In this document: piece by piece, positions 1 to 64,000 of the stretch | Position numbering within the stretch: position 1 is the first letter of the stretch | Layout: each line of letters begins with the position of its first letter | IMG/VR virus record: IMGVR_UViG_3300021168_000001 | Location: 1-64,000 of that record | Strand: one strand, 5' to 3' | Source: a virus | Length of the DNA: 64,000 bases | Notes under the pieces: generated by a model | Told to the model about the DNA's origin: nothing | Databases searched by the model: none | The model's input: the letters and a program-made list of their open reading frames with translations, nothing else | Program-made: the position numbers and the translations under genes

Positions 1-50
1 CCCTATACACAGGTCGCAAGCAGTGGTTCGCGACGGAAAGCTGGTATTCG

Positions 51-488
51 ATGGAACACCTTGAAATGGTGACGAAGTGTATTGATCAACTAAAGCGTAA
101 GACCGAAGGCGAGCCGCGAGCACTGGCCGATATCATTGACAACAATTTGCAGGCTGCCCTTTCGGAAACTAGAGCGGAGGCAGGGAAAGACACAGGCAAA
201 TATAAAAGAGCAGCCGACGATCTTCTCTCTGCCCTTGTCGCGATCGAAGAGTTGTTCACCAAAGAACCTTTAATGCTCGTTCGTCCCTTCAATCACAAAT
301 ACCGGATCACCAATGGCGATCAGGAGCGCATTGACGCTGCCTTCGACAAGTCGAAGCGGGCCATACACGACTACCGCACGATTCTGGCGCCCCAGCCAAT
401 ATTGCAGCAACTAGAAGCTGAACGCGATCCCGCTGCCACCTCCGCCTCAATCGATGCCCCTCTTGAATCCCGAGAAAGGCGCTGGTGA
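51..488 (+). CDS. hypothetical protein
   Basis: 145-aa ORF co-oriented with the early arm; no motif recognised. Confidence 0.55.
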   Translation: MEHLEMVTKCIDQLKRKTEGEPRALADIIDNNLQAALSETRAEAGKDTGKYKRAADDLLSALVAIEELFTKEPLMLVRPFNHKYRITNGDQERIDAAFDKSKRAIHDYRTILAPQPILQQLEAERDPAATSASIDAPLESRERRW

Positions 489-538
489 TACACTTCTGTT
501 TTTCCAATCCTTCCAGCCAAACTTGAAAGGCCTTCCAA

Positions 539-2488
539 ATGCGTTTGCCATATCTCAGGATTGTCAATTTTCGGAATATCGCAGAGGCCACTCTCGACAT
601 CGGAGACAATAAACTCGTTGTCGTCCTGGGCCTCAATCATTCTGGCAAATCAGGAATCCGCCAGGCCATCTCCGTCCTCTTCACAGATAGCACCGAAGGT
701 CTCGATCCACTCGGCCGCGGATTTGTGAAGAAGATCCGCCGAGGCACTCCCAAGTCAGAGATTACCGGCGACATCCAGGGTGACGTTCACAAGCTTCGCC
801 GGCGTGTAACACTCAACACGACAGCCACCGGCCGCGAGAGCAAGACCACCTGCATCGACGATCCCGATTGGCATCCATTGCCTTTCGAACGGCTGCTCGA
901 GCTCCACCGCCCCGCCCTATCCGTTATCCTCAACACCGACAACTTTCTGCTGAGTCTAGATGAAGCCAAACAAAAGACATTGCTATCGTCGCTGGTCCTT
1001 CCCGCTGAATATGAGTTTCCGGCTGACAAGATCGCCGAGGTGGAACGTCTTCTTGGCAAGGGCGCGGTTAACTTCACAGGCGAACCATTGCTTGCGATCG
1101 ATACGGCCTACAAGAAGCTGTACAAGGAACGCGAGACGGCCAACCGGAGGGTGAGGGAATTCTCCATCCCGGATCCGCTGCCGCTGCCGAACCTCATACT
1201 GGTGAGCAGCGATACTCCAGCATCCGAATCCCGGTCCACCGATTCGAAAAGACTGCAGGAGGAACTAGAGAGCCTGCGCTCGAAACGGCGGACCATCGCG
1301 CAGGAACGCGATGCAGAACAGAGCAAGGTAGCCAATGCAAACCTCGAAGCGAACAAACTCGACCAGCGTCTCAAAAGTATTGACGACAAAATCGGCGACG
1401 AAGACAAGCGCCTCAAGGAAATCAACACCAAGATCATCGATGACGATAGATTGCAAGGCCTCAGGACCATCATTTCCCAAAAGCCGAAGCGAGAAGCTAT
1501 TCGCGCACAGCGGGCACAGAATGCTGCAACCATCGGCGTATGCGATCCGCAGCTCGTCAAGCTGCAAAACCTACGTGAAGCCGGCAATACAACCTGCCCG
1601 GTATGCGATCAGGCCATCGATCTCGCAAAGCTTGATTCGATCATCGCAGAGCTTCAGAGAGACTTGAACAATCTGAAGCGCAAAGACTCCGAGTTTGTCG
1701 GTGAAGAAGCTATGATCGGCAATATCGAACAGGCCGAGTCGACAGTTCGGGCGCATGAAGAAGCGGCCAGCGACAAGAAGGCCATCCAGAGCAAAATTGC
1801 TGAACTCAACAAACAGCGCACTAAAGCCAAAAAGGATGTGGAGACTAAGCAGGTCCTCACGCTGTCTTCAGACTTTGCGAATCAGATTGCCGGGCTCGAT
1901 GACAGTATCCAGAAGCTAGAAGCTGACATCCGGCCGATCATCGTTGCCGAGAGCCGAGCCATTGAGATCAAGCAGAAGACAGAGGAACTCGAGGTCCTGC
2001 GCACCAAGGCCAAGGATCTCGACAGTATGGTTGAATACTTCGGCAAGGACGGCGTGAAGGCCGAGCTTCTTGGCAAGCACATCGGCAGCTTCACCGAACA
2101 GGTAAACCATGTTCTGGCTGCCTGGGGCTACAAAGGATCGTTCACCATCGAACCGTACGAATTCAGCGTTACCAATTCTCTCGGGGTCACCAGCCCGGTC
2201 GAGGAGCTCTCTGACTCGGAGAAGCTGATTTTCTCGATCGCGATGCAGTGCGCCGTCAGTAAGCAATCCCAGATCGGCCTGGTAGTCTGCGACCGCATGG
2301 ATACGTTTCTTCCCGAGGAGCGAGCCAAGGTCAACGCCTGCCTCTATACGATGCTGGTCGAGGGGTACCTCGATCAAGTATGGCTCATTGCCTCCAATGA
2401 AACATTCGATGTCCCAGAGTGGGCGCGGAAGCCAGAAGCACGCGCAATCTTCTATGTAGTAGAGAACGGAGTCGTTGCGAAACTATGA
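539..2488 (+). CDS. SbcC/Rad50-like (SMC-type) ABC ATPase with coiled coil and zinc hook
   Basis: N-terminal LRIVNFRN, Walker A GLNHSGKS, long coiled coil with central CPVC hook, signature LSDSE, Walker-B-like VVCDRMD. Confidence 0.85.
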   Translation: MRLPYLRIVNFRNIAEATLDIGDNKLVVVLGLNHSGKSGIRQAISVLFTDSTEGLDPLGRGFVKKIRRGTPKSEITGDIQGDVHKLRRRVTLNTTATGRESKTTCIDDPDWHPLPFERLLELHRPALSVILNTDNFLLSLDEAKQKTLLSSLVLPAEYEFPADKIAEVERLLGKGAVNFTGEPLLAIDTAYKKLYKERETANRRVREFSIPDPLPLPNLILVSSDTPASESRSTDSKRLQEELESLRSKRRTIAQERDAEQSKVANANLEANKLDQRLKSIDDKIGDEDKRLKEINTKIIDDDRLQGLRTIISQKPKREAIRAQRAQNAATIGVCDPQLVKLQNLREAGNTTCPVCDQAIDLAKLDSIIAELQRDLNNLKRKDSEFVGEEAMIGNIEQAESTVRAHEEAASDKKAIQSKIAELNKQRTKAKKDVETKQVLTLSSDFANQIAGLDDSIQKLEADIRPIIVAESRAIEIKQKTEELEVLRTKAKDLDSMVEYFGKDGVKAELLGKHIGSFTEQVNHVLAAWGYKGSFTIEPYEFSVTNSLGVTSPVEELSDSEKLIFSIAMQCAVSKQSQIGLVVCDRMDTFLPEERAKVNACLYTMLVEGYLDQVWLIASNETFDVPEWARKPEARAIFYVVENGVVAKL

Positions 2489-2964
2489 TACGCAGAGCCG
2501 CTCCACTTTCACTGGACACGCGACAAAAGATGTTCGCTGTCATGTTCATTCCACGCTCTGGCCTCTTCTATTCCGGAGGCGGCCGGTTTGTAGACGGCGA
2601 TGATAATCCGGTGGCGTGGAATCAAAGCATTTTGGTGAGACGTACATTCGAAGCGGCCGATCAATCTCGCAAAGATCGGCAGGCTAAGTTTGCTGGCCAA
2701 GGCGATCAGATTGTCATAACCGCTTTCATCGAATGTCTCCCAGAGGAGGACGATCCAGTTCCTTCGGATGCGGAATATCAGCGGGCCATCGAAGTGGCCA
2801 AAGACATTCTGAATCGTCCCAGGGCCACAGACTTTATGGAGTGCGACACATGCCGGGCCAAACCCGGGTCGCCTCCGCTCTGCATAGGATGCCTCCACAA
2901 CCGGTCAATGATGAACAACCTGGCTCTGCTAAGCCGGCAACTCCTACGCAGGTCGCCCAAATGA
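2485..2964 (+). CDS. hypothetical protein with C-terminal Cys motif (CDTC..CIGC..H)
   Basis: ATGA overlap with the upstream stop at 2485-2488 and with the next gene at 2961-2964. Confidence 0.6.
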   Translation: MIRRAAPLSLDTRQKMFAVMFIPRSGLFYSGGGRFVDGDDNPVAWNQSILVRRTFEAADQSRKDRQAKFAGQGDQIVITAFIECLPEEDDPVPSDAEYQRAIEVAKDILNRPRATDFMECDTCRAKPGSPPLCIGCLHNRSMMNNLALLSRQLLRRSPK

Positions 2965-3641
2965 TCGAACAGCCAATCACGATGACCGACGAATCCGTAT
3001 CCGCCATCTTCGCCGGCCGCAAGACGCAGACTAGGCGCGCCATCGAACCGCAGCCAGACTGGGACAAAGAAGATGTAACAACTGCGCGGATCACCGGCAT
3101 TTTGGCATTCCCAATTGGCAAAGTCTACGGCCAGCAAAACGGGCCACCGATATTCGTGAACGGATTCAAAGACGGCATCTATGGCATTGTCAACAATTAC
3201 CCGGTCAGCTCTCATGCCTGGGTAAAAGAGACCTTTGCTCTAATTGAGTGCGGCGGGAAGCGCGGAATCGCTTATCGCACTGACGGCATCATTGATCTTG
3301 ATCGCGGAGAGCGGTGGCTCTCGCCGCTGTTTATGGCTCGATATCATTCGCGGCTTACGCTCGAGATTACCGACGTGCGCGTGGAGCGCGTTCAGGCCAT
3401 CAGCGAGGCGGACTGCATCGCCGAAGGTGTTGAACGGGATCGGAGCGGCTTCAAATGCTACCGTCGAATCCTCGAAGGTCCGCACACCGGCCATGCCCAT
3501 CCATACAACGTCATCCCCAACAAATCGGCGATCATCAGCTACCAAGAGATGTGGGATGCGATCAACGGCAAACGCAAAGGCGGCGCCTACGCGTGGGCTA
3601 AGGATCCATGGGTCTTCGCCTACACGTTTAGGAGGCTCTAG
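2961..3641 (+). CDS. ASCH/PUA-like phage protein
   Basis: AIFAGRKTQTRR, WVKETF, SRLTLEITDVRVERVQAISEADCIAEG, W..DPWVFAYTF; start corrected to the ATG at 2961. Confidence 0.8.
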   Translation: MIEQPITMTDESVSAIFAGRKTQTRRAIEPQPDWDKEDVTTARITGILAFPIGKVYGQQNGPPIFVNGFKDGIYGIVNNYPVSSHAWVKETFALIECGGKRGIAYRTDGIIDLDRGERWLSPLFMARYHSRLTLEITDVRVERVQAISEADCIAEGVERDRSGFKCYRRILEGPHTGHAHPYNVIPNKSAIISYQEMWDAINGKRKGGAYAWAKDPWVFAYTFRRL

Positions 3642-3823
3642 TGATCGCCAAAATCTTCCATGGACTGGCTGGGTTGTTTGTAATGCTTCTTTCCGCCATT
3701 GGGTTTGCGGACATAGTTACTCTCATCATTCCTTGGCGGAAAATCTCAACTCATCAGAGAATCGTACTTGCGGTCATCTTTGTTTTGATCTGGGCAGCAT
3801 TTCTGCTCACGGATAGAAGGTAG
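3641..3823 (+). CDS. small two-TM membrane protein
   Basis: 60 aa with two hydrophobic stretches; tightly packed in the operon. Confidence 0.6.
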   Translation: MIAKIFHGLAGLFVMLLSAIGFADIVTLIIPWRKISTHQRIVLAVIFVLIWAAFLLTDRR

Positions 3824-3825
3824 CC

Positions 3826-4224
3826 ATGCCGCTTCTGAACTTCAAACCACAGTTCGTCGAACCCATTAGAGCGACACGGAAGCGTCACACAATCCGCGGT
3901 GATCGCAAGATACCGATAAAAGTCGGCGACAAACTGTACCTCTATTGTGGTGCCAGGACAAAGAGATGCTTCCGCATCCTTCCGAATCCGGTGATATGCA
4001 CTAAGGTCCAGCGCATCACAATCCTGGAAGACCGGAGTCTTCGTCGATACATCGCGATCGAGGGAATACGACTCGACAAAGATGAGCGCGAAGCGCTTGC
4101 TCGCGCAGATGGATTTGATGACTTTACGACAATGATGCGCTTTTGGGACGGCCGGCTTCCGTTCGAAGGCCAGATTATTCACTGGAAAACGCCAACGAGC
4201 ACAATCAGCACCGAAAGTATGTGA
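3826..4224 (+). CDS. ASCH-domain protein
   Basis: LNFKPQFVEPI..RKRHTIR..GDKLYLY..R, ARADGF, IIHW. Confidence 0.75.
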   Translation: MPLLNFKPQFVEPIRATRKRHTIRGDRKIPIKVGDKLYLYCGARTKRCFRILPNPVICTKVQRITILEDRSLRRYIAIEGIRLDKDEREALARADGFDDFTTMMRFWDGRLPFEGQIIHWKTPTSTISTESM

Positions 4225-4233
4225 GGACCGCAA

Positions 4234-4956
4234 ATGTTGATACTCGGTCTGGATTTTGAAACTAGTGGCTTAGATCCGGCGAAAGATCGGATTATTGAAG
4301 CCGGCGCAGTGTTGTGGCATTGGGAAACAAAGACACCATTGCAGCTGCTTTCTGCCTTGATCCTTCCACCAAATCCAATCTCCGAGGAGATCACAAAAAT
4401 CACCGGAATTACTAACGAGATGCTGTCGCGCTATGGTCACAATGAGACCGACGTCATGCGCAGGTTCGACGAGTTTCTCGGCTGGGCTAACTGCGCCATG
4501 GCCCATTCGGCTACTTCAGACTTTGATAAGGTATTTTACGATCACTCATGCGCAAGGACTGCGATCCCAACGCGAGACATTATCTGGGTAAATACGGCGG
4601 TCGACATCGTCTACGATGAGCGAATCACGACGCGCAACCTTCAATATCTCGCGGCGGACCACTCATTCGTGAATCCATGGAGGCACAGAGCGGTATTCGA
4701 CGTTCTGACCATGCTTCGAATTGCGAGTGACTACGACCTTGAGAAGATGATAGCCAGAGCGCGCGAGCCGATGGTATATGTCCAGGCTCTCGTGAGCTAC
4801 GATCAGCGAGAACTCGCCAAGGCCCGCGGCTATTGGTGGCACCCACAACTGAAGATCTGGTGGAAGCCATTGAAACTGTCAGACTCTGTGATCGAGCGAG
4901 AGACCTGCGGGTTCAGGACCTCAATGCTGCTCAACAAACCGGAGGATACGAAATGA
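4234..4956 (+). CDS. DEDDh 3'-5' exonuclease (DnaQ-like) with short C-terminal domain
   Basis: LDFETSG (ExoI), AH..FD (ExoII), HRAVFD (ExoIII); C-terminal SYDQRELAKARGYWW..KIWW. Confidence 0.85.
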   Translation: MLILGLDFETSGLDPAKDRIIEAGAVLWHWETKTPLQLLSALILPPNPISEEITKITGITNEMLSRYGHNETDVMRRFDEFLGWANCAMAHSATSDFDKVFYDHSCARTAIPTRDIIWVNTAVDIVYDERITTRNLQYLAADHSFVNPWRHRAVFDVLTMLRIASDYDLEKMIARAREPMVYVQALVSYDQRELAKARGYWWHPQLKIWWKPLKLSDSVIERETCGFRTSMLLNKPEDTK

Positions 4957-5225
4957 TGCAGATCGATATCCAGGACTGGAAGATAAACCGCGAGGTACGT
5001 CTCATTGAAGAACTGGAAGGATCGAGTCTCGACGCAGGAGAATTTTACACCACGGCCACCGAAGCCGAGATTCGAGAAGCCGCCGGCCTGATCCCTAACG
5101 ACCCACATGAGGCGCGAAGAGGATTTAAAGCGCTCGAAGCAAAATTGCCTCCGCCAAGGATCGGCGGCAACTTGGCCCACATCCATCCCTATTGGGAAGA
5201 GCACGGCTGGAAAGTAGACAAATAA
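4953..5225 (+). CDS. hypothetical protein
   Basis: GGAGG RBS and ATGA overlap with the exonuclease stop. Confidence 0.6.
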   Translation: MMQIDIQDWKINREVRLIEELEGSSLDAGEFYTTATEAEIREAAGLIPNDPHEARRGFKALEAKLPPPRIGGNLAHIHPYWEEHGWKVDK

Positions 5226-5411
5226 ATGAGACCCCGCTCTTTTGTTTTCTGCCTCGAGTGCGCATATCGCGGTTATACGAACGGTGATGCTTCCGAAGCT
5301 CTGGCCAAGCACAAGCGTAATGACTGTCCGTTTCGCTGCAAACACGAACGGCTAAACGAAGAGGGCGTGTGCCGCAGCTGCGGCGAAGATTGCAGAGGCA
5401 TCCATTCATGA
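5226..5411 (+). CDS. small Cys/His-rich protein
   Basis: CLEC, H..C..C.H, CRSC; abuts both neighbours. Confidence 0.55.
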   Translation: MRPRSFVFCLECAYRGYTNGDASEALAKHKRNDCPFRCKHERLNEEGVCRSCGEDCRGIHS

Positions 5412-6016
5412 CGCCACACGACTACATCAAAGCCGCGCGCGTTCCTGAATCTCTGGAGCCTCAGTCCTTCCGCCTCTGGACGATCAGGCGACAGAACTGC
5501 GCAAATGTACTTCCGGTTTTCAAGCGTTGGATAGGATTCGAGTCGATGACGCTTCTCTACCGCTTCACCGATGGCACGATGCACACTGAGTTCGGCGAAG
5601 TGGTGATGGAAGATTCCCTTCGCGAGCTCCGGCGCCATCTTCCAATCTGGCTATGCGCCAAGGGCAAAGTCCTAGTCAGTGGGCTCGGCCTCGGCTGCGT
5701 TGTTCGCGGTTTGCTGGCATCTCCTAGCGTTGAAAACATCACCGTGGTTGAGATTGATCCAGACATCCTTCGTGTGGTTGGTCCGGAGTTCCATGCAAAT
5801 GATCGCGTCACACTTATCGAGGGAGACGCGCTGAAAGTGAAACTTGGCGGCGACTTCGACTACGCGTGGCACGATATCTGTACGAACGGTGACATACATC
5901 TTCAGGTCCTGCACGCCAGACTGATACACCGGTTCCATCCTCGATGCCGCATCCAGGGAGCCTGGCAGCTACCGCGGCCGTTCAAGCGCAAGGCTCCAGA
6001 TTGGGTACTGAGATGA
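5408..6016 (+). CDS. class I SAM-binding protein (methyltransferase/spermidine-synthase-like fold)
   Basis: VLVSGLGLG (motif I), ITVVEID, IEGDA, FDYAWHDI; start corrected to 5408. Confidence 0.75.
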   Translation: MTPHDYIKAARVPESLEPQSFRLWTIRRQNCANVLPVFKRWIGFESMTLLYRFTDGTMHTEFGEVVMEDSLRELRRHLPIWLCAKGKVLVSGLGLGCVVRGLLASPSVENITVVEIDPDILRVVGPEFHANDRVTLIEGDALKVKLGGDFDYAWHDICTNGDIHLQVLHARLIHRFHPRCRIQGAWQLPRPFKRKAPDWVLR

Positions 6017-6363
6017 GCGATCAGAAGACTACCGCCGAGATGGTTGAAGAGATTATGGCTCTCGATTGCGCGCGCTATCCCGAGTGGACTCTGGCAGACA
6101 AATTTGCGCAGCGACAATGGGTAACAAATATCATCGACCGAACAGTGGTGGCATCAATCGATTTGTCTTTTTGCAGCGCCAATCGCGGTGACGACTGGGG
6201 CTGCTTTACATCTGCCCGAATCGCGGCCAACTACGCTTTCATGATCAGGCCTGACCTCCGGGAACCGCGCTCCTGGTCAGCTCCAGAAGCAATGCAGTGG
6301 CGAGGCAGGATCGGCGGAAGATGGTTCCCCGGTTACGAGTGGCCTTCGCGGGAAGTGCAGTGA
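6013..6363 (+). CDS. hypothetical protein
   Basis: ATGA overlap at 6013-6016. Confidence 0.55.
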   Translation: MSDQKTTAEMVEEIMALDCARYPEWTLADKFAQRQWVTNIIDRTVVASIDLSFCSANRGDDWGCFTSARIAANYAFMIRPDLREPRSWSAPEAMQWRGRIGGRWFPGYEWPSREVQ

Positions 6364-6387
6364 ATTTCGTTTTCGCAGACTGAATGC

Positions 6388-6416
6388 TTGACGCGACAAG
6401 GTGCATGGAATAATAT
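6388..6416 (+). promoter_or_regulatory. sigma70-like promoter
   Basis: TTGACG-N17-TAATAT in the only sizeable intergenic gap of the early arm. Confidence 0.6.
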
Positions 6417-6474
6417 TGCCCCAATCTTTGAAGTTGGATTCGGCGACTTTTCCGCAGCCAAGGTGTGTTCCCCG

Positions 6475-7017
6475 ATGTTCTCCTCCGACGATGTTCGTAC
6501 GCGCTGCCGCACTGTGTACGACAGTCAGGTAAAGCGCCACCGCGACAAACTCAACAAGGCAGCTGGTGTCCAACTCGACATTCCTTCAAATCAGGTACTC
6601 CCCTACGAATTTCAGGAATTCTTCGATTGGGTCTGGAACCGCTATCACGCCGACGTTCACAAGTGCCCTTGGTGTGAAGCCCCGATGGATTTTCGTTCCA
6701 TGCAATTCGATCACCCGATCCCGATCGACAGCGGCGGATCGATGGGTCTCGACAACCTTAACGGGATATGCAAAGGATGCAATGAACTTAAAGGCTCGCA
6801 GAATCCTGAGCAGTTCACAAAGCTACTCACTTTCCTGGGCACACTGCATCCTTCTCATCGCACCTATCTCGAGCAGCGCATCCGTGCCGGCGCCGTTGCC
6901 AACCGGATGCGCTGGTTTGATCACAAGAAGAAGGAGGGCGGCAAGGGGAAAACGCCGAAGCCGCTCGCGATCCAGCAACGCATGAACCTGGGCAGCGATG
7001 ATAAGCGCCCATTCTAA
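6475..7017 (+). CDS. HNH endonuclease-family protein
   Basis: CPWC..FDHPIP..GG..NL..CKGCNELKG; the ORF-track TTG start (6388) coincides with the -35 box, so the ATG at 6475 is preferred. Confidence 0.8.
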   Translation: MFSSDDVRTRCRTVYDSQVKRHRDKLNKAAGVQLDIPSNQVLPYEFQEFFDWVWNRYHADVHKCPWCEAPMDFRSMQFDHPIPIDSGGSMGLDNLNGICKGCNELKGSQNPEQFTKLLTFLGTLHPSHRTYLEQRIRAGAVANRMRWFDHKKKEGGKGKTPKPLAIQQRMNLGSDDKRPF

Positions 7018-7029
7018 GAAAGGATTCCG

Positions 7030-7674
7030 ATGGCAAAACAATTGAAAAAGCTGCCCGACTTCTTCAACGGTCACCGCAAAGAATGCCGGCTCATTAACTA
7101 CCAGGCTCTGGTCTCAAAGGGCGACGAGAAGCGCATCAAGCTCAGCGTCGAGATTATATTGTCAAATAAGAACGTCAAGCATTTGGCCGACCGATTCGTG
7201 CCGCTCTTCGGCCTCATGGAGAAGGAAGACAGCACCACCAACCTGGCCAAGGAAGCCGTCACCTGTGAAGAGATGACAGTCGATATTTTCGCTACCCCGG
7301 ACAGTTCGCGTGCCAGCAAAACGATCACGGCCTGCACGTTTCTCGACTTCAAACTGGTGGGAGCCGGTGAAAAGGACAAGCGTGAGGTGGCGCTCGAGTT
7401 CATCATCTACATGCCGGCCGACGCGGTTCTCAACGAGTGGGCTTTCAAGCACCTTCACAAGACATTCTTCATCGAGTCAGTTCCGGCTCAGAGGGAGCTG
7501 CCATTGACCACGTCGAAGCAGACCTCTCTTGCTGTCGTTCCAGCTAACGGAGCTGCGAAGGCCAACGGCAAGCCAGAGCCTGCTAAGAGCGGGCCGAAGG
7601 ATCTCGAGAAGCATCACCAGGCAGAAGTCGCCAAGGGCAATAAATCCAAGCCATCGCCAGCTGCAGTTCAGTAA
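7030..7674 (+). CDS. hypothetical protein
   Basis: AAGGA RBS, 214 aa, low-complexity C-terminal tail. Confidence 0.7.
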   Translation: MAKQLKKLPDFFNGHRKECRLINYQALVSKGDEKRIKLSVEIILSNKNVKHLADRFVPLFGLMEKEDSTTNLAKEAVTCEEMTVDIFATPDSSRASKTITACTFLDFKLVGAGEKDKREVALEFIIYMPADAVLNEWAFKHLHKTFFIESVPAQRELPLTTSKQTSLAVVPANGAAKANGKPEPAKSGPKDLEKHHQAEVAKGNKSKPSPAAVQ

Positions 7675-7682
7675 GGGTCTCA

Positions 7683-7883
7683 ATGCCAACCAAAGAAGTG
7701 ATGGACATCCGGGAAGCTGCCGAGTATCTCGGGATCAGTGCGGATACGCTCTACAAGTATCTCAAAGAGCGTATCCTCCCGGCCTTCAGGATGGGCAACC
7801 GCTGGAAGCTAAAGCGTTCTCTTCTCGATCAATGGATGGCGGAGCAATGCGATAAATATCAGGTAAGGAACGATGGCAAATGA
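7683..7883 (+). CDS. excisionase-like HTH DNA-binding protein
   Basis: MDIREAAEYLGISADTLYKY..LPAFRMGNRW. Confidence 0.85.
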   Translation: MPTKEVMDIREAAEYLGISADTLYKYLKERILPAFRMGNRWKLKRSLLDQWMAEQCDKYQVRNDGK

Positions 7884-8595
7884 CTACACAGCCGTGCCAG
7901 AACGATTGTGTCCGCATTGCGGGCAATCGTCATTGCGCGCACCTTTCTACGTCCGCAAGAATGGTAGGCTCTCGACATATTGCATTGAATGCGAGAAAGA
8001 TAAGGCGGCGGAACGATACACGGATCGAAAGAACAATCTAGCTCATAAAGTAGGGATTCTCTGTCTTTGCGGATGTGGACAGATAACACGAGTCTCAACC
8101 TCATCAGACCGCAATAGAGCAATCAAGGTTGGCGATCCATTGCCATACATCTATGGTCATTCGCGGCGCCTCTCATCCGTCGAATATGTCATTGAAGATC
8201 GTGGTTACAAGACGCCATGCTGGATTTGGCAACTTTCCAAGGACGACGAAGGCTATGGATTCATAACAGTCCCACCAAGGGAAAGCGGGTCTAGGTCTGG
8301 CCGCGCTCATGCTGTTTATTACGAAAGGCGATTTGGTCCCATCCCTGAAGGAATGATCCCGGACCATCTCTGCCGCGTCCATTCTTGCGTAAATCCAGAT
8401 CATATAGAGCCGGTCACTCCTGCGGTTAATACGAGACGCGGACTCTCAGCCAAACTAGATGAACAGGCGGTTGCAGAAATCAGACGCGCATTGCGGCTCG
8501 GTGAAAAGCAATATTCTCTGGCTGAGCGGTTTGGGGTTACCCAAACGATGGTGAGTCGGATAAAACTCAACAAAGCATGGGTTGGTGTGGAGTGA
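7873..8595 (+). CDS. HNH homing endonuclease with Zn motifs and C-terminal HTH
   Basis: CLCGCG, CWIW, GYG, RAH, DHLCRVHSCVNPDH..N, LAERFGVTQTMVSRI. Confidence 0.85.
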   Translation: MANDYTAVPERLCPHCGQSSLRAPFYVRKNGRLSTYCIECEKDKAAERYTDRKNNLAHKVGILCLCGCGQITRVSTSSDRNRAIKVGDPLPYIYGHSRRLSSVEYVIEDRGYKTPCWIWQLSKDDEGYGFITVPPRESGSRSGRAHAVYYERRFGPIPEGMIPDHLCRVHSCVNPDHIEPVTPAVNTRRGLSAKLDEQAVAEIRRALRLGEKQYSLAERFGVTQTMVSRIKLNKAWVGVE

Positions 8596-9980
8596 GCGAC
8601 TACGAATATTCACTTCCAGCAGCGATCGATTCTGAGCGCGCAGTGCTTGGTGCTATTCTCCTGGACGATACATGCATTATCGAAGTCCAGGACAAGCTAG
8701 ATCCAGAAGATCTATATGTTAATTCCCATCAGCGTATCTTGCGACGGATGTATGAGCTTAACCAAGAGAAGATTGCAATCGATATTGTCACACTTTCAAA
8801 TAAACTCTCACAACACAAAGAAGTGGAATCTATAGGGGGTGTTGCTTTCCTCGCTTCACTCACCGAAAATCTCCCACGTCGTCCCGTGATTTCTGACTAT
8901 CTAAAAATAATCAAGGATAAGGCGCAGTTGCGGCGACTGATGTCCATTTGTTCAGCCGCCATCGCGCAAGCCGAGGACCAGAGCGACCCGGCACTGGACG
9001 TGTTGAGTGCTCTCTCCACTAAGATCGAAAACCAACTCACGAATGCCATCTCCGCAACATTTGAGCGTGCCGGCGATTTTCTTCACATCGAATTTCCCAC
9101 GCCGGAAAAGATGGTCGAGAAGAACGCTAGACAGACCGGCGTGGAAACTGGCTTTCGGCGCTTCGATGAAATGACATGCGGACTACAGCGCAAGGAACTC
9201 ATCATCATCGCCGCCAGACCCTCTATGGGAAAGACGTCACTCATGGGGGCGATCGCGGAACACGTGGGCCTGACCTGCGAGTCAATTGTGGGCATCAAGT
9301 CGCTCGAAATGTCGAAAGAGGCTCTGCTTCGCAGAATGATCTGCTCTCGGGCACGCGTCCCATCCCAGGACCACCGTAGCGGAGAAATGATCAATCACCC
9401 ACGCATGATGACCGACTTCGGCGAAGCCTACGAAGAGATCGCGCGTGCGTCGACCATCTACATCGATGACTCGCGCGACACCGCCAAAGGCATCGTTGTC
9501 AAGGCGCGGTCGATGAAGAAGAAACTCGGCCTGGACATTCTGATGATCGACTACCTTGGCCTGTTCCAGCACGATGACCGGAGAGGCGGCCATAACCAGA
9601 CGGCCGAAGTTGGGCTCGACTGCTTGATGATGAAGTGGCTGGCTCAGGAACTCGATATCCCCATAGTGCTCCTCTGCCAGCTCTCCCGTGCTCTTACTAA
9701 GCGTGAAGACAAACGGCCGGTCCTCGCCGATCTGCGCGACAGTGGCAACATCGAAGAGCACGCTGACATGGTGTCGTTCATTCACCGCGAAGGATACTAC
9801 GAACCGAAGGAAGAAAAGCTCAAGAATCAGGCCGAGTGGATCATCGCAAAACAAAGGAATGGCCCGGTGGGAACAATTGATCTTCACTGGGATGCGGAGT
9901 ACACCCGTCTTTCCGATCCGATCACGGCGGAGGACCTCAACACCCAAACTCAATACGACATGTGGAGTGCGATTCGATGA
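8592..9980 (+). CDS. dnaB: replicative DNA helicase
   Basis: ERAVLGAILLD, AARPSMGKT, SLEM, IDYL, QLSR, DLRDSGNIEEHAD, KQRNGPVG; GTG start overlapping the HNH stop. Confidence 0.95.
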   Translation: MSDYEYSLPAAIDSERAVLGAILLDDTCIIEVQDKLDPEDLYVNSHQRILRRMYELNQEKIAIDIVTLSNKLSQHKEVESIGGVAFLASLTENLPRRPVISDYLKIIKDKAQLRRLMSICSAAIAQAEDQSDPALDVLSALSTKIENQLTNAISATFERAGDFLHIEFPTPEKMVEKNARQTGVETGFRRFDEMTCGLQRKELIIIAARPSMGKTSLMGAIAEHVGLTCESIVGIKSLEMSKEALLRRMICSRARVPSQDHRSGEMINHPRMMTDFGEAYEEIARASTIYIDDSRDTAKGIVVKARSMKKKLGLDILMIDYLGLFQHDDRRGGHNQTAEVGLDCLMMKWLAQELDIPIVLLCQLSRALTKREDKRPVLADLRDSGNIEEHADMVSFIHREGYYEPKEEKLKNQAEWIIAKQRNGPVGTIDLHWDAEYTRLSDPITAEDLNTQTQYDMWSAIR

Positions 9981-10129
9981 TCTCTGATGTAACGGAGCAG
10001 GAAGTGGCGGACCTGATAGCCGCCTACAAACTCGAACTCAAAAAGGAGACCATGGCCAGTCCATCAGTGCGTCGCATGTGGCAGATTGTAGTGCTGGCTT
10101 TGGAGAAACTTAAGAAGGATATGCGATGA
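9977..10129 (+). CDS. small hypothetical protein (50 aa, below the ORF-track cutoff)
   Basis: ATGA overlaps at both ends; MISDVTEQEVADLIAAY...KKDMR. Confidence 0.55.
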   Translation: MISDVTEQEVADLIAAYKLELKKETMASPSVRRMWQIVVLALEKLKKDMR

Positions 10130-10482
10130 GTGACAAGCCGATTGTCAGCGATTTGCAGGCGAGGTATTCGACGCTTATGTCTTGGCTGGATGATGTTACA
10201 CTTCGCCCAAGAATGTCTCCAGTATTGAAGGGTTTAACTGAGGATGGCGTCCGTCTAATCGAGCGCACTTCCGCCGCCGAAGCCAAACTCGCCGCTCTCC
10301 AGGCCATCGTCGACGAGCAGGCTGAAGACCACTCGTTATGGTTCACTCTTGACAACCCGCTAGAAAGCCCTCAATTGCAGCGGGCGCTCCGGCGCCTGCA
10401 CGCGGCCATCGAAGGCAAGACTCCAGACCAATGCGCTCTGGAGGCTCTGGACAGAATCGCGAAACACAGAGGTTCCCAATGA
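10126..10482 (+). CDS. hypothetical protein
   Basis: AAGGA RBS; overlapping start and stop. Confidence 0.6.
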   Translation: MSDKPIVSDLQARYSTLMSWLDDVTLRPRMSPVLKGLTEDGVRLIERTSAAEAKLAALQAIVDEQAEDHSLWFTLDNPLESPQLQRALRRLHAAIEGKTPDQCALEALDRIAKHRGSQ

Positions 10483-10799
10483 AGCGCTCCCCACTCAAGA
10501 GGTTCACTCCGCTGCGCCATCGGCGCTCCAAACCACGCCGAGGCGAGCCGACGCCCGAACATAAGGGCTCGGTTCGCCGGCGCGTCTACGCTCGTTCCGG
10601 AGGCCGCTGCGAGTTGAGATTCAAGGGCATTTGCCTCGGCGACGTCATACTGCCATTCGACGGTGGTCTATACGAACGCGGCCACCTCGCCCATCTCAAA
10701 TCACGCGGCGCCGGAGGCGAATTCACTGAAGCCAACACACGCTGGTCGTGCTGGAGATGCCACCTCATTGGTATGCACCAGAAAGGATTGAAGCCATGA
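10479..10799 (+). CDS. small HNH-like nuclease
   Basis: MKRSPLKR..PLR, RSGGRCE..C, HLAHLKSRGAGG..N..CWRCH. Confidence 0.7.
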   Translation: MKRSPLKRFTPLRHRRSKPRRGEPTPEHKGSVRRRVYARSGGRCELRFKGICLGDVILPFDGGLYERGHLAHLKSRGAGGEFTEANTRWSCWRCHLIGMHQKGLKP

Positions 10800-11449
10800 A
10801 GCACAAATGGAAAGGCCAGCAATTAGGCGGCAGCCCGGTCGAAGAAACCTCGACGGAGTGGATCTGCTACTGCGATAACTGCGGAACCGAAAGGAACGAC
10901 GACAACAAAGACGAGGTGTGCATCCCGGTTAGCTGGTCTGATTTCAGGCGCGCGGTTCAACTCCAGGATCCTGCACAAGTACAGCGCGCCGCCACTCTTC
11001 TCAGATCAAACAAGACCATGTTCCTTCATGCATACCGCGAAGAACCGATTGTTTATAGATCGATTCAGGTAGCTCTCGATAATGGCCTGCGCGAAGAGGA
11101 TGCGTGGCTTCTGGCTGTGATCGGGTTGCTAGAAGAAAATCGAAAACTGTTTCAAAACGCGCAAACTCTAACAATGTTGGCGCCTCCGCCAATCTACGCA
11201 CCAGAGCGACGTCCTATTCAATGGAACGAAGAGGCGGCATCCATCCCGTTGCTTACGGAAGAGCACTATTTAACCGATGATGCTATCCTTCCGTCCCTTA
11301 CTCTGCCCAATCCATGCGAGATCCGTATAGCGATCACAGCTAGCCATGTGAGCCTGGCCATCGGACAGCGCGACTTTAGTTGGAAGCGCGGCTGCCCCGA
11401 TCTCTCAGGCGCAGGAACATTTCTCGATTCTGCGGAGCCAGATAGATGA
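10796..11449 (+). CDS. hypothetical protein
   Basis: ATGA overlaps; N-terminal CDNC. Confidence 0.55.
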   Translation: MKHKWKGQQLGGSPVEETSTEWICYCDNCGTERNDDNKDEVCIPVSWSDFRRAVQLQDPAQVQRAATLLRSNKTMFLHAYREEPIVYRSIQVALDNGLREEDAWLLAVIGLLEENRKLFQNAQTLTMLAPPPIYAPERRPIQWNEEAASIPLLTEEHYLTDDAILPSLTLPNPCEIRIAITASHVSLAIGQRDFSWKRGCPDLSGAGTFLDSAEPDR

Positions 11450-13770
11450 GCTGCGACGTTATCATCGGTGACGCTATCGAGAAGCTGCGCACGCTGCCGC
11501 CCGAGTCCGTTCACTGCGTCGTTACGTCTCCTCCCTATTTTGGTTTGAGGGACTACGACATAGACGGACAGATCGGACTCGAGCCGACTATCGCGGAATA
11601 CCTTCGCAAACTGGTCGACGTGTTCCGCGAGATCCGCCGTGTGCTGCGCAGCGACGGAGTCCTTTTTGTTAACATGGGCGATACTTACAACGGTCAGAAC
11701 GAACGGGCCCCAAGCGTCCTGCCAAACGGCCAGTACAGCTTCCGGTCAGGAAGCGGACCCAAGGTACGCGTGGCCGGCCTAAAAGCCAAGGACCTCATCG
11801 GCATGCCCTGGCGCCTCGCGCTAGCCTTGCAGGACGATGGCTGGTACCTCCGCCAAGACATCATATGGTGTCTTTCAGGAGGGACATACGTCTACGCTCG
11901 CACGCAAAATGGCGATATGCCCATAATGGTCCGTGATCTAGCTCGGCTCAAGCCGAGCACGGTCCAGCTGTGGAACGGCCAGAAGTGGACTCGCTTACTC
12001 GGAACTTCCAAGTCGAAGCGTCGCGGTACGGAGTTGGAAATAGTCCTCCGTTCAGGCGAACGCATCTCCTGCACTCCGACTCACAGATTCCCGACTACGC
12101 GCGGGCTTTTGGAGGCACAAGAAATCCGAGCAGGCGACTGTCTAACCTCGTGTCGACTGCCACAACCCAATAATCCCAAAACCAGTGTGATCGATGAGGA
12201 TGCTGCATGGCTTGCAGGTCTCTACGTGGCCGAGGGTTCAATGTCCGGAGACACGATCCAGATAGCAGGACACGCTAGGGAGATTTCGCGGTGGATACGT
12301 CTCGGCTCGATCGCGGCTAAATATGGCGGCGCATGCACTCATTCGATCAAGGGCAACACAATGAACATTCGCCTCTACGGTAAAGTCTTGGTTGCCATCA
12401 TTCGGGAGTTAGTCACCGGGCGCACGGCGCGGGACAAGGGCTTTGCTCCTGTCGTATGGAGGCACTCCGATTCTTTTGTCAGTTCGATGTTGAATGGATA
12501 TTTGTCGGGCGATGGTGCCTATAGCGAAGAGAGGTGGCGTCTCGGATTCACGAGGAATTACAACCTGGAACGGGATCTCCGCACTGCCTGCGCTCGACTC
12601 GGCTACACCATCACTCTCAATCCATCCTCAGTCCTCTACAAAGGGAAGAAGCGTCCCACGTTCAGAGGAGAAATTCGATTCGAGCGAAGCGGCCATCACA
12701 ACGAAAAGGATCGCAACGAAGTAATCGAAGTTCGGAAGGCGCGGTGTCGAGAAGTCTACGACCTCGAGGTAGAGGATGAACCGCATGTCTTCGCGCTCGC
12801 GTCTGGCGTGCTCACTCATAACTCAAAGAAAAATCCGATGCCTGAGAGCGTTCGCGACCGCTGCACCAAGTCCCACGAATATATCTTTCTGCTCTCAAAG
12901 TCGGAGGAGTACTTCTTCGACATCGAAGCCATTAAAGAGAAGGCTAGCGGCACGGCTCACACGCGCGGCGGCGGCGTGAACCCAAAGGCCACCAAACATG
13001 GCCAGAACTCACGCATGCGCGTCGACCGCGATCCGCGGCACGCAAAGAAAGACACCGGAGTTGGCTGGGGCCGACTTTCGAAGCTGGATCCAGATAACAA
13101 TCAGAGAGACCGCAATCGCATCATCGGCCGAAGCAGCAAACAAAACCCATCATTTTCTGCTGCCGTGAATGAGCTCGTTACACACCGCAATAAGCGGAGC
13201 GTCTGGACCTTCGCCACATCGCCCTATCGAGAGGCACATTACTCGACCTTTCCTGTCACTCTTCCCGACATCTGCATTCGCGCCGGCACTAGCGAACATG
13301 GGTGCTGCGCTGTCTGCGGACGGCCGTTCGCGCGGCTCATCGAGGCATTCGACACCGGCTTAACTCAGAAGACTGCCAACGGCTGGGATATCGAGGAAAG
13401 ATCGCACGGATCGTCCCATCGCGATGGAAGAGACGGAAGAACAACAGAACGTCCGATCATTGCAACTCGCACTATCGGATGGGAATCGGACTGCTGCCCT
13501 CTCTTCGGTGGAACTGTGATCCCTTGCGTCGTCCTCGATCCTTTTGGCGGATCAGGAACCACTGGCCTGGCCGCCACGAAGCTGGGACGCAACTGCATTC
13601 TCATCGACTTAGACCCTAAGAACATTCCTTTGATCGAGAAACGACTTCGCTCTGCCGTCCCTGGAACACCCAAGCCTCGCCAGAGGAAGCTTGGCGCAAA
13701 AGAGCCAGTCGACTCTACATCATTGGTAACCAAATGCGGTGACCGTGGACACACCGTCGCGCGGATTTGA
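11446..13770 (+). CDS. DNA amino-methyltransferase (N4C/N6A, beta class) containing an intein
   Basis: VTSPPY near the N-terminus, NMGD, KDLIGMPWRLA, HEYIF, HYSTFP, VLDPFGGSGTT near the C-terminus. Confidence 0.92.
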   Translation: MSCDVIIGDAIEKLRTLPPESVHCVVTSPPYFGLRDYDIDGQIGLEPTIAEYLRKLVDVFREIRRVLRSDGVLFVNMGDTYNGQNERAPSVLPNGQYSFRSGSGPKVRVAGLKAKDLIGMPWRLALALQDDGWYLRQDIIWCLSGGTYVYARTQNGDMPIMVRDLARLKPSTVQLWNGQKWTRLLGTSKSKRRGTELEIVLRSGERISCTPTHRFPTTRGLLEAQEIRAGDCLTSCRLPQPNNPKTSVIDEDAAWLAGLYVAEGSMSGDTIQIAGHAREISRWIRLGSIAAKYGGACTHSIKGNTMNIRLYGKVLVAIIRELVTGRTARDKGFAPVVWRHSDSFVSSMLNGYLSGDGAYSEERWRLGFTRNYNLERDLRTACARLGYTITLNPSSVLYKGKKRPTFRGEIRFERSGHHNEKDRNEVIEVRKARCREVYDLEVEDEPHVFALASGVLTHNSKKNPMPESVRDRCTKSHEYIFLLSKSEEYFFDIEAIKEKASGTAHTRGGGVNPKATKHGQNSRMRVDRDPRHAKKDTGVGWGRLSKLDPDNNQRDRNRIIGRSSKQNPSFSAAVNELVTHRNKRSVWTFATSPYREAHYSTFPVTLPDICIRAGTSEHGCCAVCGRPFARLIEAFDTGLTQKTANGWDIEERSHGSSHRDGRDGRTTERPIIATRTIGWESDCCPLFGGTVIPCVVLDPFGGSGTTGLAATKLGRNCILIDLDPKNIPLIEKRLRSAVPGTPKPRQRKLGAKEPVDSTSLVTKCGDRGHTVARI
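11869..12822 (+). mobile_element. intein with LAGLIDADG homing endonuclease (318 aa)
   Basis: Starts CLSGGT, block B CTPTHRF, WLAGLYVAEGS and LNGYLSGDG, VYDLEV, ends LTHN followed by Ser; excision restores DIIW-SKKNPMPESVRDR. Confidence 0.92.
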
Positions 13771-13816
13771 TGTCACAATAAAGCAAGACTTCACAATATC
13801 TAAAGGGGCCCCCACT

Positions 13817-14035
13817 ATGGAAATTCCTATTCATGATCCGTGGTTTTGCGTTTTCGTTGCTTGGGATATTTTTGGCGCGATCGTTTCTGGCATGCCTGAA
13901 CCAGAACCAGAATCAAGCTTCGGATATATTTGGCTTTACAGGACTTGTCACATTTTGAGTTCTAAAGGAACTGCGTATTTCATTCACCGGAACAAGTGGA
14001 AGCACATCAGCGGCGCTTCTGCATGCGAACCCTAA
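13817..14035 (+). CDS. small hydrophobic hypothetical protein
   Basis: AAGGGG RBS, 72 aa, AT-richer than its flanks. Confidence 0.55.
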   Translation: MEIPIHDPWFCVFVAWDIFGAIVSGMPEPEPESSFGYIWLYRTCHILSSKGTAYFIHRNKWKHISGASACEP

Positions 14036-14042
14036 AAACTCG

Positions 14043-14082
14043 AAAGAGCCCGGCCAGCATTTTCGCTGAACCGGGCTCTTTT
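14043..14082. terminator. bidirectional intrinsic terminator between the converging arms
   Basis: AAAGAGCCCGG...CCGGGCTCTTT inverted repeat with A/T tails. Confidence 0.8.
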
Positions 14083-14124
14083 CTTGTACACTGCCTGCTT
14101 TTGAGGAGTATATCCTCTTTGCGT

Positions 14125-14961
14125 TTACTTCGCGATCGCAGTCACGTTGAGGTGAACTTTGAACTGCCCAAGGTCCGCTTCCAGCTGCGCGAGATCAAGG
14201 AGCGATGGAGACAGCCCATTGGCCTCGATCCAGTCCTGAGAAAGAACCACGAAAGCTTCATCAACGTAATCGGCGAAGAAGTTGTGGCTCGCCTTCAAGA
14301 CACTTCCCCAGGTGAGGCAGGTTTTCGTTATCGGGCTGCTTGCCACGAACGGGATACAATGCCCTCCCCAGCCCCCTGGTTGCCCGGCGCTTCCATAGAT
14401 CCCGCCATCTGGAACCGTCCAATCGTTGGCGCCCTGGCAACTGACCGGAAGGGCCACACCGGTATACAGGTTGCCGAAGATGTCGATCGCATCTTGCACT
14501 TCATCGGCATTGGTCCAGTCCACCGCCATGTACGCAAGGATTTTATGTCCTCCGACTCCGGTCGACTGCCAGTAGTTGAGGAACTGCAGCATGTCCGTGC
14601 CGTTGTCGGTGTTCGGATCTCCAGGAACGTATCCGCCTACGTCCTCATAGGCCTTCAGGATGTCGGCGTCGGCTGGCAGGACTGGCTTGCCAGCATAGAA
14701 ACTCCATTGCTGGATCATATGACCTGCCGCGGCCTCAACACAGCAGCCCAGTTGATCGTTCAAATACATTGGCAGCGCCTGTGCTTCAGCTAATTTCGTG
14801 ATCCACGAAACCTCTGCCGGTGGCGACGTTGGCAGGTTGGGTATCGGCTTACCAAGAGGGCGCAGCCTGTACTTGCCAAATTGAAGGATGGTGGAGTCTT
14901 GCCGGCGATCGAGAACCACCGGCTTTTTCCCCAACTTTGCTAGCGTGCCATTCACAAACAT
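14125..14961 (-). CDS. papain-like (C1-type) cysteine peptidase
   Basis: MYLNDQLGCC..A..GH, GGHCI, TWG. Confidence 0.7.
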   Translation of the reverse strand: MFVNGTLAKLGKKPVVLDRRQDSTILQFGKYRLRPLGKPIPNLPTSPPAEVSWITKLAEAQALPMYLNDQLGCCVEAAAGHMIQQWSFYAGKPVLPADADILKAYEDVGGYVPGDPNTDNGTDMLQFLNYWQSTGVGGHKILAYMAVDWTNADEVQDAIDIFGNLYTGVALPVSCQGANDWTVPDGGIYGSAGQPGGWGGHCIPFVASSPITKTCLTWGSVLKASHNFFADYVDEAFVVLSQDWIEANGLSPSLLDLAQLEADLGQFKVHLNVTAIAK

Positions 14962-15740
14962 TGTCCTTGTTCTCCTCTGTCCTGGTGATTAGTCGCGCCT
15001 TTTCGCATGTTGTCGAGCGCCCACAGCGGTTGAAGGTTACTGTAGTGAAAGCACTGCCTCTGCTGCTGAGCGTCAAGTATGTCGAAAAACGCGCATGGTT
15101 TCTTGTGGTCGACATGCCACTGCCCGTAATTAGACCATGACATTCCTGGCTTAAACTGACTTTCTAGATGAGCTACCAAATCAGCCGTCGTGCAACCGGC
15201 AATCCTCTTGATCGCAAGACTATGGATTGATCTATGCATTAAAGCCTGATGCAATCTGGTACGAAGAATCGTTAACATTCTAAATCTTTCGTCTGTATGG
15301 TAATTCCTCCGATTTCGAGTCGCTGTCTTTTCCTTTCCCCGTTCGCGTGATCTATTCTTTCGATCTTTCGCTGCTCGAACATATGCGCATGACGCGCAGA
15401 TGGCATTAGGTTTGGACGTCATTTTAACTTTACACACGCAGCATGCTATGCGAATCCGATGACGAGTCGAATATGTGCAGTTCCAGCAAATCTTTGTAAC
15501 TCTATTTTTGGTTTCCTTACTGCACTTTATGCAGTGCGGTCTCTTAACCCCAAAACCCTCTTTGTTATATGTCGCCTTATCAATCAATCCCTTTTCTTTT
15601 AAATAGTATGAGGCGCGGTAGGCCTTTACGGCAGCGCGATTAGCGGCCTTCCATTGTTTGGAAACCGCTAATCTGTGATCGCGCTGCTCGGGCGTTTCTC
15701 GCTCAGCTCGCCATTTTCTCGTTTCTCCCGCCGTATTCAT
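14952..15740 (-). CDS. HNH-type homing endonuclease
   Basis: CxxC pairs; HLESQFKPGMSWSNYGQWHVDHKKPC..CFHYSNLQPLW..N..KG; lower GC. Confidence 0.8.
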   Translation of the reverse strand: MNTAGETRKWRAERETPEQRDHRLAVSKQWKAANRAAVKAYRASYYLKEKGLIDKATYNKEGFGVKRPHCIKCSKETKNRVTKICWNCTYSTRHRIRIACCVCKVKMTSKPNAICASCAYVRAAKDRKNRSRERGKEKTATRNRRNYHTDERFRMLTILRTRLHQALMHRSIHSLAIKRIAGCTTADLVAHLESQFKPGMSWSNYGQWHVDHKKPCAFFDILDAQQQRQCFHYSNLQPLWALDNMRKGATNHQDRGEQGQCL

Positions 15741-16864
15741 ATCATTAGCTTCTCATGCGGCGCTACGATATTGGGGTCGTCCTCTCCGCGGGAAATAAAG
15801 TACCGACGTAGATCGTCGCGCAACTCCCATTTCTCGGGATCGAACTGCCAGATGCCCTGATAGTCAGGATGCAGATCGCGATAAGGATCGAACTTATTCT
15901 TGGCTAGGATTACGTCGCGGGAGCTGTAGCCACGACGAGTCTTCGATCCGTGAAACATGTGCATGGCCATCGCGTCGACATATCCCACGTTCCGCTTGAT
16001 CCGCTTTGCCTTTTCGCCCCACGCCAGAACATAGTCTTTATAGGCCGGAGCATATTTCTGCGAGTGAATATCAGGCGGCTCCTGGCCGACAAGCTGGTAG
16101 GCCATGTACCAATCTCCATGTCCAAGGATGCAGCGGTCGAGCATGCCGCCGACAGCTTCATAAGCAGAACGCCGAAAAGCATATGCGCCTCCGGTTGCGC
16201 CGACACCCCGTAGAAACTCTCCTTCGATGTGCGAAGGCTCGCCTGGCAACATCGCTTCCTCGTAGTGATGGTGATGATGGTGATGATGGTGGTGCTTGTT
16301 GAACTTGCCATCCGGACCGACGATTCCGTTGTGGTACTCTTTCGAGACCCGGTATCCGTTGTTTATGTAATTGAACAAAAAGGAGCTATTCACCCTGTAA
16401 GGCGCGTTCGCCTGTCCATATACCCCACCAGTCACATCAAGGTAGCTTGAGAATGGCTGCAGCCAATCGTAATGCTGAAGCTGATGGATCGTTTCGAGAG
16501 CCCACCCGACCGTCACGATGTGAAAATCCGCATCGCACGTCATCCCGTATTTCCAGTTTGGCGGAAACAACCGTTGGACAATAACGGACTGGATATTTTC
16601 CTTGAAAAAGCCTTCATGCGTAGTGCGCAGCTGCAGATCAAGCGGATTGTCCGGCGAGGTCACTTCCCAGGGGCGATCACCAAAAGCCAATTCGCCGACA
16701 TACAACTGCACATTCGCCTGGTGAGCCAGGTGATCGCGCAGTTTGTTCATAGTTTCGCGGCGCGTCCTCCAGCGGAATGGGTTGGTATACGCCACAGCAA
16801 CATGCAATAGAGCGTCGTTTGACCATTGCTGCCAAGGCAGGTGGACGTCTGGATGACGATTCAT
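15737..16864 (-). CDS. GT-A-fold glycosyltransferase-like protein with a His10 tract
   Basis: NP..W..R, ELAFG, LQLRT, KEN, CDAD (DxD), GGAYAFRR, GHGD, HMFHG; start corrected to MNRHPD at 16864. Confidence 0.6.
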   Translation of the reverse strand: MNRHPDVHLPWQQWSNDALLHVAVAYTNPFRWRTRRETMNKLRDHLAHQANVQLYVGELAFGDRPWEVTSPDNPLDLQLRTTHEGFFKENIQSVIVQRLFPPNWKYGMTCDADFHIVTVGWALETIHQLQHYDWLQPFSSYLDVTGGVYGQANAPYRVNSSFLFNYINNGYRVSKEYHNGIVGPDGKFNKHHHHHHHHHHYEEAMLPGEPSHIEGEFLRGVGATGGAYAFRRSAYEAVGGMLDRCILGHGDWYMAYQLVGQEPPDIHSQKYAPAYKDYVLAWGEKAKRIKRNVGYVDAMAMHMFHGSKTRRGYSSRDVILAKNKFDPYRDLHPDYQGIWQFDPEKWELRDDLRRYFISRGEDDPNIVAPHEKLMI

Positions 16865-16943
16865 TGTTTGTCCCCGGAACCTTTCGGAAATGATGCTTGA
16901 GGAGAGTATAAGCCCAAGAATGGAATTATTCGGTTGCAGACAC

Positions 16944-16979
16944 AAAAAAACTCCCGAGCACCGCGAAGGCACCCGGGAG
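16944..16979 (-). terminator. intrinsic terminator
   Basis: - strand CTCCCGGGTGCC..GGTGCTCGGGAG followed by T7, just after the lipoprotein stop. Confidence 0.8.
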
Positions 16980-17015
16980 AATCTGCACCTACAACCTGTG
17001 AAGCCAACTATACCA

Positions 17016-17693
17016 TCAGGCAGCTTCGAGCCGCGGAATACCTGCGAGGATCGCATCGGCCTTTTCGTCCCCGGTCGGTGCGCTGATAATTTCGTTGATC
17101 TTTGCGGCATAGTGCTTCGCATCGAGCGGATGCTGTTCGGTCGGGATCGCCGCCAGCATTGCACGCGCCTCGCCGGCGCCGTTCGTCTCGAGAGAAGTCA
17201 AAGCGGGCAGCACATTCGCCCAGGCCTCGAGCTGCGATAGCACAACCTGTGCGAGATTCTGGATAATGCCAGCCAAGGGAGCGGGAACGCCAATATCACC
17301 GAGCAGCTGCTGCATGGTATCGGTGGCAGCCTTGATCGCCTCTTCGATTTTTCCAAGCAATGTCGTACTCGGATTTGCCTGGTACTCGGCCACCATCGCC
17401 TGGATGTCTTTGATGGCGGCCATGCCCTTGGTAGCAATTTCGGCAATCAACTGAGCTGCCGCTGCCAATGCGGGATCGCCTCCGAGCGCAGCCGCGATAG
17501 CAGTGAGGATAGTTCCAAGGGTTGCCGAGACCAACGGAATCGTTGCCTCGATCGCGTTAAGCCAACCAGGAAGGCCGGCACACCCGGTAGCCATCATGCA
17601 CCCCGCGAAGAGCAGCAAGAGCAGGCCGGACATTTGAATGGCGCGCCGATACGGATAGGCTCGCCGTGCGAGAAGCATGAGGTACAGTTTCAT
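17016..17693 (-). CDS. putative lipoprotein (alpha-helical; spanin-like or envelope accessory)
   Basis: Basic N-terminus, hydrophobic core, lipobox-like FAGC/ATGC; AAGGAG RBS. Confidence 0.6.
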   Translation of the reverse strand: MKLYLMLLARRAYPYRRAIQMSGLLLLLFAGCMMATGCAGLPGWLNAIEATIPLVSATLGTILTAIAAALGGDPALAAAAQLIAEIATKGMAAIKDIQAMVAEYQANPSTTLLGKIEEAIKAATDTMQQLLGDIGVPAPLAGIIQNLAQVVLSQLEAWANVLPALTSLETNGAGEARAMLAAIPTEQHPLDAKHYAAKINEIISAPTGDEKADAILAGIPRLEAA

Positions 17694-17746
17694 TGTTCCA
17701 ATCTCCTTCGGGATGATTCTACTTCGGATTCGGCGGTGGCGCCTGA

Positions 17747-18073
17747 TTATTTTGCTCCCGGTGCCGGACTCCCGCCAGATTTAGACATCGTGCTAACAGT
17801 GCCATGGATACCGGCCGCCGATAGACTGACCGTAATCAATGTGATCAGGGTGTTCGCCGTGTAAAGCTGATCGGCCGGAATTGTAACCAACAACCCGCAG
17901 GCGCTGAAGATTATATTCACCGCCACCGCAACCCATCCAGACAAGATGTTGGAAAGTCCAGGAACCTTCTTCAGTCCCTGAAGAATCACGTAAACGGCTC
18001 CGACAACCGCCAGCACTTTGGCTGCGGGCGGGATTGTCACGGCAAAGAACAACAGCAGCAACGCGAAAATCAT
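17747..18073 (-). CDS. holin-like membrane protein
   Basis: GAGGAAG RBS; 3-4 hydrophobic segments, ILQGLKK, AAGIH; start corrected to 18073. Confidence 0.6.
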   Translation of the reverse strand: MIFALLLLFFAVTIPPAAKVLAVVGAVYVILQGLKKVPGLSNILSGWVAVAVNIIFSACGLLVTIPADQLYTANTLITLITVSLSAAGIHGTVSTMSKSGGSPAPGAK

Positions 18074-18119
18074 TTCTTCCTCCTCTTTCGATTCTTCTGG
18101 TTTCCTGGACCCTCTTCCA

Positions 18120-18359
18120 TCAGGCCAGGTATCGTACGAAAAGCGCGCTCCCATTTGGAGGAGCGACGATGAAGACAATCGTTCTTCCAGTCCGGTTATA
18201 GTCGATGCCAGGAGTCTGAAATACACCATTTAGGTATACGACAACACTTCCTGGAATCGGTCCTTTAGAGATAGAGAATGATTGCTGAACCCCGTCGACA
18301 CCTGTTGGTGTTTCTTCCCTGCAAAAAATTGGGGCATACCAATTACCGGTTAGCGACAT
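18120..18359 (-). CDS. standalone small beta module (VYLNG..Q..G.DY)
   Basis: GAGG RBS; aligns with modules in three structural ORFs. Confidence 0.7.
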   Translation of the reverse strand: MSLTGNWYAPIFCREETPTGVDGVQQSFSISKGPIPGSVVVYLNGVFQTPGIDYNRTGRTIVFIVAPPNGSALFVRYLA

Positions 18360-18439
18360 GGTTTGTACCTCTCTCTCATTTGATAGATTGCAGGAATATA
18401 CAGCAGGGCGAAGGCAATGACCGTTAACATCTCAATTGC

Positions 18440-21109
18440 TCAAAATGCAACCGCTTGCCACGTGATTATGTCGCCGCTCACCGTAGTGCCAGCGATCGCG
18501 CAGGCCGTCGTGCTCGTGGTGGTCTGCACCATGTTGTTCGCGTCGGCTGCGGTAGTAAGGTCGGTTGCCGAGCACCGCCAACCATTCGGGGCGGTAAGAC
18601 CCGGTGTGATGGTCACAGTGCAGGTACCCGTCGTTCCGCTGGCGAACGATCCACCGGATGATCCTCCGACCGCCGCCGTCAGAGAGCACCCCGAGACGTT
18701 CTGCGACCCGCCCGCCACGATGTAGTTCGGCGTGACTTTGGTGGCTGTGACTTGGGGAGTGACGACCGCAGGCGTAAGCGCTTGCGTCGCTGGAAGAGTA
18801 GGGGCGCCAGTCAGCCCGTTGCCGGATGGATTGCTGCTGCGGTAGGTGTCGATGAACGCTGTCACGGCCGCAGGAGACGGAAAGACCGTGGACCCAAGGT
18901 GCGTGCCACCGGCAATCGTGGTAGCGGTGCAGGTCGGCCCTACCGCCGTGCAGAAGTTGGTCGTATCCGTAGGCGGGATAACGGTGTCGGAGCTGCCAAC
19001 GTACATCGAAATGGGGACCTTGGACGCGGTAAATACGGCTGTGTTCAGCGTCGGGTCATATGGCGCGAAGGCCGATGCGGGTCCAGCATATGCGGCTTGC
19101 ACTACCTTGTTCGGCGTGTAGGCGGTTCCAGCGGCGTAGGCTCCCGGCCAGATGTAGAGCGGGTCGTAATAGCCTAGCGCGGGCGCATTGAAGTAGCCAT
19201 TGATGGGTTGCCACGTGGTCGGGCTCGATGCTGGCGTCTGGCCTGTGCCGGGGAAGATGTTCACATAGGAAGGCCCGTAGGCCGCGTTGATGACCGTCGT
19301 CAGGCCAGCCTGATAACCTGCGCCGTCCGTCCATGCGCCGGTGAGGTTAACAGCGCCAGAAATGCACATAATCCCCGCAGATCCCTTATTGGCCATTTCA
19401 TAGCCCAAAGCGTTGAGGCATCCCATGGACATGCCAAAGTGGTACAGTTGCCACGTCGCGGGCAGCAATCTCCTGATCGTTCCAATCTGGTTATCTCTAT
19501 AGACCATTCCCGCAGGGTTGTTCCAGTTGCTTGAGGTCGGCCCTGAGTAATTATTCGCCCCCGACCCATCTCCGGTCATGACAGCCAGCAAGCAATTATC
19601 GGCCAAGACTGCAGAGTAGATCGTGTTGGCATTCACATATCCGAGCGCGGCCGGCGTCGCGTTCGCGTGCCAGATATTGAACAGGCATGTCTTGTTGCTC
19701 GATCCGTAGGTTCCCGGCACGGCGATTGCCGCTTCTTGAGACTGTGCGCTCGGCCCAGGCGTGTCGTTCAGGATCTTGGGCGCGAGCGACATAGGCGGGA
19801 GGAATAAGCCGTCAGTCGGTCCGTGCAACGCTCCGACCGAAGCGTATACGCCGATTACCTTGTTGGTTGCCGAGGTGACCTGGATCCTAACCTTTGAGAG
19901 ATTAGTGAACAGCGGAACCCCGCCGTTGGTGAACGTGGCTGGCTCCTCAAAGGTGTATACGAGGTTGTCGAATGCGGCCTGAAATGCAGGCCCGCTGCCA
20001 AACGTAGGGCCGAAACCTAAAACGTTGGCCGCTACCGGGAATCCGGAGGTCCACACATACTGCCCGTCGCTCTGGATGGTAAACCAGTAGCTCATGGGGT
20101 TGGTGATCCCGCCGCCAAACCCGTATTGGTTGTATTGCGACCCGCTGAACTGCCACCCGCCGCCGATCAGCGCCCCGTTGATGTTGTACTTGATCCCCTT
20201 GTGGAAGTCGTTCCCGGAATCGCTCACGATGACAGTGGCGTTGTTCGTGGTGTCGCCATTCACTTGCGTGAGGAAAGCTACGCGCCAAGGCTGAGCCGGG
20301 TTGATCACCTGCGGGAGATTGATGTCGCATGTCCCCTGCACGCCGTTGGTCGTTGCGACCAGGCCCCCGCCAGAAGCGTTGCTCAGATTCGAAACGGTAT
20401 TACAACTCGCCGTGGTGAGAGACGCGATATACAGGTCGTTCGTCGGCATCACGTAGTGCGTGGCGGGAGTGAGGGAATTATTGGTGATCCCCGAAGCAAT
20501 AGAGGCTATTGCCGCGAAATAATTTGTTCCATCAGACAACACCGTCATCGAAGTTGGAAGCGTAGCCGATCCTGCTGGAAGCGTGAGCGAACCGGATGCG
20601 CCATTGATATTTTGCCCACTCGGCGCAACGGTGACCACCCCGGACCCGTAATTTATGATGTTTATCTGCTGCTTTGCAGCCGGCTGCGATCCACTCGCCA
20701 CCAGCGTGATCGTGAAAGTCCCTGATCCTACCGTTATCGTCTTACACTGGGAAAAATCAGCGGCGACGACTTGGTAAGTCCCGGTCTGCGGATTAATAGC
20801 AGATCCAGCACTGAGTAAGATCGCACCGCTGGACCCGCCTCCAGTTAGGCATGCCCCAGCGGTGACGCCAGTTATCGTTCCGGCATTGCCATCCAATACC
20901 CATCCACCGGGAGTGCACGTATATGGCTTGTTGTTCGTGATGTCAGTGTAAGGCGCGCCATAATTCAGAGCCGTGCAACTCCCACCGCTCGGAGCGCCGG
21001 CGCCGGTACTCCTCGGCCAGTTTATCTGCACCGTTGGGTCGATCTTCGTTTGTCCATGGAGCATCACTGCAAACGCAATCAGACACAACACGCTGACAAT
21101 TCTTTTCAT
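18440..21109 (-). CDS. signal-peptide-bearing fibre/spike-like protein with an alpha/beta-hydrolase domain
   Basis: MKRIVSVLCLIAFAVMLHG-Q signal; G/T/S-rich beta regions; GMSMG, GSSDT, GGTH. Confidence 0.7.
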   Translation of the reverse strand: MKRIVSVLCLIAFAVMLHGQTKIDPTVQINWPRSTGAGAPSGGSCTALNYGAPYTDITNNKPYTCTPGGWVLDGNAGTITGVTAGACLTGGGSSGAILLSAGSAINPQTGTYQVVAADFSQCKTITVGSGTFTITLVASGSQPAAKQQINIINYGSGVVTVAPSGQNINGASGSLTLPAGSATLPTSMTVLSDGTNYFAAIASIASGITNNSLTPATHYVMPTNDLYIASLTTASCNTVSNLSNASGGGLVATTNGVQGTCDINLPQVINPAQPWRVAFLTQVNGDTTNNATVIVSDSGNDFHKGIKYNINGALIGGGWQFSGSQYNQYGFGGGITNPMSYWFTIQSDGQYVWTSGFPVAANVLGFGPTFGSGPAFQAAFDNLVYTFEEPATFTNGGVPLFTNLSKVRIQVTSATNKVIGVYASVGALHGPTDGLFLPPMSLAPKILNDTPGPSAQSQEAAIAVPGTYGSSNKTCLFNIWHANATPAALGYVNANTIYSAVLADNCLLAVMTGDGSGANNYSGPTSSNWNNPAGMVYRDNQIGTIRRLLPATWQLYHFGMSMGCLNALGYEMANKGSAGIMCISGAVNLTGAWTDGAGYQAGLTTVINAAYGPSYVNIFPGTGQTPASSPTTWQPINGYFNAPALGYYDPLYIWPGAYAAGTAYTPNKVVQAAYAGPASAFAPYDPTLNTAVFTASKVPISMYVGSSDTVIPPTDTTNFCTAVGPTCTATTIAGGTHLGSTVFPSPAAVTAFIDTYRSSNPSGNGLTGAPTLPATQALTPAVVTPQVTATKVTPNYIVAGGSQNVSGCSLTAAVGGSSGGSFASGTTGTCTVTITPGLTAPNGWRCSATDLTTAADANNMVQTTTSTTACAIAGTTVSGDIITWQAVAF

Positions 21110-21121
21110 TTTCCAAATCTC

Positions 21122-21517
21122 CTAGGAATGCAGGTAAACAGCAAAGACGGCTGCATCGGTCGCCACCGATGGTGAGAACGTTATAGTCTGTCCAGATATC
21201 GTGAAGTCTATTCCCGGTCTCTGAACGATTCCATTTACGGAAAGTATGAACATCAAAGCATTGGATTGAGATAGCGTATACGTAGTTCCAGGCACCGTCG
21301 CAGTCGGTTGCTCTGACACAGTCCCCGCTATGAGCGCTGCATTTATCAAGGACGAGGCATTTCCAGCGGTAAGCAGCGTTACGCTCAACGCAGGCACTGT
21401 AATGCTGCCTCCGAAAATCAGGTCCAACAGTCCCAGATCGAAATTCAGCGGAACCTGCCAGTTAGCCTGATTGAAGTCGGGGATCTGCAACCCGATATTG
21501 GGAGTCTGTGTTGGCAT
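21122..21517 (-). CDS. tail fibre adaptor-like protein
   Basis: TPNIGLQIP..W..LN..LD fibre-type N-terminus plus C-terminal NG..Q..G.DF module. Confidence 0.65.
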   Translation of the reverse strand: MPTQTPNIGLQIPDFNQANWQVPLNFDLGLLDLIFGGSITVPALSVTLLTAGNASSLINAALIAGTVSEQPTATVPGTTYTLSQSNALMFILSVNGIVQRPGIDFTISGQTITFSPSVATDAAVFAVYLHS

Positions 21518-21519
21518 CT

Positions 21520-22092
21520 TTAGCTCACCGTCATGGGCCCGAGGGGATGAAGTTTAAGGTCGGCCAGAGCCTTGAACTTTTGCATACTCGTGGCATTTGG
21601 AGTTGGATCTACCGTTCCGGGACTCAACACATACGATGGGAAGGCTACAGTCCTTCCACCCGTACCGTCCTGCGTGAACGCCAGTGTGATCTCCTGTCCA
21701 AAAGAAAAGCCAAAGATCCCGATCGCCGTTATATTTCCAGTCATCGATGGCACATGAAATCCATCGGCCACGGTCGCACTGAAAGATATGGATGGAGTGA
21801 ACGCGATGTTCTGCATGGGAGTGCGAAGGTCGGCTTGCGTAAGGATGTTGTTCAAAACGCTCGCGAGCGTACCCACGTTCACATCTGAAGTGCTGTATCC
21901 CTTGTTCTTCAGCATCAATGCGAATGCCGTTACAAACGCGTTCGCCTGCCTATATATTTTATTGAGCCACGCTGATGGAAGGATGTTGTTTGTCTGTATT
22001 CCTCCCGTTGTCAACGCATTCGAATCGTAAGTAGCATCGCTCTGCTGATTCGATTGAGTCGGGTTGAACTCCACAAAATTTGTTGTCGGCAT
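21520..22092 (-). CDS. short proximal tail fibre protein
   Basis: TNF..F, SAWLNKIYRQ baseplate-anchor-like motif; TQDGTGGRTV; follows the baseplate genes. Confidence 0.7.
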   Translation of the reverse strand: MPTTNFVEFNPTQSNQQSDATYDSNALTTGGIQTNNILPSAWLNKIYRQANAFVTAFALMLKNKGYSTSDVNVGTLASVLNNILTQADLRTPMQNIAFTPSISFSATVADGFHVPSMTGNITAIGIFGFSFGQEITLAFTQDGTGGRTVAFPSYVLSPGTVDPTPNATSMQKFKALADLKLHPLGPMTVS

Positions 22093-22105
22093 TTTCTTTC
22101 CTCAC

Positions 22106-22744
22106 CTATGCTGCGTGGCCCAGATCGGCGCCAGCGATGAAAGCGTTGTCGAGGTCAGCACCAAATATCGGCAGCACTGGATACAGGTAGGTGTAGAGAA
22201 CACCCTCTGGACGTGGAACGATCATGTCGTTGTTAATCATGTCTTGGATTATTGATGTGAAACTTCCGCTCAAAATGATGATCGCGGTCATGTCCTGCTG
22301 GTCAGCAATGATGATCTGACCGCCAGGGAATAGCGTCTGCCATATTCCATACAGGCTATCGATTGTTCCATCCCATTGGTTCTGAGCGATCTTGGACTTT
22401 ATGTAAATCCGGTACGTCGCATCATTCAGCACCGGGCTAACGCCCCCACTCGGCTGAAATGGAACTGTTCTCGAGGCTCCGGCGATCGCACCGAGCTGAT
22501 CGAGTTGCGCCCCGACAGCATCGTCGATGTCGATCGCCGTATCCAATTTGACAAGCACGCGACTGACATCGTCCAACTTAACGAGGATCGCATAGAGCAA
22601 TGCATTCAGCTTTGGCGATCTGCGGTATTGAGATGTGAGAAGCGCGATGTAGTAACCGAGGGGAAGATTCTCGATCGGCTGATTGCCATATCGCCCCAGC
22701 CCATATCCGCTTGTTCCATAGTGTGGATTTGGAATTGAGCTCAA
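22106..22744 (-). CDS. baseplate wedge protein (DUF2612-like)
   Basis: SQY..SP, DIDDAVGAQLD..G, LND..YR..I, WDGT, PRPEGV. Confidence 0.85.
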   Translation of the reverse strand: MSSIPNPHYGTSGYGLGRYGNQPIENLPLGYYIALLTSQYRRSPKLNALLYAILVKLDDVSRVLVKLDTAIDIDDAVGAQLDQLGAIAGASRTVPFQPSGGVSPVLNDATYRIYIKSKIAQNQWDGTIDSLYGIWQTLFPGGQIIIADQQDMTAIIILSGSFTSIIQDMINNDMIVPRPEGVLYTYLYPVLPIFGADLDNAFIAGADLGHAA

Positions 22745-24213
22745 AATTGCACCACCACCACATCCGCAGTTAGACCCTGTGCGGCGGAATAGAAATGAGG
22801 CATTGCAACGTCGTTTATCGGCGGTGTCGTCCCCGTGAAGAACACGGCATCATTTACGCCGGTGTTCTGATTGGCGACATTCGACATTGTGAGTGTGCTT
22901 CCTGAAATGCCAATTATCGTCGTACCTGGTGGGAACGGTGAAATGCCGTTGCCACCGTTAGACGGTGGCTGAGAACCGTAAAACGTCTGTCCTATCGATG
23001 GTGACGGTCCAAATTCCAGTGGCCCAAATACAGCCAAGTTGGATCCATTCGTGGCCGATAGTCCTCCGACCGTAAATTGCACCGTGCTTACAAACAAGAA
23101 TTGCACGCCGAATCTCGGCGCGGTCTGCTGCGCATTCAGCGCCATGATCGCGTAAATCAGAGCTCCGACAGATACCAGTTCTCCGATTTGCAAACTGTTC
23201 AAATAGGCCACAATCGCAGCCTGGATCGCAGTCAAAGTGGCAGTCGGAAGATTACTCGTATATCCAGTCACCACTGCATACACGAAGATAGGCGTATACG
23301 TCGGCCGATAGAAGCTCATGGTCTCGATGTTCCCTGTCACCGGGTCCGTTACAGATACGCTCGTTGTTCCATGCGTCAGGCATCCTATCGTCTTCTTCAA
23401 GTAGATTGCCAAACCAACGGCTGCATCGGCCCCGCCATCGGCGACGATCGAAATAGAATGAGCCGGATTCCCCCACGAGTCCGTCGCTCCTGTGGGATTC
23501 TCGATCGACGATCCAGGACCTCCGGGAGTCGGCAGAGGAGGAGCTACCCTGACTACTCCCGGCACTGCCAGAACAGCAGCTACCGTCGACGCAAGCGGCG
23601 TCAGCGCGGGCAGGGCAACCGAAATAGCCTGACGTCCACGCAATTCAGAATCGGTTTCAACCGGGTTACCAGCCCTAGCCGCCGCCGCATTGGTCACTGA
23701 AGTCCACCCAAGAACAGTCGACGATATGATCGCAATTTGCCCAGCCGAAGCAGGAACGGATCCTGGAGTCGTGCAGGTCGCGGTCACGTTGATAGTCCCG
23801 CCGCCCGGGATCACAGTCGGCGACGGAAGGGCCCACAGATTTCCGTTCGTGTCCTGCGCGAATCCATTTGTGATGGTTGTGCCAGCGACGCCGCCCACCG
23901 TCAGAACCGCAGTCGAAAATGTGTACGCCATCCTCGCCAAACCGTTCATCTTCACTACGCGGTCGAGGCCGGCACCAACAGCCGTCTGCGGCGAGCTCTG
24001 GTTGTAAGCAAATTGGACGGCCAGGTTCACATCCGAAATCTTCAGCGCGAAAATTGACAGCAATTGATAGATTGCCGAATCCGGAGCGACATACTGATTT
24101 TGCCCATAGATGTTCAAGAAAGAACTGAGTAGATCCTGGAAAATCGACTGGTACGTAGGAATTGTCAGCCCAGCGGGACCGATTGAAGGAGGTGCATAGG
24201 GCGGCGCGCTCAT
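22741..24213 (-). CDS. baseplate J-like protein
   Basis: P.TAVGAGLD, ETDSELR.R, ENPTG..D, HSI..V..GG, F.RP. Confidence 0.9.
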   Translation of the reverse strand: MSAPPYAPPSIGPAGLTIPTYQSIFQDLLSSFLNIYGQNQYVAPDSAIYQLLSIFALKISDVNLAVQFAYNQSSPQTAVGAGLDRVVKMNGLARMAYTFSTAVLTVGGVAGTTITNGFAQDTNGNLWALPSPTVIPGGGTINVTATCTTPGSVPASAGQIAIISSTVLGWTSVTNAAAARAGNPVETDSELRGRQAISVALPALTPLASTVAAVLAVPGVVRVAPPLPTPGGPGSSIENPTGATDSWGNPAHSISIVADGGADAAVGLAIYLKKTIGCLTHGTTSVSVTDPVTGNIETMSFYRPTYTPIFVYAVVTGYTSNLPTATLTAIQAAIVAYLNSLQIGELVSVGALIYAIMALNAQQTAPRFGVQFLFVSTVQFTVGGLSATNGSNLAVFGPLEFGPSPSIGQTFYGSQPPSNGGNGISPFPPGTTIIGISGSTLTMSNVANQNTGVNDAVFFTGTTPPINDVAMPHFYSAAQGLTADVVVVQF

Positions 24214-24228
24214 TGTTCTATGATCTCC

Positions 24229-24618
24229 TTATCCCAACGAAGCATTGATGCCGGGAACATTTGATACTGTCACCTGTCCGAATACTGTCTGCACAGTGCA
24301 TGTGAAAGTGAAAGCTCCTCCATTGAACGACGCATTCAGATCGACAATCGCTGTCACAAGCGGAGCCAGGCTTTCTATCTGTTGCTGCACCAACAGCTGC
24401 ATCGCCTGCAGCGATCGCTGTGTTTCCAACTGCCCGAGCATCGATTGAAAAACTGGCAAACCCAACGTCAGGTTTTCCCACCATTCGCCATAGAACAGAT
24501 TCAATCTTGTGAGGATCGCTTGCGCTACAGCATAGGTGTCGACAAGTGAGGACTGCGAATCGAATATCGGATCATAGCTCAAATCGAGAGCAATATAAGA
24601 AATCGTGGGGCTCGCCAT
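24229..24618 (-). CDS. baseplate wedge/sheath initiator (gp25-like)
   Basis: AVAQAILTRL.LFYGEWW...GLP, TVFG. Confidence 0.8.
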   Translation of the reverse strand: MASPTISYIALDLSYDPIFDSQSSLVDTYAVAQAILTRLNLFYGEWWENLTLGLPVFQSMLGQLETQRSLQAMQLLVQQQIESLAPLVTAIVDLNASFNGGAFTFTCTVQTVFGQVTVSNVPGINASLG

Positions 24619-24622
24619 CGGC

Positions 24623-25357
24623 TCATTGCCCTTTCAAAACGGAGGTTTCTGATCCTGTCGGAATTCCGGGCCCAGCGTATCCCTTGGAAACAAGAAAGGG
24701 CTGGATATTAGCTACGTACCACTGGTAAAACGTATCGTTCATCAAAGCCAGCGGCGTGCCTCCGGAGCTCTCGACATTTACGTGCGCGGCAGTCACTGTC
24801 ACTGCTGTCTCAGCGACGTCGATTATCGTGTTGCCATCATCACTTCGTATCTGCAACGAGGTCGTTGAATAGTTCGACAGTTTGTTGGGCTGGCTGAACA
24901 TTCCAGGGATGAATCCGCAGTCCCAGAAGTCGTGGCGAACAACCCCACACTGGATTTGCGATCCACTCGGCAACGATTGGCCAGGATCGAGGTTCTGCGC
25001 TCGTGGAGCATCGTTCTTTCCATTCAGCCACCAGAAATCAAAGCACGCATCACAAAACACCAGGAGGCCTTCATCTCCCTTCTTCAGCGGCAGGGTGACA
25101 CTGAATCCACCACCTCGAGGAATGACGATCGGCACTTTCTGGATCGGCGGAAGATCCCACCACTGAGCTCCGGCCGGGGTGCGGACTCGCTCTTGAATTG
25201 CGATCTGAACAGTGACCGTCTGATCAGCGGCTAGGTCTTCGGCAAGGAATGCAGGGATTGACACACGTAGCTCCGCGCCGTGCTGTCGCACGATCTGGCG
25301 GAACTGTTCTGCCTCTGAGTAATTGAGTTGAAATGGTGTGAGGCCGGCGGCCATCAT
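24623..25357 (-). CDS. baseplate spike (Gp138 N-terminal-like)
   Basis: VPIVIPRGGGF.VTLP...GDEGLLVF.D..D.WW, RH...D..FIPG. Confidence 0.85.
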   Translation of the reverse strand: MMAAGLTPFQLNYSEAEQFRQIVRQHGAELRVSIPAFLAEDLAADQTVTVQIAIQERVRTPAGAQWWDLPPIQKVPIVIPRGGGFSVTLPLKKGDEGLLVFCDACFDFWWLNGKNDAPRAQNLDPGQSLPSGSQIQCGVVRHDFWDCGFIPGMFSQPNKLSNYSTTSLQIRSDDGNTIIDVAETAVTVTAAHVNVESSGGTPLALMNDTFYQWYVANIQPFLVSKGYAGPGIPTGSETSVLKGQ

Positions 25358-26397
25358 CCCCCCGATTTAGCTGCAAAAATTCCATTGAGAAGCGAATCGG
25401 CATAGGTCGTAGACCAGCCTGTCACTTCTGTCTGCCAGTCGTTTCCTCGAGTGTCGCCAACATGCCGCACCTGTCCGACCAGAAAACTCAGGTTGTTTGA
25501 GAACGGAGTGAACATACCTGAGTTGGGATTAGGAAACACCGGCAGTTGCGATATCACTGTTTGCGTCAACTGCACCACCAGCGGCGGAAGCTGCACCTTC
25601 AACCGCGGATCGAGCAGCACCGTGAAGATGACTCCAGTCGGCGTCTGCCGAGGTGTCCCGATAATGCTTGCTGTTACTCCGTTCGGCACTGGGCTCCCAT
25701 CAACGGGCGGCGGCGAATAGATCAAGTCCGGAGTGTAGTCCGTCTTGGTCATCTCAGAAATGTAGGCCTTCGATCCATCCATGAAAGTGTTCATGAAATG
25801 CTCGTCGGCTATCTGTTGAAGGTATTTGGCCACACTTCCGAATGCTCCGCGTCCTCGCGGATATTGCGTCGAAGTGAGTGCGTCTTCAGCTTTAGGTCCG
25901 AGGTTTCCTCCGGCAGATTGAGTGAACTGCGGAAGGTTCACCTGTTTGGCCATGCGATTTACAAATTGCAACTGACTAGAATATGGTCCCATTCCAAAAC
26001 TTACGATCTCCGCGTTCAACAGTGGATTCGCGATGCAGCGTAGCACCACCCTCTGATCGACCACGCGGTCACGGTCATAAAGGACCTGGAACACAGGGCC
26101 ATCCCAGATTATCGAGTAGAAGTTTGGGCCCGTCTGGAAACCGGCCTTCAGCGTCGCCCACGTCGCGTTGAAGAGGATATTTTGGATCGAATCGTCATTG
26201 AGATTAAATATCGTGATGTCAGCCGACCAGTAGGGACTCCTCACCGTCCTCTGCCACACGTCGAATGTCATGCGCAGAGATTCAGGCTCCCATTTATCTC
26301 GAGTGATCGTATAGATTTGCGCATCGCCGTTGGAGGCAACATATTTTATTTCTAATTCCCACGCCTGCCCCCACAGGTTGATCGTCGACGAACTCAC
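25354..26397 (-). CDS. baseplate hub protein
   Basis: ADITIFNL, LKAG, IIWDG, IGTP, LLDP, H.GDTRGNDW; GTG start near 26397. Confidence 0.8.
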   Translation of the reverse strand: MSSSTINLWGQAWELEIKYVASNGDAQIYTITRDKWEPESLRMTFDVWQRTVRSPYWSADITIFNLNDDSIQNILFNATWATLKAGFQTGPNFYSIIWDGPVFQVLYDRDRVVDQRVVLRCIANPLLNAEIVSFGMGPYSSQLQFVNRMAKQVNLPQFTQSAGGNLGPKAEDALTSTQYPRGRGAFGSVAKYLQQIADEHFMNTFMDGSKAYISEMTKTDYTPDLIYSPPPVDGSPVPNGVTASIIGTPRQTPTGVIFTVLLDPRLKVQLPPLVVQLTQTVISQLPVFPNPNSGMFTPFSNNLSFLVGQVRHVGDTRGNDWQTEVTGWSTTYADSLLNGIFAAKSGG

Positions 26398-26732
26398 GGT
26401 GCGGTGTCTCCCCAAAGCAACGAAAACTGTGGCAAATTGTCGGGTCCAGGATAGTCAGTTTCCGCATTAGCTGTGTTCAGCAGGTAGGCGCTTCCGATTT
26501 TCAAATAACCATACTGGCTGAGCATATTTGCTGCAGGATACCAACCCGTGACCAGAGGTACGGAGGCGATCAAAAGGTTGGTGATCGCGTCGAATATCGC
26601 CATCTGCCAATAGCCAGCCATTTCCGAAAAACTCAGATCCAGATTCAACGTCAGCGCATTCCCGTCAACAATCAATTGCACCGAGAACGATTGATTTGGA
26701 GCCGAGGTCAACGGGATTATCTGGTTGCTCAT
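26394..26732 (-). CDS. baseplate plug-like protein
   Basis: IPL...PNQSF, PLVTG..N.L.QY.YL.IG. Confidence 0.75.
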   Translation of the reverse strand: MSNQIIPLTSAPNQSFSVQLIVDGNALTLNLDLSFSEMAGYWQMAIFDAITNLLIASVPLVTGWYPAANMLSQYGYLKIGSAYLLNTANAETDYPGPDNLPQFSLLWGDTAP

Positions 26733-27556
26733 GGCAGGATCTTTTGCAGGCTGTTCACATTGATGCTTGACCAGGTTCCGGCGCCGGGTACCTGCACTGT
26801 CGACGGGGTATCCAAAAGCGAAGGCGGCTGCAAGGTATTCGACACGTTGAATTGCGAGGTGGTCGCCGAATTTGGCGCCTGAGTGTTAACGCCACCAAGC
26901 CCGGTGGCTCCGGTATCTTGTGGCCTCGCGCTGGCCGAGGTAGTAGAAATCGAAGCCGTGAATATCTGTTCGAACTCGACTCTCATTTTCAGCCCGGCGA
27001 TCGTCCGGCTGTCCTCACGCGGCGATACGCTGGTCACAATCATGTTCCGGTAGGTCCGCAGCCTCGTTCCTATTGTCAGTGGCTGACGAGACGCCTGCAG
27101 AGCGATCATCTGCTGGTATGCTGACACACTCTTCGACGGGTTGCCGGAGAATGGCGTGATGTAAGGCGGTTTAGTGGGATTCGATCCACTCGAGAACGCA
27201 GCCATGCAATCGGACATTCCCACATAGAGCACCAAACGGGCCGGCATCAAGTACGCGTGACTCGATATGTTGGCTCCGTTCTGAATTGGATGTTGCGTCT
27301 TCTCGAGCCGCTGATCGTGTTCAAGCGACAGAACCGTATCGAACACATAGGTGGTTTGCCCTATGTTGTTTGACCGGAGAATGAATCCGCCATCAGCATC
27401 ATTGCTCGATTGGGTGTTGCTCTGCTGATTGGGAACGGTGATCGTGACCATCGGCGGCTTGTTCCATTGCGGCGGCCGATACGGTCCCAGGCGCAGGTTC
27501 TCGAGAGCATCGAAAGTTGCTGGCAGCCCAAGCACCGTATTGATGATCGTTCCCAT
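26729..27556 (-). CDS. distal-tail/tube-initiator (Dit-like) protein
   Basis: EH...TQHPIQNGANISSHAY..P, AYQ, T.LRTY.NM. Confidence 0.8.
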   Translation of the reverse strand: MGTIINTVLGLPATFDALENLRLGPYRPPQWNKPPMVTITVPNQQSNTQSSNDADGGFILRSNNIGQTTYVFDTVLSLEHDQRLEKTQHPIQNGANISSHAYLMPARLVLYVGMSDCMAAFSSGSNPTKPPYITPFSGNPSKSVSAYQQMIALQASRQPLTIGTRLRTYRNMIVTSVSPREDSRTIAGLKMRVEFEQIFTASISTTSASARPQDTGATGLGGVNTQAPNSATTSQFNVSNTLQPPSLLDTPSTVQVPGAGTWSSINVNSLQKILP

Positions 27557-27563
27557 AGCTCCC

Positions 27564-29207
27564 TCAGTAGCTGTAGCTCAGGCTCTGAAACTCGGATAGA
27601 TTACGCTGTACCTTGGAATCTGCGGCGTCCTTGATGGCGTCCTTCACAGCAGAGTGAATATCCTCTGGCTGGGCATTGGTTTTGCCGATGTTTATCGTCA
27701 CGCTGCCAATTTGCAGCGGACCGGATTTACCCATCGAAGACATCACCCGCGCGATCTCGTTGCGCGTTTCATTTGGCAGCGTAGCTTTTCCGGAAAGGAC
27801 CTTTTCCATCCCGCCAGGCCCCATGTTGTAAGCACCAACGGCGCCGGCATCACTTCCAAATTGAGATTGCAGATCGCGAAGGTAAAGCGCTCCGCCCATC
27901 AGATTGCTCATTGGATCGCGCGGATTCACCATGTACTTGGCGGCGATATCGGGGCTCAGCTGCATCAGTCCCATGTGCGGCACGCCCTTCGCCCACTGAT
28001 CAGGAACATTCTGATTGCCACTCGATTCCGCCATCATGACGCCGCGCAGGAGCTGCGGGCTGATGCCGGCAAGTCTGGCGACCTGTTCCACCATATCGCC
28101 GCCAGGACCGCCCGATCCACCGACGCCTGCGACCATTGCGCCGAATCCGCGCGCGACATTGTTAGGCCCTCCGATTTTTTGAAGGTTAGACGCGATCGAC
28201 ATTCCGCCCGCGGACCCTACTAACGCTCCACCGGGACCGCCGAATACCCCACCAACTATTCCACCGGCGATCATCCCAATCGACTGCGCTGTTACATCGT
28301 GCCAGGCGGAAGACAGTTCAGCGCCGGCCTCTTTGAATTTGCCACTCATCGCAAGGTCGAGAGCATTCAAAAGATGGCCGAGGAGCTTCTCGACATTTGC
28401 AATTGATTCCGCCCAGGTCGCGAATCCTTGTGCGACGTGATGTACAGCAGTCAGCATCTTGTCCAGGCTTAGGCTCGTCCCCTCGATCGATTCGTCGCCA
28501 CTGAGCAAGCCAACTACATTCGTAAATAGGATGGCGAACTGCCTTAGCGCATCGCCAGTCGCATAGGCGATGTCCTTGATGTCTTTCCAAATCGGCATGA
28601 ACTCGGTGACGATCCGGTGCGCTATCGCCGGCATGTCGCTTATCACCCAGTCGTTGAACTTTCGCAGCTTCTCAAGCAGTTCGTCCGGTCCCGTACCAAG
28701 CGCATGCAGGAAGTCCAACACTGTGTGCATGGCTAGATATTGCAATTCAACTTCCATGCGCGTGAATTCGAAACGGATGTCCCTCACCTTGCGCATCTGC
28801 AAATCGAAGTCGCCGCCAGGAGCCATCCGGCGCTGGTCCTCGATCAACCGCCTCGTACGGTCGCGCAGCTCCGCATCCCATGTGAGGTTCTCGAGCGGCT
28901 GCCCTAATGCGTCCATCGCTATCTTCAGCGAGCGCGCAGCGTCCTTTCCCATATACATGTGAAGAGCAAACAGCCGAAAATCTTGATCGGCCATGGCCAC
29001 CTTGTCGACCATTCCCAAGGCAGCAGCTCCGATTGAGGCGAAGCCTCCAACGATTGCCGTTTGCACTCCCAGAAATGATCCGGCCATCGATCCAGAGCGC
29101 TGCTCAACCATCCGTTCGGCATCGCGAAGAATCGCGGCAAAGCGGTGGTAAGAGGCGTTGTCCACGCCGAATCCTAAACGAACCAAATACTCATCGATGA
29201 ATGGCAT
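27564..29207 (-). CDS. tape measure protein with C-terminal lytic transglycosylase (SLT)
   Basis: EYLVRLGF.VD N-terminus, helical body, AESSG, GLMQL, AYNMG. Confidence 0.9.
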   Translation of the reverse strand: MPFIDEYLVRLGFGVDNASYHRFAAILRDAERMVEQRSGSMAGSFLGVQTAIVGGFASIGAAALGMVDKVAMADQDFRLFALHMYMGKDAARSLKIAMDALGQPLENLTWDAELRDRTRRLIEDQRRMAPGGDFDLQMRKVRDIRFEFTRMEVELQYLAMHTVLDFLHALGTGPDELLEKLRKFNDWVISDMPAIAHRIVTEFMPIWKDIKDIAYATGDALRQFAILFTNVVGLLSGDESIEGTSLSLDKMLTAVHHVAQGFATWAESIANVEKLLGHLLNALDLAMSGKFKEAGAELSSAWHDVTAQSIGMIAGGIVGGVFGGPGGALVGSAGGMSIASNLQKIGGPNNVARGFGAMVAGVGGSGGPGGDMVEQVARLAGISPQLLRGVMMAESSGNQNVPDQWAKGVPHMGLMQLSPDIAAKYMVNPRDPMSNLMGGALYLRDLQSQFGSDAGAVGAYNMGPGGMEKVLSGKATLPNETRNEIARVMSSMGKSGPLQIGSVTINIGKTNAQPEDIHSAVKDAIKDAADSKVQRNLSEFQSLSYSY

Positions 29208-29236
29208 ATCGGTCTGGGTTGTGCTATCGTCCTCTC

Positions 29237-29899
29237 ATGCGGTTAATCGATCTTTCTGGCCGTCGATTCGGTCGTCTTACGGTTCTGTCTCAAGACCGAA
29301 CAAATCTCATTCTTCGCTGGCTCTGTCAGTGCGACTGTGGCAACACGAAGATTGTCTCACCCGATGTTCTCAGAAGTGGGCGTGTTGTAAGTTGCGGTTG
29401 CCGAATGCGAGAAACAATTGCGGATCGAATTCGCGCAAATACAACACATGGTCACGCTGCGAATGGCGGCACTCGGACGCACCATATATGGAACGGCATG
29501 AGGGCCCGATGTAGCAACCCGAACGCGCAATATTACAAAGACTATGGAGGCCGGGGAATCATAGTCTGTCAACGATGGATAGACAGCTTTGAAAACTTCC
29601 TCGCTGACATGGGAGAGTGCCCTCCAGGCAAGAGCATTGATCGCTATCCTAACAAGGATGGCAACTACGAGCCCGGCAACTGCCGCTGGGCCAACGCCAA
29701 AGAGCAAGCCGAGAATCGCCGACCGCGTTCGGTTCAGAACCGCAACGCCTTTCAGATCACTCACAACGGTAAAACGATGACCATAAAAGACTGGTCTAAA
29801 GAGATTGGAATCAAACCGCAAACAATTCATGCTCGCCTTGCTGCAGGCTACACCATTGCTCAAGCCTTAGATATGCCAGCTAACGCGAAGCGCCACTAA
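29237..29899 (+). CDS. HNH-type homing endonuclease, antisense to the tail operon
   Basis: DLSGRRFGRLTV, CQCDCG, SCGC, YGGRGI.VC.RW, SIDR..N.DGNYEPGNCRWA..EQ..N. Confidence 0.9.
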   Translation: MRLIDLSGRRFGRLTVLSQDRTNLILRWLCQCDCGNTKIVSPDVLRSGRVVSCGCRMRETIADRIRANTTHGHAANGGTRTHHIWNGMRARCSNPNAQYYKDYGGRGIIVCQRWIDSFENFLADMGECPPGKSIDRYPNKDGNYEPGNCRWANAKEQAENRRPRSVQNRNAFQITHNGKTMTIKDWSKEIGIKPQTIHARLAAGYTIAQALDMPANAKRH

Positions 29900-30132
29900 C
29901 GTTTCCTCATTGCCTCTTCCCACTCGGCTTTGCGTTTCTGGTTTTCTTCGCGTACATCTAGGAACTCGTGAGCGTCGATCAGATCGGCAACGGTGTAGGT
30001 TCCATCGTGCATTTCATGTTGTCTCCACAGGCCGGCGCCGACCGGCCGCCACAGGAAAGGATCAATCGTAGGAAACGGAACTGGATCGAATCCTAAGGAA
30101 TCGGTTCCCCAGTTCCGGTCTCGGAAAAAAAA
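29896..30132 (-). CDS. tail assembly chaperone, frameshift extension (GT part)
   Basis: FLWRPV..G....E..DGTY...DL....E.LD; reachable by a -1 shift from the upstream ORF. Confidence 0.75.
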   Translation of the reverse strand, partial: FFFRDRNWGTDSLGFDPVPFPTIDPFLWRPVGAGLWRQHEMHDGTYTVADLIDAHEFLDVREENQKRKAEWEEAMRKR

Positions 30133-30536
30133 CTCGCGAAGTTGAATACACACACCTCGATCATCAACTTTACGATCAACGAATGATTTGCGGCGATCTG
30201 CCTATCTGCCCACCGCCCATCATCGCTCATGAACGGCATTGGCAACTCATTCTCCATCTTCCGGGTCACCATCATGCAGTGCCGCTGAATGAACTGGAAG
30301 AGATCGAAAGTCATCGTTCCGGAAAAGACGACGAAGCACAAAGCCCGGATACGGTCTTCTGGCGTAATCTCCTTTTTCGGTTCCTTCGGCTCCTCCGATA
30401 TCTGAGGCGCGTTCTGCGCGGCCTTCGCGGCCTCGCCCATCAAACGCATAAGAATAAAGCTGCCCACGTCAGCGGGCAGCCTGTTGATCTGGAAATTGTG
30501 GCCATTTAGCGGCACGACTTTCGATTGTTCGATCAT
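30093..30536 (-). CDS. tail assembly chaperone (G)
   Basis: Lies between tube and tape measure; ends NFASFF over a T8 run. Confidence 0.8.
   Translation of the reverse strand: MIEQSKVVPLNGHNFQINRLPADVGSFILMRLMGEAAKAAQNAPQISEEPKEPKKEITPEDRIRALCFVVFSGTMTFDLFQFIQRHCMMVTRKMENELPMPFMSDDGRWADRQIAANHSLIVKLMIEVCVFNFASFFSETGTGEPIP
30124..30133 (-). other. -1 programmed frameshift slippery site (T TTT TTT)
   Basis: AGT TTT TTT TCC (frame 0) versus TTT TTT TTC CGA (-1 frame, open to 29896). Confidence 0.75.
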
Positions 30537-30549
30537 TGAATCCTCGGGT

Positions 30550-31005
30550 TTAGCTGTTGTCGACGTCGGCGGCCATGAGGGACCACGTTACGCGTTGGCC
30601 CTGCGCCTGGTAGGGCTTATCAGGAACCTTCGTGAAACTGACCCCAGCGAGAATGTGGGTTGACCCATCGAGGAGGGTGCGGAAAGAGATGATGGTCGCA
30701 GCCCATCCAGAAATGTCATCGGCATTGGCCGCAGTCTCGAGCAGATTATAGAGCGCCAGCATCTCGTGATGCAGCAACGATGTTTGCTGTATCTCTATTG
30801 ACACTGCTCCGTTGCGCCCGGCGATGTAGGACGGCATCACCGTTCCATCTGAACCCACGTCATGAGAGGTGCGTTCAGTCGCCATCGTTATCGTGATCGA
30901 ACCATTGCCGATGTTTCCGCCAGTGAGCGGAATTGTCGTTCCGGCAACGGTGTTTACGAGAACGCCGACCAGGTCTTTGAACGAATAGGTTGTGCTGATT
31001 CCCAT
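30550..31005 (-). CDS. tail tube protein (DUF3277-like)
   Basis: TYSFKD, VGSDG, G.VSI...QTS, K.PD..Y, W; follows the sheath. Confidence 0.85.
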   Translation of the reverse strand: MGISTTYSFKDLVGVLVNTVAGTTIPLTGGNIGNGSITITMATERTSHDVGSDGTVMPSYIAGRNGAVSIEIQQTSLLHHEMLALYNLLETAANADDISGWAATIISFRTLLDGSTHILAGVSFTKVPDKPYQAQGQRVTWSLMAADVDNS

Positions 31006-31021
31006 TGTGTCCTCTCAAAAG

Positions 31022-32422
31022 TTACAGCTGGGTGTAGACACCAATCACCAGGCTCAAGGTCGCCCCTGAGGTGATGATGAAAACGTAGAGTGGCATCGCT
31101 CTTCCGGCCGCGCGATCGGAATCCAGTTGCTGCGAATAAGGCTGCGCAAGAACCAGATATCCAAGCGGAATGGCTTGCCCGTTCGTGACCTGCACTCCAG
31201 GAATATTGAAGGACAGACCCTCCCAGGTACCTCCCGACAAGAACCCAATCGTCGCCAACAGCGCACAGGCCTGCTGCGCAGCCTGAATGAGAAGATGCTC
31301 ACCGGCATTGGTTTGCGGAACAGCCGGCGTGCTTTGCAACACATTCATCTCGTTGATCTGCATGTTGTTGACGAGGATTGCCAGATAGAGCCAGAGATAG
31401 GACGGAGCTCCATTTGACATGATGCCCGGTTCGTAAAGTTTGAACGGCGCGAAATTGCAGTACACATTCCCACCGGCAGACTTGATGTTCGTGAATTGCG
31501 TCTCGGTCAACTGCTCCGGCGCGACTCCCGGCAACACCTTGTGCGCGCTGGTGAAGAAGCTGTTTGCCAGACCGGTCTGGAGTCCCATCTCTACACCCAT
31601 GACCGCGGCGGCAGCATAGACGTTGTTTGGGAACAAACCTCCCTGATTCGTCGCGTAAGTCATCAGCACGCGCAGCGCGAGGGTCTGGATTTGGAGGAAT
31701 AGATTGTTCGCCGTGCCTGCCGGGATCGCGGCATCGTTCGACCACCCGTAGTAGCGGGTACTCATCCAAAGTGGATCGGCCCATTCAGCGAGCGCGAGAT
31801 TATCGGCATCGACCGGGTTGCACACCATGACACCGTAAAATGCATTGCTCGCAATCCGGCATGCTTCCGTGGCTTGCAGCAGGCTCTCACCGATCGCAGT
31901 GATGTCAACTTGCAGCCCGGTTCCCGTGCCGCCAGTAGTGCTCAGGCTGGCCGCAACCGAATAGCCGGTTCCTTGACCGCCAATGATATTGGCCACCAGT
32001 GCTGTGACAGCTCCTCCTGTAACGGCCGTCACCGTCGCCTGTCCGTGCGAGGCGCCACCCTGGACAATATTCACGATGTCGCCGACGACATATCCAGTGC
32101 CACCAGCTCCTGAATGCGGGATCAGCGATTGGATGGCGGTCAGGTCCTGACGACCGATCCATACAAAGGCAGCAGCCGGCGTCGGCGAGAAATATAGTTG
32201 CGCGGAAATTAATTCCGGATCGGTATTCAGAAACCCATCGCTCTGCATCGCCGTCGTGCTGGCATACTTGCGCAGCCGCGCGTTGGCTCCATAGGAAGGG
32301 ATGTGCGTGCTCGACCCGACAATGAGCCCCTGATTGAACGAATTAGCCGAGGCCGCGCTGGGAGCCACTTGAACAGTGAGATCGACAATGTCTTGAAGCG
32401 ATAGAGGAGGCGTAGTGCTCAT
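31022..32422 (-). CDS. contractile tail sheath (DUF3383-like) with inserted beta domain
   Basis: LSL.DIV, DGF...PE...A..YFS..P....IGR, K.L.GV, N.Y, G.M.NG, PQT..G, DR..R. Confidence 0.85.
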   Translation of the reverse strand: MSTTPPLSLQDIVDLTVQVAPSAASANSFNQGLIVGSSTHIPSYGANARLRKYASTTAMQSDGFLNTDPELISAQLYFSPTPAAAFVWIGRQDLTAIQSLIPHSGAGGTGYVVGDIVNIVQGGASHGQATVTAVTGGAVTALVANIIGGQGTGYSVAASLSTTGGTGTGLQVDITAIGESLLQATEACRIASNAFYGVMVCNPVDADNLALAEWADPLWMSTRYYGWSNDAAIPAGTANNLFLQIQTLALRVLMTYATNQGGLFPNNVYAAAAVMGVEMGLQTGLANSFFTSAHKVLPGVAPEQLTETQFTNIKSAGGNVYCNFAPFKLYEPGIMSNGAPSYLWLYLAILVNNMQINEMNVLQSTPAVPQTNAGEHLLIQAAQQACALLATIGFLSGGTWEGLSFNIPGVQVTNGQAIPLGYLVLAQPYSQQLDSDRAAGRAMPLYVFIITSGATLSLVIGVYTQL

Positions 32423-32436
32423 AGATTCGTTTGCTC

Positions 32437-33060
32437 CTAGCTTGAAATGGTTACGTCGGCTTGTTCGCCGTCCTTGTCGTACACCTTCACCTCGACGCTG
32501 GTAACGATGCCATCGTTGATGGTTTCGGCAATCTGTTCATACATCTCAACGTGGAAGTCGGCACGGTCCCACCACTGGGCATTGCGCTCCTCTTTCATCC
32601 TGGTCGGCTCCGGAGCGTCGGGTACTGGAAACAGATTCTGCAGCGCCAGTTGATCGCTAAAGTAGTCGACGAATAAAACAGCAGTATTTACCATCCGCGC
32701 GCGATCGATGCAGTTCGGCCCATAAAACGTCCAAGCGATCTCCCAGGCTCTGGTGTACAACCAGTTCTCAGTGAGGATCTTGACAGGAGGAGATCCGGAT
32801 GTGCTCTGCGTCAACTGTCTATCGCGTACCTGCGAATATGGATTGTGATGAGTCGTGCACTTCAAATAACAGATGTCGGCCTCGATGTCCTGAAATGGCT
32901 GCCCCTCTTCAGGCCAATCTAGTCGCACCATGAATGGATTATCTGGAACAATTCCCAGCATTCCGCACGTCAACGACTGCATCAATTTATCGATTGCATT
33001 TTGCGTCAGCGCCGAACTTATCAGTTGCTGCCCACTCGGGTATTTAGCTGTCGTTGTCAT
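32437..33060 (-). CDS. neck/tail terminator protein
   Basis: VR..W...GQP, TFYGPN, E...QWW.R.D; position upstream of the sheath. Confidence 0.75.
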   Translation of the reverse strand: MTTTAKYPSGQQLISSALTQNAIDKLMQSLTCGMLGIVPDNPFMVRLDWPEEGQPFQDIEADICYLKCTTHHNPYSQVRDRQLTQSTSGSPPVKILTENWLYTRAWEIAWTFYGPNCIDRARMVNTAVLFVDYFSDQLALQNLFPVPDAPEPTRMKEERNAQWWDRADFHVEMYEQIAETINDGIVTSVEVKVYDKDGEQADVTISS

Positions 33061-33647
33061 GTCGCATTCATCCGCGTGCCGATAGCTTTGAAGTATCCAC
33101 TTCCCGGATAGTGCTTTACTGCCAGCACGCGATACTGTTCGCCCTTCGGTGGGTACACAATGATGTCAGCTGCATTGATTCCAACTTGCTGAATCGCCGG
33201 CCACGTCACATATAAGGGATCTTTGGCCGTAAACATCAAAGTTACCGTCTGACCGCTGATCGTGTAATCAACTCCTGGCTCTTGTAGAAGACCGTCGTAA
33301 AACAAATTGATATTTCCATTCGGAGGAAGCGACGAAAGGACAAACACACTACCGGGTAGCGTTCCTTCCGGAACCTCTCCATGCGTCGTCAGCACCGGTG
33401 CTTTGCCACGTGTCGTGAATATCGGTTGCGTAGCCCAGAATGCAAACAGTTGCGACAGGCGGTCGGCTTCAGGAACCATTTGCGCGTCGAGATCCGTCGC
33501 CGGCTGCACTGGCCCCACATCTGGAATCTCTATCTTCTGATCCGTGAAACCTCCAGCCACAAATTCAGCCTGGATCGATCGAAGAATAGTGAATGGCTGC
33601 GGCGCCTGTAAGTCTACGTCCGCTACGACTTCAGATACGTCGATCAT
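33057..33647 (-). CDS. head closure protein with inserted beta module
   Basis: IDVSEVV.D.D, VQPA...D...VPE.DR, D.I.Y....YRV....Y...GY. Confidence 0.7.
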   Translation of the reverse strand: MIDVSEVVADVDLQAPQPFTILRSIQAEFVAGGFTDQKIEIPDVGPVQPATDLDAQMVPEADRLSQLFAFWATQPIFTTRGKAPVLTTHGEVPEGTLPGSVFVLSSLPPNGNINLFYDGLLQEPGVDYTISGQTVTLMFTAKDPLYVTWPAIQQVGINAADIIVYPPKGEQYRVLAVKHYPGSGYFKAIGTRMNAT

Positions 33648-33648
33648 T

Positions 33649-34146
33649 CTAATTCCCCAGCGCGATAAAGAATGCGGACGCTCCCGCTCCGTTCGCCAGG
33701 ATCGTGCATTGACTTCTGCTCACAACCGTCGTTCCCATGGTGCGAGGGTTACCGGAGGTCGCAAAAGAGCTGTTGTCATTCGCGACGACACCAAAACACT
33801 GGGTCGGGAAAGCGGGCGAAAAGTTTACGGTGGTTGGTGTGTTATTCCCAAGCCCAGAAGCAGTTCCCCATTGGATCATGAATCCGCCAAGCCATTGCGG
33901 AAGCTGGAAATATCCGTTCGCTCCAAAGGAAAAGGCGAGCCCGAACTTGGCCCAGAAAGTATTGACGATGGCCGTGCTACTGTCTCCTTGCGACACGGAC
34001 GGGCCATTCATGCTACTGGTGGCTGTGAATTCAGCGCACTGCAAATTCGAAATGTTGCCCGTCGCTGGCGGCGTTGTCCCGCCTATCGTCACACCATCAA
34101 AAGAAGAATCACCGACGATCGCAACGCTCCGCAATTTGGTGGTCAT
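33649..34146 (-). CDS. short fibre-tip protein (gp53-like C-terminal domain)
   Basis: GDSST.I.NT.W, NGY..LP..GG..IQWG, F..AFP..CF, FIALG; start at MTTKLR with AGGA RBS. Confidence 0.75.
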   Translation of the reverse strand: MTTKLRSVAIVGDSSFDGVTIGGTTPPATGNISNLQCAEFTATSSMNGPSVSQGDSSTAIVNTFWAKFGLAFSFGANGYFQLPQWLGGFMIQWGTASGLGNNTPTTVNFSPAFPTQCFGVVANDNSSFATSGNPRTMGTTVVSRSQCTILANGAGASAFFIALGN

Positions 34147-34189
34147 TTCAGTCCTTTCGAGATGCCAACGATCGCGTTGCGAACACAAG

Positions 34190-34840
34190 TCACATCACGA
34201 ATAGCATCCCTATTCTTCGTGCCCACTCTGTCTCATCACGATCATACTTTTCAAGGTTGTGACGCCGACAAAGTAACTGCAAGTTCCAGATTCCGTCTGA
34301 CCCGCCCTTGGATAAGGGCGTTACATGGTCGATGTGGTACTTGTTCTTTCCCTTTGAAGCTATTTTGTAGATACATCCAGGAACCGCGCACTTATGCTTC
34401 TGTCGCTCCCACAACGCCTCGACCTCGGCAACGGTATGGTGCTCATCCGACCCAGCTTTACGTGCACGCCTGATCCGCGCATTGAGCTTGTGCTGCTCTC
34501 TATTCTCATTTCTCCATCGACGTTGCTTATCGAGCCGGGCCTGATGGTCTCGTTCGTAGCGATGCTTGGCGTTTTCAGATAGCCTCTCGCGGTTGGCTTG
34601 GTTCCAGGCACTCTGGCGGCGAGTAATCGATTCCCTGTTTCTCTTTGCTCGATCTTTCGCTTGTGCAGCAATCGTCGCGGCGTTCCTACGGCGATATTCC
34701 TTGTCACTTTCTGACTTGCGCGCTTTGTTCTCTTTTCTCCACGCGCGCTGATATTCGAGATTCTTCTCGCGATTAAGCACGTACCAGTCATGGTACTTTT
34801 CGGCACGCGTTCTCTTGTCGGATAGAATTCGCTCAGGCAT
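34190..34840 (-). CDS. HNH homing endonuclease
   Basis: Basic N-terminal repeats, RRARK, Q..KC..C, HIDHVTPLSKGG...NLQLLC..HN..K. Confidence 0.88.
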   Translation of the reverse strand: MPERILSDKRTRAEKYHDWYVLNREKNLEYQRAWRKENKARKSESDKEYRRRNAATIAAQAKDRAKRNRESITRRQSAWNQANRERLSENAKHRYERDHQARLDKQRRWRNENREQHKLNARIRRARKAGSDEHHTVAEVEALWERQKHKCAVPGCIYKIASKGKNKYHIDHVTPLSKGGSDGIWNLQLLCRRHNLEKYDRDETEWARRIGMLFVM

Positions 34841-34904
34841 CCTCGATCTCCAATCCAGATCGGATGTTCAGGCTCGCTGGGATGTATCAGCATCCCAGTG
34901 AGCC
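34838..34904 (-). promoter_or_regulatory. tandem hairpins upstream of, and overlapping, the HNH start
   Basis: 14-bp stem at 34871-34904; CATCCGATC pairs with GATCGAGGATG, which contains the ATG. Confidence 0.55.
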
Positions 34905-34917
34905 GCTGAAACCAAGT

Positions 34918-35487
34918 TTAATCCTTGCTCACGATACCCACAATCGCAGATCTCAAGATTCCCATATCGATTAGCGGGCGGTCCGATCCTTTCCTTTTGA
35001 TGGTCTCCGGCTTGTTAGCTGGCCATCCGTTCCGAGGGTCAACGAACCAGCGCCTGGCAGCATTCTGCCCGGCCAGGGCTGCACGTTGCAGCCGCCTTTC
35101 CGCTCCCGCCTGGTCTCCGGCCAATGCTAGCTTTCCAGTCTCGGCAAGCTCGTGAGCGATCGCCTGACGATTTCCATCGGCCATCACAGCGGGTTCCACA
35201 ATCGGACGCGCTGGCAATCTTCTGATCGGCGATCCCTTCGAATGGAGGAACAGCAATTCAGCATTGTTGACGCCTCTTTTTGACTGACTGATCGCCCGTT
35301 CCCGCTTCGACTTAGCTTTTGCGGAGCTTCCCGCGGTGGCTCCGGCGATTGCCAGCAGCGAAGACTGCCGGGAACTCTTATCGGCCGGCACGCCAACATA
35401 GGCCGCCATCTTCTGCATGTTCACGACGGCTTTATAGAAGGACTTTTGATTGCTTTTGCGCGCAACCGTGATCTTGGGTCCCATCAT
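34918..35487 (-). CDS. neck/tail-completion (virion morphogenesis) protein
   Basis: VGVP, NNA.L..LH..GSP...PARP, N.P.TI.RKG...PLID.G.LR.AI. Confidence 0.8.
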   Translation of the reverse strand: MMGPKITVARKSNQKSFYKAVVNMQKMAAYVGVPADKSSRQSSLLAIAGATAGSSAKAKSKRERAISQSKRGVNNAELLFLHSKGSPIRRLPARPIVEPAVMADGNRQAIAHELAETGKLALAGDQAGAERRLQRAALAGQNAARRWFVDPRNGWPANKPETIKRKGSDRPLIDMGILRSAIVGIVSKD

Positions 35488-35490
35488 GAT

Positions 35491-35655
35491 TCAATCCAGT
35501 CGCGCTGCCTGTTGATAGTGGGTCTTCAGGTTGTTCAGCTTATCTTGAATTGCTGCGCCTTGCGTTCCCTGAGTGTGCAGTTCCTGAAGACATCCAATCA
35601 CCTCGCCCAACAATTCGAAGATGTCTTCGAGGTGCTCTTTCAACCTTGGATCCAT
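35491..35655 (-). CDS. small hypothetical protein (54 aa, below the ORF-track cutoff)
   Basis: AAAGGA RBS; MDPRLKEHLEDIFELL...; fills the gap exactly. Confidence 0.6.
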   Translation of the reverse strand: MDPRLKEHLEDIFELLGEVIGCLQELHTQGTQGAAIQDKLNNLKTHYQQAARLD

Positions 35656-35667
35656 CGTGGTTTCCTT

Positions 35668-35961
35668 TCAAACTCTCACCCATTTTCCGTTCTGAACAAA
35701 CCCATGGTCTGCGCAGTGACAAAGGAACGACGGCACCAGCGTCGGCGCTTCTGGTGTTCCGCTCAACTGCCACACATGGTGCATAGTTCCACAGGCTTCG
35801 TTATAGCGATTATCCGTCCAGAAACTTCCGGCGCATAATCCCGTTTCACTCGTTGATCTCGTGTGGTGAATGATGCCGCCGCATCGCTGACCCTGGAACT
35901 CAGTCCATCGAATCCAGTGACCATCTCCGAGATCGACATCGAAACGTTCCGGAATCACCAT
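35668..35961 (-). CDS. small Zn-binding protein (DUF6527-like)
   Basis: W...G....PTL.PS...C..HG.V.NG.W. Confidence 0.65.
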   Translation of the reverse strand: MVIPERFDVDLGDGHWIRWTEFQGQRCGGIIHHTRSTSETGLCAGSFWTDNRYNEACGTMHHVWQLSGTPEAPTLVPSFLCHCADHGFVQNGKWVRV

Positions 35962-36938
35962 ATGAGCGCGGGCCCCGATCCGATCACTCGCGCCATGTCC
36001 GCCAACTGCTGGCCATAGATAGTCAAATTGAACTGGCCCCAGTCCTCTAATGCGACAAGAGGCGTGAAGCTCTCACTGACATCACCGACGCTCTTCGAAA
36101 CCTGAATACCATTGGCGATGCCCTGTGCGGCGAGCTGCGCGGCATTCGGATATCCAGTGCTCTGCACTGCGATCTGCGTTGTCCAGGTAGCGCGTAACTT
36201 GTCGCCTGTTTGAACAGTGGTCGCCATCGTTATGGTGGCGCCGTTTAGCACATAGTCTGCGCCGACACCGGGCGTCTGGAATGCGCCATTCCAAAACAGG
36301 TCAATGATTCCTCCAGGTGGAATCATACTCAGCATGAAGACTGTTGCCGGCAGGCCTCCTGTCGGAACCGGTACCTCACCATGCAGCGCGGCCTGAAGGA
36401 TCGTCGTTACTTTTGAGGCTGACTTCGCGAACAGCGTGCAATAGTGCGCCACAAACCATGAGATCGCGATAAACCAGGCATCCTGCCATCGTGCCTGCAC
36501 CAGCGAAGCAACCGCGAGGTTGATGTAGATCTGGATCACTGTCGTTGGTATCGGCGGCGTCTCGTAGACCGTCAGCGGAATGTTCGACTGCGTGGCTGTG
36601 GCCTGATTTGAAACGGTTATCTGGTTATTGCCGATTGCCGTGATCACTGTGCCCTTCGGCAGCCCAGCAGCCTGCAAAAACTGATTGATGGATAGGCCTG
36701 ATGTGCTCGGCACGGTGACCGTCTGCGATCCGTTCGTGGTCCCGGCTCCTGGAACCAGCGTAGGAGCTCCGAAAAAGTTCGGATATATGCTCAGAAAGTC
36801 ATCGAGGTAGTAAGGCGGATTCTGTCCGAATACGAAGTTTATTGCGACTGGGAACCCTGGCGTCCCGCCCACTTCCCAACTCCATCCCCAACACTCATTG
36901 ACGAATTGGTTGAAGTCGGGCCATCGCATAGTTCCCAT
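35955..36938 (-). CDS. head-tail adaptor (DUF4054-like) with two inserted domains
   Basis: DF...YP.F, RW, W.......FVAHY, SKSVGDVS.S, WG..N.T.YGQQ. Confidence 0.8.
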   Translation of the reverse strand: MGTMRWPDFNQFVNECWGWSWEVGGTPGFPVAINFVFGQNPPYYLDDFLSIYPNFFGAPTLVPGAGTTNGSQTVTVPSTSGLSINQFLQAAGLPKGTVITAIGNNQITVSNQATATQSNIPLTVYETPPIPTTVIQIYINLAVASLVQARWQDAWFIAISWFVAHYCTLFAKSASKVTTILQAALHGEVPVPTGGLPATVFMLSMIPPGGIIDLFWNGAFQTPGVGADYVLNGATITMATTVQTGDKLRATWTTQIAVQSTGYPNAAQLAAQGIANGIQVSKSVGDVSESFTPLVALEDWGQFNLTIYGQQLADMARVIGSGPALIW

Positions 36939-36968
36939 CGCAATTATTCCTCGATTCGTTCCCTTTTT

Positions 36969-37394
36969 CTACTTTGTGCCCTGATCGGCAGGCGGCTTTC
37001 CCTGTCCTGGATCCGCAGGCTTGCCACCATCCGGAGCCTTGTTACCCTGGCCTTGTGTTAGACCCTCTGGCGGCTTCGGTCCCTGAGGCTTTTTGCCTTT
37101 GTCGTCATCGCCAGCGGCCAGAGATGCTGCCGCAACAGGTATTGCCGGCGTCATGTCGACGATGCTTTTATCACGGATGCCAACCTTGTAAGTTAGCGTG
37201 TTGGTGATCCAGTCAGGCACCTCAATGACTCTGGGGGGATTTTCGGCCGCGGCGTAGAAACGAAGCTCCTTCTCTACCGATACCTTCTCGCCAGTTGCAA
37301 GCTCGTGTTCCTCGACGACTTCGGATGCCATGAAAATCTTCGAGCGCGTTACATAGATCATCTTCATTTGAAGAACGATCCTTTCTCCCTTCAA
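36969..37394 (-). CDS. hypothetical head-associated protein with disordered tail
   Basis: EVPDWI; Pro/Gly/Lys tail; position after the capsid gene; start uncertain. Confidence 0.6.
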   Translation of the reverse strand: MKGERIVLQMKMIYVTRSKIFMASEVVEEHELATGEKVSVEKELRFYAAAENPPRVIEVPDWITNTLTYKVGIRDKSIVDMTPAIPVAAASLAAGDDDKGKKPQGPKPPEGLTQGQGNKAPDGGKPADPGQGKPPADQGTK

Positions 37395-37403
37395 CGGGGC
37401 GGG

Positions 37404-38066
37404 TTAGATTGTCAGCTTATTGCACTTCCGGCTGTTCTCCGACCCCGTCAATATCTGTAGGTTCCAGGGAACATGCAGGCCGCACACCACATCGCTCTTC
37501 AGCGGGACGATGTGGTCGACATGATGTTCAATGCCGGTTGCTTGCGTCCTGCTCCGGGCCTCGCGATAAAACCCGGCAATCTTTTGTTCGAGCTCTTTCG
37601 AAAGCCACGGCGGAGTCGCATTGAGCTTCGCACTTCGACGCCTGGCATTCTTAGCGTTCATAACTTCCGGGTGATCCCGGTACCACTGTCGGCTGCGTTC
37701 GGCCCATACACCTTTATTGCGCTGATATTGCTGGGACGACATTGCTGCCACTTTACTGCGATTCTTGTCGTACCACTTACGAATGGATCGTTTGTTCGGC
37801 AGCGGATTCTTGGCATAATTTCTGCGTTGCCGCGCTAGAATTTGTATCTTTTCTTCTGCGCTCAGTGAATCGTAATAAGTTTTGCAGTGCCTCCTCGCGA
37901 CCTCTGGTTTTCTCTTTTTGTACTTTCCAGCTGCGATCCGGAGGCATTCATTACAGCTATTATTTGAAACCTGACGTTCTGAAATATGGCCATATGGGCA
38001 GGGCTTGCCAGTGAAATACCGCTTCAGCCCTGCCTCTACAGCCTGTTTACGAGATACGATTTTCAC
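37404..38066 (-). CDS. HNH homing endonuclease
   Basis: RYFTGKPC..GH..ER, ATP.W, HVDHIVPL....VCGLHVPWNLQ....N..K.N. Confidence 0.9.
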   Translation of the reverse strand: MKIVSRKQAVEAGLKRYFTGKPCPYGHISERQVSNNSCNECLRIAAGKYKKRKPEVARRHCKTYYDSLSAEEKIQILARQRRNYAKNPLPNKRSIRKWYDKNRSKVAAMSSQQYQRNKGVWAERSRQWYRDHPEVMNAKNARRRSAKLNATPPWLSKELEQKIAGFYREARSRTQATGIEHHVDHIVPLKSDVVCGLHVPWNLQILTGSENSRKCNKLTI

Positions 38067-38073
38067 ACCTTAG

Positions 38074-38101
38074 ATCATATCGCGTAAGTTGTTGAATGCA
38101 A
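38074..38101 (-). promoter_or_regulatory. sigma70-like promoter, probably giving a leaderless HNH mRNA
   Basis: TTGCAT-N16-TATGAT-N7-GTG. Confidence 0.55.
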
Positions 38102-38109
38102 AAGAATTT

Positions 38110-39177
38110 TCAAATACCATCCGCGTATATCATCGTTTGGTTGCGCTTGAAGATCACCTGTGAGATGCAACCAACGAAGCCGGTCTGGTAGGCGCCGCCA
38201 GCCTGCATCGTCGGGACTGTGATGGATGTCTTCTTCGGCTGCGGAATCTTGAGGTAGAGCGACTTCTTCGAATTCTTGTAGAAGACCGCGCGATCAAGAC
38301 CGCCCGCGCCCGTTCCAGAAATCCACGGGTTGGGAAGGGAGTTGATTTTGAAGTTGATGCCGTTCTTGGCCGCCACACACTCACGCTCGATGTACGCGAT
38401 TGTCGAGAGCGCCACGGCCGATCCACCGATCGCCATCGGTTCGCTGAGAGTGGCGAACTGGCTATACGGAAGCAGGAGAGAATCCGGCATCGCCTCGGTG
38501 ATGTCATATCCGGAGTTCTGTACGACCTGGTTGAGCGCATTGTTGACGTCAAACAGGATCTCGGTCGGCGATTTCTTCACCCATGTGGTCGATCCGCCAG
38601 CGCCAGCTGGCACCACGAATTCAACGACGTTCGGGTTGTTGATGAGTCCCGGGTCGCCGAGGAATCCCTTATAGGTGACATAATCGAGAGCCTTCACCCA
38701 GTTGATGTCGACAGACTCCTCATACATCTCCTGAAGGGAGATAGGAGGAGGCATGCCGCTACGCTTTGCCGTCGCCAGTCGCTCGAGGTCGATGTAGGTG
38801 ATGGTCATGGCCATCGCCCACGGGTAGGTCTTCCAGAGCGACTTCTGGATATCAGCCTGCGCCTCGGGGATATCCGTGTTGTTGGTTCCCTGCAACCCAA
38901 AGAACTGGGTTCCAGTGGTACCGTAGTTGGTTGCGAAAGCTGCGAGATACTGCGGGAACCCTCCGCCTACATCCACGGAAATATCCCGAGCATGAGTCGT
39001 TGCCTGGAGAGGCCGGACAACGTCAGTATCGATGAGTTCCAATTGGCTTTGAAGGAACGCAAATCCAGATGCGCCGGCCGCGTCGAACGCCCTGCCACGC
39101 CCTCTTGGAGTTCCATCGAAGCCACGAGCGCGTCTAATCAATTCCCGATCGCGCTGACGAGAAGCGAATGTATTCAT
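38110..39177 (-). CDS. major capsid protein (DUF2184-like, HK97 fold)
   Basis: AFL..QLE.ID, DI....GGG, GL.NNP.V, W..K...EI..D.N, P..LLLP, Y.DGI. Confidence 0.92.
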   Translation of the reverse strand: MNTFASRQRDRELIRRARGFDGTPRGRGRAFDAAGASGFAFLQSQLELIDTDVVRPLQATTHARDISVDVGGGFPQYLAAFATNYGTTGTQFFGLQGTNNTDIPEAQADIQKSLWKTYPWAMAMTITYIDLERLATAKRSGMPPPISLQEMYEESVDINWVKALDYVTYKGFLGDPGLINNPNVVEFVVPAGAGGSTTWVKKSPTEILFDVNNALNQVVQNSGYDITEAMPDSLLLPYSQFATLSEPMAIGGSAVALSTIAYIERECVAAKNGINFKINSLPNPWISGTGAGGLDRAVFYKNSKKSLYLKIPQPKKTSITVPTMQAGGAYQTGFVGCISQVIFKRNQTMIYADGI

Positions 39178-39227
39178 GGTCTTCTTGTCTCCCTAATTGA
39201 ATTCGGGTTTCGAATTCGGGTCGTGGG

Positions 39228-40019
39228 TTAGGCTGCGTTGCGGATCTTGAGCGTAATTTCCACCTTGTTATTCGCATCGACAAAGCCGGTGCGGAACACG
39301 CAATTTGGAAGCGCCACTACGTTGGAGAAGACTACCGGAGTTGCTGACAGCGCGGCAGTGGTGGCAAGAGAAAGTGTGACCGCCGTGCCTGTAACCGCGG
39401 CGATCGATGTGCCTGGAGCGATTCCGGCGCCGGAGACCGACTGACCGGCCTTGAGGCCAGTTCCGGAAGCCACAGTGAGCGCGGTCGATCCGGAGCTGGC
39501 GGTTCCGGTGGTGGATATGGTGTCCGAAGAAGGCGGAGCCGCTTCGATGTCTCCGACCGTGCCGCCTGGAACGGCCGAGTTCAGCGCGAGGCGAGTATAA
39601 ACCTGCCCTTGCGATAGCGGCACGCCGGCTGCCAATGGCACCGTCATGCTGCCACGCTCGAGGATTTCACCCATCTCACCGGGCACATAGTAGCCGACCT
39701 GCTGGATGCCAGGAGTTACGCCAGCTGGGTAGGTCACCTGTGTCTTCACTTCGCGGACCGCGAAGCCGCCGAACTGAGCGGCCACCAAGCCAGCATTTGC
39801 GAAGGATGTTGCGATGAAATCCGCAATGGAGTCCATCGTGTCGCCGCCACCAGAACTGTTTGGGATGATCACGCAAGGTGCAGCAAAAGCCACGTTGCTC
39901 AATCCGGTGGGCAGCACTTGCCGGGCGGTAATAACGCGCTCGTCCAGCCTCGAAACGGAACCGTCAAAGCCGATATTCGGCCCGGTAACCGGAATTACCT
40001 GTCCAAAGGAAGTCCCCAT
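39228..40019 (-). CDS. capsid decoration/cement protein with inserted beta domain
   Basis: GF.G.VSR, G.AVREVK, Y..GE...L.RG, VY.R, D.N..VE; position between scaffold and MCP. Confidence 0.78.
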   Translation of the reverse strand: MGTSFGQVIPVTGPNIGFDGSVSRLDERVITARQVLPTGLSNVAFAAPCVIIPNSSGGGDTMDSIADFIATSFANAGLVAAQFGGFAVREVKTQVTYPAGVTPGIQQVGYYVPGEMGEILERGSMTVPLAAGVPLSQGQVYTRLALNSAVPGGTVGDIEAAPPSSDTISTTGTASSGSTALTVASGTGLKAGQSVSGAGIAPGTSIAAVTGTAVTLSLATTAALSATPVVFSNVVALPNCVFRTGFVDANNKVEITLKIRNAA

Positions 40020-40023
40020 GGCT

Positions 40024-41733
40024 TTACTTCACCTCCGCTGTGATCTTTTTACCGTGGCGATTGTTGTAAAACTCCTGGAGCTTCGTGATGTCGTCGCCGC
40101 CAGTCGCTCCACCACCGGCATCGGCTGCCCTCGCACGGCTCGCACCCGCGAAGCGCGCATATCCATTGCCGCTTGTTGAGAATGAATTCCCACTCACGCG
40201 GCGCATCTGCGCGTTGAACGCCTTGATGAGCGCCGAATCACCGCTACGCGCGATCAGCGGCTTGATGGCGCGCAATGCTTCTCGGGCCGCGGCGTCGGCT
40301 GCCCTCGCGAACTCTGCCGTATCCCGCGCGCGCTTCTTGCGTGGATCACCACCCTTGGTTCGCTTATAGCCTTCAGAGCCGCGAATCGGATGGAAGTTTC
40401 CACCTTCCGAATAGCCCTCGACGTCATCGGCGCGCTTGCGATCGCCAGCGTGGACGACTTCAGGCTCATCCTCTTCGTCGTACTCATCCTCATCGTCAGG
40501 ATCGGCGTCGTCGCCCTCTGCGCCCTCTTCGGGAATCAGGTCAGGATTGTCGGCATCGCCGCTTTCTCCGCCTCCCTCACCTTCGTGCATCGGCTCGTGC
40601 TGTTCTTCCTGAAGGTAGTTGTCCATCAATTTGCGGAGCTCGGCGATATCGGCATCTTCGGACCGGCGAGACTTGGCGTCCATCATCTTGTCAAGTGCCG
40701 AATGCAGCCTTTCACGCTCTTCGTCAGGTTCACCATCGCCAGCCTTACGATCATCTGCGCGGCGGTCATCGGAACGGCGACTATCGTCCGCTTTCCTGTC
40801 GTCGCTGCGGTGGCTATCGTCAGCGCGACGGTCATCGCTCTTTCGATCAGCGGCCTGCACAATTTTCGGCTCGGGTGGAATGTCCATCTGCGCTCCCTCA
40901 TCGTTGGCTCGCGCGGTTCCGGTTCTGGTGACTTTGCTCAGCTCCAGAGCGGCATCGGCCAACGATTCAGGATCCACACTCTCATCTTTGGCCGCATGCT
41001 GCAGCCCGTGGCCAAAGATACTCTTAAGCGTGAGTTTCATCAGCTTTTTCTCCTGTGGTGGATCGTTCTTTGTTGACGTTGAGGTTGAGTTACTGGCTGG
41101 GGTTTGTGGCTCAGGCTCAACCGCAGCCTGTTCCTCAACCGTGGCCACTTCTGGAGCGGCATCCATAATGCGTGCTTCGGGGCCCGCCCTACCCTTTGTA
41201 ACCACGGCCACATGATTGCCGACCATGGAGACTTGGAGAACGACATCGCCATCGCGATCAATGCTGTAGTCGTAGCCGCACGATACTTCGCGTTTGCGAT
41301 TCTTGAGAATCTCGGATATCAGGGGCTCCGCGGTAACAACCAGATCTCCGATGAGCGGCCACTCGCCATCATCCAAAACGTCTTTACCTTTGCGAACGTT
41401 TTGCACATGGCCACGCGCCAGATCATTGAAGTTTTCTGGCGTCACGAATTCCATGTTTGGCGGGTGATTGTCGGTGACAGTGGCGGCTTCGAAGCTATGG
41501 ATTGTGTCCGGATGAAATACCTCCTCCGGCGACCGATATAGACGCACCATCGCATTAGGATTTGAAGTGTCTATGCCGAGATCGTTGGCTCGCTCCTCGG
41601 GAAGCTCCGATACTTTGTAATCCTGAAATCCAGTTCTAGCTATTGTTACATCGTGGCAGACAATAGATCCGTTAGGCATCTGCGTGATGTTGTCGCTGAG
41701 CCGGCTTCCGAAGTACCCGATTCCTGTTTTCAT
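40024..41733 (-). CDS. capsid maturation protease-scaffold fusion (DUF2213-like)
   Basis: IARTG.Q.Y, R.PEEVF....SFE...VT..HP, GH..NVR, REVSCGY, NHVA.V..GRAG; acidic scaffold tail. Confidence 0.9.
   Translation of the reverse strand: MKTGIGYFGSRLSDNITQMPNGSIVCHDVTIARTGFQDYKVSELPEERANDLGIDTSNPNAMVRLYRSPEEVFHPDTIHSFEAATVTDNHPPNMEFVTPENFNDLARGHVQNVRKGKDVLDDGEWPLIGDLVVTAEPLISEILKNRKREVSCGYDYSIDRDGDVVLQVSMVGNHVAVVTKGRAGPEARIMDAAPEVATVEEQAAVEPEPQTPASNSTSTSTKNDPPQEKKLMKLTLKSIFGHGLQHAAKDESVDPESLADAALELSKVTRTGTARANDEGAQMDIPPEPKIVQAADRKSDDRRADDSHRSDDRKADDSRRSDDRRADDRKAGDGEPDEERERLHSALDKMMDAKSRRSEDADIAELRKLMDNYLQEEQHEPMHEGEGGGESGDADNPDLIPEEGAEGDDADPDDEDEYDEEDEPEVVHAGDRKRADDVEGYSEGGNFHPIRGSEGYKRTKGGDPRKKRARDTAEFARAADAAAREALRAIKPLIARSGDSALIKAFNAQMRRVSGNSFSTSGNGYARFAGASRARAADAGGGATGGDDITKLQEFYNNRHGKKITAEVK
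40735..40856 (-). repeat. degenerate tandem peptide repeat (R/K-x-[AS]-D-D) in the scaffold
   Basis: AADRKSDDRRADDSHRSDDRKADDSRRSDDRRADDRKAGD. Confidence 0.75.
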
Positions 41734-42528
41734 TTACCGAGTATCTCTTTCCCGTGGATCACGTTTCACGCCCATCTTGACTGCGCACGTTTCGCAGACT
41801 CGGCCCTGAGGGGTCGATATCATCCGCGAGGTTTCCTTTCCGCATCGTGCGCATTCGCTTTTCGCGTCGCCAGCCTTGCGCCCACGCACCGCATCGATAC
41901 AGCGATCGAGCGTGGCATGCAGGCGAGCGCGGATCGCGGCACGTCCGGTCTTTGATTGCGCTGGGTCGTACATCTCGGCTGGCGCGTCCTTGCTACGCAC
42001 GTCATCGTATGGCTGTAGCGGACGCGAGCGATGCTCAGAATGCTCGAAACCGCCTTCGCCTTCGAAGTCGTCCTTCATTCGCCGTTTGCGGTCCATCACC
42101 CGATCGAGCGCAGAGTGCATCCGTGCGCGGTGGTCCATGCAGTCGTTCGCCCTCACCATCTCATAGCTCCCTTCACCGCTCGGACTGCCGCGCGTGATCA
42201 CATCGTCTTCTTCGAATTCGGGGAGATTCTCTTCTACTTCAAATCGATCCGCACCATCGCCATCGATCGAGAATCCGCAGGTTGTCGAATGCCCCACTCC
42301 AGCACACCACTGCACCAAAGCGAGGAACCTTTCGAAGCGCTCGAGCACCTCGGCTGGCGCCGTGATTGTATAGGTCCGCGTTTCACCGGGATCCGCATCG
42401 GCGGTCATGCCTCTCGCATTCGCGGTCGCATAAAATACGGATTTCGCCTTTTTGGGGTCGGAGTAGGTTTTGCGCATTGCTCGCATCACCTTGTTGCCCT
42501 CGCCTTTGAAGTACGCTCCTATTGGCAT
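41734..42528 (-). CDS. modular hypothetical protein, candidate internal head cargo
   Basis: Start MPIGAYF; two copies of R.R[ML]H..LDR..D; A-x-D motifs; C-terminal CARC..CETC. Confidence 0.7.
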   Translation of the reverse strand: MPIGAYFKGEGNKVMRAMRKTYSDPKKAKSVFYATANARGMTADADPGETRTYTITAPAEVLERFERFLALVQWCAGVGHSTTCGFSIDGDGADRFEVEENLPEFEEDDVITRGSPSGEGSYEMVRANDCMDHRARMHSALDRVMDRKRRMKDDFEGEGGFEHSEHRSRPLQPYDDVRSKDAPAEMYDPAQSKTGRAAIRARLHATLDRCIDAVRGRKAGDAKSECARCGKETSRMISTPQGRVCETCAVKMGVKRDPRERDTR

Positions 42529-42533
42529 CGCAA

Positions 42534-42836
42534 TTAGTTCCCTGTGCAAATATTCAGGATTGCCTTCTTGCCGATTGAAATGGCCGCAATGTAAGTAGCG
42601 GCCCCAAGCACCAGGTATTGCGTGTCGCCGGCATTCACCATGAGGCTCGTGTTATTTACCGCAACCACAGTGACATCGCCCAACTGGACGGCGGCCGGGT
42701 CCGGACCAATATTCACCACGCGCACGACGGTATCGCCGCCGAGCGTTCCAGGCAATGCGACTCTGGATGATGTGGAACCGGCGCCCATCCCGATACAGGC
42801 GTCTGGGGCGAATGCAGATTGCGGCGTGGCTGGCAT
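42534..42836 (-). CDS. small beta-rich protein (possible virion decoration)
   Basis: VRVVN.G......LG; 100 aa in the head module. Confidence 0.6.
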   Translation of the reverse strand: MPATPQSAFAPDACIGMGAGSTSSRVALPGTLGGDTVVRVVNIGPDPAAVQLGDVTVVAVNNTSLMVNAGDTQYLVLGAATYIAAISIGKKAILNICTGN

Positions 42837-43271
42837 CTACTCAAGTCCTTTCCGGAAGTTCACGATCCACGGTGCACCTAGCAGCTCCATGTGCGCCTTC
42901 ATTGATACTTCGTTGTGTCCATGCACAGCTGCCGAAATGTGCTTCAGGCCGCGTGCCCGACATTCCTGTTCAAGCCGCTCGATCAATTTCCCATATAGAC
43001 CGCGGCGCCGGTGGCGGAGGTCGGTCCATGCAAGGCCGATGAATGCACCATCACACCACTCCTGCCAAATGATCATCGATATCGGCTCACCATCCTCATT
43101 GCGCATGAGGATCAGCGAATTGTCTTTTACGGGAAGATAGGAACCTCCGACATTTCCCATTTCGATCTTCAGGTCATGCGCTATGCCGTGGGCGATGCTG
43201 ACACAGAATTCGAGGATGTTGGTATCCTCGATCGTTCCCATTACTTCGATCGTTTCGGTCACCGCGCGCAT
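42837..43271 (-). CDS. GNAT-family acetyltransferase
   Basis: HRRRGLYGKL acetyl-CoA motif, V...N..S. Confidence 0.75.
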   Translation of the reverse strand: MRAVTETIEVMGTIEDTNILEFCVSIAHGIAHDLKIEMGNVGGSYLPVKDNSLILMRNEDGEPISMIIWQEWCDGAFIGLAWTDLRHRRRGLYGKLIERLEQECRARGLKHISAAVHGHNEVSMKAHMELLGAPWIVNFRKGLE

Positions 43272-43630
43272 AGGATTCCGAAGCAATCGACGCGCACCAG
43301 GCCGCGTCCGGTTCCATCCTGCGGGTGCGGATCCCAGGCCATCTGTCCGTTCAATCCGACTACCGCATGCAAGTGCCCGCGTGGGCTCTTGCCCTCGATC
43401 GTGTGATACACGGGCCCATTCTTGAATGCCTGTTTCAACCCAGGCGAATCGATGTCAACCTGAATGTAATAGAGGTTGAATTGCTTTAAAAAATCCTGAG
43501 TTTGACTTAGAAACAAATCGTCGGTAGCGAATTCAGGGACATCGGCTTCTTTTATTTCGAGGATCGATGCCAGACATGCCTGAAAACAGCGGCCATTTTT
43601 CCCGGTGCGGCTTTGCGTCTGTGGGATCAC
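43259..43630 (-). CDS. small papain/C39-like protein
   Basis: Q......G.CF.ACLASIL, G.SPRG..HAVV......WDP (Cys-His-Asp). Confidence 0.55.
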   Translation of the reverse strand: MIPQTQSRTGKNGRCFQACLASILEIKEADVPEFATDDLFLSQTQDFLKQFNLYYIQVDIDSPGLKQAFKNGPVYHTIEGKSPRGHLHAVVGLNGQMAWDPHPQDGTGRGLVRVDCFGILCAR

Positions 43631-46600
43631 GCTTTCACCGCTCCGGCTGGTCTGTTGAGGTTTGCCGTCGCGAGCCAGTACTTGAAGTCATCGATTTGCA
43701 TCGGCGAGATGTCCATCATCACTTCATCGGCACGGTGATGAGCTTTAGGATAGGCTCGTTTCACCTCGCCAAGCGTATCGAATCCCAGGAACACCTTGTG
43801 CTCATCGAATCCCTTAGAAGTATGCAGATGGCGCTGGTCAACGATATAAACCCAATCGCTCTCAGGGTCCGGCCCGATGTAACAATCGAGCGAATCACCA
43901 TCGGCTCCGGTGAACCCTTCGATATATCCATAGTGTGCCGGCATCCGGACCGACCATCCTTTGCCCGATCGAATATGGCCCTTGGGTGTCTCGACCACAC
44001 ACGTAAGACCATGAATGTTGAACTCCATCACGCCCGGGTCATCGGCGTCGGCGGCGCGCCCTGGCTCGTCCATTTCAAGCGGATCGAAGCCAAGCATGTC
44101 GATCACCGACCGCGGCGTGCGCTCGAGCTCTGCATCATCATCGACGTCGTCGAAGTCGCCTTCGTATTGGCGCCAGTCGTCATCGGTCCGCTGCGCCGAT
44201 CCATAGTGCACTTCGGGCAATTCCACACCAAATGCCTTATCGAAGGCCTCTTTGAAGAAATTGAGTTTGGTATCTCCGGCCCTCGCCGGCTCGGCGCTGC
44301 CCTCGCTCGCAGATTTCCATCCCGAGAAGATCTGCGGAGGAATATAGGACTGCAACGCGACGATTGGTGTGTTGCCGAGTTTCTCGGAAACAGCCTTCGC
44401 AACCTCCATTACCGCTTTCTTGTACTCCTTCGGATTGGTCGGGGCTTTCACTTTCTCGACAAGGCCGTTCGCGGTCTCGGCCGCCAGCGCGGTGCGAAAG
44501 TCCTTTGTCTTGAAGCCGCCGTGATCGAGGTTGTCCTTCGTGAAGTCGCGCAGGCTCGCATCGCTCACGGACGGAAAGAGATTGCCTTTCTCACCGGCCT
44601 TGGCACGCAGCTCTTTCAGCATCGATCCAAGCTGTGCGTCCTCGACCGGCAACGATATAGTCACGCCCTTCTTCCCAACGAAGCGCAGTCGCACGCTGTT
44701 GCCAAGCTGCCATACATGATGCCCCTGCAAGGTCGACGCACCATAGGCCTTTACCGCGCCTCCCGTGTCCGAATCGCTGCCGGGCCGGATCCCAGTCTTG
44801 CGCACCAGGTACATGCAGTCGGCATGATCCCGTACCTTGGCGTCCTTACTCTTGCGGAAGCCGTCCAGCTGCTTGTCGATCAGGCTCATGTTCTTTTGCA
44901 GTGCCTGGACGCGCTGGAACTTCAGGTCCGCCTGGCTGTTCTTGAACGTAGGCGAGTAGACATATTGCTTGCGACCTTTCGAATCGAGACCGGTTGCCAA
45001 CAGGTCGGCCTTTGGCATCGGCGAGATTCGAACATCCTTCCACGCTGGCGGGATCTTCAGCGACTTGGCATGCTCCGGCCAGTCCTCGCGACTGGAGTAG
45101 GACTGAAGGTGCGCGGTCTTTGTCGATTCCTCGCCCCCCGAACCGCCAGTGCTTTCTTTATCGGGATCGCTGGACCCTTCGCCACCACCGGGCTCCTCAC
45201 GCGGTCCCATGCCCTTCCGCCGACGCTCCCAGGCCTTCTTTGAAGCTTTTGAATCATCGGTCGCCCTAGCCACCGCAGATAGCGCTCGCTTCTCGGCGCG
45301 CTGCGGCCCGAACAGCTTCTGCATCGTCGCAAGGCGCTTGTCGTCCTGCTCCCCTTCAGGATCGCCGCCCGGCTCTTTGCCGCTCTCGCCCTTGCTCCCT
45401 TGTCCCTCTTCTTCTCCACCCTCGCCTGTAAGCGATTCAAGACCACCCTCGCCGCCGCCCTGCTCGCCCATGCTCATGACGTCATCGGACAGAGCCGCGA
45501 TCCGCTCATCGGTAAGATTCGTTCCGAAGCCAGTTGCGTCGGAGGCCTGCTTCACCTCTTCGGCGCCAGCCCGCGGCGACATGATGCCGAGGTTGATGGC
45601 GACCGCCACCGTATCAAGAGTGGCCTTGGCAAGCTCCGACTTTTCCTTTTCATCCAATACGCGGACGGATGGGAAGTTGAGGTCCAGATCGTCGGGGATC
45701 TCACCGAGCTCCGACATGCAAAGCACCGGGTACAGTTTCTCGAGCTGTGGCCGCAGTTCAACGTCCTGGTCGGTGGCGATCTTCTCCTCGTAGATTCGCT
45801 CATCGGCATCGTTCGATTGCCCAAGTCCGCTGATCGTGCGCCCCCAAAGACGCGTGACCGGGATTTGTGTCGCACCTGAGATGTCCAACTGAAACTGCTG
45901 ATAAACATCGCTGAGGCCGGTGAAGGTATAGTTCACGGCCTCGATCCCGCCATCGGCCGGAAGCGGCACCAGGCTCTGGTTTGACAGCAAGTGGTTCAGG
46001 GTTGTCATGCGCTGCTGAAACTGTATCGCGGCTTGCTGGTTCATGCCGACGCCAGAAAGAACCTTTGCCAGTTCCGGAAACTTCATACCAAGAATGCAGG
46101 CGCGGAACGTGAGCGATAGTATGTTCCAACTCATGTTGTCGCGCTTGCGAATCTCTTCATAGGCCGGCTCGATCACCGATATGCCCCAGTAAGTCTGCGC
46201 CTCATACTCCGGCGTCGGCACCTCTGGCCCGCTGAAGCGCAGTATTCGCGACGAGTGCACTAGAAAACTCTCGGCATCCGGCGCAGTGACCCGGTACATC
46301 TCCGGCTTGTTGAAGTCGGTCGGCCGATTGATGTCCGTGCAGATATCGCCGTGCGGCTGAATGCCTGTCCAGCGATCGAACGGGATCAGGCCTTTGTAAT
46401 CGCCGACGCCGATCGTGTCAGGATCCAGCGGCTCCTCGAGATTATCCTCTTGACCATCGATCACCATGAGTGCGCCGCCGCCCCCGAAAAGCCTCGCCCA
46501 CTTCAGCGCACGGAGAAGCGTCGATTTGGTCTGCGTGCGGCGAATCTTGCGATCGATCTTTGTCAGATCTTCGGGAGGGATATCGCTCGTCAGCTTCGGC

Positions 46601-46893
46601 CAGGCCCTCACCATATCCTGCGCTGGCGTATCAACGATGCGCCGAGAAATCCAGTGGTTCCGATAGAGAGTTATCAGGAGCCAGTAGTTGAAGCTCAGCC
46701 TATCGAGTTCATACGTCGCTGCCTCGGCAAGATTTGGTGTGCCGTATCCCATGCGAGCCGGCACATTTGAAAAATAGTCGAATGCCTGCGCATCGAATCC
46801 TTGTCCGAAACCCATCCTCTGGAGCTGCGCCTGCCGCTCCATATCCGGATTGGTCCCAGCCCTGATCCTACGGCGCTGCTGCAATTCAGGCAT
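43627..46893 (-). CDS. portal protein (DUF1073-like) fused to type IB topoisomerase and InPase-like domains
   Basis: Portal: LYR..W..RRIVD.PA.DM, WARL.GG, H.SR, WG.S, IP.TRL.G...G. TopIB: IPPAW, GRKQY.Y, GIRPG, FVGKKG, KDFRT, LGNT....SYI. InPase: ETPKG..R, YGYI....GADGD..D, FDEHKV.LGF. Confidence 0.9.
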   Translation of the reverse strand: MPELQQRRRIRAGTNPDMERQAQLQRMGFGQGFDAQAFDYFSNVPARMGYGTPNLAEAATYELDRLSFNYWLLITLYRNHWISRRIVDTPAQDMVRAWPKLTSDIPPEDLTKIDRKIRRTQTKSTLLRALKWARLFGGGGALMVIDGQEDNLEEPLDPDTIGVGDYKGLIPFDRWTGIQPHGDICTDINRPTDFNKPEMYRVTAPDAESFLVHSSRILRFSGPEVPTPEYEAQTYWGISVIEPAYEEIRKRDNMSWNILSLTFRACILGMKFPELAKVLSGVGMNQQAAIQFQQRMTTLNHLLSNQSLVPLPADGGIEAVNYTFTGLSDVYQQFQLDISGATQIPVTRLWGRTISGLGQSNDADERIYEEKIATDQDVELRPQLEKLYPVLCMSELGEIPDDLDLNFPSVRVLDEKEKSELAKATLDTVAVAINLGIMSPRAGAEEVKQASDATGFGTNLTDERIAALSDDVMSMGEQGGGEGGLESLTGEGGEEEGQGSKGESGKEPGGDPEGEQDDKRLATMQKLFGPQRAEKRALSAVARATDDSKASKKAWERRRKGMGPREEPGGGEGSSDPDKESTGGSGGEESTKTAHLQSYSSREDWPEHAKSLKIPPAWKDVRISPMPKADLLATGLDSKGRKQYVYSPTFKNSQADLKFQRVQALQKNMSLIDKQLDGFRKSKDAKVRDHADCMYLVRKTGIRPGSDSDTGGAVKAYGASTLQGHHVWQLGNSVRLRFVGKKGVTISLPVEDAQLGSMLKELRAKAGEKGNLFPSVSDASLRDFTKDNLDHGGFKTKDFRTALAAETANGLVEKVKAPTNPKEYKKAVMEVAKAVSEKLGNTPIVALQSYIPPQIFSGWKSASEGSAEPARAGDTKLNFFKEAFDKAFGVELPEVHYGSAQRTDDDWRQYEGDFDDVDDDAELERTPRSVIDMLGFDPLEMDEPGRAADADDPGVMEFNIHGLTCVVETPKGHIRSGKGWSVRMPAHYGYIEGFTGADGDSLDCYIGPDPESDWVYIVDQRHLHTSKGFDEHKVFLGFDTLGEVKRAYPKAHHRADEVMMDISPMQIDDFKYWLATANLNRPAGAVKA

Positions 46894-46909
46894 TTATGCT
46901 CGACTCCGT

Positions 46910-47152
46910 TCATTCAGGCTTGTCCAGCCAGATCACTTTGCTTTCGTCGTAAGGCAGCGCTTGAATTCGTTTTCCATTTCGAATGAAAGCCCAGAGTACA
47001 CGGCTGTCTGGATTCACAATGGCCAAAAGAACTGCGAGATCGATCTCGAATCCGTTGACTTTCATCACACATCGATCCTGATCGACGAGGACCTTCGTGA
47101 GTTTTCGCACGGCGATCACCGCCTTTGTATTTACCCCAAAAAGAAGGGCGCG
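46910..47152 (-). CDS. hypothetical protein
   Basis: MRALLFG...WLD; fits the gap. Confidence 0.55.
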   Translation of the reverse strand, partial: RALLFGVNTKAVIAVRKLTKVLVDQDRCVMKVNGFEIDLAVLLAIVNPDSRVLWAFIRNGKRIQALPYDESKVIWLDKPE

Positions 47153-47200
47153 CATTGGGTACGCGCCCTGGCCTAAGTGATGCAACTCCTCTTTGGGAGC

Positions 47201-48001
47201 TTACTGTTGAACAAAAGTTAGAACGCCGTTGATGCCGCCTGTTCCGGTCGACAGCACGCAGAGTGCATTTCCAGCTGGAGTCGCGAACCTGCTTCCCTCG
47301 CCGCTCAGTCCCAGCACTGCGCCCGTCGCCGGTGCGAATGCGCCTGTCAATACCGTTGTCCCTGTCCCGCAGGTGGTGCCAGTTCCATATTCGAATTGGG
47401 CGGTCGTTGTAGCACCAACGCTGGCAGTAAATCCGCAGGCATAGACTACTTTGCCGGCGCTCAGTGCCACTAGCTGTGTGGTCGTAGCCGTGCTGATCGC
47501 GACTGACACACTGGACTTTGTTACCGATGGATTCTCGCATGGATCACCAATATTGGCCAGAATCATTGACGCCGATGGACTGAACGTTATGTTCAACAAT
47601 CCGGCAGTCGGGTAGGTGCTCGAGCAAGCATAGGTGGCCACATACTGATCGCCCGTGCTGACCCCGGGAAACACCTGAAAGCTCTGTACACCGGTCGACG
47701 GCGTAAAGCTCACGGTCGCTACAGTTGATCCTGCCGTATTCACATTGTTTGACTGATAAGCTAGCGTGACGGTGCAGCCGCTCGGCGATCCGGTGATTCC
47801 AGATTCAACAATCGTCAGCGTGCCCACGCCAGAAAAGTTCGGCAACCGCGATGCAGGGCTGGTCTGCGTGGCCGTGGCGGATACTGCCGTAAACAGGCTC
47901 ACCCCGGACTGAGATGTATAGGTGGTCTGGGCGATTGACGGAATGACAGCTGCCGCAAGCAGAGCCAGGATCGAAGTAATAACCGAAAACTTGAGTTTCA
48001 T
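47201..48001 (-). CDS. signal-peptide-bearing Ser/Thr/Cys-rich beta protein
   Basis: MKLKFSVITSILALLAAAVIPSIA-Q; six Cys. Confidence 0.75.
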   Translation of the reverse strand: MKLKFSVITSILALLAAAVIPSIAQTTYTSQSGVSLFTAVSATATQTSPASRLPNFSGVGTLTIVESGITGSPSGCTVTLAYQSNNVNTAGSTVATVSFTPSTGVQSFQVFPGVSTGDQYVATYACSSTYPTAGLLNITFSPSASMILANIGDPCENPSVTKSSVSVAISTATTTQLVALSAGKVVYACGFTASVGATTTAQFEYGTGTTCGTGTTVLTGAFAPATGAVLGLSGEGSRFATPAGNALCVLSTGTGGINGVLTFVQQ

Positions 48002-48031
48002 GTGCTTTTCCCTTCTGCCTTGCGGCGTTGG

Positions 48032-48679
48032 TTAGGTTGTGGTTCGTACTGCATCGATTACTCGATCGAGCGCGATGTGCATCCGTTGCCGATAAACGGA
48101 ATCGCTATCCGTAGCCTTGGCCGCGGCACGCTTCGCACGCATCGTCTCCCAGGCTTTCTTGGCCGCCGCGCTGCGTCCACCACCGCTTCCAGCTGCTGGC
48201 TTCTCCGCAGTCTTCGGCCGTTCGCTGCTTGAAGACGATGGCTGCTTTCGAGCTTCGCGCTTCTGTTGTTGCTCCTGCTCCCGTTTTCCGGCCCGCTGCC
48301 GAGACCGTTCGTGCGCTTGGCGCATAAAGTCTTCCCACGCGGATCGCGCAGCCGGTCGCGGCGAATGCTGGGATCCTTGCTGCTGATGCTGGCCGCGTTG
48401 CCGTGCAGCATTCGGGCCTAGCGTTTCGTAATTGTGAGACCCGGCCTGGTAGGAAGGCTCGTACTGATGGACCTTCTCGAGAAAGGCATTGGCCTCGGCA
48501 GTGTTACCAACCTTGCGGCTCGACGTCTCCATCGCCTTGAGTTTATTCAAGATCTCGGGAGATACATCTTTGCCGATCGCGTCCATCGCGCGAAAGATCT
48601 TCTGGATGTCGTTGGCACGGCGCACATTAGGTCTGCGTTCGTACAAATGTTCCATCCTTGTCTTCGCTCGGTCGCTCAT
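48032..48679 (-). CDS. candidate internal head cargo (DUF2786-like helical hairpin, KKAWE motif)
   Basis: ILNKLKAM....GNTAEA.AF; AAKKAWETMR; C-terminal RQRMHIALDRVID. Confidence 0.65.
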   Translation of the reverse strand: MSDRAKTRMEHLYERRPNVRRANDIQKIFRAMDAIGKDVSPEILNKLKAMETSSRKVGNTAEANAFLEKVHQYEPSYQAGSHNYETLGPNAARQRGQHQQQGSQHSPRPAARSAWEDFMRQAHERSRQRAGKREQEQQQKREARKQPSSSSSERPKTAEKPAAGSGGGRSAAAKKAWETMRAKRAAAKATDSDSVYRQRMHIALDRVIDAVRTTT

Positions 48680-49047
48680 TGCGGCCTTGTCACGGCTGGC
48701 GCGTCAGCTGGATATTGTGCGTTCTCAAGCCTCTGCACTTTCGGAATTACATAGGAGTCCTGAGTCTGCGATACCTGCTGCAATTGAGACCGCATCGAGA
48801 GCACCTGTTCAACAAGATCACGCTGCCTCTGCGAGTCGTTCATTACCGATGCACGCACGGCCAACTCGAGGCGCCCCAGACGCTGGTCGATCTCTTCATC
48901 ATGCCTCTCGTGCTCGAGAATCTGCCTGAGCGCCTGTGTCTGCCGGTCATCGGCATATTTATTTATCTTCGCCAGACCGCCAAAGATCGATCCGACAATC
49001 GTTAGAGCCGTGGCCACCGTCGCGAGAGTGATGTGTTTCGGCGTCAT
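48676..49047 (-). CDS. N-anchored membrane coiled-coil protein
   Basis: AAGGAG RBS, ATGA overlap with the MuF stop, one TM then coiled coil. Confidence 0.65.
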   Translation of the reverse strand: MTPKHITLATVATALTIVGSIFGGLAKINKYADDRQTQALRQILEHERHDEEIDQRLGRLELAVRASVMNDSQRQRDLVEQVLSMRSQLQQVSQTQDSYVIPKVQRLENAQYPADAPAVTRPQ

Positions 49048-49892
49048 GCCGCTGTGCGCTCCTTCATCCCGCTCAGGTTCCTGAAAGCGATTCGAGTCAT
49101 GCTCATGATCCGGCCGTTCCGATGAACGCGGTGTGGCCATTTCACATCATCGAGTGTGAGCAGCGGAGATTGAGGACAACGACAATTTGGAAAAGTTCCT
49201 CCGTGCCCACGTCCCAATGTGCTTTTCTCTCCAATTAAAGCCTCTGGCGATGGCGGGTCATCATAGAACACGATCACACCTTCCATATTTTTATGACTCG
49301 GCCTCACCCTCGTATCTTCCGACGTCAACCATTCGTAGCACGGTAGCCCGAGATGCTCGGCGCGCGCCTGCGTGAGAGCCGCGCTTGCCTTCATCGTTTC
49401 GGTCCGCGCGATCAGATTAATCCTGGTTCGCGTGAGTTGCGGAAACCGGTGTCGCATCATCTTGGCGATCGCTTCCGGCCGGGCCCCTGCCTGCTGCGCC
49501 TCCGCGATCTCGCCCGTCAACTGCTGAGCGACCTTTCGCGGAATACTCGAGATATAGGCCGCATTCTCATCAACTATCCTGCGAAGTGCAATCCCGACCG
49601 GCCCGGCCATTTCCCGCTGCAGGAGCCGATGTAACATTGAGCTCCGTTGCGCCCGCGTCGCCGCTTCACGCCAGGTTCTCGCGTTCAGCACGTTGACCCA
49701 CCGGCCCATCTCGCCGGCGACATAGGCTGCGGCATCAGCAACGTCTCGCCGCTCGCTCACCGCCGCCAGTTCTGCAATCCACTGCTCGAAGCTTACATCC
49801 GGCTTGCGTTGGGGGATGCTCGACAACATGAGTCTGCGGATCAGCCGCTGATACTCGAGTTCGATCCGTCGCGTAACCGTAAAGTCACTCAT
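49044..49892 (-). CDS. MuF/SPP1 gp7-like head morphogenesis protein (short form)
   Basis: N...I.SIP, LIARTE..KA, Y.W.TS.D.RVR.SH, PNCRC. Confidence 0.92.
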   Translation of the reverse strand: MSDFTVTRRIELEYQRLIRRLMLSSIPQRKPDVSFEQWIAELAAVSERRDVADAAAYVAGEMGRWVNVLNARTWREAATRAQRSSMLHRLLQREMAGPVGIALRRIVDENAAYISSIPRKVAQQLTGEIAEAQQAGARPEAIAKMMRHRFPQLTRTRINLIARTETMKASAALTQARAEHLGLPCYEWLTSEDTRVRPSHKNMEGVIVFYDDPPSPEALIGEKSTLGRGHGGTFPNCRCPQSPLLTLDDVKWPHRVHRNGRIMSMTRIAFRNLSGMKERTAA

Positions 49893-50047
49893 TCGATCGT
49901 TGTGCCATGCGATTCTTTGAACTTGCGCAGCATTTCGTCTAGCTCTCGCTGCTCTTTTTCCGTCAATGGCTTGTAATTTGGCGGCAGCTTCGGCGGCAGC
50001 TTCGGTTGCGGTGGTTCGGTCTGCGGCTTCTTAGTCGGCTTCTTCAT
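49889..50047 (-). CDS. small Pro/Lys-rich protein (52 aa, below the ORF-track cutoff)
   Basis: ATGA overlaps at both ends. Confidence 0.5.
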   Translation of the reverse strand: MKKPTKKPQTEPPQPKLPPKLPPNYKPLTEKEQRELDEMLRKFKESHGTTIE

Positions 50048-50562
50048 TTTTTCATCAGAGCTACGGCTGTGATGATCAGCGACAAGATCGCGATGATTGC
50101 AAAAATAATCTGAAAAACATTAGCGCCGCTTTTTTCTTTACCTGAACCTTGGCCCTCGATCAAGGCTATGCGCGATTTCAAATCTCCTATCTGCACATCG
50201 AAGCCTGAGGCCCTGGTGCTCAAAAGCGCTCCCAACTGGTCAATCTGCTTGCTGGTTGCCGTCTCACTCTTGGCAATGGCGAGGTCGGAAGACTTGTTCT
50301 GCTCCCCAACCGCTTCCTTGGCCGCCTGCAATGCCGCCTGCACAGCCTTGTCGCTGTCACGGAATTGCGTCTGTACGCCTATAAACTTCTCGCCGTGAAG
50401 CTCTCGCAGGCCGTTCATCTCCGCTTTCAGCAATTCTTTGAGCGCCGCGAGTTCTCCTTTGAACTGCGTCTCGAGTCGCTGGCCCATCTCGGTTGTAAGC
50501 GTGGTTGGGTCAGGCCTGGGAAACGTGTCTTCGTTGCTTCTACGCCCCGCTACTCTATCCAT
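50044..50562 (-). CDS. coiled-coil protein with C-terminal TM helix
   Basis: GAGGA RBS; AVQAALQAAKEAV heptads; hydrophobic C-terminus. Confidence 0.7.
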   Translation of the reverse strand: MDRVAGRRSNEDTFPRPDPTTLTTEMGQRLETQFKGELAALKELLKAEMNGLRELHGEKFIGVQTQFRDSDKAVQAALQAAKEAVGEQNKSSDLAIAKSETATSKQIDQLGALLSTRASGFDVQIGDLKSRIALIEGQGSGKEKSGANVFQIIFAIIAILSLIITAVALMKK

Positions 50563-50624
50563 TCCTCAAATCCGTCCCAATGGGATATAATTCCAATCAT
50601 TCGCTTACCACTGAAAGGAAAGCA

Positions 50625-51914
50625 ATGCAATCCCTCTTTACCAACGCTGAAGCAATCCGCCGAGCTCGATCTGCCTTTGAGATTCTGTCGAAGGCTGGCA
50701 TCCGCAAGAATGTGGCCGTGGCCATGCTTGTGATGCGGAATAATCTCACCTACGACCAGGCTCGCGATCGAATCGCGTCCCTCGAAACGGCCACAGGAAG
50801 GATGCTTACGGAATGACTACCGATATCGAAGTTTGTTGCTGCGATGCAATGCTTCGTCGCCAACGCGATAACAACAATATGCTTGGCGGTTCTCTTTTCA
50901 GTTGGACCTGCCCGGTTCACAAAAAGGTTTCGATGGATACGCGTCCGTTGCCGCCATCGACTATCCATCATCACCCAGCGGCACCATTTCCGAGACCGTT
51001 CCCGCAAAGGAAGATGGTCGACGGTTTCTAATCCGGCGCATACTGTTGAAAAGGAGGTCTAAACCAATGAAGCCATCAACGAATGCCTTGTTCATGGCCC
51101 TCATTCGCCATGAGAACTCAACGAAGGAAGAGAAACAGGCTGAATGCCAACGGATTTGCCGAGAGGCCGCGCTCCGCGGTTTGCATTCAGTCCTGTGCCC
51201 AGTCCTTCACGACCAGTGGAAGCAGACGCCACAAAGAATCCGAAAGGCCGCATGACCGGAGACGATATGGTTCGTGAAGTCTTTTCGGTGGTTAGCGGCT
51301 GCAACCTCGATGTCCTGCATGCCACCTTCGGCGCTGATTTCCTGTTTTGTAATCGACCTTTCGTGCTCATCGTCGAATGTCCTGCGAACCTGCGCGACGT
51401 GATCCGCCAGCACATCGCGCAGTCTCTTCCGAAGCACTGGACCCTTGAGTTCCGATAGCCGGAGTTTGATGCCTGATGCGTACGCCAGTTCACAACAGCG
51501 AAGCTTTGAGGTTACTCGCCCGGTTGAAATACCGCATGGAAGGCTTTGTTCTTCAAATTAGCCATAGCCCAACCGGATCGTCTCTTTGCCTGCCGCCACG
51601 ATCAGCCGATTCATTAACGATTAGCCGCTGGCTCGACGAATTGGACAAGATCGAAGCCGAGCTCAAAAAGGACTGAAATGAAAGCCGAAGAGATCCAAGA
51701 GATAATCAGCCGCTGCGCCGAGATCTGCAAGGCAGCCAACCCGATCGTTGCGGCCGGTACCATGCAAATCACCAACATCATGATCCAGGGCGAGATTGCC
51801 ATCCGTCTTGGCGAGATAGCAGAACACCTCGGCGATATTTCCAATCGCCTGGACAACATATGTAATCCGAACAATGGCGATTCGCTGAATGTTACGACAT
51901 TTTCCCCGATCTAG
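50625..51914 (+). other. counter-oriented cassette of six small ORFs (50625-50816, 50813-51031, 51067-51255, 51252-51458, 51476-51676, 51678-51914)
   Basis: RBSs (AAAGGA, AGGAGG), ATGA overlaps, TATAAT at 50586-50591. Confidence 0.65.
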
Positions 51915-52528
51915 GGCAAGCTCTTGTAGCCGATCCCGCTGAACTCCACACTATAGGCGCCGGCAACCGATGCAATGCACAGCTGCAGCTGCGTCACAAT
52001 TGTGTTCGGAGCCCATCCGTGATTCTGTGCCGGGATCGCCGGCATCGCGATAGGCTTGCCATTCGCGCTGGCGAACCTGATGTTTTTGTTCACATAATCG
52101 AATCCATACCGAATTGCTACACCGTTCTCGATGTCAATCTCCAGCGGAATCGGTACGCCTGTGTTGACCCAAGGATTGTTGATCTGCGTCATCCACCCGT
52201 TGGCAACATTGAACTGAAAACTTCCATCGTAGGTGAATCCAGATGCGTCGGTGAACTTGCTGTCCATCTCGATGACCTGCGCATACTGGATGTCGTCGCC
52301 GAACTTTACCGTACAGCCGAACTCGACACTCGCCGAAGGGTTGAGCCACTGGCTCGTGCATTTCCCCAATGCGCCTGAATCGGGCTGACCATCGCAAACG
52401 ATCACCAGGCCGCTTGCAGTTTTCTCTACCGCAAAGCCGGTCGGCTGCTTCGGGTTGATTGTCGGGTCCCACTCTGGCGTCCACAGTCCATCACGTTCCA
52501 GATTAGTAATCTGCCAGGAATAACTCAC
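51911..52528 (-). CDS. hypothetical beta-rich protein
   Basis: GGAGG RBS, GTGA overlap with the HNH stop; 205 aa. Confidence 0.65.
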   Translation of the reverse strand: MSYSWQITNLERDGLWTPEWDPTINPKQPTGFAVEKTASGLVIVCDGQPDSGALGKCTSQWLNPSASVEFGCTVKFGDDIQYAQVIEMDSKFTDASGFTYDGSFQFNVANGWMTQINNPWVNTGVPIPLEIDIENGVAIRYGFDYVNKNIRFASANGKPIAMPAIPAQNHGWAPNTIVTQLQLCIASVAGAYSVEFSGIGYKSLP

Positions 52529-53200
52529 TCCATCCTCCGATAAAGAACGCCTCGTTCAATCTCCCAATACCGGTTTCCCTTGCGAGAATTGCACGGTTTA
52601 CACGCGCCGACGACGTTCGCCCTTGTATGCTGTCCTTCCTTGGAAAGAGGCACAACATGGTCCATGGTCAATTCACACTCAATTCCGCACCACCAACAGC
52701 AACTACGCTGTTCAGCGATAATCGCAATCCACTGGCAGGGAGTTAAATCCCCTCTCCGTGAAGCAGCCCTCCTTTTGTGTCCACGGCTTCTGTTGATTGC
52801 CTTGTAAAGATCAGGCTTTTTCGCCATCGATCGCCTGACATAAACCTTGCATTTTTCCTTATTGTCCCTCGCCCACCTTACGGCGCGGGCGATTGCGATA
52901 GCGGCCTCTTTACGATAGCTCAATTTTTTGCTGCATCTTGTCGAGCAAGTCCGAGCTTCAGGATGGAAAGTGGAAGGTACGAATACATTGCCGCAAATCT
53001 CGCAATTCTTGGCAGAATGCTCTTGGTAGCCTATTTTCTTTCGATTCCATGATCTTTTCAGGCAATTTTTGCTGCAATATGTTTTTCTTGGACATTTCTG
53101 CGGTACCTCGAAATTGACATCGCAGGCCGCGCATTTACGCGTTCTGGATTTGGTCCCAGATCTTTTCAATTCCTCCGCTTGCAAGCTGCCGGACTTCATC
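52525..53200 (-). CDS. HNH homing endonuclease
   Basis: Two C..C..F...CS..C repeats; CWWCG..TMDHVVPLS..G.H...N...C..CN..KG; start uncertain, overlaps the endolysin 3' end. Confidence 0.88.
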
Positions 53201-53641
53201 GTTAGGCTCCGCCACCGGGAACTGACCATTCATCTGAAAATGATCATAATCCTTGAAGTGTTCCCATAGGGCACCGCATTGCAATCCAAGCGAAGAAGCT
53301 ACAGTAACCATCCGAATGTAGGAACTGGTTAGACTCTTTCCACCGTTACTTTCTACTGCTTTCCAGTCTGGCTGCCATGGATCTAATCCGATCACACCTG
53401 GTACTAAATCCACGGCGAGGCCGAAATTGTGCCAAGAAAATCCGCCACGTACATTTGTGACGATGGACCCTGGTGCGGTCCGGCCCTTCGCGTAGAGCTC
53501 ATCCTGTTCGGCCACCGTGCGAAGGCCAGCAGTCACACGAATGTAGATGTCCTCGGCAGCAAGCATCGAGGCCATCTGACGAACCTTGTCCGCGAGGCCC
53601 GGGTAGAGATCCGCGAGCCTCGCTTCGGAAACTTCATCCAT
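53135..53641 (-). CDS. endolysin, peptidase M15 family (L-Ala-D-Glu peptidase-like)
   Basis: GLRT..EQ..LYAKGRT.PG.IVTN..GG.SWHNFGLAVD, D..HFQ. Confidence 0.92.
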   Translation of the reverse strand: MDEVSEARLADLYPGLADKVRQMASMLAAEDIYIRVTAGLRTVAEQDELYAKGRTAPGSIVTNVRGGFSWHNFGLAVDLVPGVIGLDPWQPDWKAVESNGGKSLTSSYIRMVTVASSLGLQCGALWEHFKDYDHFQMNGQFPVAEPNDEVRQLASGGIEKIWDQIQNA

Positions 53642-53988
53642 TACCGCCTCTTCCCTGGAATTCTTCCCACCGGCGATTCGTGAATCAGGCGCTTGCCTTG
53701 CGGCGGTGAGACGTTTCCTTCTATGCCCATGAAGTTCGGCAGCTTCCTTGCTGGACTATCAGGAGCCTTGTCGCCAATTGACGACTTAAATTCCGAATGC
53801 CGCTCCACGAGTTCTGGATCACAAACGTGCGGATGCCATTCGGTATTTGGATAAATGGGCCCCTCGGGATAGCTGAATGCTGTGCCTCCCCATTCGTTCC
53901 CCATTTTGCAGATGGTTGCGCCGCAATTCTCGCAGCTATGCGGACCATAGTAGACGATTCGCGAACTTCTGAATGTGATTGGTGACAT
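53641..53988 (-). CDS. hypothetical Zn-binding protein
   Basis: AAGGAG RBS; CENCG, H.C. Confidence 0.6.
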   Translation of the reverse strand: MSPITFRSSRIVYYGPHSCENCGATICKMGNEWGGTAFSYPEGPIYPNTEWHPHVCDPELVERHSEFKSSIGDKAPDSPARKLPNFMGIEGNVSPPQGKRLIHESPVGRIPGKRR

Positions 53989-54017
53989 TTTGTTTTCTCC
54001 TTACGTAAGTAGGTATT

Positions 54018-54326
54018 TCATTGTCCGCTTCGCTTTCGATAGTTTTCGATCTCGGCGAGGCAGATCTTCATTCCCACCTCATCCTCGAGGCAGGAGTGGA
54101 TCCGGATATTCGGCGTCGGCCGCCCATCGAGAGACTGCTTCCATCGCAGCCATTGCTCAGCGTCCATATGCGTCTCGACGATCTCGATATCGTAAAAGTT
54201 GTTTTGGAATTTAGCCTGTTGGTGACGAATGTCTATCACTCCAACGTGGCTCAAATCCATTATGCGAATGATCGATCTTGCCGGGCACTCGCATGTCACC
54301 AGGAGCACGCGCGGCTTGGCGCTCAC
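54018..54326 (-). CDS. hypothetical protein
   Basis: 102-aa ORF within the operon. Confidence 0.5.
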   Translation of the reverse strand: MSAKPRVLLVTCECPARSIIRIMDLSHVGVIDIRHQQAKFQNNFYDIEIVETHMDAEQWLRWKQSLDGRPTPNIRIHSCLEDEVGMKICLAEIENYRKRSGQ

Positions 54327-54420
54327 AGTTGCCGCGCTCTCCTTCGCCGGATCCAGTTCTGGCCGCAGAACGGTGGATACCAGATGGTCACCATTTTCTT
54401 AATCATCTTGCTCGCTCCCC

Positions 54421-57381
54421 TCAGTTCGGAATCCCGTAATTATAGGTGCTCGTGTCTCCCGTCGCGCATATCACAGAAAATCCCACGCCGGGATTAGGTG
54501 TGGTCTGCGCCAGCGCGCCAGGCGTTCCGCCGACCGTCTTTATGCCGAACCATACGGTAGACGTCGCTGAGAAGTTACCATTTGTAACTCCGATCGTTCC
54601 ACCGCTGGTGCAGGTAAATGTTCCCACACGAGACGATGAAAGCGGCACAGTTGTGAATGGCTGGCGCGGTGTTATCCCATTGCTAAGAATATCAAGGCAG
54701 TCGGATACCGAGCCGTTACCACACTGGATCTCTACCCCATTAGCTTGTGCATTAATGCGGCCATTTAGAAGCTGAGCTGATGTATGGTATAGGTCGATAT
54801 GCGGATCAGTACTAGAACCCGGTAGCGATAGCCCTTGCGGAAAGGGTATCTGCGCCGTAAAGGCTGGATTTTCCTGAGGCTGTGAATTTGAAGCGTTGTC
54901 CTGCAGGGCATCATGATATCGGGTGCATACAGGGTCGCCTTGATTAAAGATCGACCAAATTATTCTATTCACGGTCCCACCGCTCCAGCCGATGATATCC
55001 AGAGTGGGTACACGCGGACCACAAAATATATCGCTACTTTTCACAGCGCCTTCTAACTGCGTCGCATTTCTATAAGGATCGTTGGTCCCAGTAATCGGTG
55101 TCGCACCCTCCGCTGATAGCGTGTGCATTGTTAAAGATCCTGCAACACAGCAGAATATGTTTCTACTGATCCCTTTAGCTAGTATCGTATCTATGGTCCC
55201 GCCTCCGGTCTCGCCGGAATCACGAGCAAAGATTCCCAGACCCAAAGAGCTGACTCCGGGGTAAGTGTGAGTGTTGGCGCCCTGCGGGATATTCATGGGA
55301 TGCCCTGTTTGCCGCTGGCTTATAGTTGCAGGGAACTTAGCTATCTCAAGAAAATCTGGGCTATTCCCGGAGCAGCCGGAACACCAAAAATACTTGTCAA
55401 ACCAATCATCCAACTTCTGTGAACCGCTTCCGGGTCCTCCATACGCCGGTAAACGTGGAATGATGTTGCGAGCACTAGTCGCATCAAAGAATCCGCCGCA
55501 TCCCAGGGGTTGATCGATGCGATGGCACCACTGCCCGCCGTTGATCCAGCTACCAAGGCTATTGAATACAAGATCAGAAGCAGTAAATCCTATATCCGTA
55601 GACTGGGTCCACATCCCCAGTCCACCATTAAATGTAATGCCTCCGATGTGGGAATAATTCGCATTGTTGATTACTCCGATGTCAAGAATGGCGTTACTAG
55701 CCGTGAAATACTGAAGATCTAGACCCACCACATAGCCACCGTAAATCCACGGTTGCAAGTTATCAAAGGTCTGGCCATCCCAAGTGCCAATGTCGGAAGT
55801 GGCGTTTCCCAATGTAGAGGATTCACCAACAAAGCTAACTTCCGATCCAAGGTAAACATTGACGGGGAATTGAGTCGGTGCGAGCGGAGTCATGTTGCTG
55901 CACTGCACCCATACCGGACTACCGGCTGTGTTACTGTTGCAGGCTCCGTGGTCACCGAAGACAATGGTAGGTGCCGTTACTCCGCAACCCGTAGCGTTGG
56001 TGCCGATCGTCATCGATGTGATTTGCCCGGCAGCGTTCGATGCCGCTGTTCCTTTGGCGACGATCGGCACCCAGCCGGTGCCGATAAACCCGATGGTATT
56101 GCAAGTGCTGCTGCCTTTAACCGCATAAAAATTAATGGCTGACCCAGAGCTTGGCACGTATCCCGAGCCGCCAGCACCGACGCTTGGCGTTGTAATCGCC
56201 CCGCCTGATGTCGTCGTGGTAGCGGTCGCGCCGTCTCCTCCGACAGTTACTATGGTCGCAGTTGGCGGAGATGAGTAGTTGTATCCGCCAAAGACCACGG
56301 AGCACGACGCAATATGACCACCGCTGTCGCTCGTGGCTGTAATGTAAGCCTGATTTCCGCACTGAGCGCTGCCGTTGCATCCCCCGGTGACAATGGTGCG
56401 CATCGTTGAATTGATGGTGTAACCAGAGCCGGAAGATGTCACAGCGCAAGACGAAATTACGCCATTTGTACCTAGTGTAGTTGATAGTGTTCCTCCGGTC
56501 CCTCCTCCTGCCTGGCCATAGCCGCCATCATCAGAGGCACCAGTGAGAACGTAATAAGGAGCCGTCGCCATCAAATACTGCCCCGGTGGCTTTATGCATA
56601 TGCCACCGGTCGCCGGAGAAACAAACGTTGCCTGCGCACATGCAGCGAATGCTGGGGAGTTATCCGTGCCGTACCAGAGATTGCCAGTGAAAGAGTTGAG
56701 GGCGGTTTTGTTCAGGACGACGTGAGTAGCATCTGTGACCGACACTATTTGCGCCGTGTTGTTCGTGGTCCATCCTGAAAGCGGAGTAAATGCTATATTC
56801 GCGAATGGCTGCGCGGTTGGAGCACCGATTGTTGCGAATTTCCCGATGTCTGTTAAGCCGCTGAAGTTCGTGTTGGTGCATGTGAGCGTAGTTCCCCCCA
56901 CGGTCATAGAGCACGTGAAGTAACCCGACGCGCTCCGCTGAAGCGCGTCGCCAACCGCTCCATAGGCGGTGACCAGCTGGGTGGCCTTGCATGCGTTGGC
57001 ACTACAGGCTTGATGGACCGTAGGGAGGTCGCTCCCCAGGTTAAGTTGATGAGTCGATGGGTTGATCGTGATGCTGGGATCGCCCTGGAACGAAGTCACC
57101 GCATTGTTGGCGAAGTTCACGGCAAACGCTGGCCCGGCAGGATTAGATGCTGTACCTCCATTCGAAGTCCATCCAGAACTCGAACAGAAATAGCTCAGAT
57201 TGTTCGTAGTATCCGCATATGGCTCACCATAATTTACTGATGTGCAAGGTATCGTCGGCGCACCGCTACCACTCACCTTGACCCACTTTACCTGTGTGTG
57301 CGGATTGATGGCCTGCTGGCCTACGCCATCAATCCACGAATTCCAACACACCAACAGGATCAGTATTAACGCTCGACGCAT
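54421..57381 (-). CDS. large signal-peptide-bearing, Cys-rich fibre/spike-like protein with pectin-lyase-like beta-helix start
   Basis: MRRALILILLVCW.. signal; AYGAVGD..GTDNSPAF..PPG.Y; G.GY..P repeats. Confidence 0.72.
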   Translation of the reverse strand: MRRALILILLVCWNSWIDGVGQQAINPHTQVKWVKVSGSGAPTIPCTSVNYGEPYADTTNNLSYFCSSSGWTSNGGTASNPAGPAFAVNFANNAVTSFQGDPSITINPSTHQLNLGSDLPTVHQACSANACKATQLVTAYGAVGDALQRSASGYFTCSMTVGGTTLTCTNTNFSGLTDIGKFATIGAPTAQPFANIAFTPLSGWTTNNTAQIVSVTDATHVVLNKTALNSFTGNLWYGTDNSPAFAACAQATFVSPATGGICIKPPGQYLMATAPYYVLTGASDDGGYGQAGGGTGGTLSTTLGTNGVISSCAVTSSGSGYTINSTMRTIVTGGCNGSAQCGNQAYITATSDSGGHIASCSVVFGGYNYSSPPTATIVTVGGDGATATTTTSGGAITTPSVGAGGSGYVPSSGSAINFYAVKGSSTCNTIGFIGTGWVPIVAKGTAASNAAGQITSMTIGTNATGCGVTAPTIVFGDHGACNSNTAGSPVWVQCSNMTPLAPTQFPVNVYLGSEVSFVGESSTLGNATSDIGTWDGQTFDNLQPWIYGGYVVGLDLQYFTASNAILDIGVINNANYSHIGGITFNGGLGMWTQSTDIGFTASDLVFNSLGSWINGGQWCHRIDQPLGCGGFFDATSARNIIPRLPAYGGPGSGSQKLDDWFDKYFWCSGCSGNSPDFLEIAKFPATISQRQTGHPMNIPQGANTHTYPGVSSLGLGIFARDSGETGGGTIDTILAKGISRNIFCCVAGSLTMHTLSAEGATPITGTNDPYRNATQLEGAVKSSDIFCGPRVPTLDIIGWSGGTVNRIIWSIFNQGDPVCTRYHDALQDNASNSQPQENPAFTAQIPFPQGLSLPGSSTDPHIDLYHTSAQLLNGRINAQANGVEIQCGNGSVSDCLDILSNGITPRQPFTTVPLSSSRVGTFTCTSGGTIGVTNGNFSATSTVWFGIKTVGGTPGALAQTTPNPGVGFSVICATGDTSTYNYGIPN

Positions 57382-57399
57382 TCGATTCGATTCCTCGTT

Positions 57400-57945
57400 T
57401 TAGTTGTTGTATTTTATTGAGATCGTTCCGCCAGTGCAGATGAGGCGCCACCCGGCCGCTGCGCCGCCGCGGCCACCTCCGCCTGACGAATAGTAGTATG
57501 TGAAGTTCAGCGACATGGAGCCGGAATAGCTCCCGCCATCGCCATCGTTCGTGTCTCCGGAGAACGTCGTCACCACCGTCGCCGGCGCACTGATGCTTAC
57601 CGGTCGCCCATTATTGGTGCCTGTAAAAGTCGCATAGGTCTCGGAGTCTCCGGTTACATGCGCTTCGTCCAGGTCAGCGACATTGTTCCAGACGATGAAT
57701 CCGGTACCGGCGTTATAGCCAGTCAGGTATGTGTCGATCCAGAATGTTCCGCTGGGCTGCCCATTGATCGCGACCGGGATCCCATAGCAGTAGAGCGGGC
57801 TGCTGTCACGGCCGCAGTTGAAACCACCCTGTCCAACGTTGAGTGTGATTGGAAGTTGCTGCCCAGGAACCTCATCCTGCGCCAAAACTAAAGTTGGAAG
57901 CATACACAGAATTGAAGCGAGTGCTGCAAAGCGTAGCAGTTTCAT
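57400..57945 (-). CDS. secreted beta-rich protein
   Basis: GGAG RBS; MKLLRFAALASILCMLPTLVLA-Q; start corrected to 57945. Confidence 0.7.
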   Translation of the reverse strand: MKLLRFAALASILCMLPTLVLAQDEVPGQQLPITLNVGQGGFNCGRDSSPLYCYGIPVAINGQPSGTFWIDTYLTGYNAGTGFIVWNNVADLDEAHVTGDSETYATFTGTNNGRPVSISAPATVVTTFSGDTNDGDGGSYSGSMSLNFTYYYSSGGGGRGGAAAGWRLICTGGTISIKYNN

Positions 57946-58056
57946 TTGGTTCTTTCTCCCGATTGAAATTTTGAATCCGGTTTGAATAAAGCATGCGCCA
58001 AATGCGCGATATCGCCACAAACTATGGTCATGATTCCAGTTAATCGATCATTCGTT

Positions 58057-59391
58057 TCACGCCGCCAAGAGTCGATAATCCGAAAACACTTCTTCAACCC
58101 CGTACCGCAGCGCATCGCACCCATGGTCGTTCGTTTTTATCGGTGCCTCTTCGCCGCGCTTAATCGCGTCCGGATCCCACATATACGACGGCAGTTCGCG
58201 AATCAGCTCTTCGCATTCGGCACTGATCCGAATCCGTCTTTGAGTAAGCACGCTCGAGGTCTTGCGGATCCCATCGAGCACATCGTTGTTGGCATCCACT
58301 ACCCAGAGATTTGCAGCTGACAACTCATTGCGAAAGCTGGCGGCCGAAGGATCGAGAACGATGCGCGGCTGGCTGCGCCGTTGCACGCGCGATACACTCA
58401 CAATGCCGGCTGTGTTCTTGTAGCCGTCTGGACTAAGCCAGCAAACGATGTCGTCTTTGTACTGCGAGTCTGTCTTTTGACGCATCTCCTTCGCGGAGTC
58501 CCACCAATACTGACGATCGATCCAAAGCGTCTTGCCGTCGTCAATTGCCTCGAGCGCCGTGCACGGGTTGGCCGTGCCATAGTCCATGAAGACGATGTGG
58601 TCGACATAACCGCCAAATCCATAGAGCCCTGGCCCGATCTCTTCAGGGTGGTAAATCAGATCGGATGACCAGGCACTGCCATAGATTGCGCCTTCGGCTG
58701 CGACCCATCGGCCGAGAATGTAACGCAGAAAGAAGACGCCGCTTTGCGAAGCTTTGATCGTTCGCTTTGAATTCGGGTCCAGGTTCGGATTGTCGTCCAG
58801 CGTGAACTCGATGTGCGTTAGGTCCGGCTTGAAGCTTTTGCCATCGATGACTTCGGTCTTCAGGTAGTGCGTCGGCGGGCCCGGGTTTGTGGTTCCGTAG
58901 AACCGCGATCCTTTTGGCGAAAGCCGCTGCATCAGAACAAAGAAGAAGGACCGCGGCCACTCGATCACCTCATCCCCGATCGCAACACCAATCGTCATTC
59001 CCAGAATGTTCGTGTATGACGCCTCATCGTTGGCGCCAATCACGAACCATTGAACTCCGGCGCCGTTCTCACCCAGAAACAGCCAGAGCTCACCGGTTGA
59101 CTGATTGTAGGAGTACTTGTCTTTACCGATGATTTCGAACAGGTCGATGAGAATGTTCTTGTGAACCTTGCCCTTCGACTTGCCGATAATGACGCGCCGG
59201 CCCTCCACCTTGTATCGGCAGAGGTGAAGAATCACCTTCGCTGTAACGGCCCAGGTCTTGGCGGACCGGACGGACCCGACAAGAATGTTGTACTTTCTGT
59301 CGAGCTCGGGCGGGTGCATGATGAACGCGTGCGCCTTGCGTCCGAACTGTTTAACTTTTTGTACAGGAGCAATCGACGTCCCGGTTGCCAA
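58057..59391 (-). CDS. terL: terminase large subunit (PBSX-like)
   Basis: GSVRSAKT, AIGDE, GTTNPG.P.HYLK, F...DNP.L, G.WV.AEG..Y, DYG..NP, DPSAASF, DH..DALRY. Confidence 0.95.
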   Translation of the reverse strand: MATGTSIAPVQKVKQFGRKAHAFIMHPPELDRKYNILVGSVRSAKTWAVTAKVILHLCRYKVEGRRVIIGKSKGKVHKNILIDLFEIIGKDKYSYNQSTGELWLFLGENGAGVQWFVIGANDEASYTNILGMTIGVAIGDEVIEWPRSFFFVLMQRLSPKGSRFYGTTNPGPPTHYLKTEVIDGKSFKPDLTHIEFTLDDNPNLDPNSKRTIKASQSGVFFLRYILGRWVAAEGAIYGSAWSSDLIYHPEEIGPGLYGFGGYVDHIVFMDYGTANPCTALEAIDDGKTLWIDRQYWWDSAKEMRQKTDSQYKDDIVCWLSPDGYKNTAGIVSVSRVQRRSQPRIVLDPSAASFRNELSAANLWVVDANNDVLDGIRKTSSVLTQRRIRISAECEELIRELPSYMWDPDAIKRGEEAPIKTNDHGCDALRYGVEEVFSDYRLLAA

Positions 59392-59399
59392 CGGTCAGC

Positions 59400-59558
59400 C
59401 TACAATCCTTTGTGCCAGCGCATGCGCCGCTTGAATTCGCGATCCTCGCGAGCTTCTTTAATCCAGTTGGATATCCCTTTTGCGACTAGCCAGACAATGT
59501 ATCCAGCCGCGACCGAAGCGATCGCATAGCCAGCCAGCCGGATATCGCCGATCGACAT
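59400..59558 (-). CDS. small membrane protein (52 aa, below the ORF-track cutoff)
   Basis: One TM then a basic tail. Confidence 0.45.
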   Translation of the reverse strand: MSIGDIRLAGYAIASVAAGYIVWLVAKGISNWIKEAREDREFKRRMRWHKGL

Positions 59559-59576
59559 TCAGAAAATGTAAATGAT

Positions 59577-59996
59577 TTATCGTGGTTGCGTTAGTAGTTG
59601 TCCGAGCGAAGTACCTGAAGCCGGATTGATATACGGTATGCTACAGCCGAACATCGCAGGCTTTTGATTCGAGTCGACAACAGGAACGATGAAGCGGAAA
59701 TCCTCGGAGTATTGGAATCGGCCTCCATCCCATCCATCGATAAGTGGCATGAACTTTCCATTGATCATGATGGCTGAGGCTGAGCCTGTCGTTTCGGTAG
59801 CCGCAAGATGCCTCGTCCTGATGGTGTCGTTGAATTTCCTGATCTGCTCAGCTATCTCGATCTGCTGCTCATAGAGACGTTTGGCTTCGGCCGCCTCGGC
59901 TGGCGTCAATTGAATCACCTTCGCCGACTGCGCTATGACTGTGGCCACAAGCATGCACAGAAACATGAGTGCAACGATCCGACGTAGTTCTTTCAT
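59577..59996 (-). CDS. secreted hypothetical protein
   Basis: MKELRRIVALMFLCMLVATVIA-Q signal peptide. Confidence 0.65.
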   Translation of the reverse strand: MKELRRIVALMFLCMLVATVIAQSAKVIQLTPAEAAEAKRLYEQQIEIAEQIRKFNDTIRTRHLAATETTGSASAIMINGKFMPLIDGWDGGRFQYSEDFRFIVPVVDSNQKPAMFGCSIPYINPASGTSLGQLLTQPR

Positions 59997-60136
59997 TGGA
60001 CAGTCCCACCTATCGCTTCAAGCGATGGCGCGCGCTCCACGTATGTTGATTGACGAGGATCGTAGCCATACGCGTTGTTGTAGGCGAGAACTTCGATGTC
60101 GCCTGAACCGTCTGAAGTTTCGCGCCACGCCAAGAA

Positions 60137-60915
60137 CTATTGCCTACCGCAATTCCAAGTGATCCTGTGCCATGCATGCATTTCCTCGGCGGCCTTGGGG
60201 AACACTGGCTTAGGCAAGGCCACCGGAGCGAGTGTTACATGGATGAGGTCCTGGCACTGGTCGCACTGGTAAGTGTTCGGGTCCTCATTGTTCACGACCT
60301 TCGTCAAATTAAGATGTTCGCATTCCATCCCGGCGCGCTCCGATCAGAGTCCCAATGTTTTGCCGGCGCTGTCGGCCATTGGCTTTTCATCTTCATTGTC
60401 GCTTTCGGGCCAAAAGTTCCCGAGGCAAGCGCGAGCAAGTTTAACCACCAGCGCCATGAATGCAACGAAGCCTACGATACAGCAGAGAGTAACTGGAACC
60501 ACGAAGTTGATCTCCAGGTACTCCTCCCACGTCATCGGGTGGCCGGTCATTTGCGATCCAGAGCTAAAAGCTCTTTGTCAGATCCACGAAATTCGACCAG
60601 TTCACCAAGTGCAACGACCGTATCGTTGAATGCTTTGGCCGCTTCCTCACTCACGCCTATCATGAGTTTGGTATTTTCTCCATGGAGACAAATCAGTTCG
60701 CGTACCCTTTTCATCGCTGATTATCATTGCCTGCATCCTTCGGCGACTTCTGCTTTCTTGCTATGACAGCTGCATGTGCAGAACGGTCCAGGAACTCCAT
60801 GCCTTGCTCTGAGGTGCCCGCTGCACTTCTTGTGTTCACTGCGCTTGCAGGTTGAGCTCGGATTGCTGCCGGGTCGGAATTGCTTTCTTAATCCCGGATA
60901 CGGTCCAGGCTTCAT
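60137..60915 (-). other. run of small ORFs (60137-60328, 60344-60550, 60547-60714, 60724-60915)
   Basis: Packed or overlapping small ORFs, two Cys-rich and one with a TM. Confidence 0.5.
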
Positions 60916-61460
60916 CCTGCCATTCTTTCCAGCTGCTCGATCGGATAGTTCTGCTCACACACCGTGCAGCGCATCATTGTCGGGCCCCACCGCTTCAGTT
61001 TACTGCGACACCGAGGACAGGCGTTCACTGGTTTAGCCTTCTTCGGGATCGGCGGCGGAACGAGCGGGGCAACCTTCGGCGATCGGTGGAGGTTAGGTCC
61101 GATTCGAGTCTGCTGCCCCGTGCGCTCGATCGACTGCACTCGCCGCTCGTGGCCAGCAGCAGCGCGGTCGATTTTTGGCTTCATGGGCCGGGATCCACCA
61201 CGACTCCCGGCCCGGCGTACTGCTTTTGTGCGGGATGGGCTGGTAGTCCCCAACGCGATACTGCTGCGCCCAGCCTCGAGGGATGGCTTCCGGCCGGTGG
61301 CCGGCTTTAACCTGCGCGCGATCTTCGTTACTCGCGCTTTTGAAAGAACCCCGATGCAATAGTCCCGCAACGTCAGGCCCTTCTTCGTGGCGTTGGACTT
61401 CAGCTTCTCCATCAAAGCTGGTGAGACATTGCGAATGTTCAGAGCACGATCGCCGCCCAT
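60912..61460 (-). CDS. ribbon-helix-helix protein with basic linker and C-terminal Zn ribbon
   Basis: LNIRNV...LM.KLK..A...G.TLRDY; CPRC..CTVC. Confidence 0.7.
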   Translation of the reverse strand: MGGDRALNIRNVSPALMEKLKSNATKKGLTLRDYCIGVLSKARVTKIARRLKPATGRKPSLEAGRSSIALGTTSPSRTKAVRRAGSRGGSRPMKPKIDRAAAGHERRVQSIERTGQQTRIGPNLHRSPKVAPLVPPPIPKKAKPVNACPRCRSKLKRWGPTMMRCTVCEQNYPIEQLERMAG

Positions 61461-61486
61461 GCCAAAGATGTTACATCATCACGAAC

Positions 61487-61514
61487 AAAAGGCGCTCCAG
61501 AAAAGAGCGCCTTT
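61487..61514. terminator. intrinsic terminator (bidirectional shape)
   Basis: AAAGGCGCTC-CAGAAAA-GAGCGCCTTT. Confidence 0.75.
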
Positions 61515-61612
61515 CATTCTGCCTGTTGCGTTGTAACGTACCTATCAGAGGTGTCCCGAGGCCGGATGCCTCACTCGTTTGTCTGAGTGCTGGGTCCGGC
61601 TTGCTCACGATT

Positions 61613-61873
61613 TTAGCTTATGTTGATGTTCACCGTGTTGGAGAATCGCTGCTCGCCTCCCTCACCAGTCCAGGTGTTCATTGATCCAAAGGCGCTAACA
61701 GTCACCTCGCGAACCGGGCTGTTGCCTGCGAGAGAGTCGGCGATCAGTGCGCGTGCCTTTTGCTTGATCGTCTCTTCCGGCTCCAGGAGCGTGCTCATCG
61801 ATTCGAACTGCCGCTCGATCTGCGTGGCCGCTTCGTCCGACTTCATCCCGTTACAACTTACGCTCCAACTCAT
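61613..61873 (-). CDS. hypothetical protein
   Basis: GGAGG RBS, ATGA overlap with terS. Confidence 0.6.
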   Translation of the reverse strand: MSWSVSCNGMKSDEAATQIERQFESMSTLLEPEETIKQKARALIADSLAGNSPVREVTVSAFGSMNTWTGEGGEQRFSNTVNINIS

Positions 61874-62316
61874 TCCGAACCTCCCGAGCCACCGGTACCA
61901 TCGGCCGGCTCACTGGTTGTTACATCCGTTTGTGCCTCGCCAGATTCCGCTGCTGGCGCCTCTTCGTCCTTCGGCGGCTCCGCGGCCGGCCCGGCCATCA
62001 ATGCCTTGAAGAATCCCTCGAGCTGGTCTCCCAGGCCCGTCTGCTTCCGCCCACCCTCATCACTCTGCCCCAGGTGCTGCTTCCCCAACCAGATCAGCAT
62101 CGTCGGGTTCTTCTTGTTCACACCCACATCGTACTGAGCTCGCTTGATGCTGGACTTCATTGTCGACCAGCCGCGCTCAACCTGCTTTTTGTATTTTCGG
62201 TGCAGCGTGTCTGCCGAGCAATCCAGCAGTTGGCCAATTTCCTCGAGGGTCAGACCGATCGAGGCAGCGGCTTCAACTTGCTTGGGATCGATGTTTGGTG
62301 TTGGTCGGCGACCCAT
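61870..62316 (-). CDS. terS: terminase small subunit (HTH type)
   Basis: GR.P, G.T.EEI...L..S..TL, N.TMLIWLGKQ.LGQ.D; upstream of terL. Confidence 0.75.
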   Translation of the reverse strand: MGRRPTPNIDPKQVEAAASIGLTLEEIGQLLDCSADTLHRKYKKQVERGWSTMKSSIKRAQYDVGVNKKNPTMLIWLGKQHLGQSDEGGRKQTGLGDQLEGFFKALMAGPAAEPPKDEEAPAAESGEAQTDVTTSEPADGTGGSGGSE

Positions 62317-62553
62317 TCACGTAGCAACTCGTTCCTTTCCGCATTTGAATATTGGGGTTTAAGTTGAGCGGGGAAGCGAGTTTGAAAAGAAGAAATGGGG
62401 AGAGAAGAGGTGTTATGGGGCTAAATTTTCAATTGCTTATCGCTAAATCCGCTGAGGTTTTGAGAGGTGATTGTTACATCAGGAAGGAATCTAAGTTGTT
62501 GTTTTCATTGTTATTTGTTTTTTGTGAAGACGCGCGAGCGGTCTCACCGCACA

Positions 62554-62910
62554 CTACGCGTGCGCTGGCCGTCGAACGAGTAGTCCGTAACCGGACCAAC
62601 GTTCAATCTGGAAACGAGATGTCTGGGAGTCTGGGAAGTTCATTCCTGCCAGGCCCAAAGAATCGTTGCGCGTCAGAGAACACGCTGAGTCCGGCGAATT
62701 GGAAGGATCTGGATGTAGTTTAGGTAGGGCGCTGTATTGATCGCCCATGAGTTTGAAAATCAGTATGGTCTGGCCTTTGCGCGGCACCGCCGACCGTTTA
62801 ACAAGCCCTTGTTCTGCAAGCACTTCGTAGACTTCCACGTCGGCTTCAGATAGACGCATCATGAACTCGCCCGCGGCGTTACGCAGGACAGCAGAAGCTA
62901 TTTTTGGCAA
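62554..62910 (-). CDS. hypothetical protein
   Basis: GGAG RBS, TTG start, downstream of a promoter. Confidence 0.55.
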   Translation of the reverse strand: MPKIASAVLRNAAGEFMMRLSEADVEVYEVLAEQGLVKRSAVPRKGQTILIFKLMGDQYSALPKLHPDPSNSPDSACSLTRNDSLGLAGMNFPDSQTSRFQIERWSGYGLLVRRPAHA

Positions 62911-62985
62911 TGGGTCTCTCCAGTTCTGGCGCGGTGGAATCGCTCCGCGAGTGCGCTATTTAGGGAAGGACGACAACTGCATGAA

Positions 62986-63013
62986 AGAATAGCGGTTTTG
63001 TTCCCTTTGTCAA
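62986..63013 (-). promoter_or_regulatory. sigma70-like promoter facing the late arm
   Basis: TTGACA-N16-TATTCT. Confidence 0.65.
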
Positions 63014-63448
63014 TGCACTGTTCGCGCGACAGGTTCTCAAGAAGGAAACTGGTTACCAGCCTCTACCGGGATTTACCGGAGATGGAAGCGGTATCTGGCA
63101 ATGGAATTAAGTGTATTTAACATCAATAGTTTGAATATAGATATCCATTAAATTTCCACAGATTTATAAACCGACATTTACCGGGGAATTCCAGGATGTA
63201 ACATCATGTGACGATAGTCACATCTGGCAAGAACAAGTTAGCATCACTTTACATGGCCCACCCGTGCGGAGAATGAAGGGCACGTCGATCCACTGGCGTG
63301 CCGTGCCCTTCTTCTCATCGCGGATCGTCACAAGGCTAGAGCAAGGAGTTGCAATCGCCCGGAGAGCAAGGAGCTCGCAAGCCGCTCTCGCGTTCCTGCC
63401 CATCTTCGCTCCTCGAGTGGGCAGCATCCCTCGATCCGCGAATTCCCT

Positions 63449-63688
63449 TTATAATCCCATTTCAATGGGTACCAAAACAGAGCGGTTGTGGATCTCACCA
63501 TCTTCCACCGGTTCCAGCCTTTCCAGATTCCTGTGGTGACAGCACGACACGACTCCATCACGCAACCGCTTGACCTTGACAGAATCGCAGTAACCCAGAT
63601 TGTTATAGATCCGCAGCACCTGGACCTCGAACGGGTCTGGTCCTCCTCTGTAAATCAGGATATCGCCGACATTTGGAAAGTCGATCAT
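63449..63688 (-). CDS. hypothetical protein
   Basis: GAGGA RBS before MIDFPNVGD. Confidence 0.45.
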   Translation of the reverse strand: MIDFPNVGDILIYRGGPDPFEVQVLRIYNNLGYCDSVKVKRLRDGVVSCCHHRNLERLEPVEDGEIHNRSVLVPIEMGL

Positions 63689-64000
63689 GAGCCATTCCTC
63701 AGCAAGCGCGGCCGCACTTGGTTGCGAATCACCTCTCCTGCGCTTGTCAGTTGATCGGCAACGAATGAGTTCCATTCAGATACCTTGGCCGGCATCGCAG
63801 ATAGTGGAATCTCGATGGACACATCAATGCGCTGAACCCGTTGCGGATGCAGCTGCATCGCAGGACCTATATCGATCTTCGTTCCATTTGGGATGCGCGG
63901 CTTGCATCGTGTAAGAGTTCCATGCGTCATTGCGAACTGTCACCAAACACCTCTGAAGGGATTTCGCTTGCCTTGTTCGTTACCAATTTTTACAGGGGAC

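Follow-up and report, generated by a model that had tools for sequence, protein, structure and literature searches.

A beta-sandwich module repeated in four virion proteins of an uncultured contractile-tailed phage resembles fibre-docking domains

INTRODUCTION

The XD2 and XD3 domains of the CBA120 tailspikes TSP4 and TSP2 have been shown experimentally to be docking sites for other spikes (PMC8825819). They sit in tandem (XD1-XD2-XD3) on a large spike, in baseplate-attached proteins encoded just before or beside fibre genes, and, like D2/D3 of T4 gp10, they are beta-sandwiches of ~60 to 70 residues. Pairing of a branching domain with a conserved peptide has also been validated, and K1-5 gp37, G7C gp66/gp63.1, and KP32 RBP1/RBP2 are built in this way (PMC6872550, PMC13352976). 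Here, anchor and branching domain lie in one protein, and the protein that follows is a fibre that bears an enzyme, can be exchanged, and is conserved only in an N-terminal stretch; truncated adapters without the enzymatic part also belong to these systems.

Small beta domains are found at other places on the virion as well. In T5-like phages such as DT57C, one is inserted mid-chain in the head-completion protein and touches the portal (PMC10713586). In T7 gp17 the N-terminal domain (Pfam Phage_T7_tail) acts as the plug by which the fibre attaches to the tail and does not serve as a platform for a further one. Ig-like decoration domains (Big_2, I-set, FN3) sit on Hoc, pb10, and tail-tube proteins. 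Such domains are small accessory beta-sandwiches that occur in variable number on structural proteins (PMC10713586, domain table).

Here we describe a module of ~65 residues that is present in four copies in the complete genome (103,269 bp) of an uncultured contractile-tailed phage. All four lie within the stretch of DNA that we analyzed, a window of 64,000 nucleotides (positions 1 to 64,000 of IMG/VR record IMGVR_UViG_3300021168_000001).

RESULTS

The initial annotation had proposed that one beta module recurs in four virion genes, and a profile hidden Markov model (HMM) together with BLASTP confirmed all four copies, each on the minus strand. Two have the claimed stand-alone and C-terminal arrangements: P0001 (18120..18359) is a 79-aa protein whose module spans residues 11 to 79 (18123-18329; HMM score, 107 bits), and P0002 (21122..21517), with 131 aa, carries the module at residues 65 to 131 (21125-21325). 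The other two are neck proteins with an inserted module, namely, P0003 (33057..33647), a 196-aa protein of the head-closure type (phrog_939; module at residues ~84 to 157, 33177-33398), and P0004 (35955..36938), a 327-aa DUF4054 head-tail adaptor in which the module lies inside the DUF4054 core (residues ~182 to 259, 36162-36395). Pairwise identity among the copies ranges from 32 to 46% (32 to 64 bits by BLASTP), the two neck copies being the closest pair at 46%. The proposed consensus holds, with ten positions (E, P, S, G, Q, P, G, D, G, and T) invariant across the four. No fifth copy was found with an HMM built from these four, either in six frames of the 64-kb window or in the complete genome.

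P0001 is preceded by a GAGAGG-like ribosome site, and stand-alone module open reading frames resembling it also occur in L058/L059, G004, and G008; a word-index search returned no relatives of it. Holin and lipoprotein genes lie downstream, the holin-like gene coming after P0001 with a true start at ~18073.

AF2 modeled the module as a complete beta-sandwich of eight strands (pLDDT, 86.7), with the N- and C-terminal edge strands both present at high confidence. In an AF2 monomer of P0002 the sandwich was again complete (module pLDDT, 80 to 92; N-terminal part, ~50). Superposition with VIA-align gave Z scores of 7.4 against CBA120 TSP4 XD2 (residues ~185 to 250; rmsd, 2.6 Å over 64 residues), 7.4 against TSP4 XD3 (residues 262 to 333; 66 residues), 7.4 against the DT57C head-completion protein (residues 44 to 110; rmsd, 2.2 Å over 64 residues), and 7.0 against T7 gp17 (residues 4 to 79); Z values of ~7 (<8) are moderate and within reach of a common small sandwich. 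Foldseek alone gave no match at E ≤ 0.001. When a profile of 38 modules (A7) was compared by hhalign, it matched TSP4 XD2 (residues ~200 to 247) with a probability of 74% (E, 3e-5) and TSP2 XD2 (residues 31 to 82) with 64% (E, 6e-5), which are likewise moderate values, and both alignments fall on the shared motif NG..Q.P..[YF]...G.T[IL]. Profile matches in the PDB were to K1 depolymerase 9k4a (residues 118 to 172; E, 5e-7) and the P-SCSP1u fibre (E, 3e-6), and hmmsearch of the PDB gave 7rfv at an E of only 0.34. We read the module as an autonomous, complete beta-sandwich; by superposition and by profile similarity, both of moderate strength, it resembles the T4 gp10-like XD2/XD3 "branching" kind, as judged through CBA120 TSP4 and TSP2, and units of the T7 gp17 N-terminal type.

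None of the window's copies reaches a Pfam gathering threshold for DUF4183, CBM_X2, Phage_T7_tail, or DUF2460 (best, DUF2460 with 14 bits against a cutoff of 30.4), and the module has no match to Big_2, I-set, or FN3. For relatives with tandem arrays, summed scores exceed the cutoffs, yet no single stretch passes; these weak summed matches are to CBM_X2, DUF4183, and positions 13 to 75 of PF03906. The module profile picks out 9,558 protein clusters; tandem arrays are frequent among them and reach 26 copies, and the carriers, which are up to 4,696 aa long, include DUF4054, gp25-like, gpI-like, Dit-like, and fibre proteins. To judge from these sequences, the module is a unit that phages have moved between virion proteins and varied in copy number. 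The signal-peptide fibres described below number only tens of viral loci; because the module family is so much wider, the module is no dedicated socket for them.

That the neck copies are internal insertions, as the initial annotation had it, is evident from orthologues. The ~120-aa orthologues of the head-closure protein are missing precisely the module segment of P0003 (A6), and the DUF4054 orthologues L161, L176, and L183 have no module between two conserved core blocks (A9). Other DUF4054 orthologues bring the range of module numbers to 0, 1, 3, or 4 (A8, A9). P0004 itself matches Pfam DUF4054 (PF13262; E, 4e-13; 49.8 bits against a cutoff of 23.9) in two stretches that flank the module. 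Searches of 50,697 cultured-phage records by tblastn with P0003 and P0004 gave nothing useful, and searching the PDB directly with the sequences of P0003, P0004, and P0005 yielded no match informative about the host fold. The neck copies are loop insertions, which would have to stick out as a collar where the adaptor and head-closure rings are stacked. Across ~47 related loci they remain constant at one each, whatever the number of fibres. The arrangement recalls the inserted domain of T5 and DT57C, although the host proteins have no detectable sequence relation and the insertion described here is missing from some orthologues.

In this genome the two remaining copies flank a fibre gene, with P0002 upstream and P0001 downstream. 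Its product, P0005 (18440..21109, minus strand), is a fibre-like protein of 889 aa with a Sec-type signal peptide (predicted cleavage between MKRIVSVLCLIAFAVMLHG and Q), a conserved motif, a two-cysteine N-terminal domain, and a weak alpha/beta-hydrolase match. A second signal-peptide fibre-like protein, of 986 aa (54421..57381, minus strand), is encoded beside the terminase gene. It shares this N-terminal domain with P0005, their 38% identity being limited to 76 aa of it, and its C terminus has a weak match to K1-lyase_C. Both of the signal-peptide proteins that had been credited with an I-[DN]-P-x-x-Q-[IV] strand are real, and they are the only large fibre-like proteins in the whole genome. 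The full motif, Q-x-x-[IV]-[DN]-P-x-x-Q-[IV]-x-W, lies right behind the signal peptide and in nearly all fibres starts three residues past the predicted signal-peptidase site. Two otherwise different fibre N-terminal types, with many bodies, have no more than their first ~25 mature residues in common (A5), and a short conserved N-terminal stretch that is independent of the body is what the partner in an anchor-branch pair has. The real oddity here is that the genome's only fibre candidates carry signal peptides; a literature search for Sec-exported tail fibres showed no precedent among the titles and abstracts that it returned. A word-index search found no relatives of P0005 residues 1 to 80, and the fibre N-terminal domain occurs in none of 185,579 species genomes, which hence offer no clue to the host.

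P0002, unlike the fibres, has no signal peptide. Its residues 1 to 60 form a highly conserved N-terminal anchor (mean identity over residues 1 to 50, 74% in 20 adapter sequences), for which the protein-atlas leads, all below 0.9, were T4_gp9_10_N and Gp10_C. Among the module carriers of this genome, P0002 alone unites an anchor and a branching-type domain on one protein; the neck copies do not. We found 41 orthologous P0002 loci, and in 32 of the 39 with enough downstream sequence for the next gene to be scored, that gene encodes a signal-peptide protein with the conserved motif, making adapter and partner genes direct neighbours there. Mirror-tree correlations with the fibre N-terminal domain were 0.57 for the adapter linker, 0.33 for the module, and 0.19 for the anchor, and genetic linkage or shared ancestry can produce such covariation as well as synteny. 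A 1:1 complex prediction of P0002 (A4) with the 80 N-terminal residues of the mature fibre (A5) gave no answer (score, 0.00), an outcome that weighs on neither side of the binding question. We rejected the idea that P0002 and P0005 form one gene by readthrough of an in-frame TAG: behind the stop, P0005 comes with a ribosome site (AGGAG) and an ATG of its own, the genome uses all three stop codons, and in orthologous pairs the two genes overlap and are read in different frames.

Among related genomes, module and fibres occur together in 8 of 10 close relatives, namely, wherever a fibre was detected, and in none of three distant ones, a distribution that agrees with the expected co-occurrence and is confounded by shared ancestry. 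The number of non-neck modules equals the number of fibres in four of five genomes, the exception (G004) having a fourth module and a single fibre.

DISCUSSION

On balance, we lean toward the view that the module is a unit of the XD2/XD3 kind and that P0002 is a baseplate adapter whose module platform holds the N-terminal region of the adjacent fibre. The most likely role for P0002 is that of a small baseplate adapter, which its very conserved N-terminal ~60 residues would tie to the baseplate; the module at its C terminus, probably as a trimer, would form the platform that receives the conserved N-terminal region of the neighbouring fibre. P0001 is probably one more copy of this platform, free-standing, and moves together with the fibre cassette. 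The P0002-fibre pair matches the anchor, branching-domain, and conserved-peptide architecture of K1-5, G7C, and KP32, and the proposed arrangement is also that of CBA120. Unlike those systems, the phage is contractile-tailed and the putative docked proteins start with Sec-type signal peptides, their conserved stretch beginning at the predicted cleavage site. In contrast to the tandem domains on a large CBA120 spike, the adapter is a 131-aa protein with a single copy, and this phage has two further copies spliced into the neck and one standing alone.

The initial annotation had gone further, proposing that every module, as a strand-complementing socket, takes up the free N-terminal strand of exported fibres, with fibres displayed at both neck and baseplate. 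The start of the motif so close behind the cleavage site and the co-occurrence of module and fibres in the clade speak for this, as does fragment G001, in which three signal-peptide fibres come one after another behind a three-module DUF4054 adaptor within the neck gene cluster. A donor-strand socket, however, would be an Ig fold that is missing its last strand and has an open groove, whereas the module is predicted to be complete, with both edge strands in place. In one relative, L015, moreover, an extra domain of ~55 residues precedes the motif, which leaves no free N-terminal strand, and both neck modules persist in the complete relatives G002, G003, and G004, which have one signal-peptide fibre each, encoded at the baseplate. 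The sole fibre found in G007 is terminase-proximal, elsewhere on the contig and upstream of the capsid gene, and because no fibre gene adjoins the baseplate adapter there, this fibre seems to serve the baseplate rather than the neck. We consider strand capture by every module very improbable. The docking idea is supported in part, and for the P0002 copy only, by its likeness to XD2/XD3 and its recurrent adapter-fibre pairs; strand complementation, display at the neck, and capture of exported fibres are unsupported.

It is also rather unlikely that the module is generic decoration, that is, an Ig-like accessory domain on neck and baseplate that gives weak, nonspecific polysaccharide adhesion or particle stability without a dedicated protein partner. 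The huge family with its long tandem arrays would suit such a role, as would the weak summed CBM_X2 and DUF4183 matches, the independence of neck copy number from fibre number, and a module that is dispensable because orthologues hold 0 to 4 copies. Yet the module belongs to a different sequence family from Ig-like decoration domains, its nearest relatives of known structure, in profile as in fold, are fibre-docking domains and not decoration proteins, the adapter-fibre gene pair is tightly conserved, and P0002 is little besides anchor and module. We give a lower probability to a structural clamp or homotypic collar, in which the neck insertions would bind the neighbouring ring or each other and P0001 would cap or bridge modules, making for a stiffer head-tail joint. 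Such a clamp would fit the similarly folded beta-barrel DII (residues 44 to 111; Z, 7.4) of the DT57C/T5 head-completion protein, which contacts the portal clip, the mutual closest relationship of the two neck copies, and CBA120, where XD2 of TSP2 is needed for TSP2-TSP4 binding and an XD2-XD2 contact has been proposed (PMC8825819); it would be nonessential, since related phages have orthologues without the insertion. For the neck copies taken by themselves, buttressing or decorating the neck, or mutual contact, is more likely than holding fibres.

If P0002 is the platform for its neighbour, the anchor, branching-domain, and docking-peptide principle of coliphages and Klebsiella phages extends to a clade of uncultured large contractile-tailed phages. 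A very large, unnamed family of modules in phage virion proteins, uncaptured by Pfam, acquires a name and a likely role, and the orthologue series with 0, 1, 3, or 4 modules reveals sites in neck proteins that are tolerant of domain insertion. The fibres have textbook Sec signal peptides and P0002 has none; therefore, they would meet only after lysis or by some other route, and if the signal-peptide fibres are parts of the virion, attachment must happen outside the cytoplasm. We speculate, as a long shot, that the phage's only receptor-binding fibres are Sec exported, that they fold outside the cytoplasm, which would suit their conserved cysteines, and that they dock on XD-type platforms of already completed particles (the baseplate adapter, perhaps the neck collar) only at lysis. 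Were this true, the phage would be one with a contractile tail that arms itself only once the cell has lysed.

Four copies of one beta module in the structural block

The source record is a complete virus of 103,269 bp with direct terminal repeats, and the window covers its first 64 kb. A contractile-tail structural block lies on the minus strand between 15 and 60 kb, where we located genes for terminase (58057-59391), a portal fusion (43627-46893), major capsid (38110-39177), a DUF4054 adaptor (P0004; 35955-36938), a Neck1/tail-completion protein (34918-35487), a head-closure-type protein (P0003; 33057-33647), sheath (31022-32422), a tape measure with a lytic domain (27564-29207), and hub and wedge (22106-26415), all on that strand. 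Because genes end with TGA, TAA and TAG alike, the standard genetic code applies. An ORF at 15737-17164 (minus strand) encodes ten consecutive histidines and matched no family.

One homologous segment of ~65 residues was present in each of four translations: P0003, P0004, the stand-alone P0001 and the adapter P0002. The copies share 32 to 46% pairwise identity (32 to 64 bits, BLASTP), and ten invariant positions in their alignment agree with the consensus proposed in the initial annotation, whose observation of the module was confirmed in full. An HMM of the four revealed no fifth copy in the window or the whole genome. Module-less orthologues bore out the proposal that the copies in P0003 and P0004 are insertions: head-closure orthologues of ~120 aa match both flanks of P0003 residues ~84-160 without that stretch (alignment A6), and three DUF4054 orthologues (L161, L176 and L183) lack P0004 residues ~182-258, the insertion site being between conserved HYCTL and SKSVGDVS blocks (A9). 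In further DUF4054 orthologues the module count rises to three or four, with the extras at a second insertion point (A8).

Fold and relatives of the module

Among 1.84 billion cluster representatives, the module profile matched 9,558 proteins (E <= 0.001) of 79 to 4,696 aa, many with 2 to 26 tandem copies. Fusion partners among the matches and related loci included DUF4054 proteins, a gp25-like wedge protein with six copies, a Phage-tail_3 protein, collagen-like fibres, P2 gpI-like baseplate proteins and a DUF2460-type distal tail protein. Single copies reached no Pfam family at threshold; the nearest, by weak or summed matches, were CBM_X2, DUF4183, Phage_T7_tail and DUF2460.

AlphaFold2 predicted a complete eight-strand beta-sandwich (pLDDT 86.7), with the same fold at the end of P0002 (pLDDT 80 to 92), whose N-terminal 60 residues were unfolded in the monomer model. 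Foldseek alone gave no strong match to the module model, and VIA-align returned a coherent set (Z 7.0 to 7.6): CBA120 TSP4 residues 185-250 and 262-333, T7 gp17 residues 4-79 and other podophage fibre N-termini, and residues 44-110 of the DT57C/T5 head-completion protein. The study of TSP4-N names these TSP4 ranges XD2 and XD3, jellyrolls of the T4 gp10 type to which TSP2 and TSP1 bind (PMC8825819). A profile of 38 modules (A7) matched the Klebsiella-phage K1 depolymerase 9k4a at residues 118-172 (E 5e-7), the P-SCSP1u fibre (E 3e-6), TSP4 XD2 (probability 74%, E 3e-5) and TSP2 XD2 (64%, E 6e-5), and the modules have the motif NG..Q.P..[YF]...G.T[IL] in common with both XD2 domains. Since fold and profile agree, we assign the module to the XD2/XD3 kind with moderate strength.

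An adapter paired with signal-peptide fibres

Orthologues of P0002, the 131-aa adapter (21122-21517), occurred in 41 viral contigs and were best conserved over their first ~50 residues. We considered the 39 P0002 loci whose downstream sequence extends for 200 nt or more. The strict motif Q-x-x-[IV]-[DN]-P-x-x-Q-[IV]-x-W opens the predicted mature product of the next gene in 25, and in seven more that product has a signal peptide and then a near match to the motif, which makes 32 of 39. At L028 the next product also has a signal peptide, with a different mature start. Every adapter-adjacent fibre starts with a basic n-region, a hydrophobic core of 10 to 18 residues and an A-x-A-like site, then Q. 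Mature fibres have ~25 residues in common and then continue into one of two unrelated N-terminal domain types. This architecture is that described for K1-5 gp37, G7C gp66/gp63.1 and KP32 RBP1/RBP2 (PMC6872550). Across 20 adapter-fibre pairs, fibre residues 26-80 co-vary with the adapter linker (r 0.57) and module (r 0.33), each at Mantel p <= 0.0004, and less with the anchor (0.19), a pattern that linkage could equally produce.

Across the complete genome just two large proteins are fibre-like, and both have a signal peptide: P0005 (889 aa, 18440-21109) beside the adapter and a 986-aa protein (54421-57381) adjoining the terminase gene. If the phage has fibres, these are they. In the related genome G007, holin and endolysin genes directly follow the adapter, and a single such fibre was found, upstream of the capsid gene, which is the side that the terminase-proximal fibre occupies here. 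This argues that the terminase-proximal fibre, too, serves the baseplate.

P0002 ends in a TAG that shares its reading frame with the P0005 ATG four codons on (21109-21124, minus strand). This match is probably coincidence, because the stop overlaps the AGGAG ribosome site and frames differ among orthologous pairs, though a rare read-through fusion may occur. At two loci a stand-alone module ORF of 70 to 78 aa sits between adapter and fibre gene (L058:6389-6598 and L059:6389-6622), on the opposite side of the fibre from P0001. Downstream of P0001 come a holin-like gene and then a lipoprotein gene, and therefore a lysis cassette lies directly 3' of the fibre cassette. Within this region (17016-18229, minus strand), the 160-aa ORF overlapping P0001 has its most likely start at an internal Met near 18073 and encodes a predicted three-helix, holin-like membrane protein; the next gene (17016-17693) carries a lipoprotein-type signal (...LLLLFAGC...).

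Docking and the role of the neck copies

The initial annotation had the module capturing the N-terminal strand of the fibres, which could then be displayed at baseplate and neck alike. Modules and such fibres did co-occur, though shared ancestry confounds this, and three distant phages had neither. Strand complementation fared worse: the module is predicted to be complete, giving no support for donor-strand exchange, and in one fibre relative, L015, the motif is not a free N-terminus, because a further ~55-residue domain precedes it behind the signal peptide. By eye, that domain (L015:9674-10276) looks like a CBM5/12-type carbohydrate-binding motif, and the conserved fibre motif is preceded by the remnant of a second cleavage site.

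In ten close relatives (capsid identity at least 64%), a single module was present in the DUF4054 adaptor of all ten and in the head-closure protein and P0002-type adapter of eight each. All three sites were filled in three complete relatives and three others; gaps occurred only in fragments 46 to 60% complete. Complete genomes G002, G003 and G004 have a single signal-peptide fibre each, and non-neck modules equal fibres in number in four of five genomes, whereas neck modules stay constant. Against neck display, too, the one-plus-one neck pattern recurs in ~47 related loci with no fibre gene nearby. The exception, which favours it, is the fragment G001, where a three-module adaptor precedes three signal-peptide fibres among the clustered neck genes. 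The corresponding interval, L005:4397-15844 (IMGVR_UViG_3300029922_000252), comprises the three-module DUF4054 adaptor, a 193-aa gene and the three consecutive fibres, and is the only locus found with signal-peptide fibres among neck genes. The DT57C/T5 head-completion protein has an inserted beta domain that touches the portal (PMC10713586). Given this precedent and the constancy of the neck modules against fibre number, we consider it likelier that the neck copies act as a collar, buttress or decoration than as fibre sockets.

An HNH endonuclease gene (34190-34840) and a gene for a 179-aa protein (33649-34188) sit between the neck genes (minus strand). The C-terminal half of the 179-aa protein matches tail-fibre C-termini in PHROGs, and in many relatives the DUF4054-to-head-closure spacing is too short for both genes; the segment may represent a mobile cassette or encode a small neck fibre.

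The closest known counterparts of the module and adapter are the XD2/XD3 branching domains and anchor-branch systems. What is new here is that a large contractile-tailed phage has a mini-adapter with one module, that the adapter's partners bear Sec signal peptides, and that two neck proteins contain the same module as an insertion kept across a clade.

Follow-up and report, generated by a model that had tools for sequence, protein, structure and literature searches.

A large family of phage proteins, as far as sequence comparison can tell, combines a Sec-type leader with a fibre-type protein encoded at the receptor-binding position; it is found in the phage examined here and in hundreds of uncultured relatives. 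By the textbook account, tailed phages assemble entirely in the cytoplasm, and no signal peptide is anticipated on their fibres (for the targets of phage DGRs, for example, see PMC6199706). Two proteins of the family, P0001 and P0002, are encoded in the 64,000-nt stretch of DNA analysed here (the window), which is part of a 103-kb soil phage genome that is complete, with direct terminal repeats at its ends. The two open reading frames singled out in the first-pass annotation are both present on the (-) strand, with starts exactly as quoted there, and are laid out as follows.

18440..21109 (-): P0001, 889 aa; leader, N-module, ~100-aa widespread domain, alpha/beta-hydrolase body and Cys-rich C-terminal beta region
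21053..21109 (-): P0001 leader, residues 1-19; n-region MKR, 13-residue hydrophobic core, HG↓Q end
20885..21052 (-): P0001 N-module, residues 20-75, with two invariant Cys
20507..20803 (-): P0001 ~100-aa domain, residues ~103-201
18830..19801 (-): P0001 alpha/beta-hydrolase-fold region, residues ~437-760
54421..57381 (-): P0002, 986 aa; leader, N-module, fibre-like Cys-rich body and K1-lyase_C-like tip
57319..57381 (-): P0002 leader, residues 1-21; MRR start, hydrophobic core, GVG↓Q end
57154..57318 (-): P0002 N-module, residues 22-76
54430..54630 (-): P0002 K1-lyase_C-like C-terminal domain, residues 918-984, below the Pfam cut-off

The two proteins had been described as sharing an N-terminus and then diverging, and comparison of their sequences shows just this: similarity is limited to about the first 76 aa, and BLASTP aligns residues 1-74/1-75 only (38% identity, E = 1e-13), with no other significant BLASTP alignment beyond the shared N-terminus, and the phage genome holds exactly two copies of the N-module. 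The profile search that had been suggested, run with the mature 56-aa module, matched 355 protein clusters, in 91% of which the module starts at residue 15-40 (median residue 22), and the two Cys of the module are invariant across the family. A word-based homologue search with residues 1-80 and a single-sequence pattern scan of IMG/VR returned nothing, and cluster look-ups for the family returned hardly any names. None of 50,697 cultured-phage records contains the module, a pattern scan of GTDB genomes did not find it, and an HMM search gave one marginal match only among 401 Acidobacteriota genomes; judged from sequence, the family is confined to phage contigs. Several paralogues per phage carry a common N-module on different bodies, and across the family the body types include the GDSL esterase, the pectate-lyase beta-helix, NosD, K1-lyase_C and End_N_terminal. 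Copies of the module core are also found between collagen-like G-X-Y repeats and, in some proteins, as tandem internal repeats. For an AF2 model of the P0001 N-module (pLDDT 70, core 83), Foldseek returned no match at E ≤ 1e-3; its weak, uniform and non-significant neighbours were collagen trimerisation domains, tailspike N-termini and Mtd.

The signal leaders claimed for both proteins are borne out by their MKR/MRR starts, hydrophobic cores, strong SD sites (AGGAGA 8 nt before the P0001 ATG, GAGGA 10 nt before the P0002 ATG) and family-wide leader conservation, the leader call being based on heuristics together with that conservation. A K/R and a hydrophobic core are found in 135/139 leaders of the module family, and a crude signal-peptide test is passed by only ~7/165 ORFs of the phage. 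Ala is the commonest residue at -1 (64/139) and at -3 (61/139), with Gly next at -1; the cleavage sites of P0001 (H-G↓Q) and P0002 (G-V-G↓Q) are weaker than this family norm. At +1, which is column 1 of the module, Gln is commonest (68/139), and Ala occupies the column in 32 further leaders, followed by Gln in the examples listed; Gln at +1 is also found in module-less secreted proteins of the phage. The leader sequences themselves are hypervariable across the family, only their features being kept. It is improbable that the leader is inefficient, masked or bypassed, so that a cytoplasmic pool assembles conventionally and the exported pool is a by-product or second isoform. P0001 does have an in-frame Met at residue 16, four positions ahead of the predicted cut, but an internal Met close to this site is lacking from most leaders of the family (on which ground an internal start at Met16 was rejected), the first ATGs have the strong SD sites, and AxA-type sites and Cys pairs are kept family-wide, which incidental export would not select.

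Both proteins had also been called Cys-rich, correctly: P0001 has 17 Cys and P0002 has 29, of which one each lies in the leader, leaving even numbers (16 and 28) in the mature proteins. The core structural proteins of the phage contain 0-0.9% Cys. The earlier proposal of export and periplasmic oxidative folding finds strong comparative support in the leaders with their SD-backed starts, the invariant Cys pair, the even Cys counts beside Cys-poor core virion proteins, the invariant Cys of the P0002 body family, a Cys-poor leaderless relative of the P0001 body (P0166) and a lipobox protein encoded nearby, and we consider it highly probable that P0001 and P0002 are exported by Sec/SPI late in infection, cleaved to expose Gln, and folded in the periplasm with formation of disulfides.

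The body of P0001 contains the motif GMSMG at residues 559-563, with Ser561 (codon 19427-19429) as the putative nucleophile, and every one of its ten structural neighbours in the ESM Atlas is an alpha/beta hydrolase (TM by query 0.56-0.59). Searches of P0001 against Pfam at E ≤ 0.01 gave zero matches, those against PDB sequences nothing meaningful, and an AF2 model of P0001 built without an alignment (pLDDT 34) was set aside. The best explanation, based on these models, is that P0001 is a putative serine esterase of alpha/beta-hydrolase fold with a GxSxG nucleophile elbow; P0166 is a leaderless, Cys-poor relative of the esterase body. The ~100-aa domain of P0001 is found at ~70% identity across >140 mostly secreted-looking proteins, in some of them in tandem, and many of the secreted proteins that contain it are without the N-module. 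Metatranscriptome contigs from two studies are 100% identical to parts of P0001, with DNA carry-over possible and with no significance attaching to the stretches they leave uncovered.

For P0002, the only Pfam match at E ≤ 0.01 is that of the tip to K1-lyase_C (PF24146; E = 6.8e-5, 23.7 bits, against a gathering cut-off of 27), a domain that precomputed tables list for P0002, P0273 and P0278. Neither P0002 nor its family profile matched anything meaningful among PDB sequences. The P0002 body family has six invariant Cys, and bodies of this type are also found behind other post-leader front ends. A tail-fibre-like protein with a lectin-like tip is the best explanation of P0002. Retention of both proteins in the envelope via the N-module, whether to act as decoys in superinfection exclusion, to destroy receptors or to mediate adhesion between cells, is quite improbable. 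Their layout of signal peptide, conserved domain, phage-like fibre and variable tip is that of the Bdellovibrio MAT fibres (PMC10769870), but we found no outer-membrane anchor, lipobox, T9SS CTD, PEP-CTERM or autotransporter barrel in either protein (Pfam at E ≤ 0.01, with the C-termini read by eye for a barrel anchor, CTD or PEP-CTERM); moreover, these are late-operon genes, and a virulent phage gains little by decorating a cell that is soon to be lysed.

Gene context was read at 17 IMG/VR loci, of which 10 distinct loci entered the comparison of beta-module proteins. The tail-fibre position that had been noted for one of the two proteins is that of P0001, which comes after baseplate212, unk190 and stub131; P0002 lies elsewhere, outside the tail module, with TerL and a small secreted-looking ORF on one side and the endolysin region on the other. 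Both genes belong to late operons, separated by 12-18 nt from the gene before them, and the window contains the following neighbours and beta-module proteins.

21122..21517 (-): stub131, leaderless, ending 12 nt before P0001; fibre-type N-terminal motif and C-terminal beta-module; phrog_18673/2710 tail fibre
21520..22092 (-): unk190, leaderless, counterpart of the N-terminal half of short-fibre-like proteins (320-350 aa) in L007 and L008
18120..18359 (-): 79-aa leaderless beta-module ORF, immediately downstream of P0001
17747..18073 (-): holin-like protein, multi-TM
17016..17693 (-): spanin-like lipobox (LFAG↓C) protein with a long helical region
33057..33647 (-): head-type protein with the same beta-module
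35955..36938 (-): virion structural protein with the same beta-module
57400..57945 (-): 181-aa secreted-looking protein, 18 nt upstream of P0002, with a VLA↓QDE site and 4 Cys
53135..53641 (-): endolysin, near P0002 (phrog_15351, E = 2.6e-24)

Across viral contigs, the module gene occupies the tail-fibre slot in 10, in syntenic (L007, L008) as well as unrelated backbones, and is the last large gene before the lysis genes in L003, L005 and L017. A small leaderless protein that ends in a beta-module is encoded directly upstream of the leader-and-module gene at 5/10 distinct loci (WIN, L006, L007, L008, L019); iterated search found one nearby in L003/4 and L005 (7/10 distinct loci), and no such partner in L010, L014 and L017. 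In L010 and L017 the gene directly upstream encodes a canonical leaderless fibre N-anchor, no neighbour family is universal at phmmer sensitivity, and other small secreted-looking ORFs accompany module genes.

No integrase or resolvase was found in the complete phage genome, in searches whose positive controls gave signal, and the best explanation takes it to be a virulent, contractile-tailed phage. The first-pass annotation had offered, as an alternative, that the two proteins are surface or secreted factors of a lysogen. Lysogenic conversion from a prophage has precedents in secreted morons near tail genes (lambda Lom, PMC12309495) and in the Q-rule signal-peptide proteins of unknown function encoded by P. 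gingivalis prophages (PMC10367356), but a complete genome with terminal repeats and without integrase or resolvase, and a module essentially absent from cellular genomes in the scans above, make it extremely improbable here. The host appears to be a diderm soil bacterium, because the lipobox protein of the lysis cassette implies an outer membrane, and it is likely to belong to the Acidobacteriota (Bryobacterales). Domain relatives occur in MAGs of Bryobacteraceae and Solibacteraceae and in Ca. Sulfotelmatobacter, and SD cores are found upstream of 30-64% of the genes, compared with a background of 12%. A Bacteroidota host, raised by the Gln at +1, was rejected in view of the SD usage and the acidobacterial relatives.

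Our leading reading, to which we give a probability somewhat below even, takes P0001 and P0002 for glycan-acting trimers of fibre or spike type that dock on the virion after export. Their fibre identity is favoured by the fibre slot in syntenic and unrelated backbones, by the body types of the family, by the module core between collagen-like repeats and by the weak but uniform fold neighbours. Export and cleavage would leave a mature N-terminus that may carry pyroGlu on QTKIDPTVQINWPR. The ~55-aa disulfide-stapled N-module would then act as a trimerising front end and dock the exported proteins on leaderless beta-module adaptors of the cytoplasmic particle, the candidate adaptor at the baseplate being stub131, possibly along with further beta-module proteins. 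Docking could take place when holin lesions mix cytoplasm and periplasm while the outer membrane is intact, or just after release, and the likely gain would be disulfide-stabilised receptor-binding or depolymerising gear for harsh soil or peat outside the cell. We know of no tailed phage that attaches exported parts to its particle. Indirect support for docking comes from the beta-module gene paired upstream at 5/10 loci and from the fibre anchors upstream at two others, and docking is further favoured because paralogues keep the N-module and vary the body, P0002-type bodies have varied front ends, and both genes are part of late operons. The pairing with a beta-module gene could, however, merely reflect insertion at the end of a tail operon, and docking is disfavoured because P0002 adjoins the terminase, away from tail genes and without an adjacent beta-module gene, because no partner is universal, being missing from three loci, and because leaderless short fibre-like proteins are present that could be the real receptor binders.

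The last of these points would equally fit free secreted enzymes, that is, soluble esterases or depolymerases that are exported and never bound to the virion, in which the N-module only trimerises or binds glycan, and whose targets would be nascent envelope glycans in the periplasm and/or exopolysaccharide and receptors on debris and neighbouring cells after lysis. This reading is the main rival, to which we give a probability only slightly lower than that of docking. A signal peptide alone predicts exactly such proteins, P0002 adjoins lysis genes away from the tail genes, small secreted-looking ORFs lie alongside, tandem internal repeats of the module core are as often seen in binding domains, and the ~100-aa domain of P0001 is common to many module-less secreted proteins. 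Free enzymes, however, have no need of a long fibre architecture, of a strictly N-terminal conserved module or of conserved pairing with a leaderless beta-module gene, and several paralogues per phage with one common front end, in a family restricted to phage contigs and found in the fibre slot, also speak against them. If docking on the particle is extended to the family, a widespread group of virulent tailed phages would assemble the leaderless adaptor in the cytoplasm, export the distal receptor-binding or depolymerising parts by Sec and join the two via holin lesions, a generalisation that we put forward tentatively.

If P0001 and P0002 join the particle, they would represent an assembly route new for Caudoviricetes, with parts made in two compartments, which would explain disulfide-hardened adsorption gear in harsh-soil phages; if they remain free, they would represent a new class of deliberately exported phage depolymerases or esterases. 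Annotation of receptor-binding proteins in viromes would miss the module family wherever filters drop proteins with signal peptides, and the predicted mature tryptic N-terminus of P0001 is a concrete peptide target in virus-particle metaproteomes. The probable link to an Acidobacteriota host is useful in that, to our knowledge, the phylum has no cultured phage.

Among known systems, the g3p of filamentous phages binds the receptor, has a Sec signal peptide and forms disulfides in the periplasm, as is predicted for P0001 and P0002. The place of assembly differs, being the membrane for inoviruses and the cytoplasm for tailed phages. The tailspike and fibre depolymerases (K1F endosialidase, CBA120 TSP1-4, Klebsiella phage tailspikes with anchor domains at the N-terminus, e.g. 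PMC12692247) are similar in their post-baseplate slot, in a conserved N-terminal front end across paralogues and in their bodies (esterases, beta-helix glycanases, lectin-like tips), but they have no leader and few Cys and assemble in the cytoplasm, whereas the module family has a Sec-type leader and paired Cys. The MAT fibres of Bdellovibrio bacteriovorus (Caulton et al. 2024, PMC10769870) share a signal peptide with a conserved beta-rich domain directly behind it, a phage-like trimeric fibre and variable tips; they are, however, encoded by chromosomal genes of a predatory bacterium and have a ~130-aa domain, whereas the module described here is phage-encoded, ~55 aa long and without visible sequence relation to it. 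SAR and signal-peptide endolysins and secreted morons (lambda Lom; the P. gingivalis Q-rule proteins, PMC10367356) likewise use host Sec/SPI before lysis and have Gln after cleavage, but these are small lysis or conversion proteins, none of them a large fibre-like protein that a virulent phage encodes at its receptor-binding position; Bacteroidetes Q-rule substrates match in Gln at +1 and not in the Bacteroidota host. Finally, collagen XV/XVIII, phage-fibre trimerisation knobs and the Mtd N-terminal domain resemble the module weakly in fold (TM ~0.5; BFVD matches reach a Foldseek probability of 1.0, and no E-value is significant), and, compared with these trimerisation folds, the disulfide staple and the strict position after the leader are features of the N-module family only.

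The two large reading frames that the first-pass annotation had described as a leader, a common N-terminal segment and divergent bodies are both present, with a small third gene beside the second:

18440-21109, minus strand: P0001, 889 aa
54421-57381, minus strand: P0002, 986 aa
57400-57945: small gene just upstream of P0002, with a leader of classical form and a separate GGGAGA before its start

The first ~75 residues of P0001 and P0002 align with 38% identity (BLASTP, E = 1e-13), and no significant BLASTP similarity was found past residue ~75. The start ATGs of both hydrophobic N-termini have AGGAGA or GAGGA 8-10 nt upstream, and the preceding genes end 12 nt (P0001) and 18 nt (P0002) away; because of these motifs and short gaps, the annotated starts are very likely genuine. 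Both genes very likely belong to late operons, judging from the same sequence context. An isoform that bypasses the leader and stays in the cytoplasm is unlikely.

The window makes up the opening 64 kb of the virus record; the record as a whole (103,269 bp) is complete, with direct terminal repeats (IMG/VR), and PHROG annotation identifies a contractile-tailed phage (TerL, portal fusion, protease, major capsid, sheath, tube, tape measure, hub, gp25-like and gp6-like wedge proteins, baseplate protein). P0001 occupies the tail-fibre slot, as had been proposed, in the order baseplate212, 190-aa protein, 131-aa "fibre stub", P0001; P0002 lies between TerL and the endolysin region. A search of the genome that detected its positive controls turned up neither a tyrosine nor a serine recombinase, so the phage is probably virulent. 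Given this result in a complete genome, the earlier alternative that the proteins are lysogen surface or secreted factors, that is, lysogenic conversion, is extremely improbable. Downstream of P0001, a lipobox protein adjoins a holin-like protein, which implies a host outer membrane and hence a periplasm. Three HNH/endonuclease VII-type genes (34190-34840, 37404-38066 and 52525-53229) are scattered through the structural and lysis modules; a 439-aa protein (15737-17056) with a native stretch of ten consecutive histidines (KHHHHHHHHHHYEE) has no PHROG match, and an 86-aa ORF at genome positions 96313-96573, outside the window, has a twin-arginine-like leader (MNRRQFLIS...).

The profile search proposed earlier was carried out with the mature 56-aa module that directly follows the leader. 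Against 1.84 billion cluster representatives it matched 355 proteins of 71 to 6840 aa at E<=1e-3 (133 at E<=1e-10), and 17 module-bearing loci in IMG/VR were inspected. In the best 151 of the 355, the module starts at median residue 22, and at residues 15-40 in 91%. Under a crude heuristic leader test combined with family-wide comparison, 135 of 139 leaders of 14-44 aa contain K/R and then a hydrophobic core, with Ala dominant at -1 and -3 and Gln most frequent at +1; the same crude test was positive in only ~7 of the 165 ORFs of this phage. Family leaders are mutually unrelated in sequence; what the family keeps, by this comparison, is the property of having a leader. Both proteins are Cys-rich, as first noted, with 16 (P0001) and 28 (P0002) Cys after leader removal, compared to 0-0.9% Cys in sheath, tape measure, wedge, protease and portal. 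Two Cys are invariant in the module and six in the P0002 body family (33-44% identity), and the only near-full-length relative of the P0001 esterase body, P0166, lacks a leader and is poor in Cys. Since the leader property is kept, paired Cys are conserved, the leaderless relative is Cys-poor and an outer membrane is implied, these heuristics and comparisons make export, cleavage and periplasmic disulfide formation likely, in keeping with the oxidative folding originally suggested.

Gln at +1 was initially read as the Q-rule of Bacteroidetes (Gln at +1 after cleavage; PMC5837995), but Shine-Dalgarno (SD) usage and acidobacterial relatives point elsewhere. SD motifs precede 30-64% of genes vs. 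a 12% background, and this usage, with the relatives of a ~100-aa domain of P0001 (residues 103-201, window 20507-20803), points to an Acidobacteriota host. That domain, without a Pfam match, is ~70% identical in >140 mostly secreted-looking proteins; its only GTDB matches are one Bryobacteraceae MAG (SPRUCE peat site, adjoining RecT) and one Solibacteraceae MAG, while a single named protein with the domain comes from Ca. Sulfotelmatobacter. The proteins that contain it are otherwise unrelated, with up to three tandem copies at varying positions, and ~70% identity is unusually high for a shuffled domain. In a 400-kb sample of the Solibacteraceae genome, Gln(+1) was modestly enriched (small-x-small|Q in 7 of 22 leaders; N, E, D, T and K each 0-3); on this small sample and with a crude predictor, Bryobacterales may also follow the 'Q-rule', which has been described as specific to Bacteroidetes. 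Gln also directly follows the predicted cleavage site in this phage's module-less secreted proteins (window 57400-57945 and 47201-48001; genome 74419-74871), in L020:2371-4311 and in acidobacterial MAG proteins (L023-L042). The module was absent from 50,697 GenBank records of cultured phages and, by pattern scan, from 185,579 GTDB species genomes; among 401 Acidobacteriota genomes, an HMM search turned up a single match, marginal and partial. Soil metatranscriptome contigs from two studies are 100% identical to parts of P0001 and downstream lysis genes (window 17000-21000), which is weak evidence of P0001 expression; no contig was placed on 21020-23000, a gap that does not indicate silence.

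P0001 residues ~437-760, which include GMSMG, are predicted to adopt an alpha/beta-hydrolase fold, with all ten of ten ESM Atlas structural neighbours being alpha/beta hydrolases (TM 0.56-0.59). P0002 has weak "tail fiber" and pectin-lyase neighbours only, and a sub-threshold K1-lyase_C match at its tip. Pfam domains among 56 family members comprise GDSL/SGNH esterases, pectate-lyase-type beta-helices, NosD, DUF2961, CBM_4_9, K1-lyase_C and the endosialidase N-terminal extension, and by this domain content the module proteins are fibre-type. Tandem copies of the module core are also found inside proteins, between collagen-like G-X-Y runs, and leaderless fibres have a Cys-free form of it; the giant fibre-like P0029 (6840 aa), P0132 and P0112 have 5-7 internal Cys-loop cores so spaced. 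An AF2 model of the module from 30 sequences shows a small beta-hairpin domain of moderate confidence (pLDDT 70, core 83) with no significant Foldseek match; weak themes (collagen XV/XVIII trimerisation domains, CBA120 tailspike N-termini, Mtd, collagen-like and tail-fibre models) are a lead only.

In the close relatives L007 and L008 the order is tape measure, hub, wedge, baseplate, 190-aa protein, stub, leader-plus-module giant; L007 has three consecutive secreted-looking giants (L007:10001-19685; 918, 887 and >1184 aa), of which the second has a leader and lacks the N-module. Where the backbone has no other detectable homology, the module gene likewise closes the series of large genes, ahead of an endolysin gene and TM or lipoprotein genes. 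Several different front ends stand between the leader and a P0002-type body, and every complete sequence of this type has a leader. This layout is the modular pattern of receptor-binding proteins. Five contigs (L012-L016, e.g. L014:10001-10399) encode an identical 132-aa protein of leader, module and short tail only, and before it comes a secreted-looking protein of 671 aa; the 132-aa product may be a module protein in minimal form or part of a split gene.

Iterated searches found a small leaderless protein with a C-terminal ~65-aa beta-module (...NG..Q.PG.DY...G..I.F... type) immediately upstream of the module gene in the window, L006, L007, L008 and L019, and near, not directly beside, it in L003/4 and L005. 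Four genes of this phage encode the beta-module:

21122-21517, minus strand: 131-aa "fibre stub"
18120-18359: 79-aa ORF just after P0001
33057-33647: head-module virion structural protein
35955-36938: head-module virion structural protein

Directly upstream of the module gene in L010 and L017 lies a gene for a leaderless protein that, over its first ~135-150 residues, matches canonical tail-fibre/tailspike N-terminal anchors. Module gene and upstream leaderless gene thus look like a split fibre, a resemblance that does not itself prove docking. The N-module of the exported proteins would serve to dock them onto leaderless adaptors that carry the beta-module, after holin lesions merge cytoplasm and periplasm and while the outer membrane is still intact. 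We put this docking after export forward tentatively, at somewhat below an even chance. That the proteins act as free exported enzymes is a rival reading only slightly less likely than docking: P0002 is distant from the tail genes, small secreted ORFs accompany these genes, and the module core behaves as a tandem repeat.

We found no published account of tailed phages whose tail fibres have a signal peptide. Among the nearest items are Q-rule proteins of P. gingivalis prophages, function unknown (PMC10367356), and lambda Lom. The cell-encoded MAT fibres of Bdellovibrio combine a leader, a conserved domain and a phage-like fibre (PMC10769870). Envelope-anchored, MAT-like fibres are a very unlikely reading of the phage proteins, which have the same layout.

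Follow-up and report, generated by a model that had tools for sequence, protein, structure and literature searches.

A scaffold helix recurring in two further head-module proteins of an uncultured phage, a candidate removable loading tag

In the 64,000-nucleotide stretch analysed here (the window; positions 1 to 64,000 of virus record IMGVR_UViG_3300021168_000001), a short helix of the DUF2213 protease-scaffold protein was found again in two otherwise dissimilar head-module proteins. Judging from sequence, placement and bordering sites, we consider it fairly probable that this helix serves as a position-independent, protease-removable loading tag, that is, a variant of the T4 capsid-targeting idea.

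Copies of the helix in this phage

Reverse-complement translation confirmed the four peptides described in the initial annotation at the positions given in Table 1, all of them on the minus strand, and plus-strand translation of the same four coordinate sets yielded unrelated peptides. The four copies belong to three proteins, one to the protease-scaffold, one to a 215-aa protein and two to a 264-aa protein, because copies 1 and 2 share one ORF (41734-42549, 271 aa), for which the ATG at 42528 is the likely start. Outside the motif the three proteins were dissimilar in family and homology comparisons, in agreement with the initial annotation. The consensus, D-x-R-x-R-[ML]-H-x-A-L-D-x-[VM]-[ML]-D, describes an amphipathic helix of 13 to 20 residues, along which R-4, H0, D+4 and D+8 form one stripe and hydrophobic residues another. 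The copies differ at synonymous codon positions, which indicates that the peptide is under conservation and is not the product of a recent DNA duplication.

A six-frame search of the 103,269-bp genome with the strict motif pattern gave only these four matches, against an analytical chance expectation of 1.8e-5 per genome, and 300 triplet-shuffled genomes gave none. Similarity by chance, or an artefact of composition in low-complexity sequence rich in Arg and Asp, finds some footing in the scaffold linker, which is rich in R, D and A, but it has a negligible probability in view of the excess just given, of the 87 real profile matches obtained in related phages as compared with none in either the reversed or the shuffled ORFs, and of the invariance of the His and Asp across homologues; it was ruled out by the shuffled and reversed controls.

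The 264-aa protein (P0001 in the public collection) consists of an N-terminal 'VFYAT' module, a small conserved domain, copy 1, a linker, copy 2 and a zinc-ribbon-like CxxC...CxxC end; no Pfam or PHROG family was matched by this protein, and its single modules have homologues. The 215-aa protein, with homologues P0124-P0126, has a conserved N-terminal domain followed by a low-complexity basic region, KATD and the tag at its extreme C-terminus. Its orthologue P0124 keeps the C-terminal tag, and its own degenerate N-terminal relic occupies the place where P0125 and P0126 have an intact tag.

Table 1. Positions of the helix copies, their host genes and neighbouring sites in the window
Feature	Position	Strand	Details
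Protease-scaffold gene	40024-41733	-	569 aa; DUF2213 prohead protease (residues ~10-190) fused to scaffold region; Pfam, PHROG, fold
Scaffold tag RERLHSALDKMMD	40678-40716	-	residues 340-352
Predicted scaffold tag helix	40663-40725	-	AF2 helix, residues 337-357; pLDDT 89 over 341-350
Acidic/basic linker	40726-40848	-	repeated R/K-A-D-D and K-A-G-D; directly N-terminal of scaffold tag
Second conserved acidic scaffold helix DADIAELRKLMDNYLQEEQHEP	40591-40662	-	conserved block in alignments A1/A2
264-aa protein gene	41734-42528	-	directly upstream of protease-scaffold gene
Tag copy 1, 264-aa protein RARMHSALDRVMD	42091-42129	-	motif HMM 20.2 bits
RAND before copy 1	42142-42153	-	
Tag copy 2, 264-aa protein RARLHATLDRCID	41893-41931	-	motif HMM 17.4 bits
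KAGD after copy 2	41866-41877	-	
215-aa protein gene	48032-48679	-	adjoins MuF gene; very basic (pI 10.5), helical
C-terminal tag, 215-aa protein RQRMHIALDRVID	48053-48091	-	motif HMM 15.5 bits
KATD before 215-aa protein tag	48107-48118	-	
Degenerate N-terminal tag relic, 215-aa protein RRANDIQKIFRAMDAIGKD	48566-48622	-	His to Phe; alignment A4
R-A-F-D in MCP leader	39082-39093	-	residues 29-32 of MCP (38110-39177)

The protease-scaffold protein

The protease-scaffold protein matched PF09979 over residues 18-191 with 134.8 bits (cutoff 22; E 3.8e-39), and PHROG head maturation protease families were matched as well. The AF2 model of its N-terminal protease domain (pLDDT >90) aligned with T4 gp21 (5jbl_B) at Z 10.7 and rmsd 3.1 (131/164 residues) and with herpesvirus proteases at Z 6-8.2; the top Foldseek matches were of the same families, with weak E-values. 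The four residues H90, H109, S151 and H174, all invariant among 120 homologues, are candidate catalytic Ser/His residues. The head module runs DUF1073 portal, MuF, protease and PF09950 capsid, in the same order as in phage TLS.

In the scaffold half, the tag is the best-conserved element. In an alignment of 33 homologues (A1), two positions are invariant (H344, D348) and three more (R340, L347, D352) reach at least 90% conservation, as do H344, L347 and D348 in one of 120 homologues (A2). The helix is native to the scaffold throughout a clade of uncultured phages from soil and peat with genomes of ~100 kb, and no cultured relative sharing the scaffold half was found. Homologues show the same style of R/K-A-D-D-type repeats in the linker, and these may be candidate protease sites at which the protease would be parted from the scaffold core. 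The second scaffold helix, whose HMM matched 0 non-scaffold ORFs with a threshold of 12 bits, can be suggested as a candidate partner of the tag, purely as speculation.

Recurrence in related phages and candidate cleavage sites

A motif-profile scan of related phages was carried out at a cut-off of 14 bits, with reversed and shuffled ORFs as controls. Among its 87 matches, 25 lay outside DUF2213 ORFs, or 23 after two split scaffolds had been dropped, and these 23 further copies are distributed over 17 non-scaffold ORFs of 14 related loci. All non-scaffold copies are on the head-gene strand, most frequently in the ORF that adjoins the scaffold gene upstream, and the 17 host ORFs have no family in common. 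The clustering in head modules looked for by the initial annotation was seen in six whole genomes, where 12/12 tag matches lay between the MuF and MCP genes. Extra copies occurred in 13/56 loci with the motif in the scaffold as compared with 1/87 loci without it (Fisher p = 1.9e-5, although the loci are phylogenetically related and the counts therefore overstate independence); in the single exception the scaffold ORF is truncated. No more than roughly a quarter to 40% of the loci in the clade have such copies. Of two further conserved blocks of the scaffold, one was reused outside it 1 time and the other 0 times.

The helix has proved to be an autonomous unit and, as first proposed, portable. 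It is C-terminal in the 215-aa protein, L010 and L121, internal in the 264-aa protein, L112 and L100, and N-terminal in P0125, P0126, L166 and L090, and it occurs singly or in several copies per ORF (three in L121; two each in L112, L092 and the 264-aa protein). On one and the same domain it stands C-terminally in the 215-aa protein and P0124 and N-terminally in P0125 and P0126. In L132 and L135, where the protease has a gene of its own, the helix remains on the scaffold. Cargo copies read L-H-R-A-L-D-x-V-M and scaffold copies M-H-D-A-L-D-R-M-L, a difference which indicates a separate constraint; conservation spans nearly the whole circumference of the helix.

These observations bear on two alternatives. 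The helix could be a self-association or other functional module with no capsid-loading role, which the proteins would require for an activity of their own and which would have spread among neighbours by domain shuffling; a coiled-coil, metal-bridged oligomerisation through the R/H/D/D stripe (i, i+4, i+8) or binding of nucleic acid or a host factor would be examples. Its R/H/D/D and hydrophobic stripes are indeed of a kind that typifies contacts between helices or through metal, no function is known for the tagged proteins, and the 215-aa protein is very basic while the 264-aa protein ends zinc-ribbon-like. We nevertheless judge such a module improbable, as it leaves unexplained why the helix keeps strictly to head-assembly gene clusters and depends on a scaffold that has the motif, why the same domain can have its tag at either end while the unused copy decays, and why protease-type sites border the tags.

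The tagged ORFs could also encode auxiliary proteins of the scaffold or core, comparable to T4 gp67/gp68 or to a small additional scaffold, which would co-assemble by means of the helix and be degraded and expelled together with the scaffold. This would agree with the frequent tagging of the ORF that immediately precedes the scaffold gene, with the small size and low complexity of tagged ORFs, and with the 'mini-scaffold' encoded by L001, which combines the tag with the C-terminal tail of the scaffold. On the other hand, some tagged ORFs are large and multi-domain (373-556 aa) or have the phrog_5845 globular domain, which also occurs untagged in this phage, and single sites border the tag, as in T4 internal proteins, without the passenger being peppered with sites; on balance we think this explanation rather unlikely, if the strongest of the alternatives. 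It shares the docking mechanism with the loading tag, and the two differ only in the fate of the passenger.

The proximity of most copies to A-x-D, noted in the initial annotation, extends to all four copies in this phage, each of which lies within 4-6 residues of a [RK]-A-x-D site (for the scaffold tag this is a preceding KAGD; the others are in Table 1). In L166, the N-terminal tag is followed by RAARD. Among the 23 further copies, [RKSTGM]-A-x-D was found up to 15 residues upstream in 9 as against 4.0 expected (P = 0.008), and no enrichment of A-x-D was observed downstream (5/23 against 5.0 expected). That candidate protease sites adjoin the tags argues for tag removal; the near-constant Asp that directly precedes the helix may, however, be only a helix N-cap. 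In the MCP, RAFD↓AAG probably marks the maturation cut: more than 100 related MCPs have a variable leader followed by conserved D↓AAG..AFL, and the site aligns with the cut AKND↓ASDMGIW of TLS gp36, which was mapped by Edman sequencing to a mature N-terminus of ASDMGIW (PMC11447400).

The same sites raise the alternative that the helix is mainly a substrate-recognition (exosite) element, docking on the protease domain of the DUF2213 protein and directing the cutting of neighbouring A-x-D, with loading a by-product of the protease-scaffold fusion. Besides the upstream enrichment of A-x-D, this would account for the occurrence of one tag per domain junction in multi-domain ORFs (those with two or three copies named above), an arrangement which fits a cleavage-junction role as well as it fits avidity. 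The motif itself contains A-L-D or R-A-L-D and could thus belong to the cleavage determinant and not to a docking element, and the helix on the L132 and L135 scaffolds could recruit the free protease. But the portal and MCP have A-x-D sites, including the one aligned with the TLS cut, with no tag nearby, so the helix is not required for cutting; proteases of the gp21 fold bind their substrates as extended strands with short consensus sites (PMC7411985); and the conservation of nearly the whole helix circumference suggests burial in a bundle, which speaks against a surface exosite. We hold an exosite to be unlikely.

Proposed loading role and known systems

Returning to the loading tag, we propose that the helix copies on other head-module proteins would act as portable, position-independent docking tags by which these proteins attach to the protease-scaffold core during prohead assembly and become enclosed. 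The gp21-fold, Asp-specific protease would then cut the [RK]-A-x-D-type sites bordering the tag, parting it from its passenger as the scaffold, too, is taken apart. The passengers in this phage would be the modular 264-aa protein, with its two tags, and the very basic 215-aa protein, with its C-terminal tag. The initial annotation had put forward co-assembly with the scaffold and subsequent cutting-off, and this interpretation has gained partial support from portability, scaffold origin throughout the clade, head-module restriction, scaffold co-occurrence, bordering sites and the gp21 fold; the binding, encapsidation and cleavage of the tagged proteins themselves are inferred. The portal and MCP, which would need no such tag, have A-x-D sites but lack the helix.

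The receptor of the tag may be the second scaffold helix, the protease domain or the tag itself. A broader and more tentative proposal, to which we give somewhat less than an even chance, is that the scaffold has provided a general, position-independent 'address label' in the form of this helix, present in several copies and pairing with the scaffold core; pairing with the acidic second scaffold helix, which cargo copies lack, is plausible since these copies are more basic. The passengers may be delivered to the host or have an auxiliary core role only. To call them 'cargo' is an assumption, as they could instead play an auxiliary part in the core or in assembly and be degraded, not delivered; with passengers of no known function it is an unverified label.

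Short terminal peptides are sufficient for loading HK97-fold shells in the case of encapsulin cargo-loading peptides and the C-terminal tail of the HK97 protease. These peptides bind the shell protein directly and are usually C-terminal and extended, and those of encapsulins are not removed; the tag described here differs in being a helix copied from the scaffold. Encapsulins are the subject of PMC8346489. In herpesvirus pUL26/pUL26.5, a protease is fused to a scaffold with internal self-association and C-terminal capsid-binding elements, and, as with the P22 scaffolding protein, the scaffold recruits minor proteins and is then cut and expelled. The herpesvirus protease has the same fold as the DUF2213 protease by fold match, but its cleavage site, V/L-x-A↓S, differs from the A-x-D-type sites found here, and we know of no portable scaffold-helix copy on other proteins in the herpesvirus or P22 systems.

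The T4 capsid-targeting sequence (CTS) on IPI-III and Alt is removed by the prohead protease gp21 (Mullaney and Black 1996, cited after PMC9958956 and PMC7411985). The analogy is apt in that the protease here has the gp21 fold, even though it is only a distant structural relative. The CTS is a short peptide on non-essential head-internal proteins that directs them to the scaffolding core, as is proposed here by analogy, and the short common peptide in this phage likewise stands on otherwise unrelated, non-structural head-module proteins. Both adjoin a site of the prohead protease (here the candidate [RK]-A-x-D sites), with an acidic P1 that is Glu in T4 and Asp here. The CTS is N-terminal only, ~10-20 residues long and no copy of a scaffold segment, whereas the present tag is a copied scaffold helix which may be N-terminal, C-terminal or internal, with up to three copies per protein; the two sequences were judged unrelated in the initial annotation. 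The CTS is also experimentally proven, while the role of the present tag is a proposal.

The T4 protease consensus is L/I-x-E and that of the giant phage SPN3US A-x-E, and the latter phage has long N-terminal propeptides on its ejection proteins gp47/gp53/gp54 and a C-terminal propeptide on its protease gp245 (PMC7411985). The SPN3US motif is alike in having Ala at P3 and an acidic P1, although this is Glu and not Asp; its propeptides have 60-130 residues, share no common short motif and are backed by mass spectrometry. The T1-like coliphage TLS encodes a head module of gp31 (DUF1073 portal), gp32 (MuF), gp33 (DUF2213 protease) and gp36 (PF09950 capsid) (PMC11447400). Gene order and Pfam families agree with those in the present phage, and the Edman-mapped cut after Asp aligns with the probable RAFD↓AAG site. 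TLS gp33, however, has 369 aa and lacks both the R-x3-H-x2-L-D-x3-D helix and the long scaffold half. To our knowledge, TLS has no tagged accessory proteins.

Should the broader address-label proposal hold, all the proteins packaged by an uncultured phage clade, polyproteins composed of small effectors of unknown kind among them, would be readable from a simple sequence profile. With its 13-20 residues, the tag could further be put to use as an encapsulation signal that is programmable and removes itself.

Four copies of one helix in the head module

The initial annotation had proposed four copies of an R-x-R-[ML]-H-x-[AT]-L-D-[RK]-x-x-D peptide, and all four were present exactly where it had placed them, on the minus strand (reverse-complement translation). 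Their placement in host proteins had to be corrected: there are three hosts, and two of the copies lie in a single ORF, 41734-42549. The window belongs to a complete phage contig of 103,269 bp, in which a six-frame search returned the strict pattern at these four places only. Its chance expectation from residue frequencies was 1.8e-5, and it was absent from 300 triplet-shuffled genomes. Because synonymous positions differ among the four DNA copies, a recent DNA repeat was excluded and the peptide is under selection.

Head-module genes in minus-strand order, motif copies and VFYAT N-terminal modules; positions are those of the window unless a related locus (L) is named
Feature	Position	Strand	Place or remark
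MuF	49044-49892	-	1st
Small ORF		-	2nd, between MuF and 215-aa protein
215-aa protein	48032-48679	-	3rd
266-aa protein, no assigned function		-	4th, between 215-aa protein and portal
Portal (PF06381), topoisomerase IB and InPase domain, fused	43627-46893	-	5th
phrog_5845 protein	43259-43630	-	6th
GNAT	42837-43286	-	7th
264-aa protein	41734-42528	-	8th
DUF2213 protease-scaffold	40024-41733	-	9th
phrog_563 protein		-	10th, between DUF2213 and capsid genes
PF09950 capsid protein	38110-39177	-	11th
Motif, one copy	40678-40716	-	residues 340-352 of DUF2213 protein
Motif, two copies	41893-41931; 42091-42129	-	ORF 41734-42549; probable start ATG at 42528, giving 264 aa (P0001)
Motif, one copy	48053-48091	-	extreme C-terminus of 215-aa ORF
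VFYAT module	42370-42528	-	window
VFYAT module	L010 9785-9982; L092 6561-7085; L011 5909-6295; L024 9030-9665		related loci
VFYAT module	L007 7111-9747; L083 3943-7056; L078 8266-8646		related loci

An AF2 model of the DUF2213 protein from 120 homologues gave an N-terminal domain (residues 10-190, pLDDT >90) and then a series of helices, the motif lying within predicted helix 337-357 (pLDDT 89 over residues 341-350). The N-terminal domain matched T4 gp21 (5jbl_B; Z 10.7, rmsd 3.1 over 131 residues) and herpesvirus proteases (Z 6-8), and its residues H90, H109, S151 and H174 were invariant in the 120 homologues. By these matches, the "scaffold" combines a prohead protease and a scaffold in one protein, an arrangement also found in herpesviruses, P2 and lambda. 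The head-assembly genes also include one for a GNAT acetyltransferase, located between those for the portal and the tagged 264-aa protein.

Conservation in the scaffold family and reuse on other proteins

The form [MLIVF]-H-x-x-[LIVM]-D was found in 74 of 120 full-length scaffold homologues, many of them from ~100-kb contigs of bog and soil metagenomes, and about 104 instances were obtained when Ala was permitted at the hydrophobic position. In a 33-sequence scaffold alignment H344 and D348 were invariant and R340, L347 and D352 at least 90% conserved; across all 120 homologues the H, L and D of the motif were at least 90% conserved. The scaffold consensus, D-D-x-R-K-R-M-H-D-A-L-D-R-M-L-D, is followed by a second conserved helix, which is acidic (DAD..EL..LL.EFL.EEE.EPEH), and by a conserved C-terminus, K-L-Q-x-x-Y-D...K-G-G-K. 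The motif is a core feature of this DUF2213 scaffold family. The related loci came from alignment-based scans of viral contigs, a single-protein scaffold scan of these having given no match; no cultured phage shares the scaffold half, and tblastn against cultured phages matched the protease domain only. At L132 (9962-11466) and L135 (245-1752) protease domain and scaffold half are encoded by two separate genes; the scaffold ORF, which retains the tag helix, is provided with a AAGGAAAA-type ribosome-binding site and an ATG of its own.

A 19-column profile was made from the homologues' motifs, leaving out the window phage's own copies, and was run against every ORF of 30 aa or longer from 160 related loci and the window genome. 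We obtained 87 matches of at least 14 bits, 25 of which lay outside DUF2213 ORFs, and none in reversed and shuffled versions of the scanned ORFs. Two of the 25 are the split scaffolds of L132 and L135; after their removal 23 copies were left in 17 ORFs from 14 distinct loci, in all cases on the head-gene strand. Seven tagged ORFs are the immediate upstream neighbours of the scaffold gene, and several tagged ORFs carry two or three copies (L121 74-1741, with three; L112 476-1594; L092 6540-7085; L093 4821-5213). Extra copies occurred at 13 of 56 distinct loci with a motif-bearing scaffold vs 1 of 87 without (Fisher p = 1.9e-5, to be read with caution as the loci are related), and in that single exception the scaffold ORF is truncated by the contig end. 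Among loci with a motif-bearing scaffold and 5 kb or more of sequence upstream of it, the proportion was 10 of 25.

The initial annotation had named random occurrence among non-head proteins as one result that would speak against it. Such a distribution was not observed, because in six-frame scans of six whole genomes, ~580 kb in all, each of the 12 matches of at least 12 bits fell between the MuF and capsid genes. A whole-record pattern match in G004 (locus L164) was rejected as an off-frame chance match. When other scaffold blocks were profiled as controls, the C-terminal tail was found in one non-scaffold ORF and the acidic helix in none; among the blocks profiled, reuse is specific to the motif helix. 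The one ORF, L001 9320-9976, encodes a small "mini-scaffold" and lies immediately before the protease-scaffold gene, on its upstream side; besides the tag it has a copy of the scaffold tail (ERLQRAYDSIR), which was seen reused nowhere else.

Cargo copies have a sub-consensus of their own, R-[AS]-R-L-H-R-A-L-D-x-V-M-D-R. Numbered from the His, they keep R-4, R-2, H0, A+2, L+3, D+4 and D+8 and differ from scaffold copies at -3, -1, +1, +6 and +7. The pairing at +1 of scaffold Asp with cargo Arg is a suggestive co-variation, not consistent locus by locus.

Tagged proteins and the position of the tag

Three homologues of the 215-aa protein were found in a library of 1.84 billion proteins. The orthologue P0124 likewise has the tag at its C-terminus; in P0125 and P0126, which have the N-terminal domain in common with the 215-aa protein, an intact tag stands N-terminally, then A-x-D (DRRARLHAALDAIMDRARAQD/VS...). 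At that same site the window protein has a decayed relic of the tag (RRANDIQKIFRAMDAIGKD, His to Phe), and at L166 an N-terminal tag is followed by ARAARD. The tag therefore behaves as an autonomous module that can stand at either end of the same passenger. The 215-aa protein is very basic (pI 10.5) and resembles internal DNA-associated proteins, in composition only.

For the 264-aa ORF the homologue search gave one partial relative sharing a small domain only, and nothing above noise was found in the ESM Atlas. This conserved domain (TYTITAPAEVLERFERFLALVQWCAGVGHSTTCGFSIDGDGADRFEV; 42243-42386, minus strand, residues ~51-98) matches the C-terminus of P0002, an unrelated metagenomic protein of 247 aa, at 61% identity and is also present at L008/L009 11655-12218. 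Pfam and PHROGs searches of 18 tagged or neighbouring proteins returned no informative family except phrog_5845 and phrog_2423, which have no assigned function.

In many relatives the ORF that immediately precedes the protease-scaffold gene on its upstream side, from 66 aa to 879-1038 aa long, begins with a recurrent module of ~45 residues, M-P-x-x-x-Y-F-G-G-H-G-x-x-V-M-x-x-M-K-x-x-Y-G-x-x-K-G-E-x-V-F-Y-A-T-A-N-K-R-G (VFYAT), to which no Pfam or PHROG family corresponds. In the most distant complete relative, L078, this ORF holds two G-Q-S-V-L-H-A-[VI]-D-A repeats, a different His/Asp peptide (H-x-x-D spacing) that does not match the tag profile. The 123-aa phrog_5845 protein has a conserved Cys (G-x-C-F...A-S-I-L) and His (H-A-V-V-G) and, by its sequence, resembles a small thiol peptidase. 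In the window phage it has no tag; homologues at L100 6971-8158, L085 6678-7838 and L119 4956-5864 bear the tag on C-terminal extensions.

Candidate cleavage sites and the proposed docking role

Capsid proteins of >100 related loci have a leader of variable length and then a sharply conserved A-x-[FM]-D/A-A-G-x-S-G-x-A-F-L. Coliphage TLS has the same module (gp33, PF09979; gp36, PF09950), and Edman sequencing gave ASDMGIW as its mature capsid N-terminus (PMC11447400), so TLS is cut after Asp in A-K-N-D/A-S. This Asp aligns with D32 of R-A-F-D/A-A-G in the window capsid protein (alignment A5). Homology with the measured TLS site thus supports an Asp-specific protease in the window clade, probably cutting at small-x-D sites. 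The link to TLS comes from Pfam and alignment A5; tblastn of the window capsid protein against cultured phages did not reach TLS. Publications on DUF2213 and DUF2184 yielded nothing on cleavage or tags for this clade, and phage 7-7-1 (PMC3517404) was rejected as a relevant case, being HK97-type.

All window copies have [RK]-A-x-D 4-6 residues away (KAGD, RAND, KAGD, KATD), and a run of R/K-A-D-D repeats precedes the scaffold tag. Across the cargo tags, [RKSTGM]-A-x-D was enriched within 15 residues upstream (9 of 23 vs 4.0 expected, P = 0.008), and downstream A-x-D showed no significant enrichment. An Asp is almost always present at -5 or -6; it may mark a site of cleavage or simply cap the N-terminus of the helix. 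The main rival explanation is that the helix is a protease exosite marking cleavage junctions; because the protease is fused to the scaffold, this and the docking reading overlap. Portal and capsid have A-x-D-type sites and lack the tag, as expected if only proteins not intrinsic to the shell need it. The portal fusion, which includes the catalytic core of a topoisomerase IB and has its InPase domain at the C-terminus, is without a tag helix and has RATD (residue 543), RAGD (871) and RAAD (946) near domain borders.

The shared motif is confirmed and extends to related phages, and reading it as a docking tag is plausible and well supported by the comparative data. While the prohead assembles, the helix would tether accessory proteins to the core formed by the protease-scaffold; the protease would then cut beside the helix. 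There are three candidate receptors: the second scaffold helix, whose acidity would suit the cargo tags, these being more basic than the scaffold tags; the protease domain; and the tag itself. Complex prediction with protease domain 1-200, scaffold 325-400 and the 215-aa protein's tail 170-215 gave ipSAE 0.26 and 0.13 (mark 0.32), with no verdict either way. The passengers may be either delivered cargo or auxiliary core proteins.

In T4 the capsid targeting sequence, an N-terminal peptide of about 10-20 residues, attaches to the core, and gp21 cleaves it off (PMC9958956, PMC7411985). The logic proposed here is the same, docking on the core and then a cut beside the tag, but the present tag is a copy of a scaffold helix, is position-independent and is often multi-copy. 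It is best read, by analogy, as a different implementation of the known capsid-targeting idea; a full-text literature search found no mention of the motif strings.

To our knowledge, how tailed phages choose the non-structural proteins they enclose and inject is understood in few models only, mainly T4, P1 and giant phages. Our data are further evidence for cleavage after Asp by proteases of the large DUF2213 family. If the docking reading is true, packaged proteins would be predictable, by the tag they share with the scaffold, from metagenomic sequence in a large uncultured clade of soil and peat phages, and a compact, protease-removable tag would be at hand for loading proteins into HK97-fold capsids. 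Copying a scaffold helix onto either end of any protein would then be a simple evolutionary route to cargo loading.
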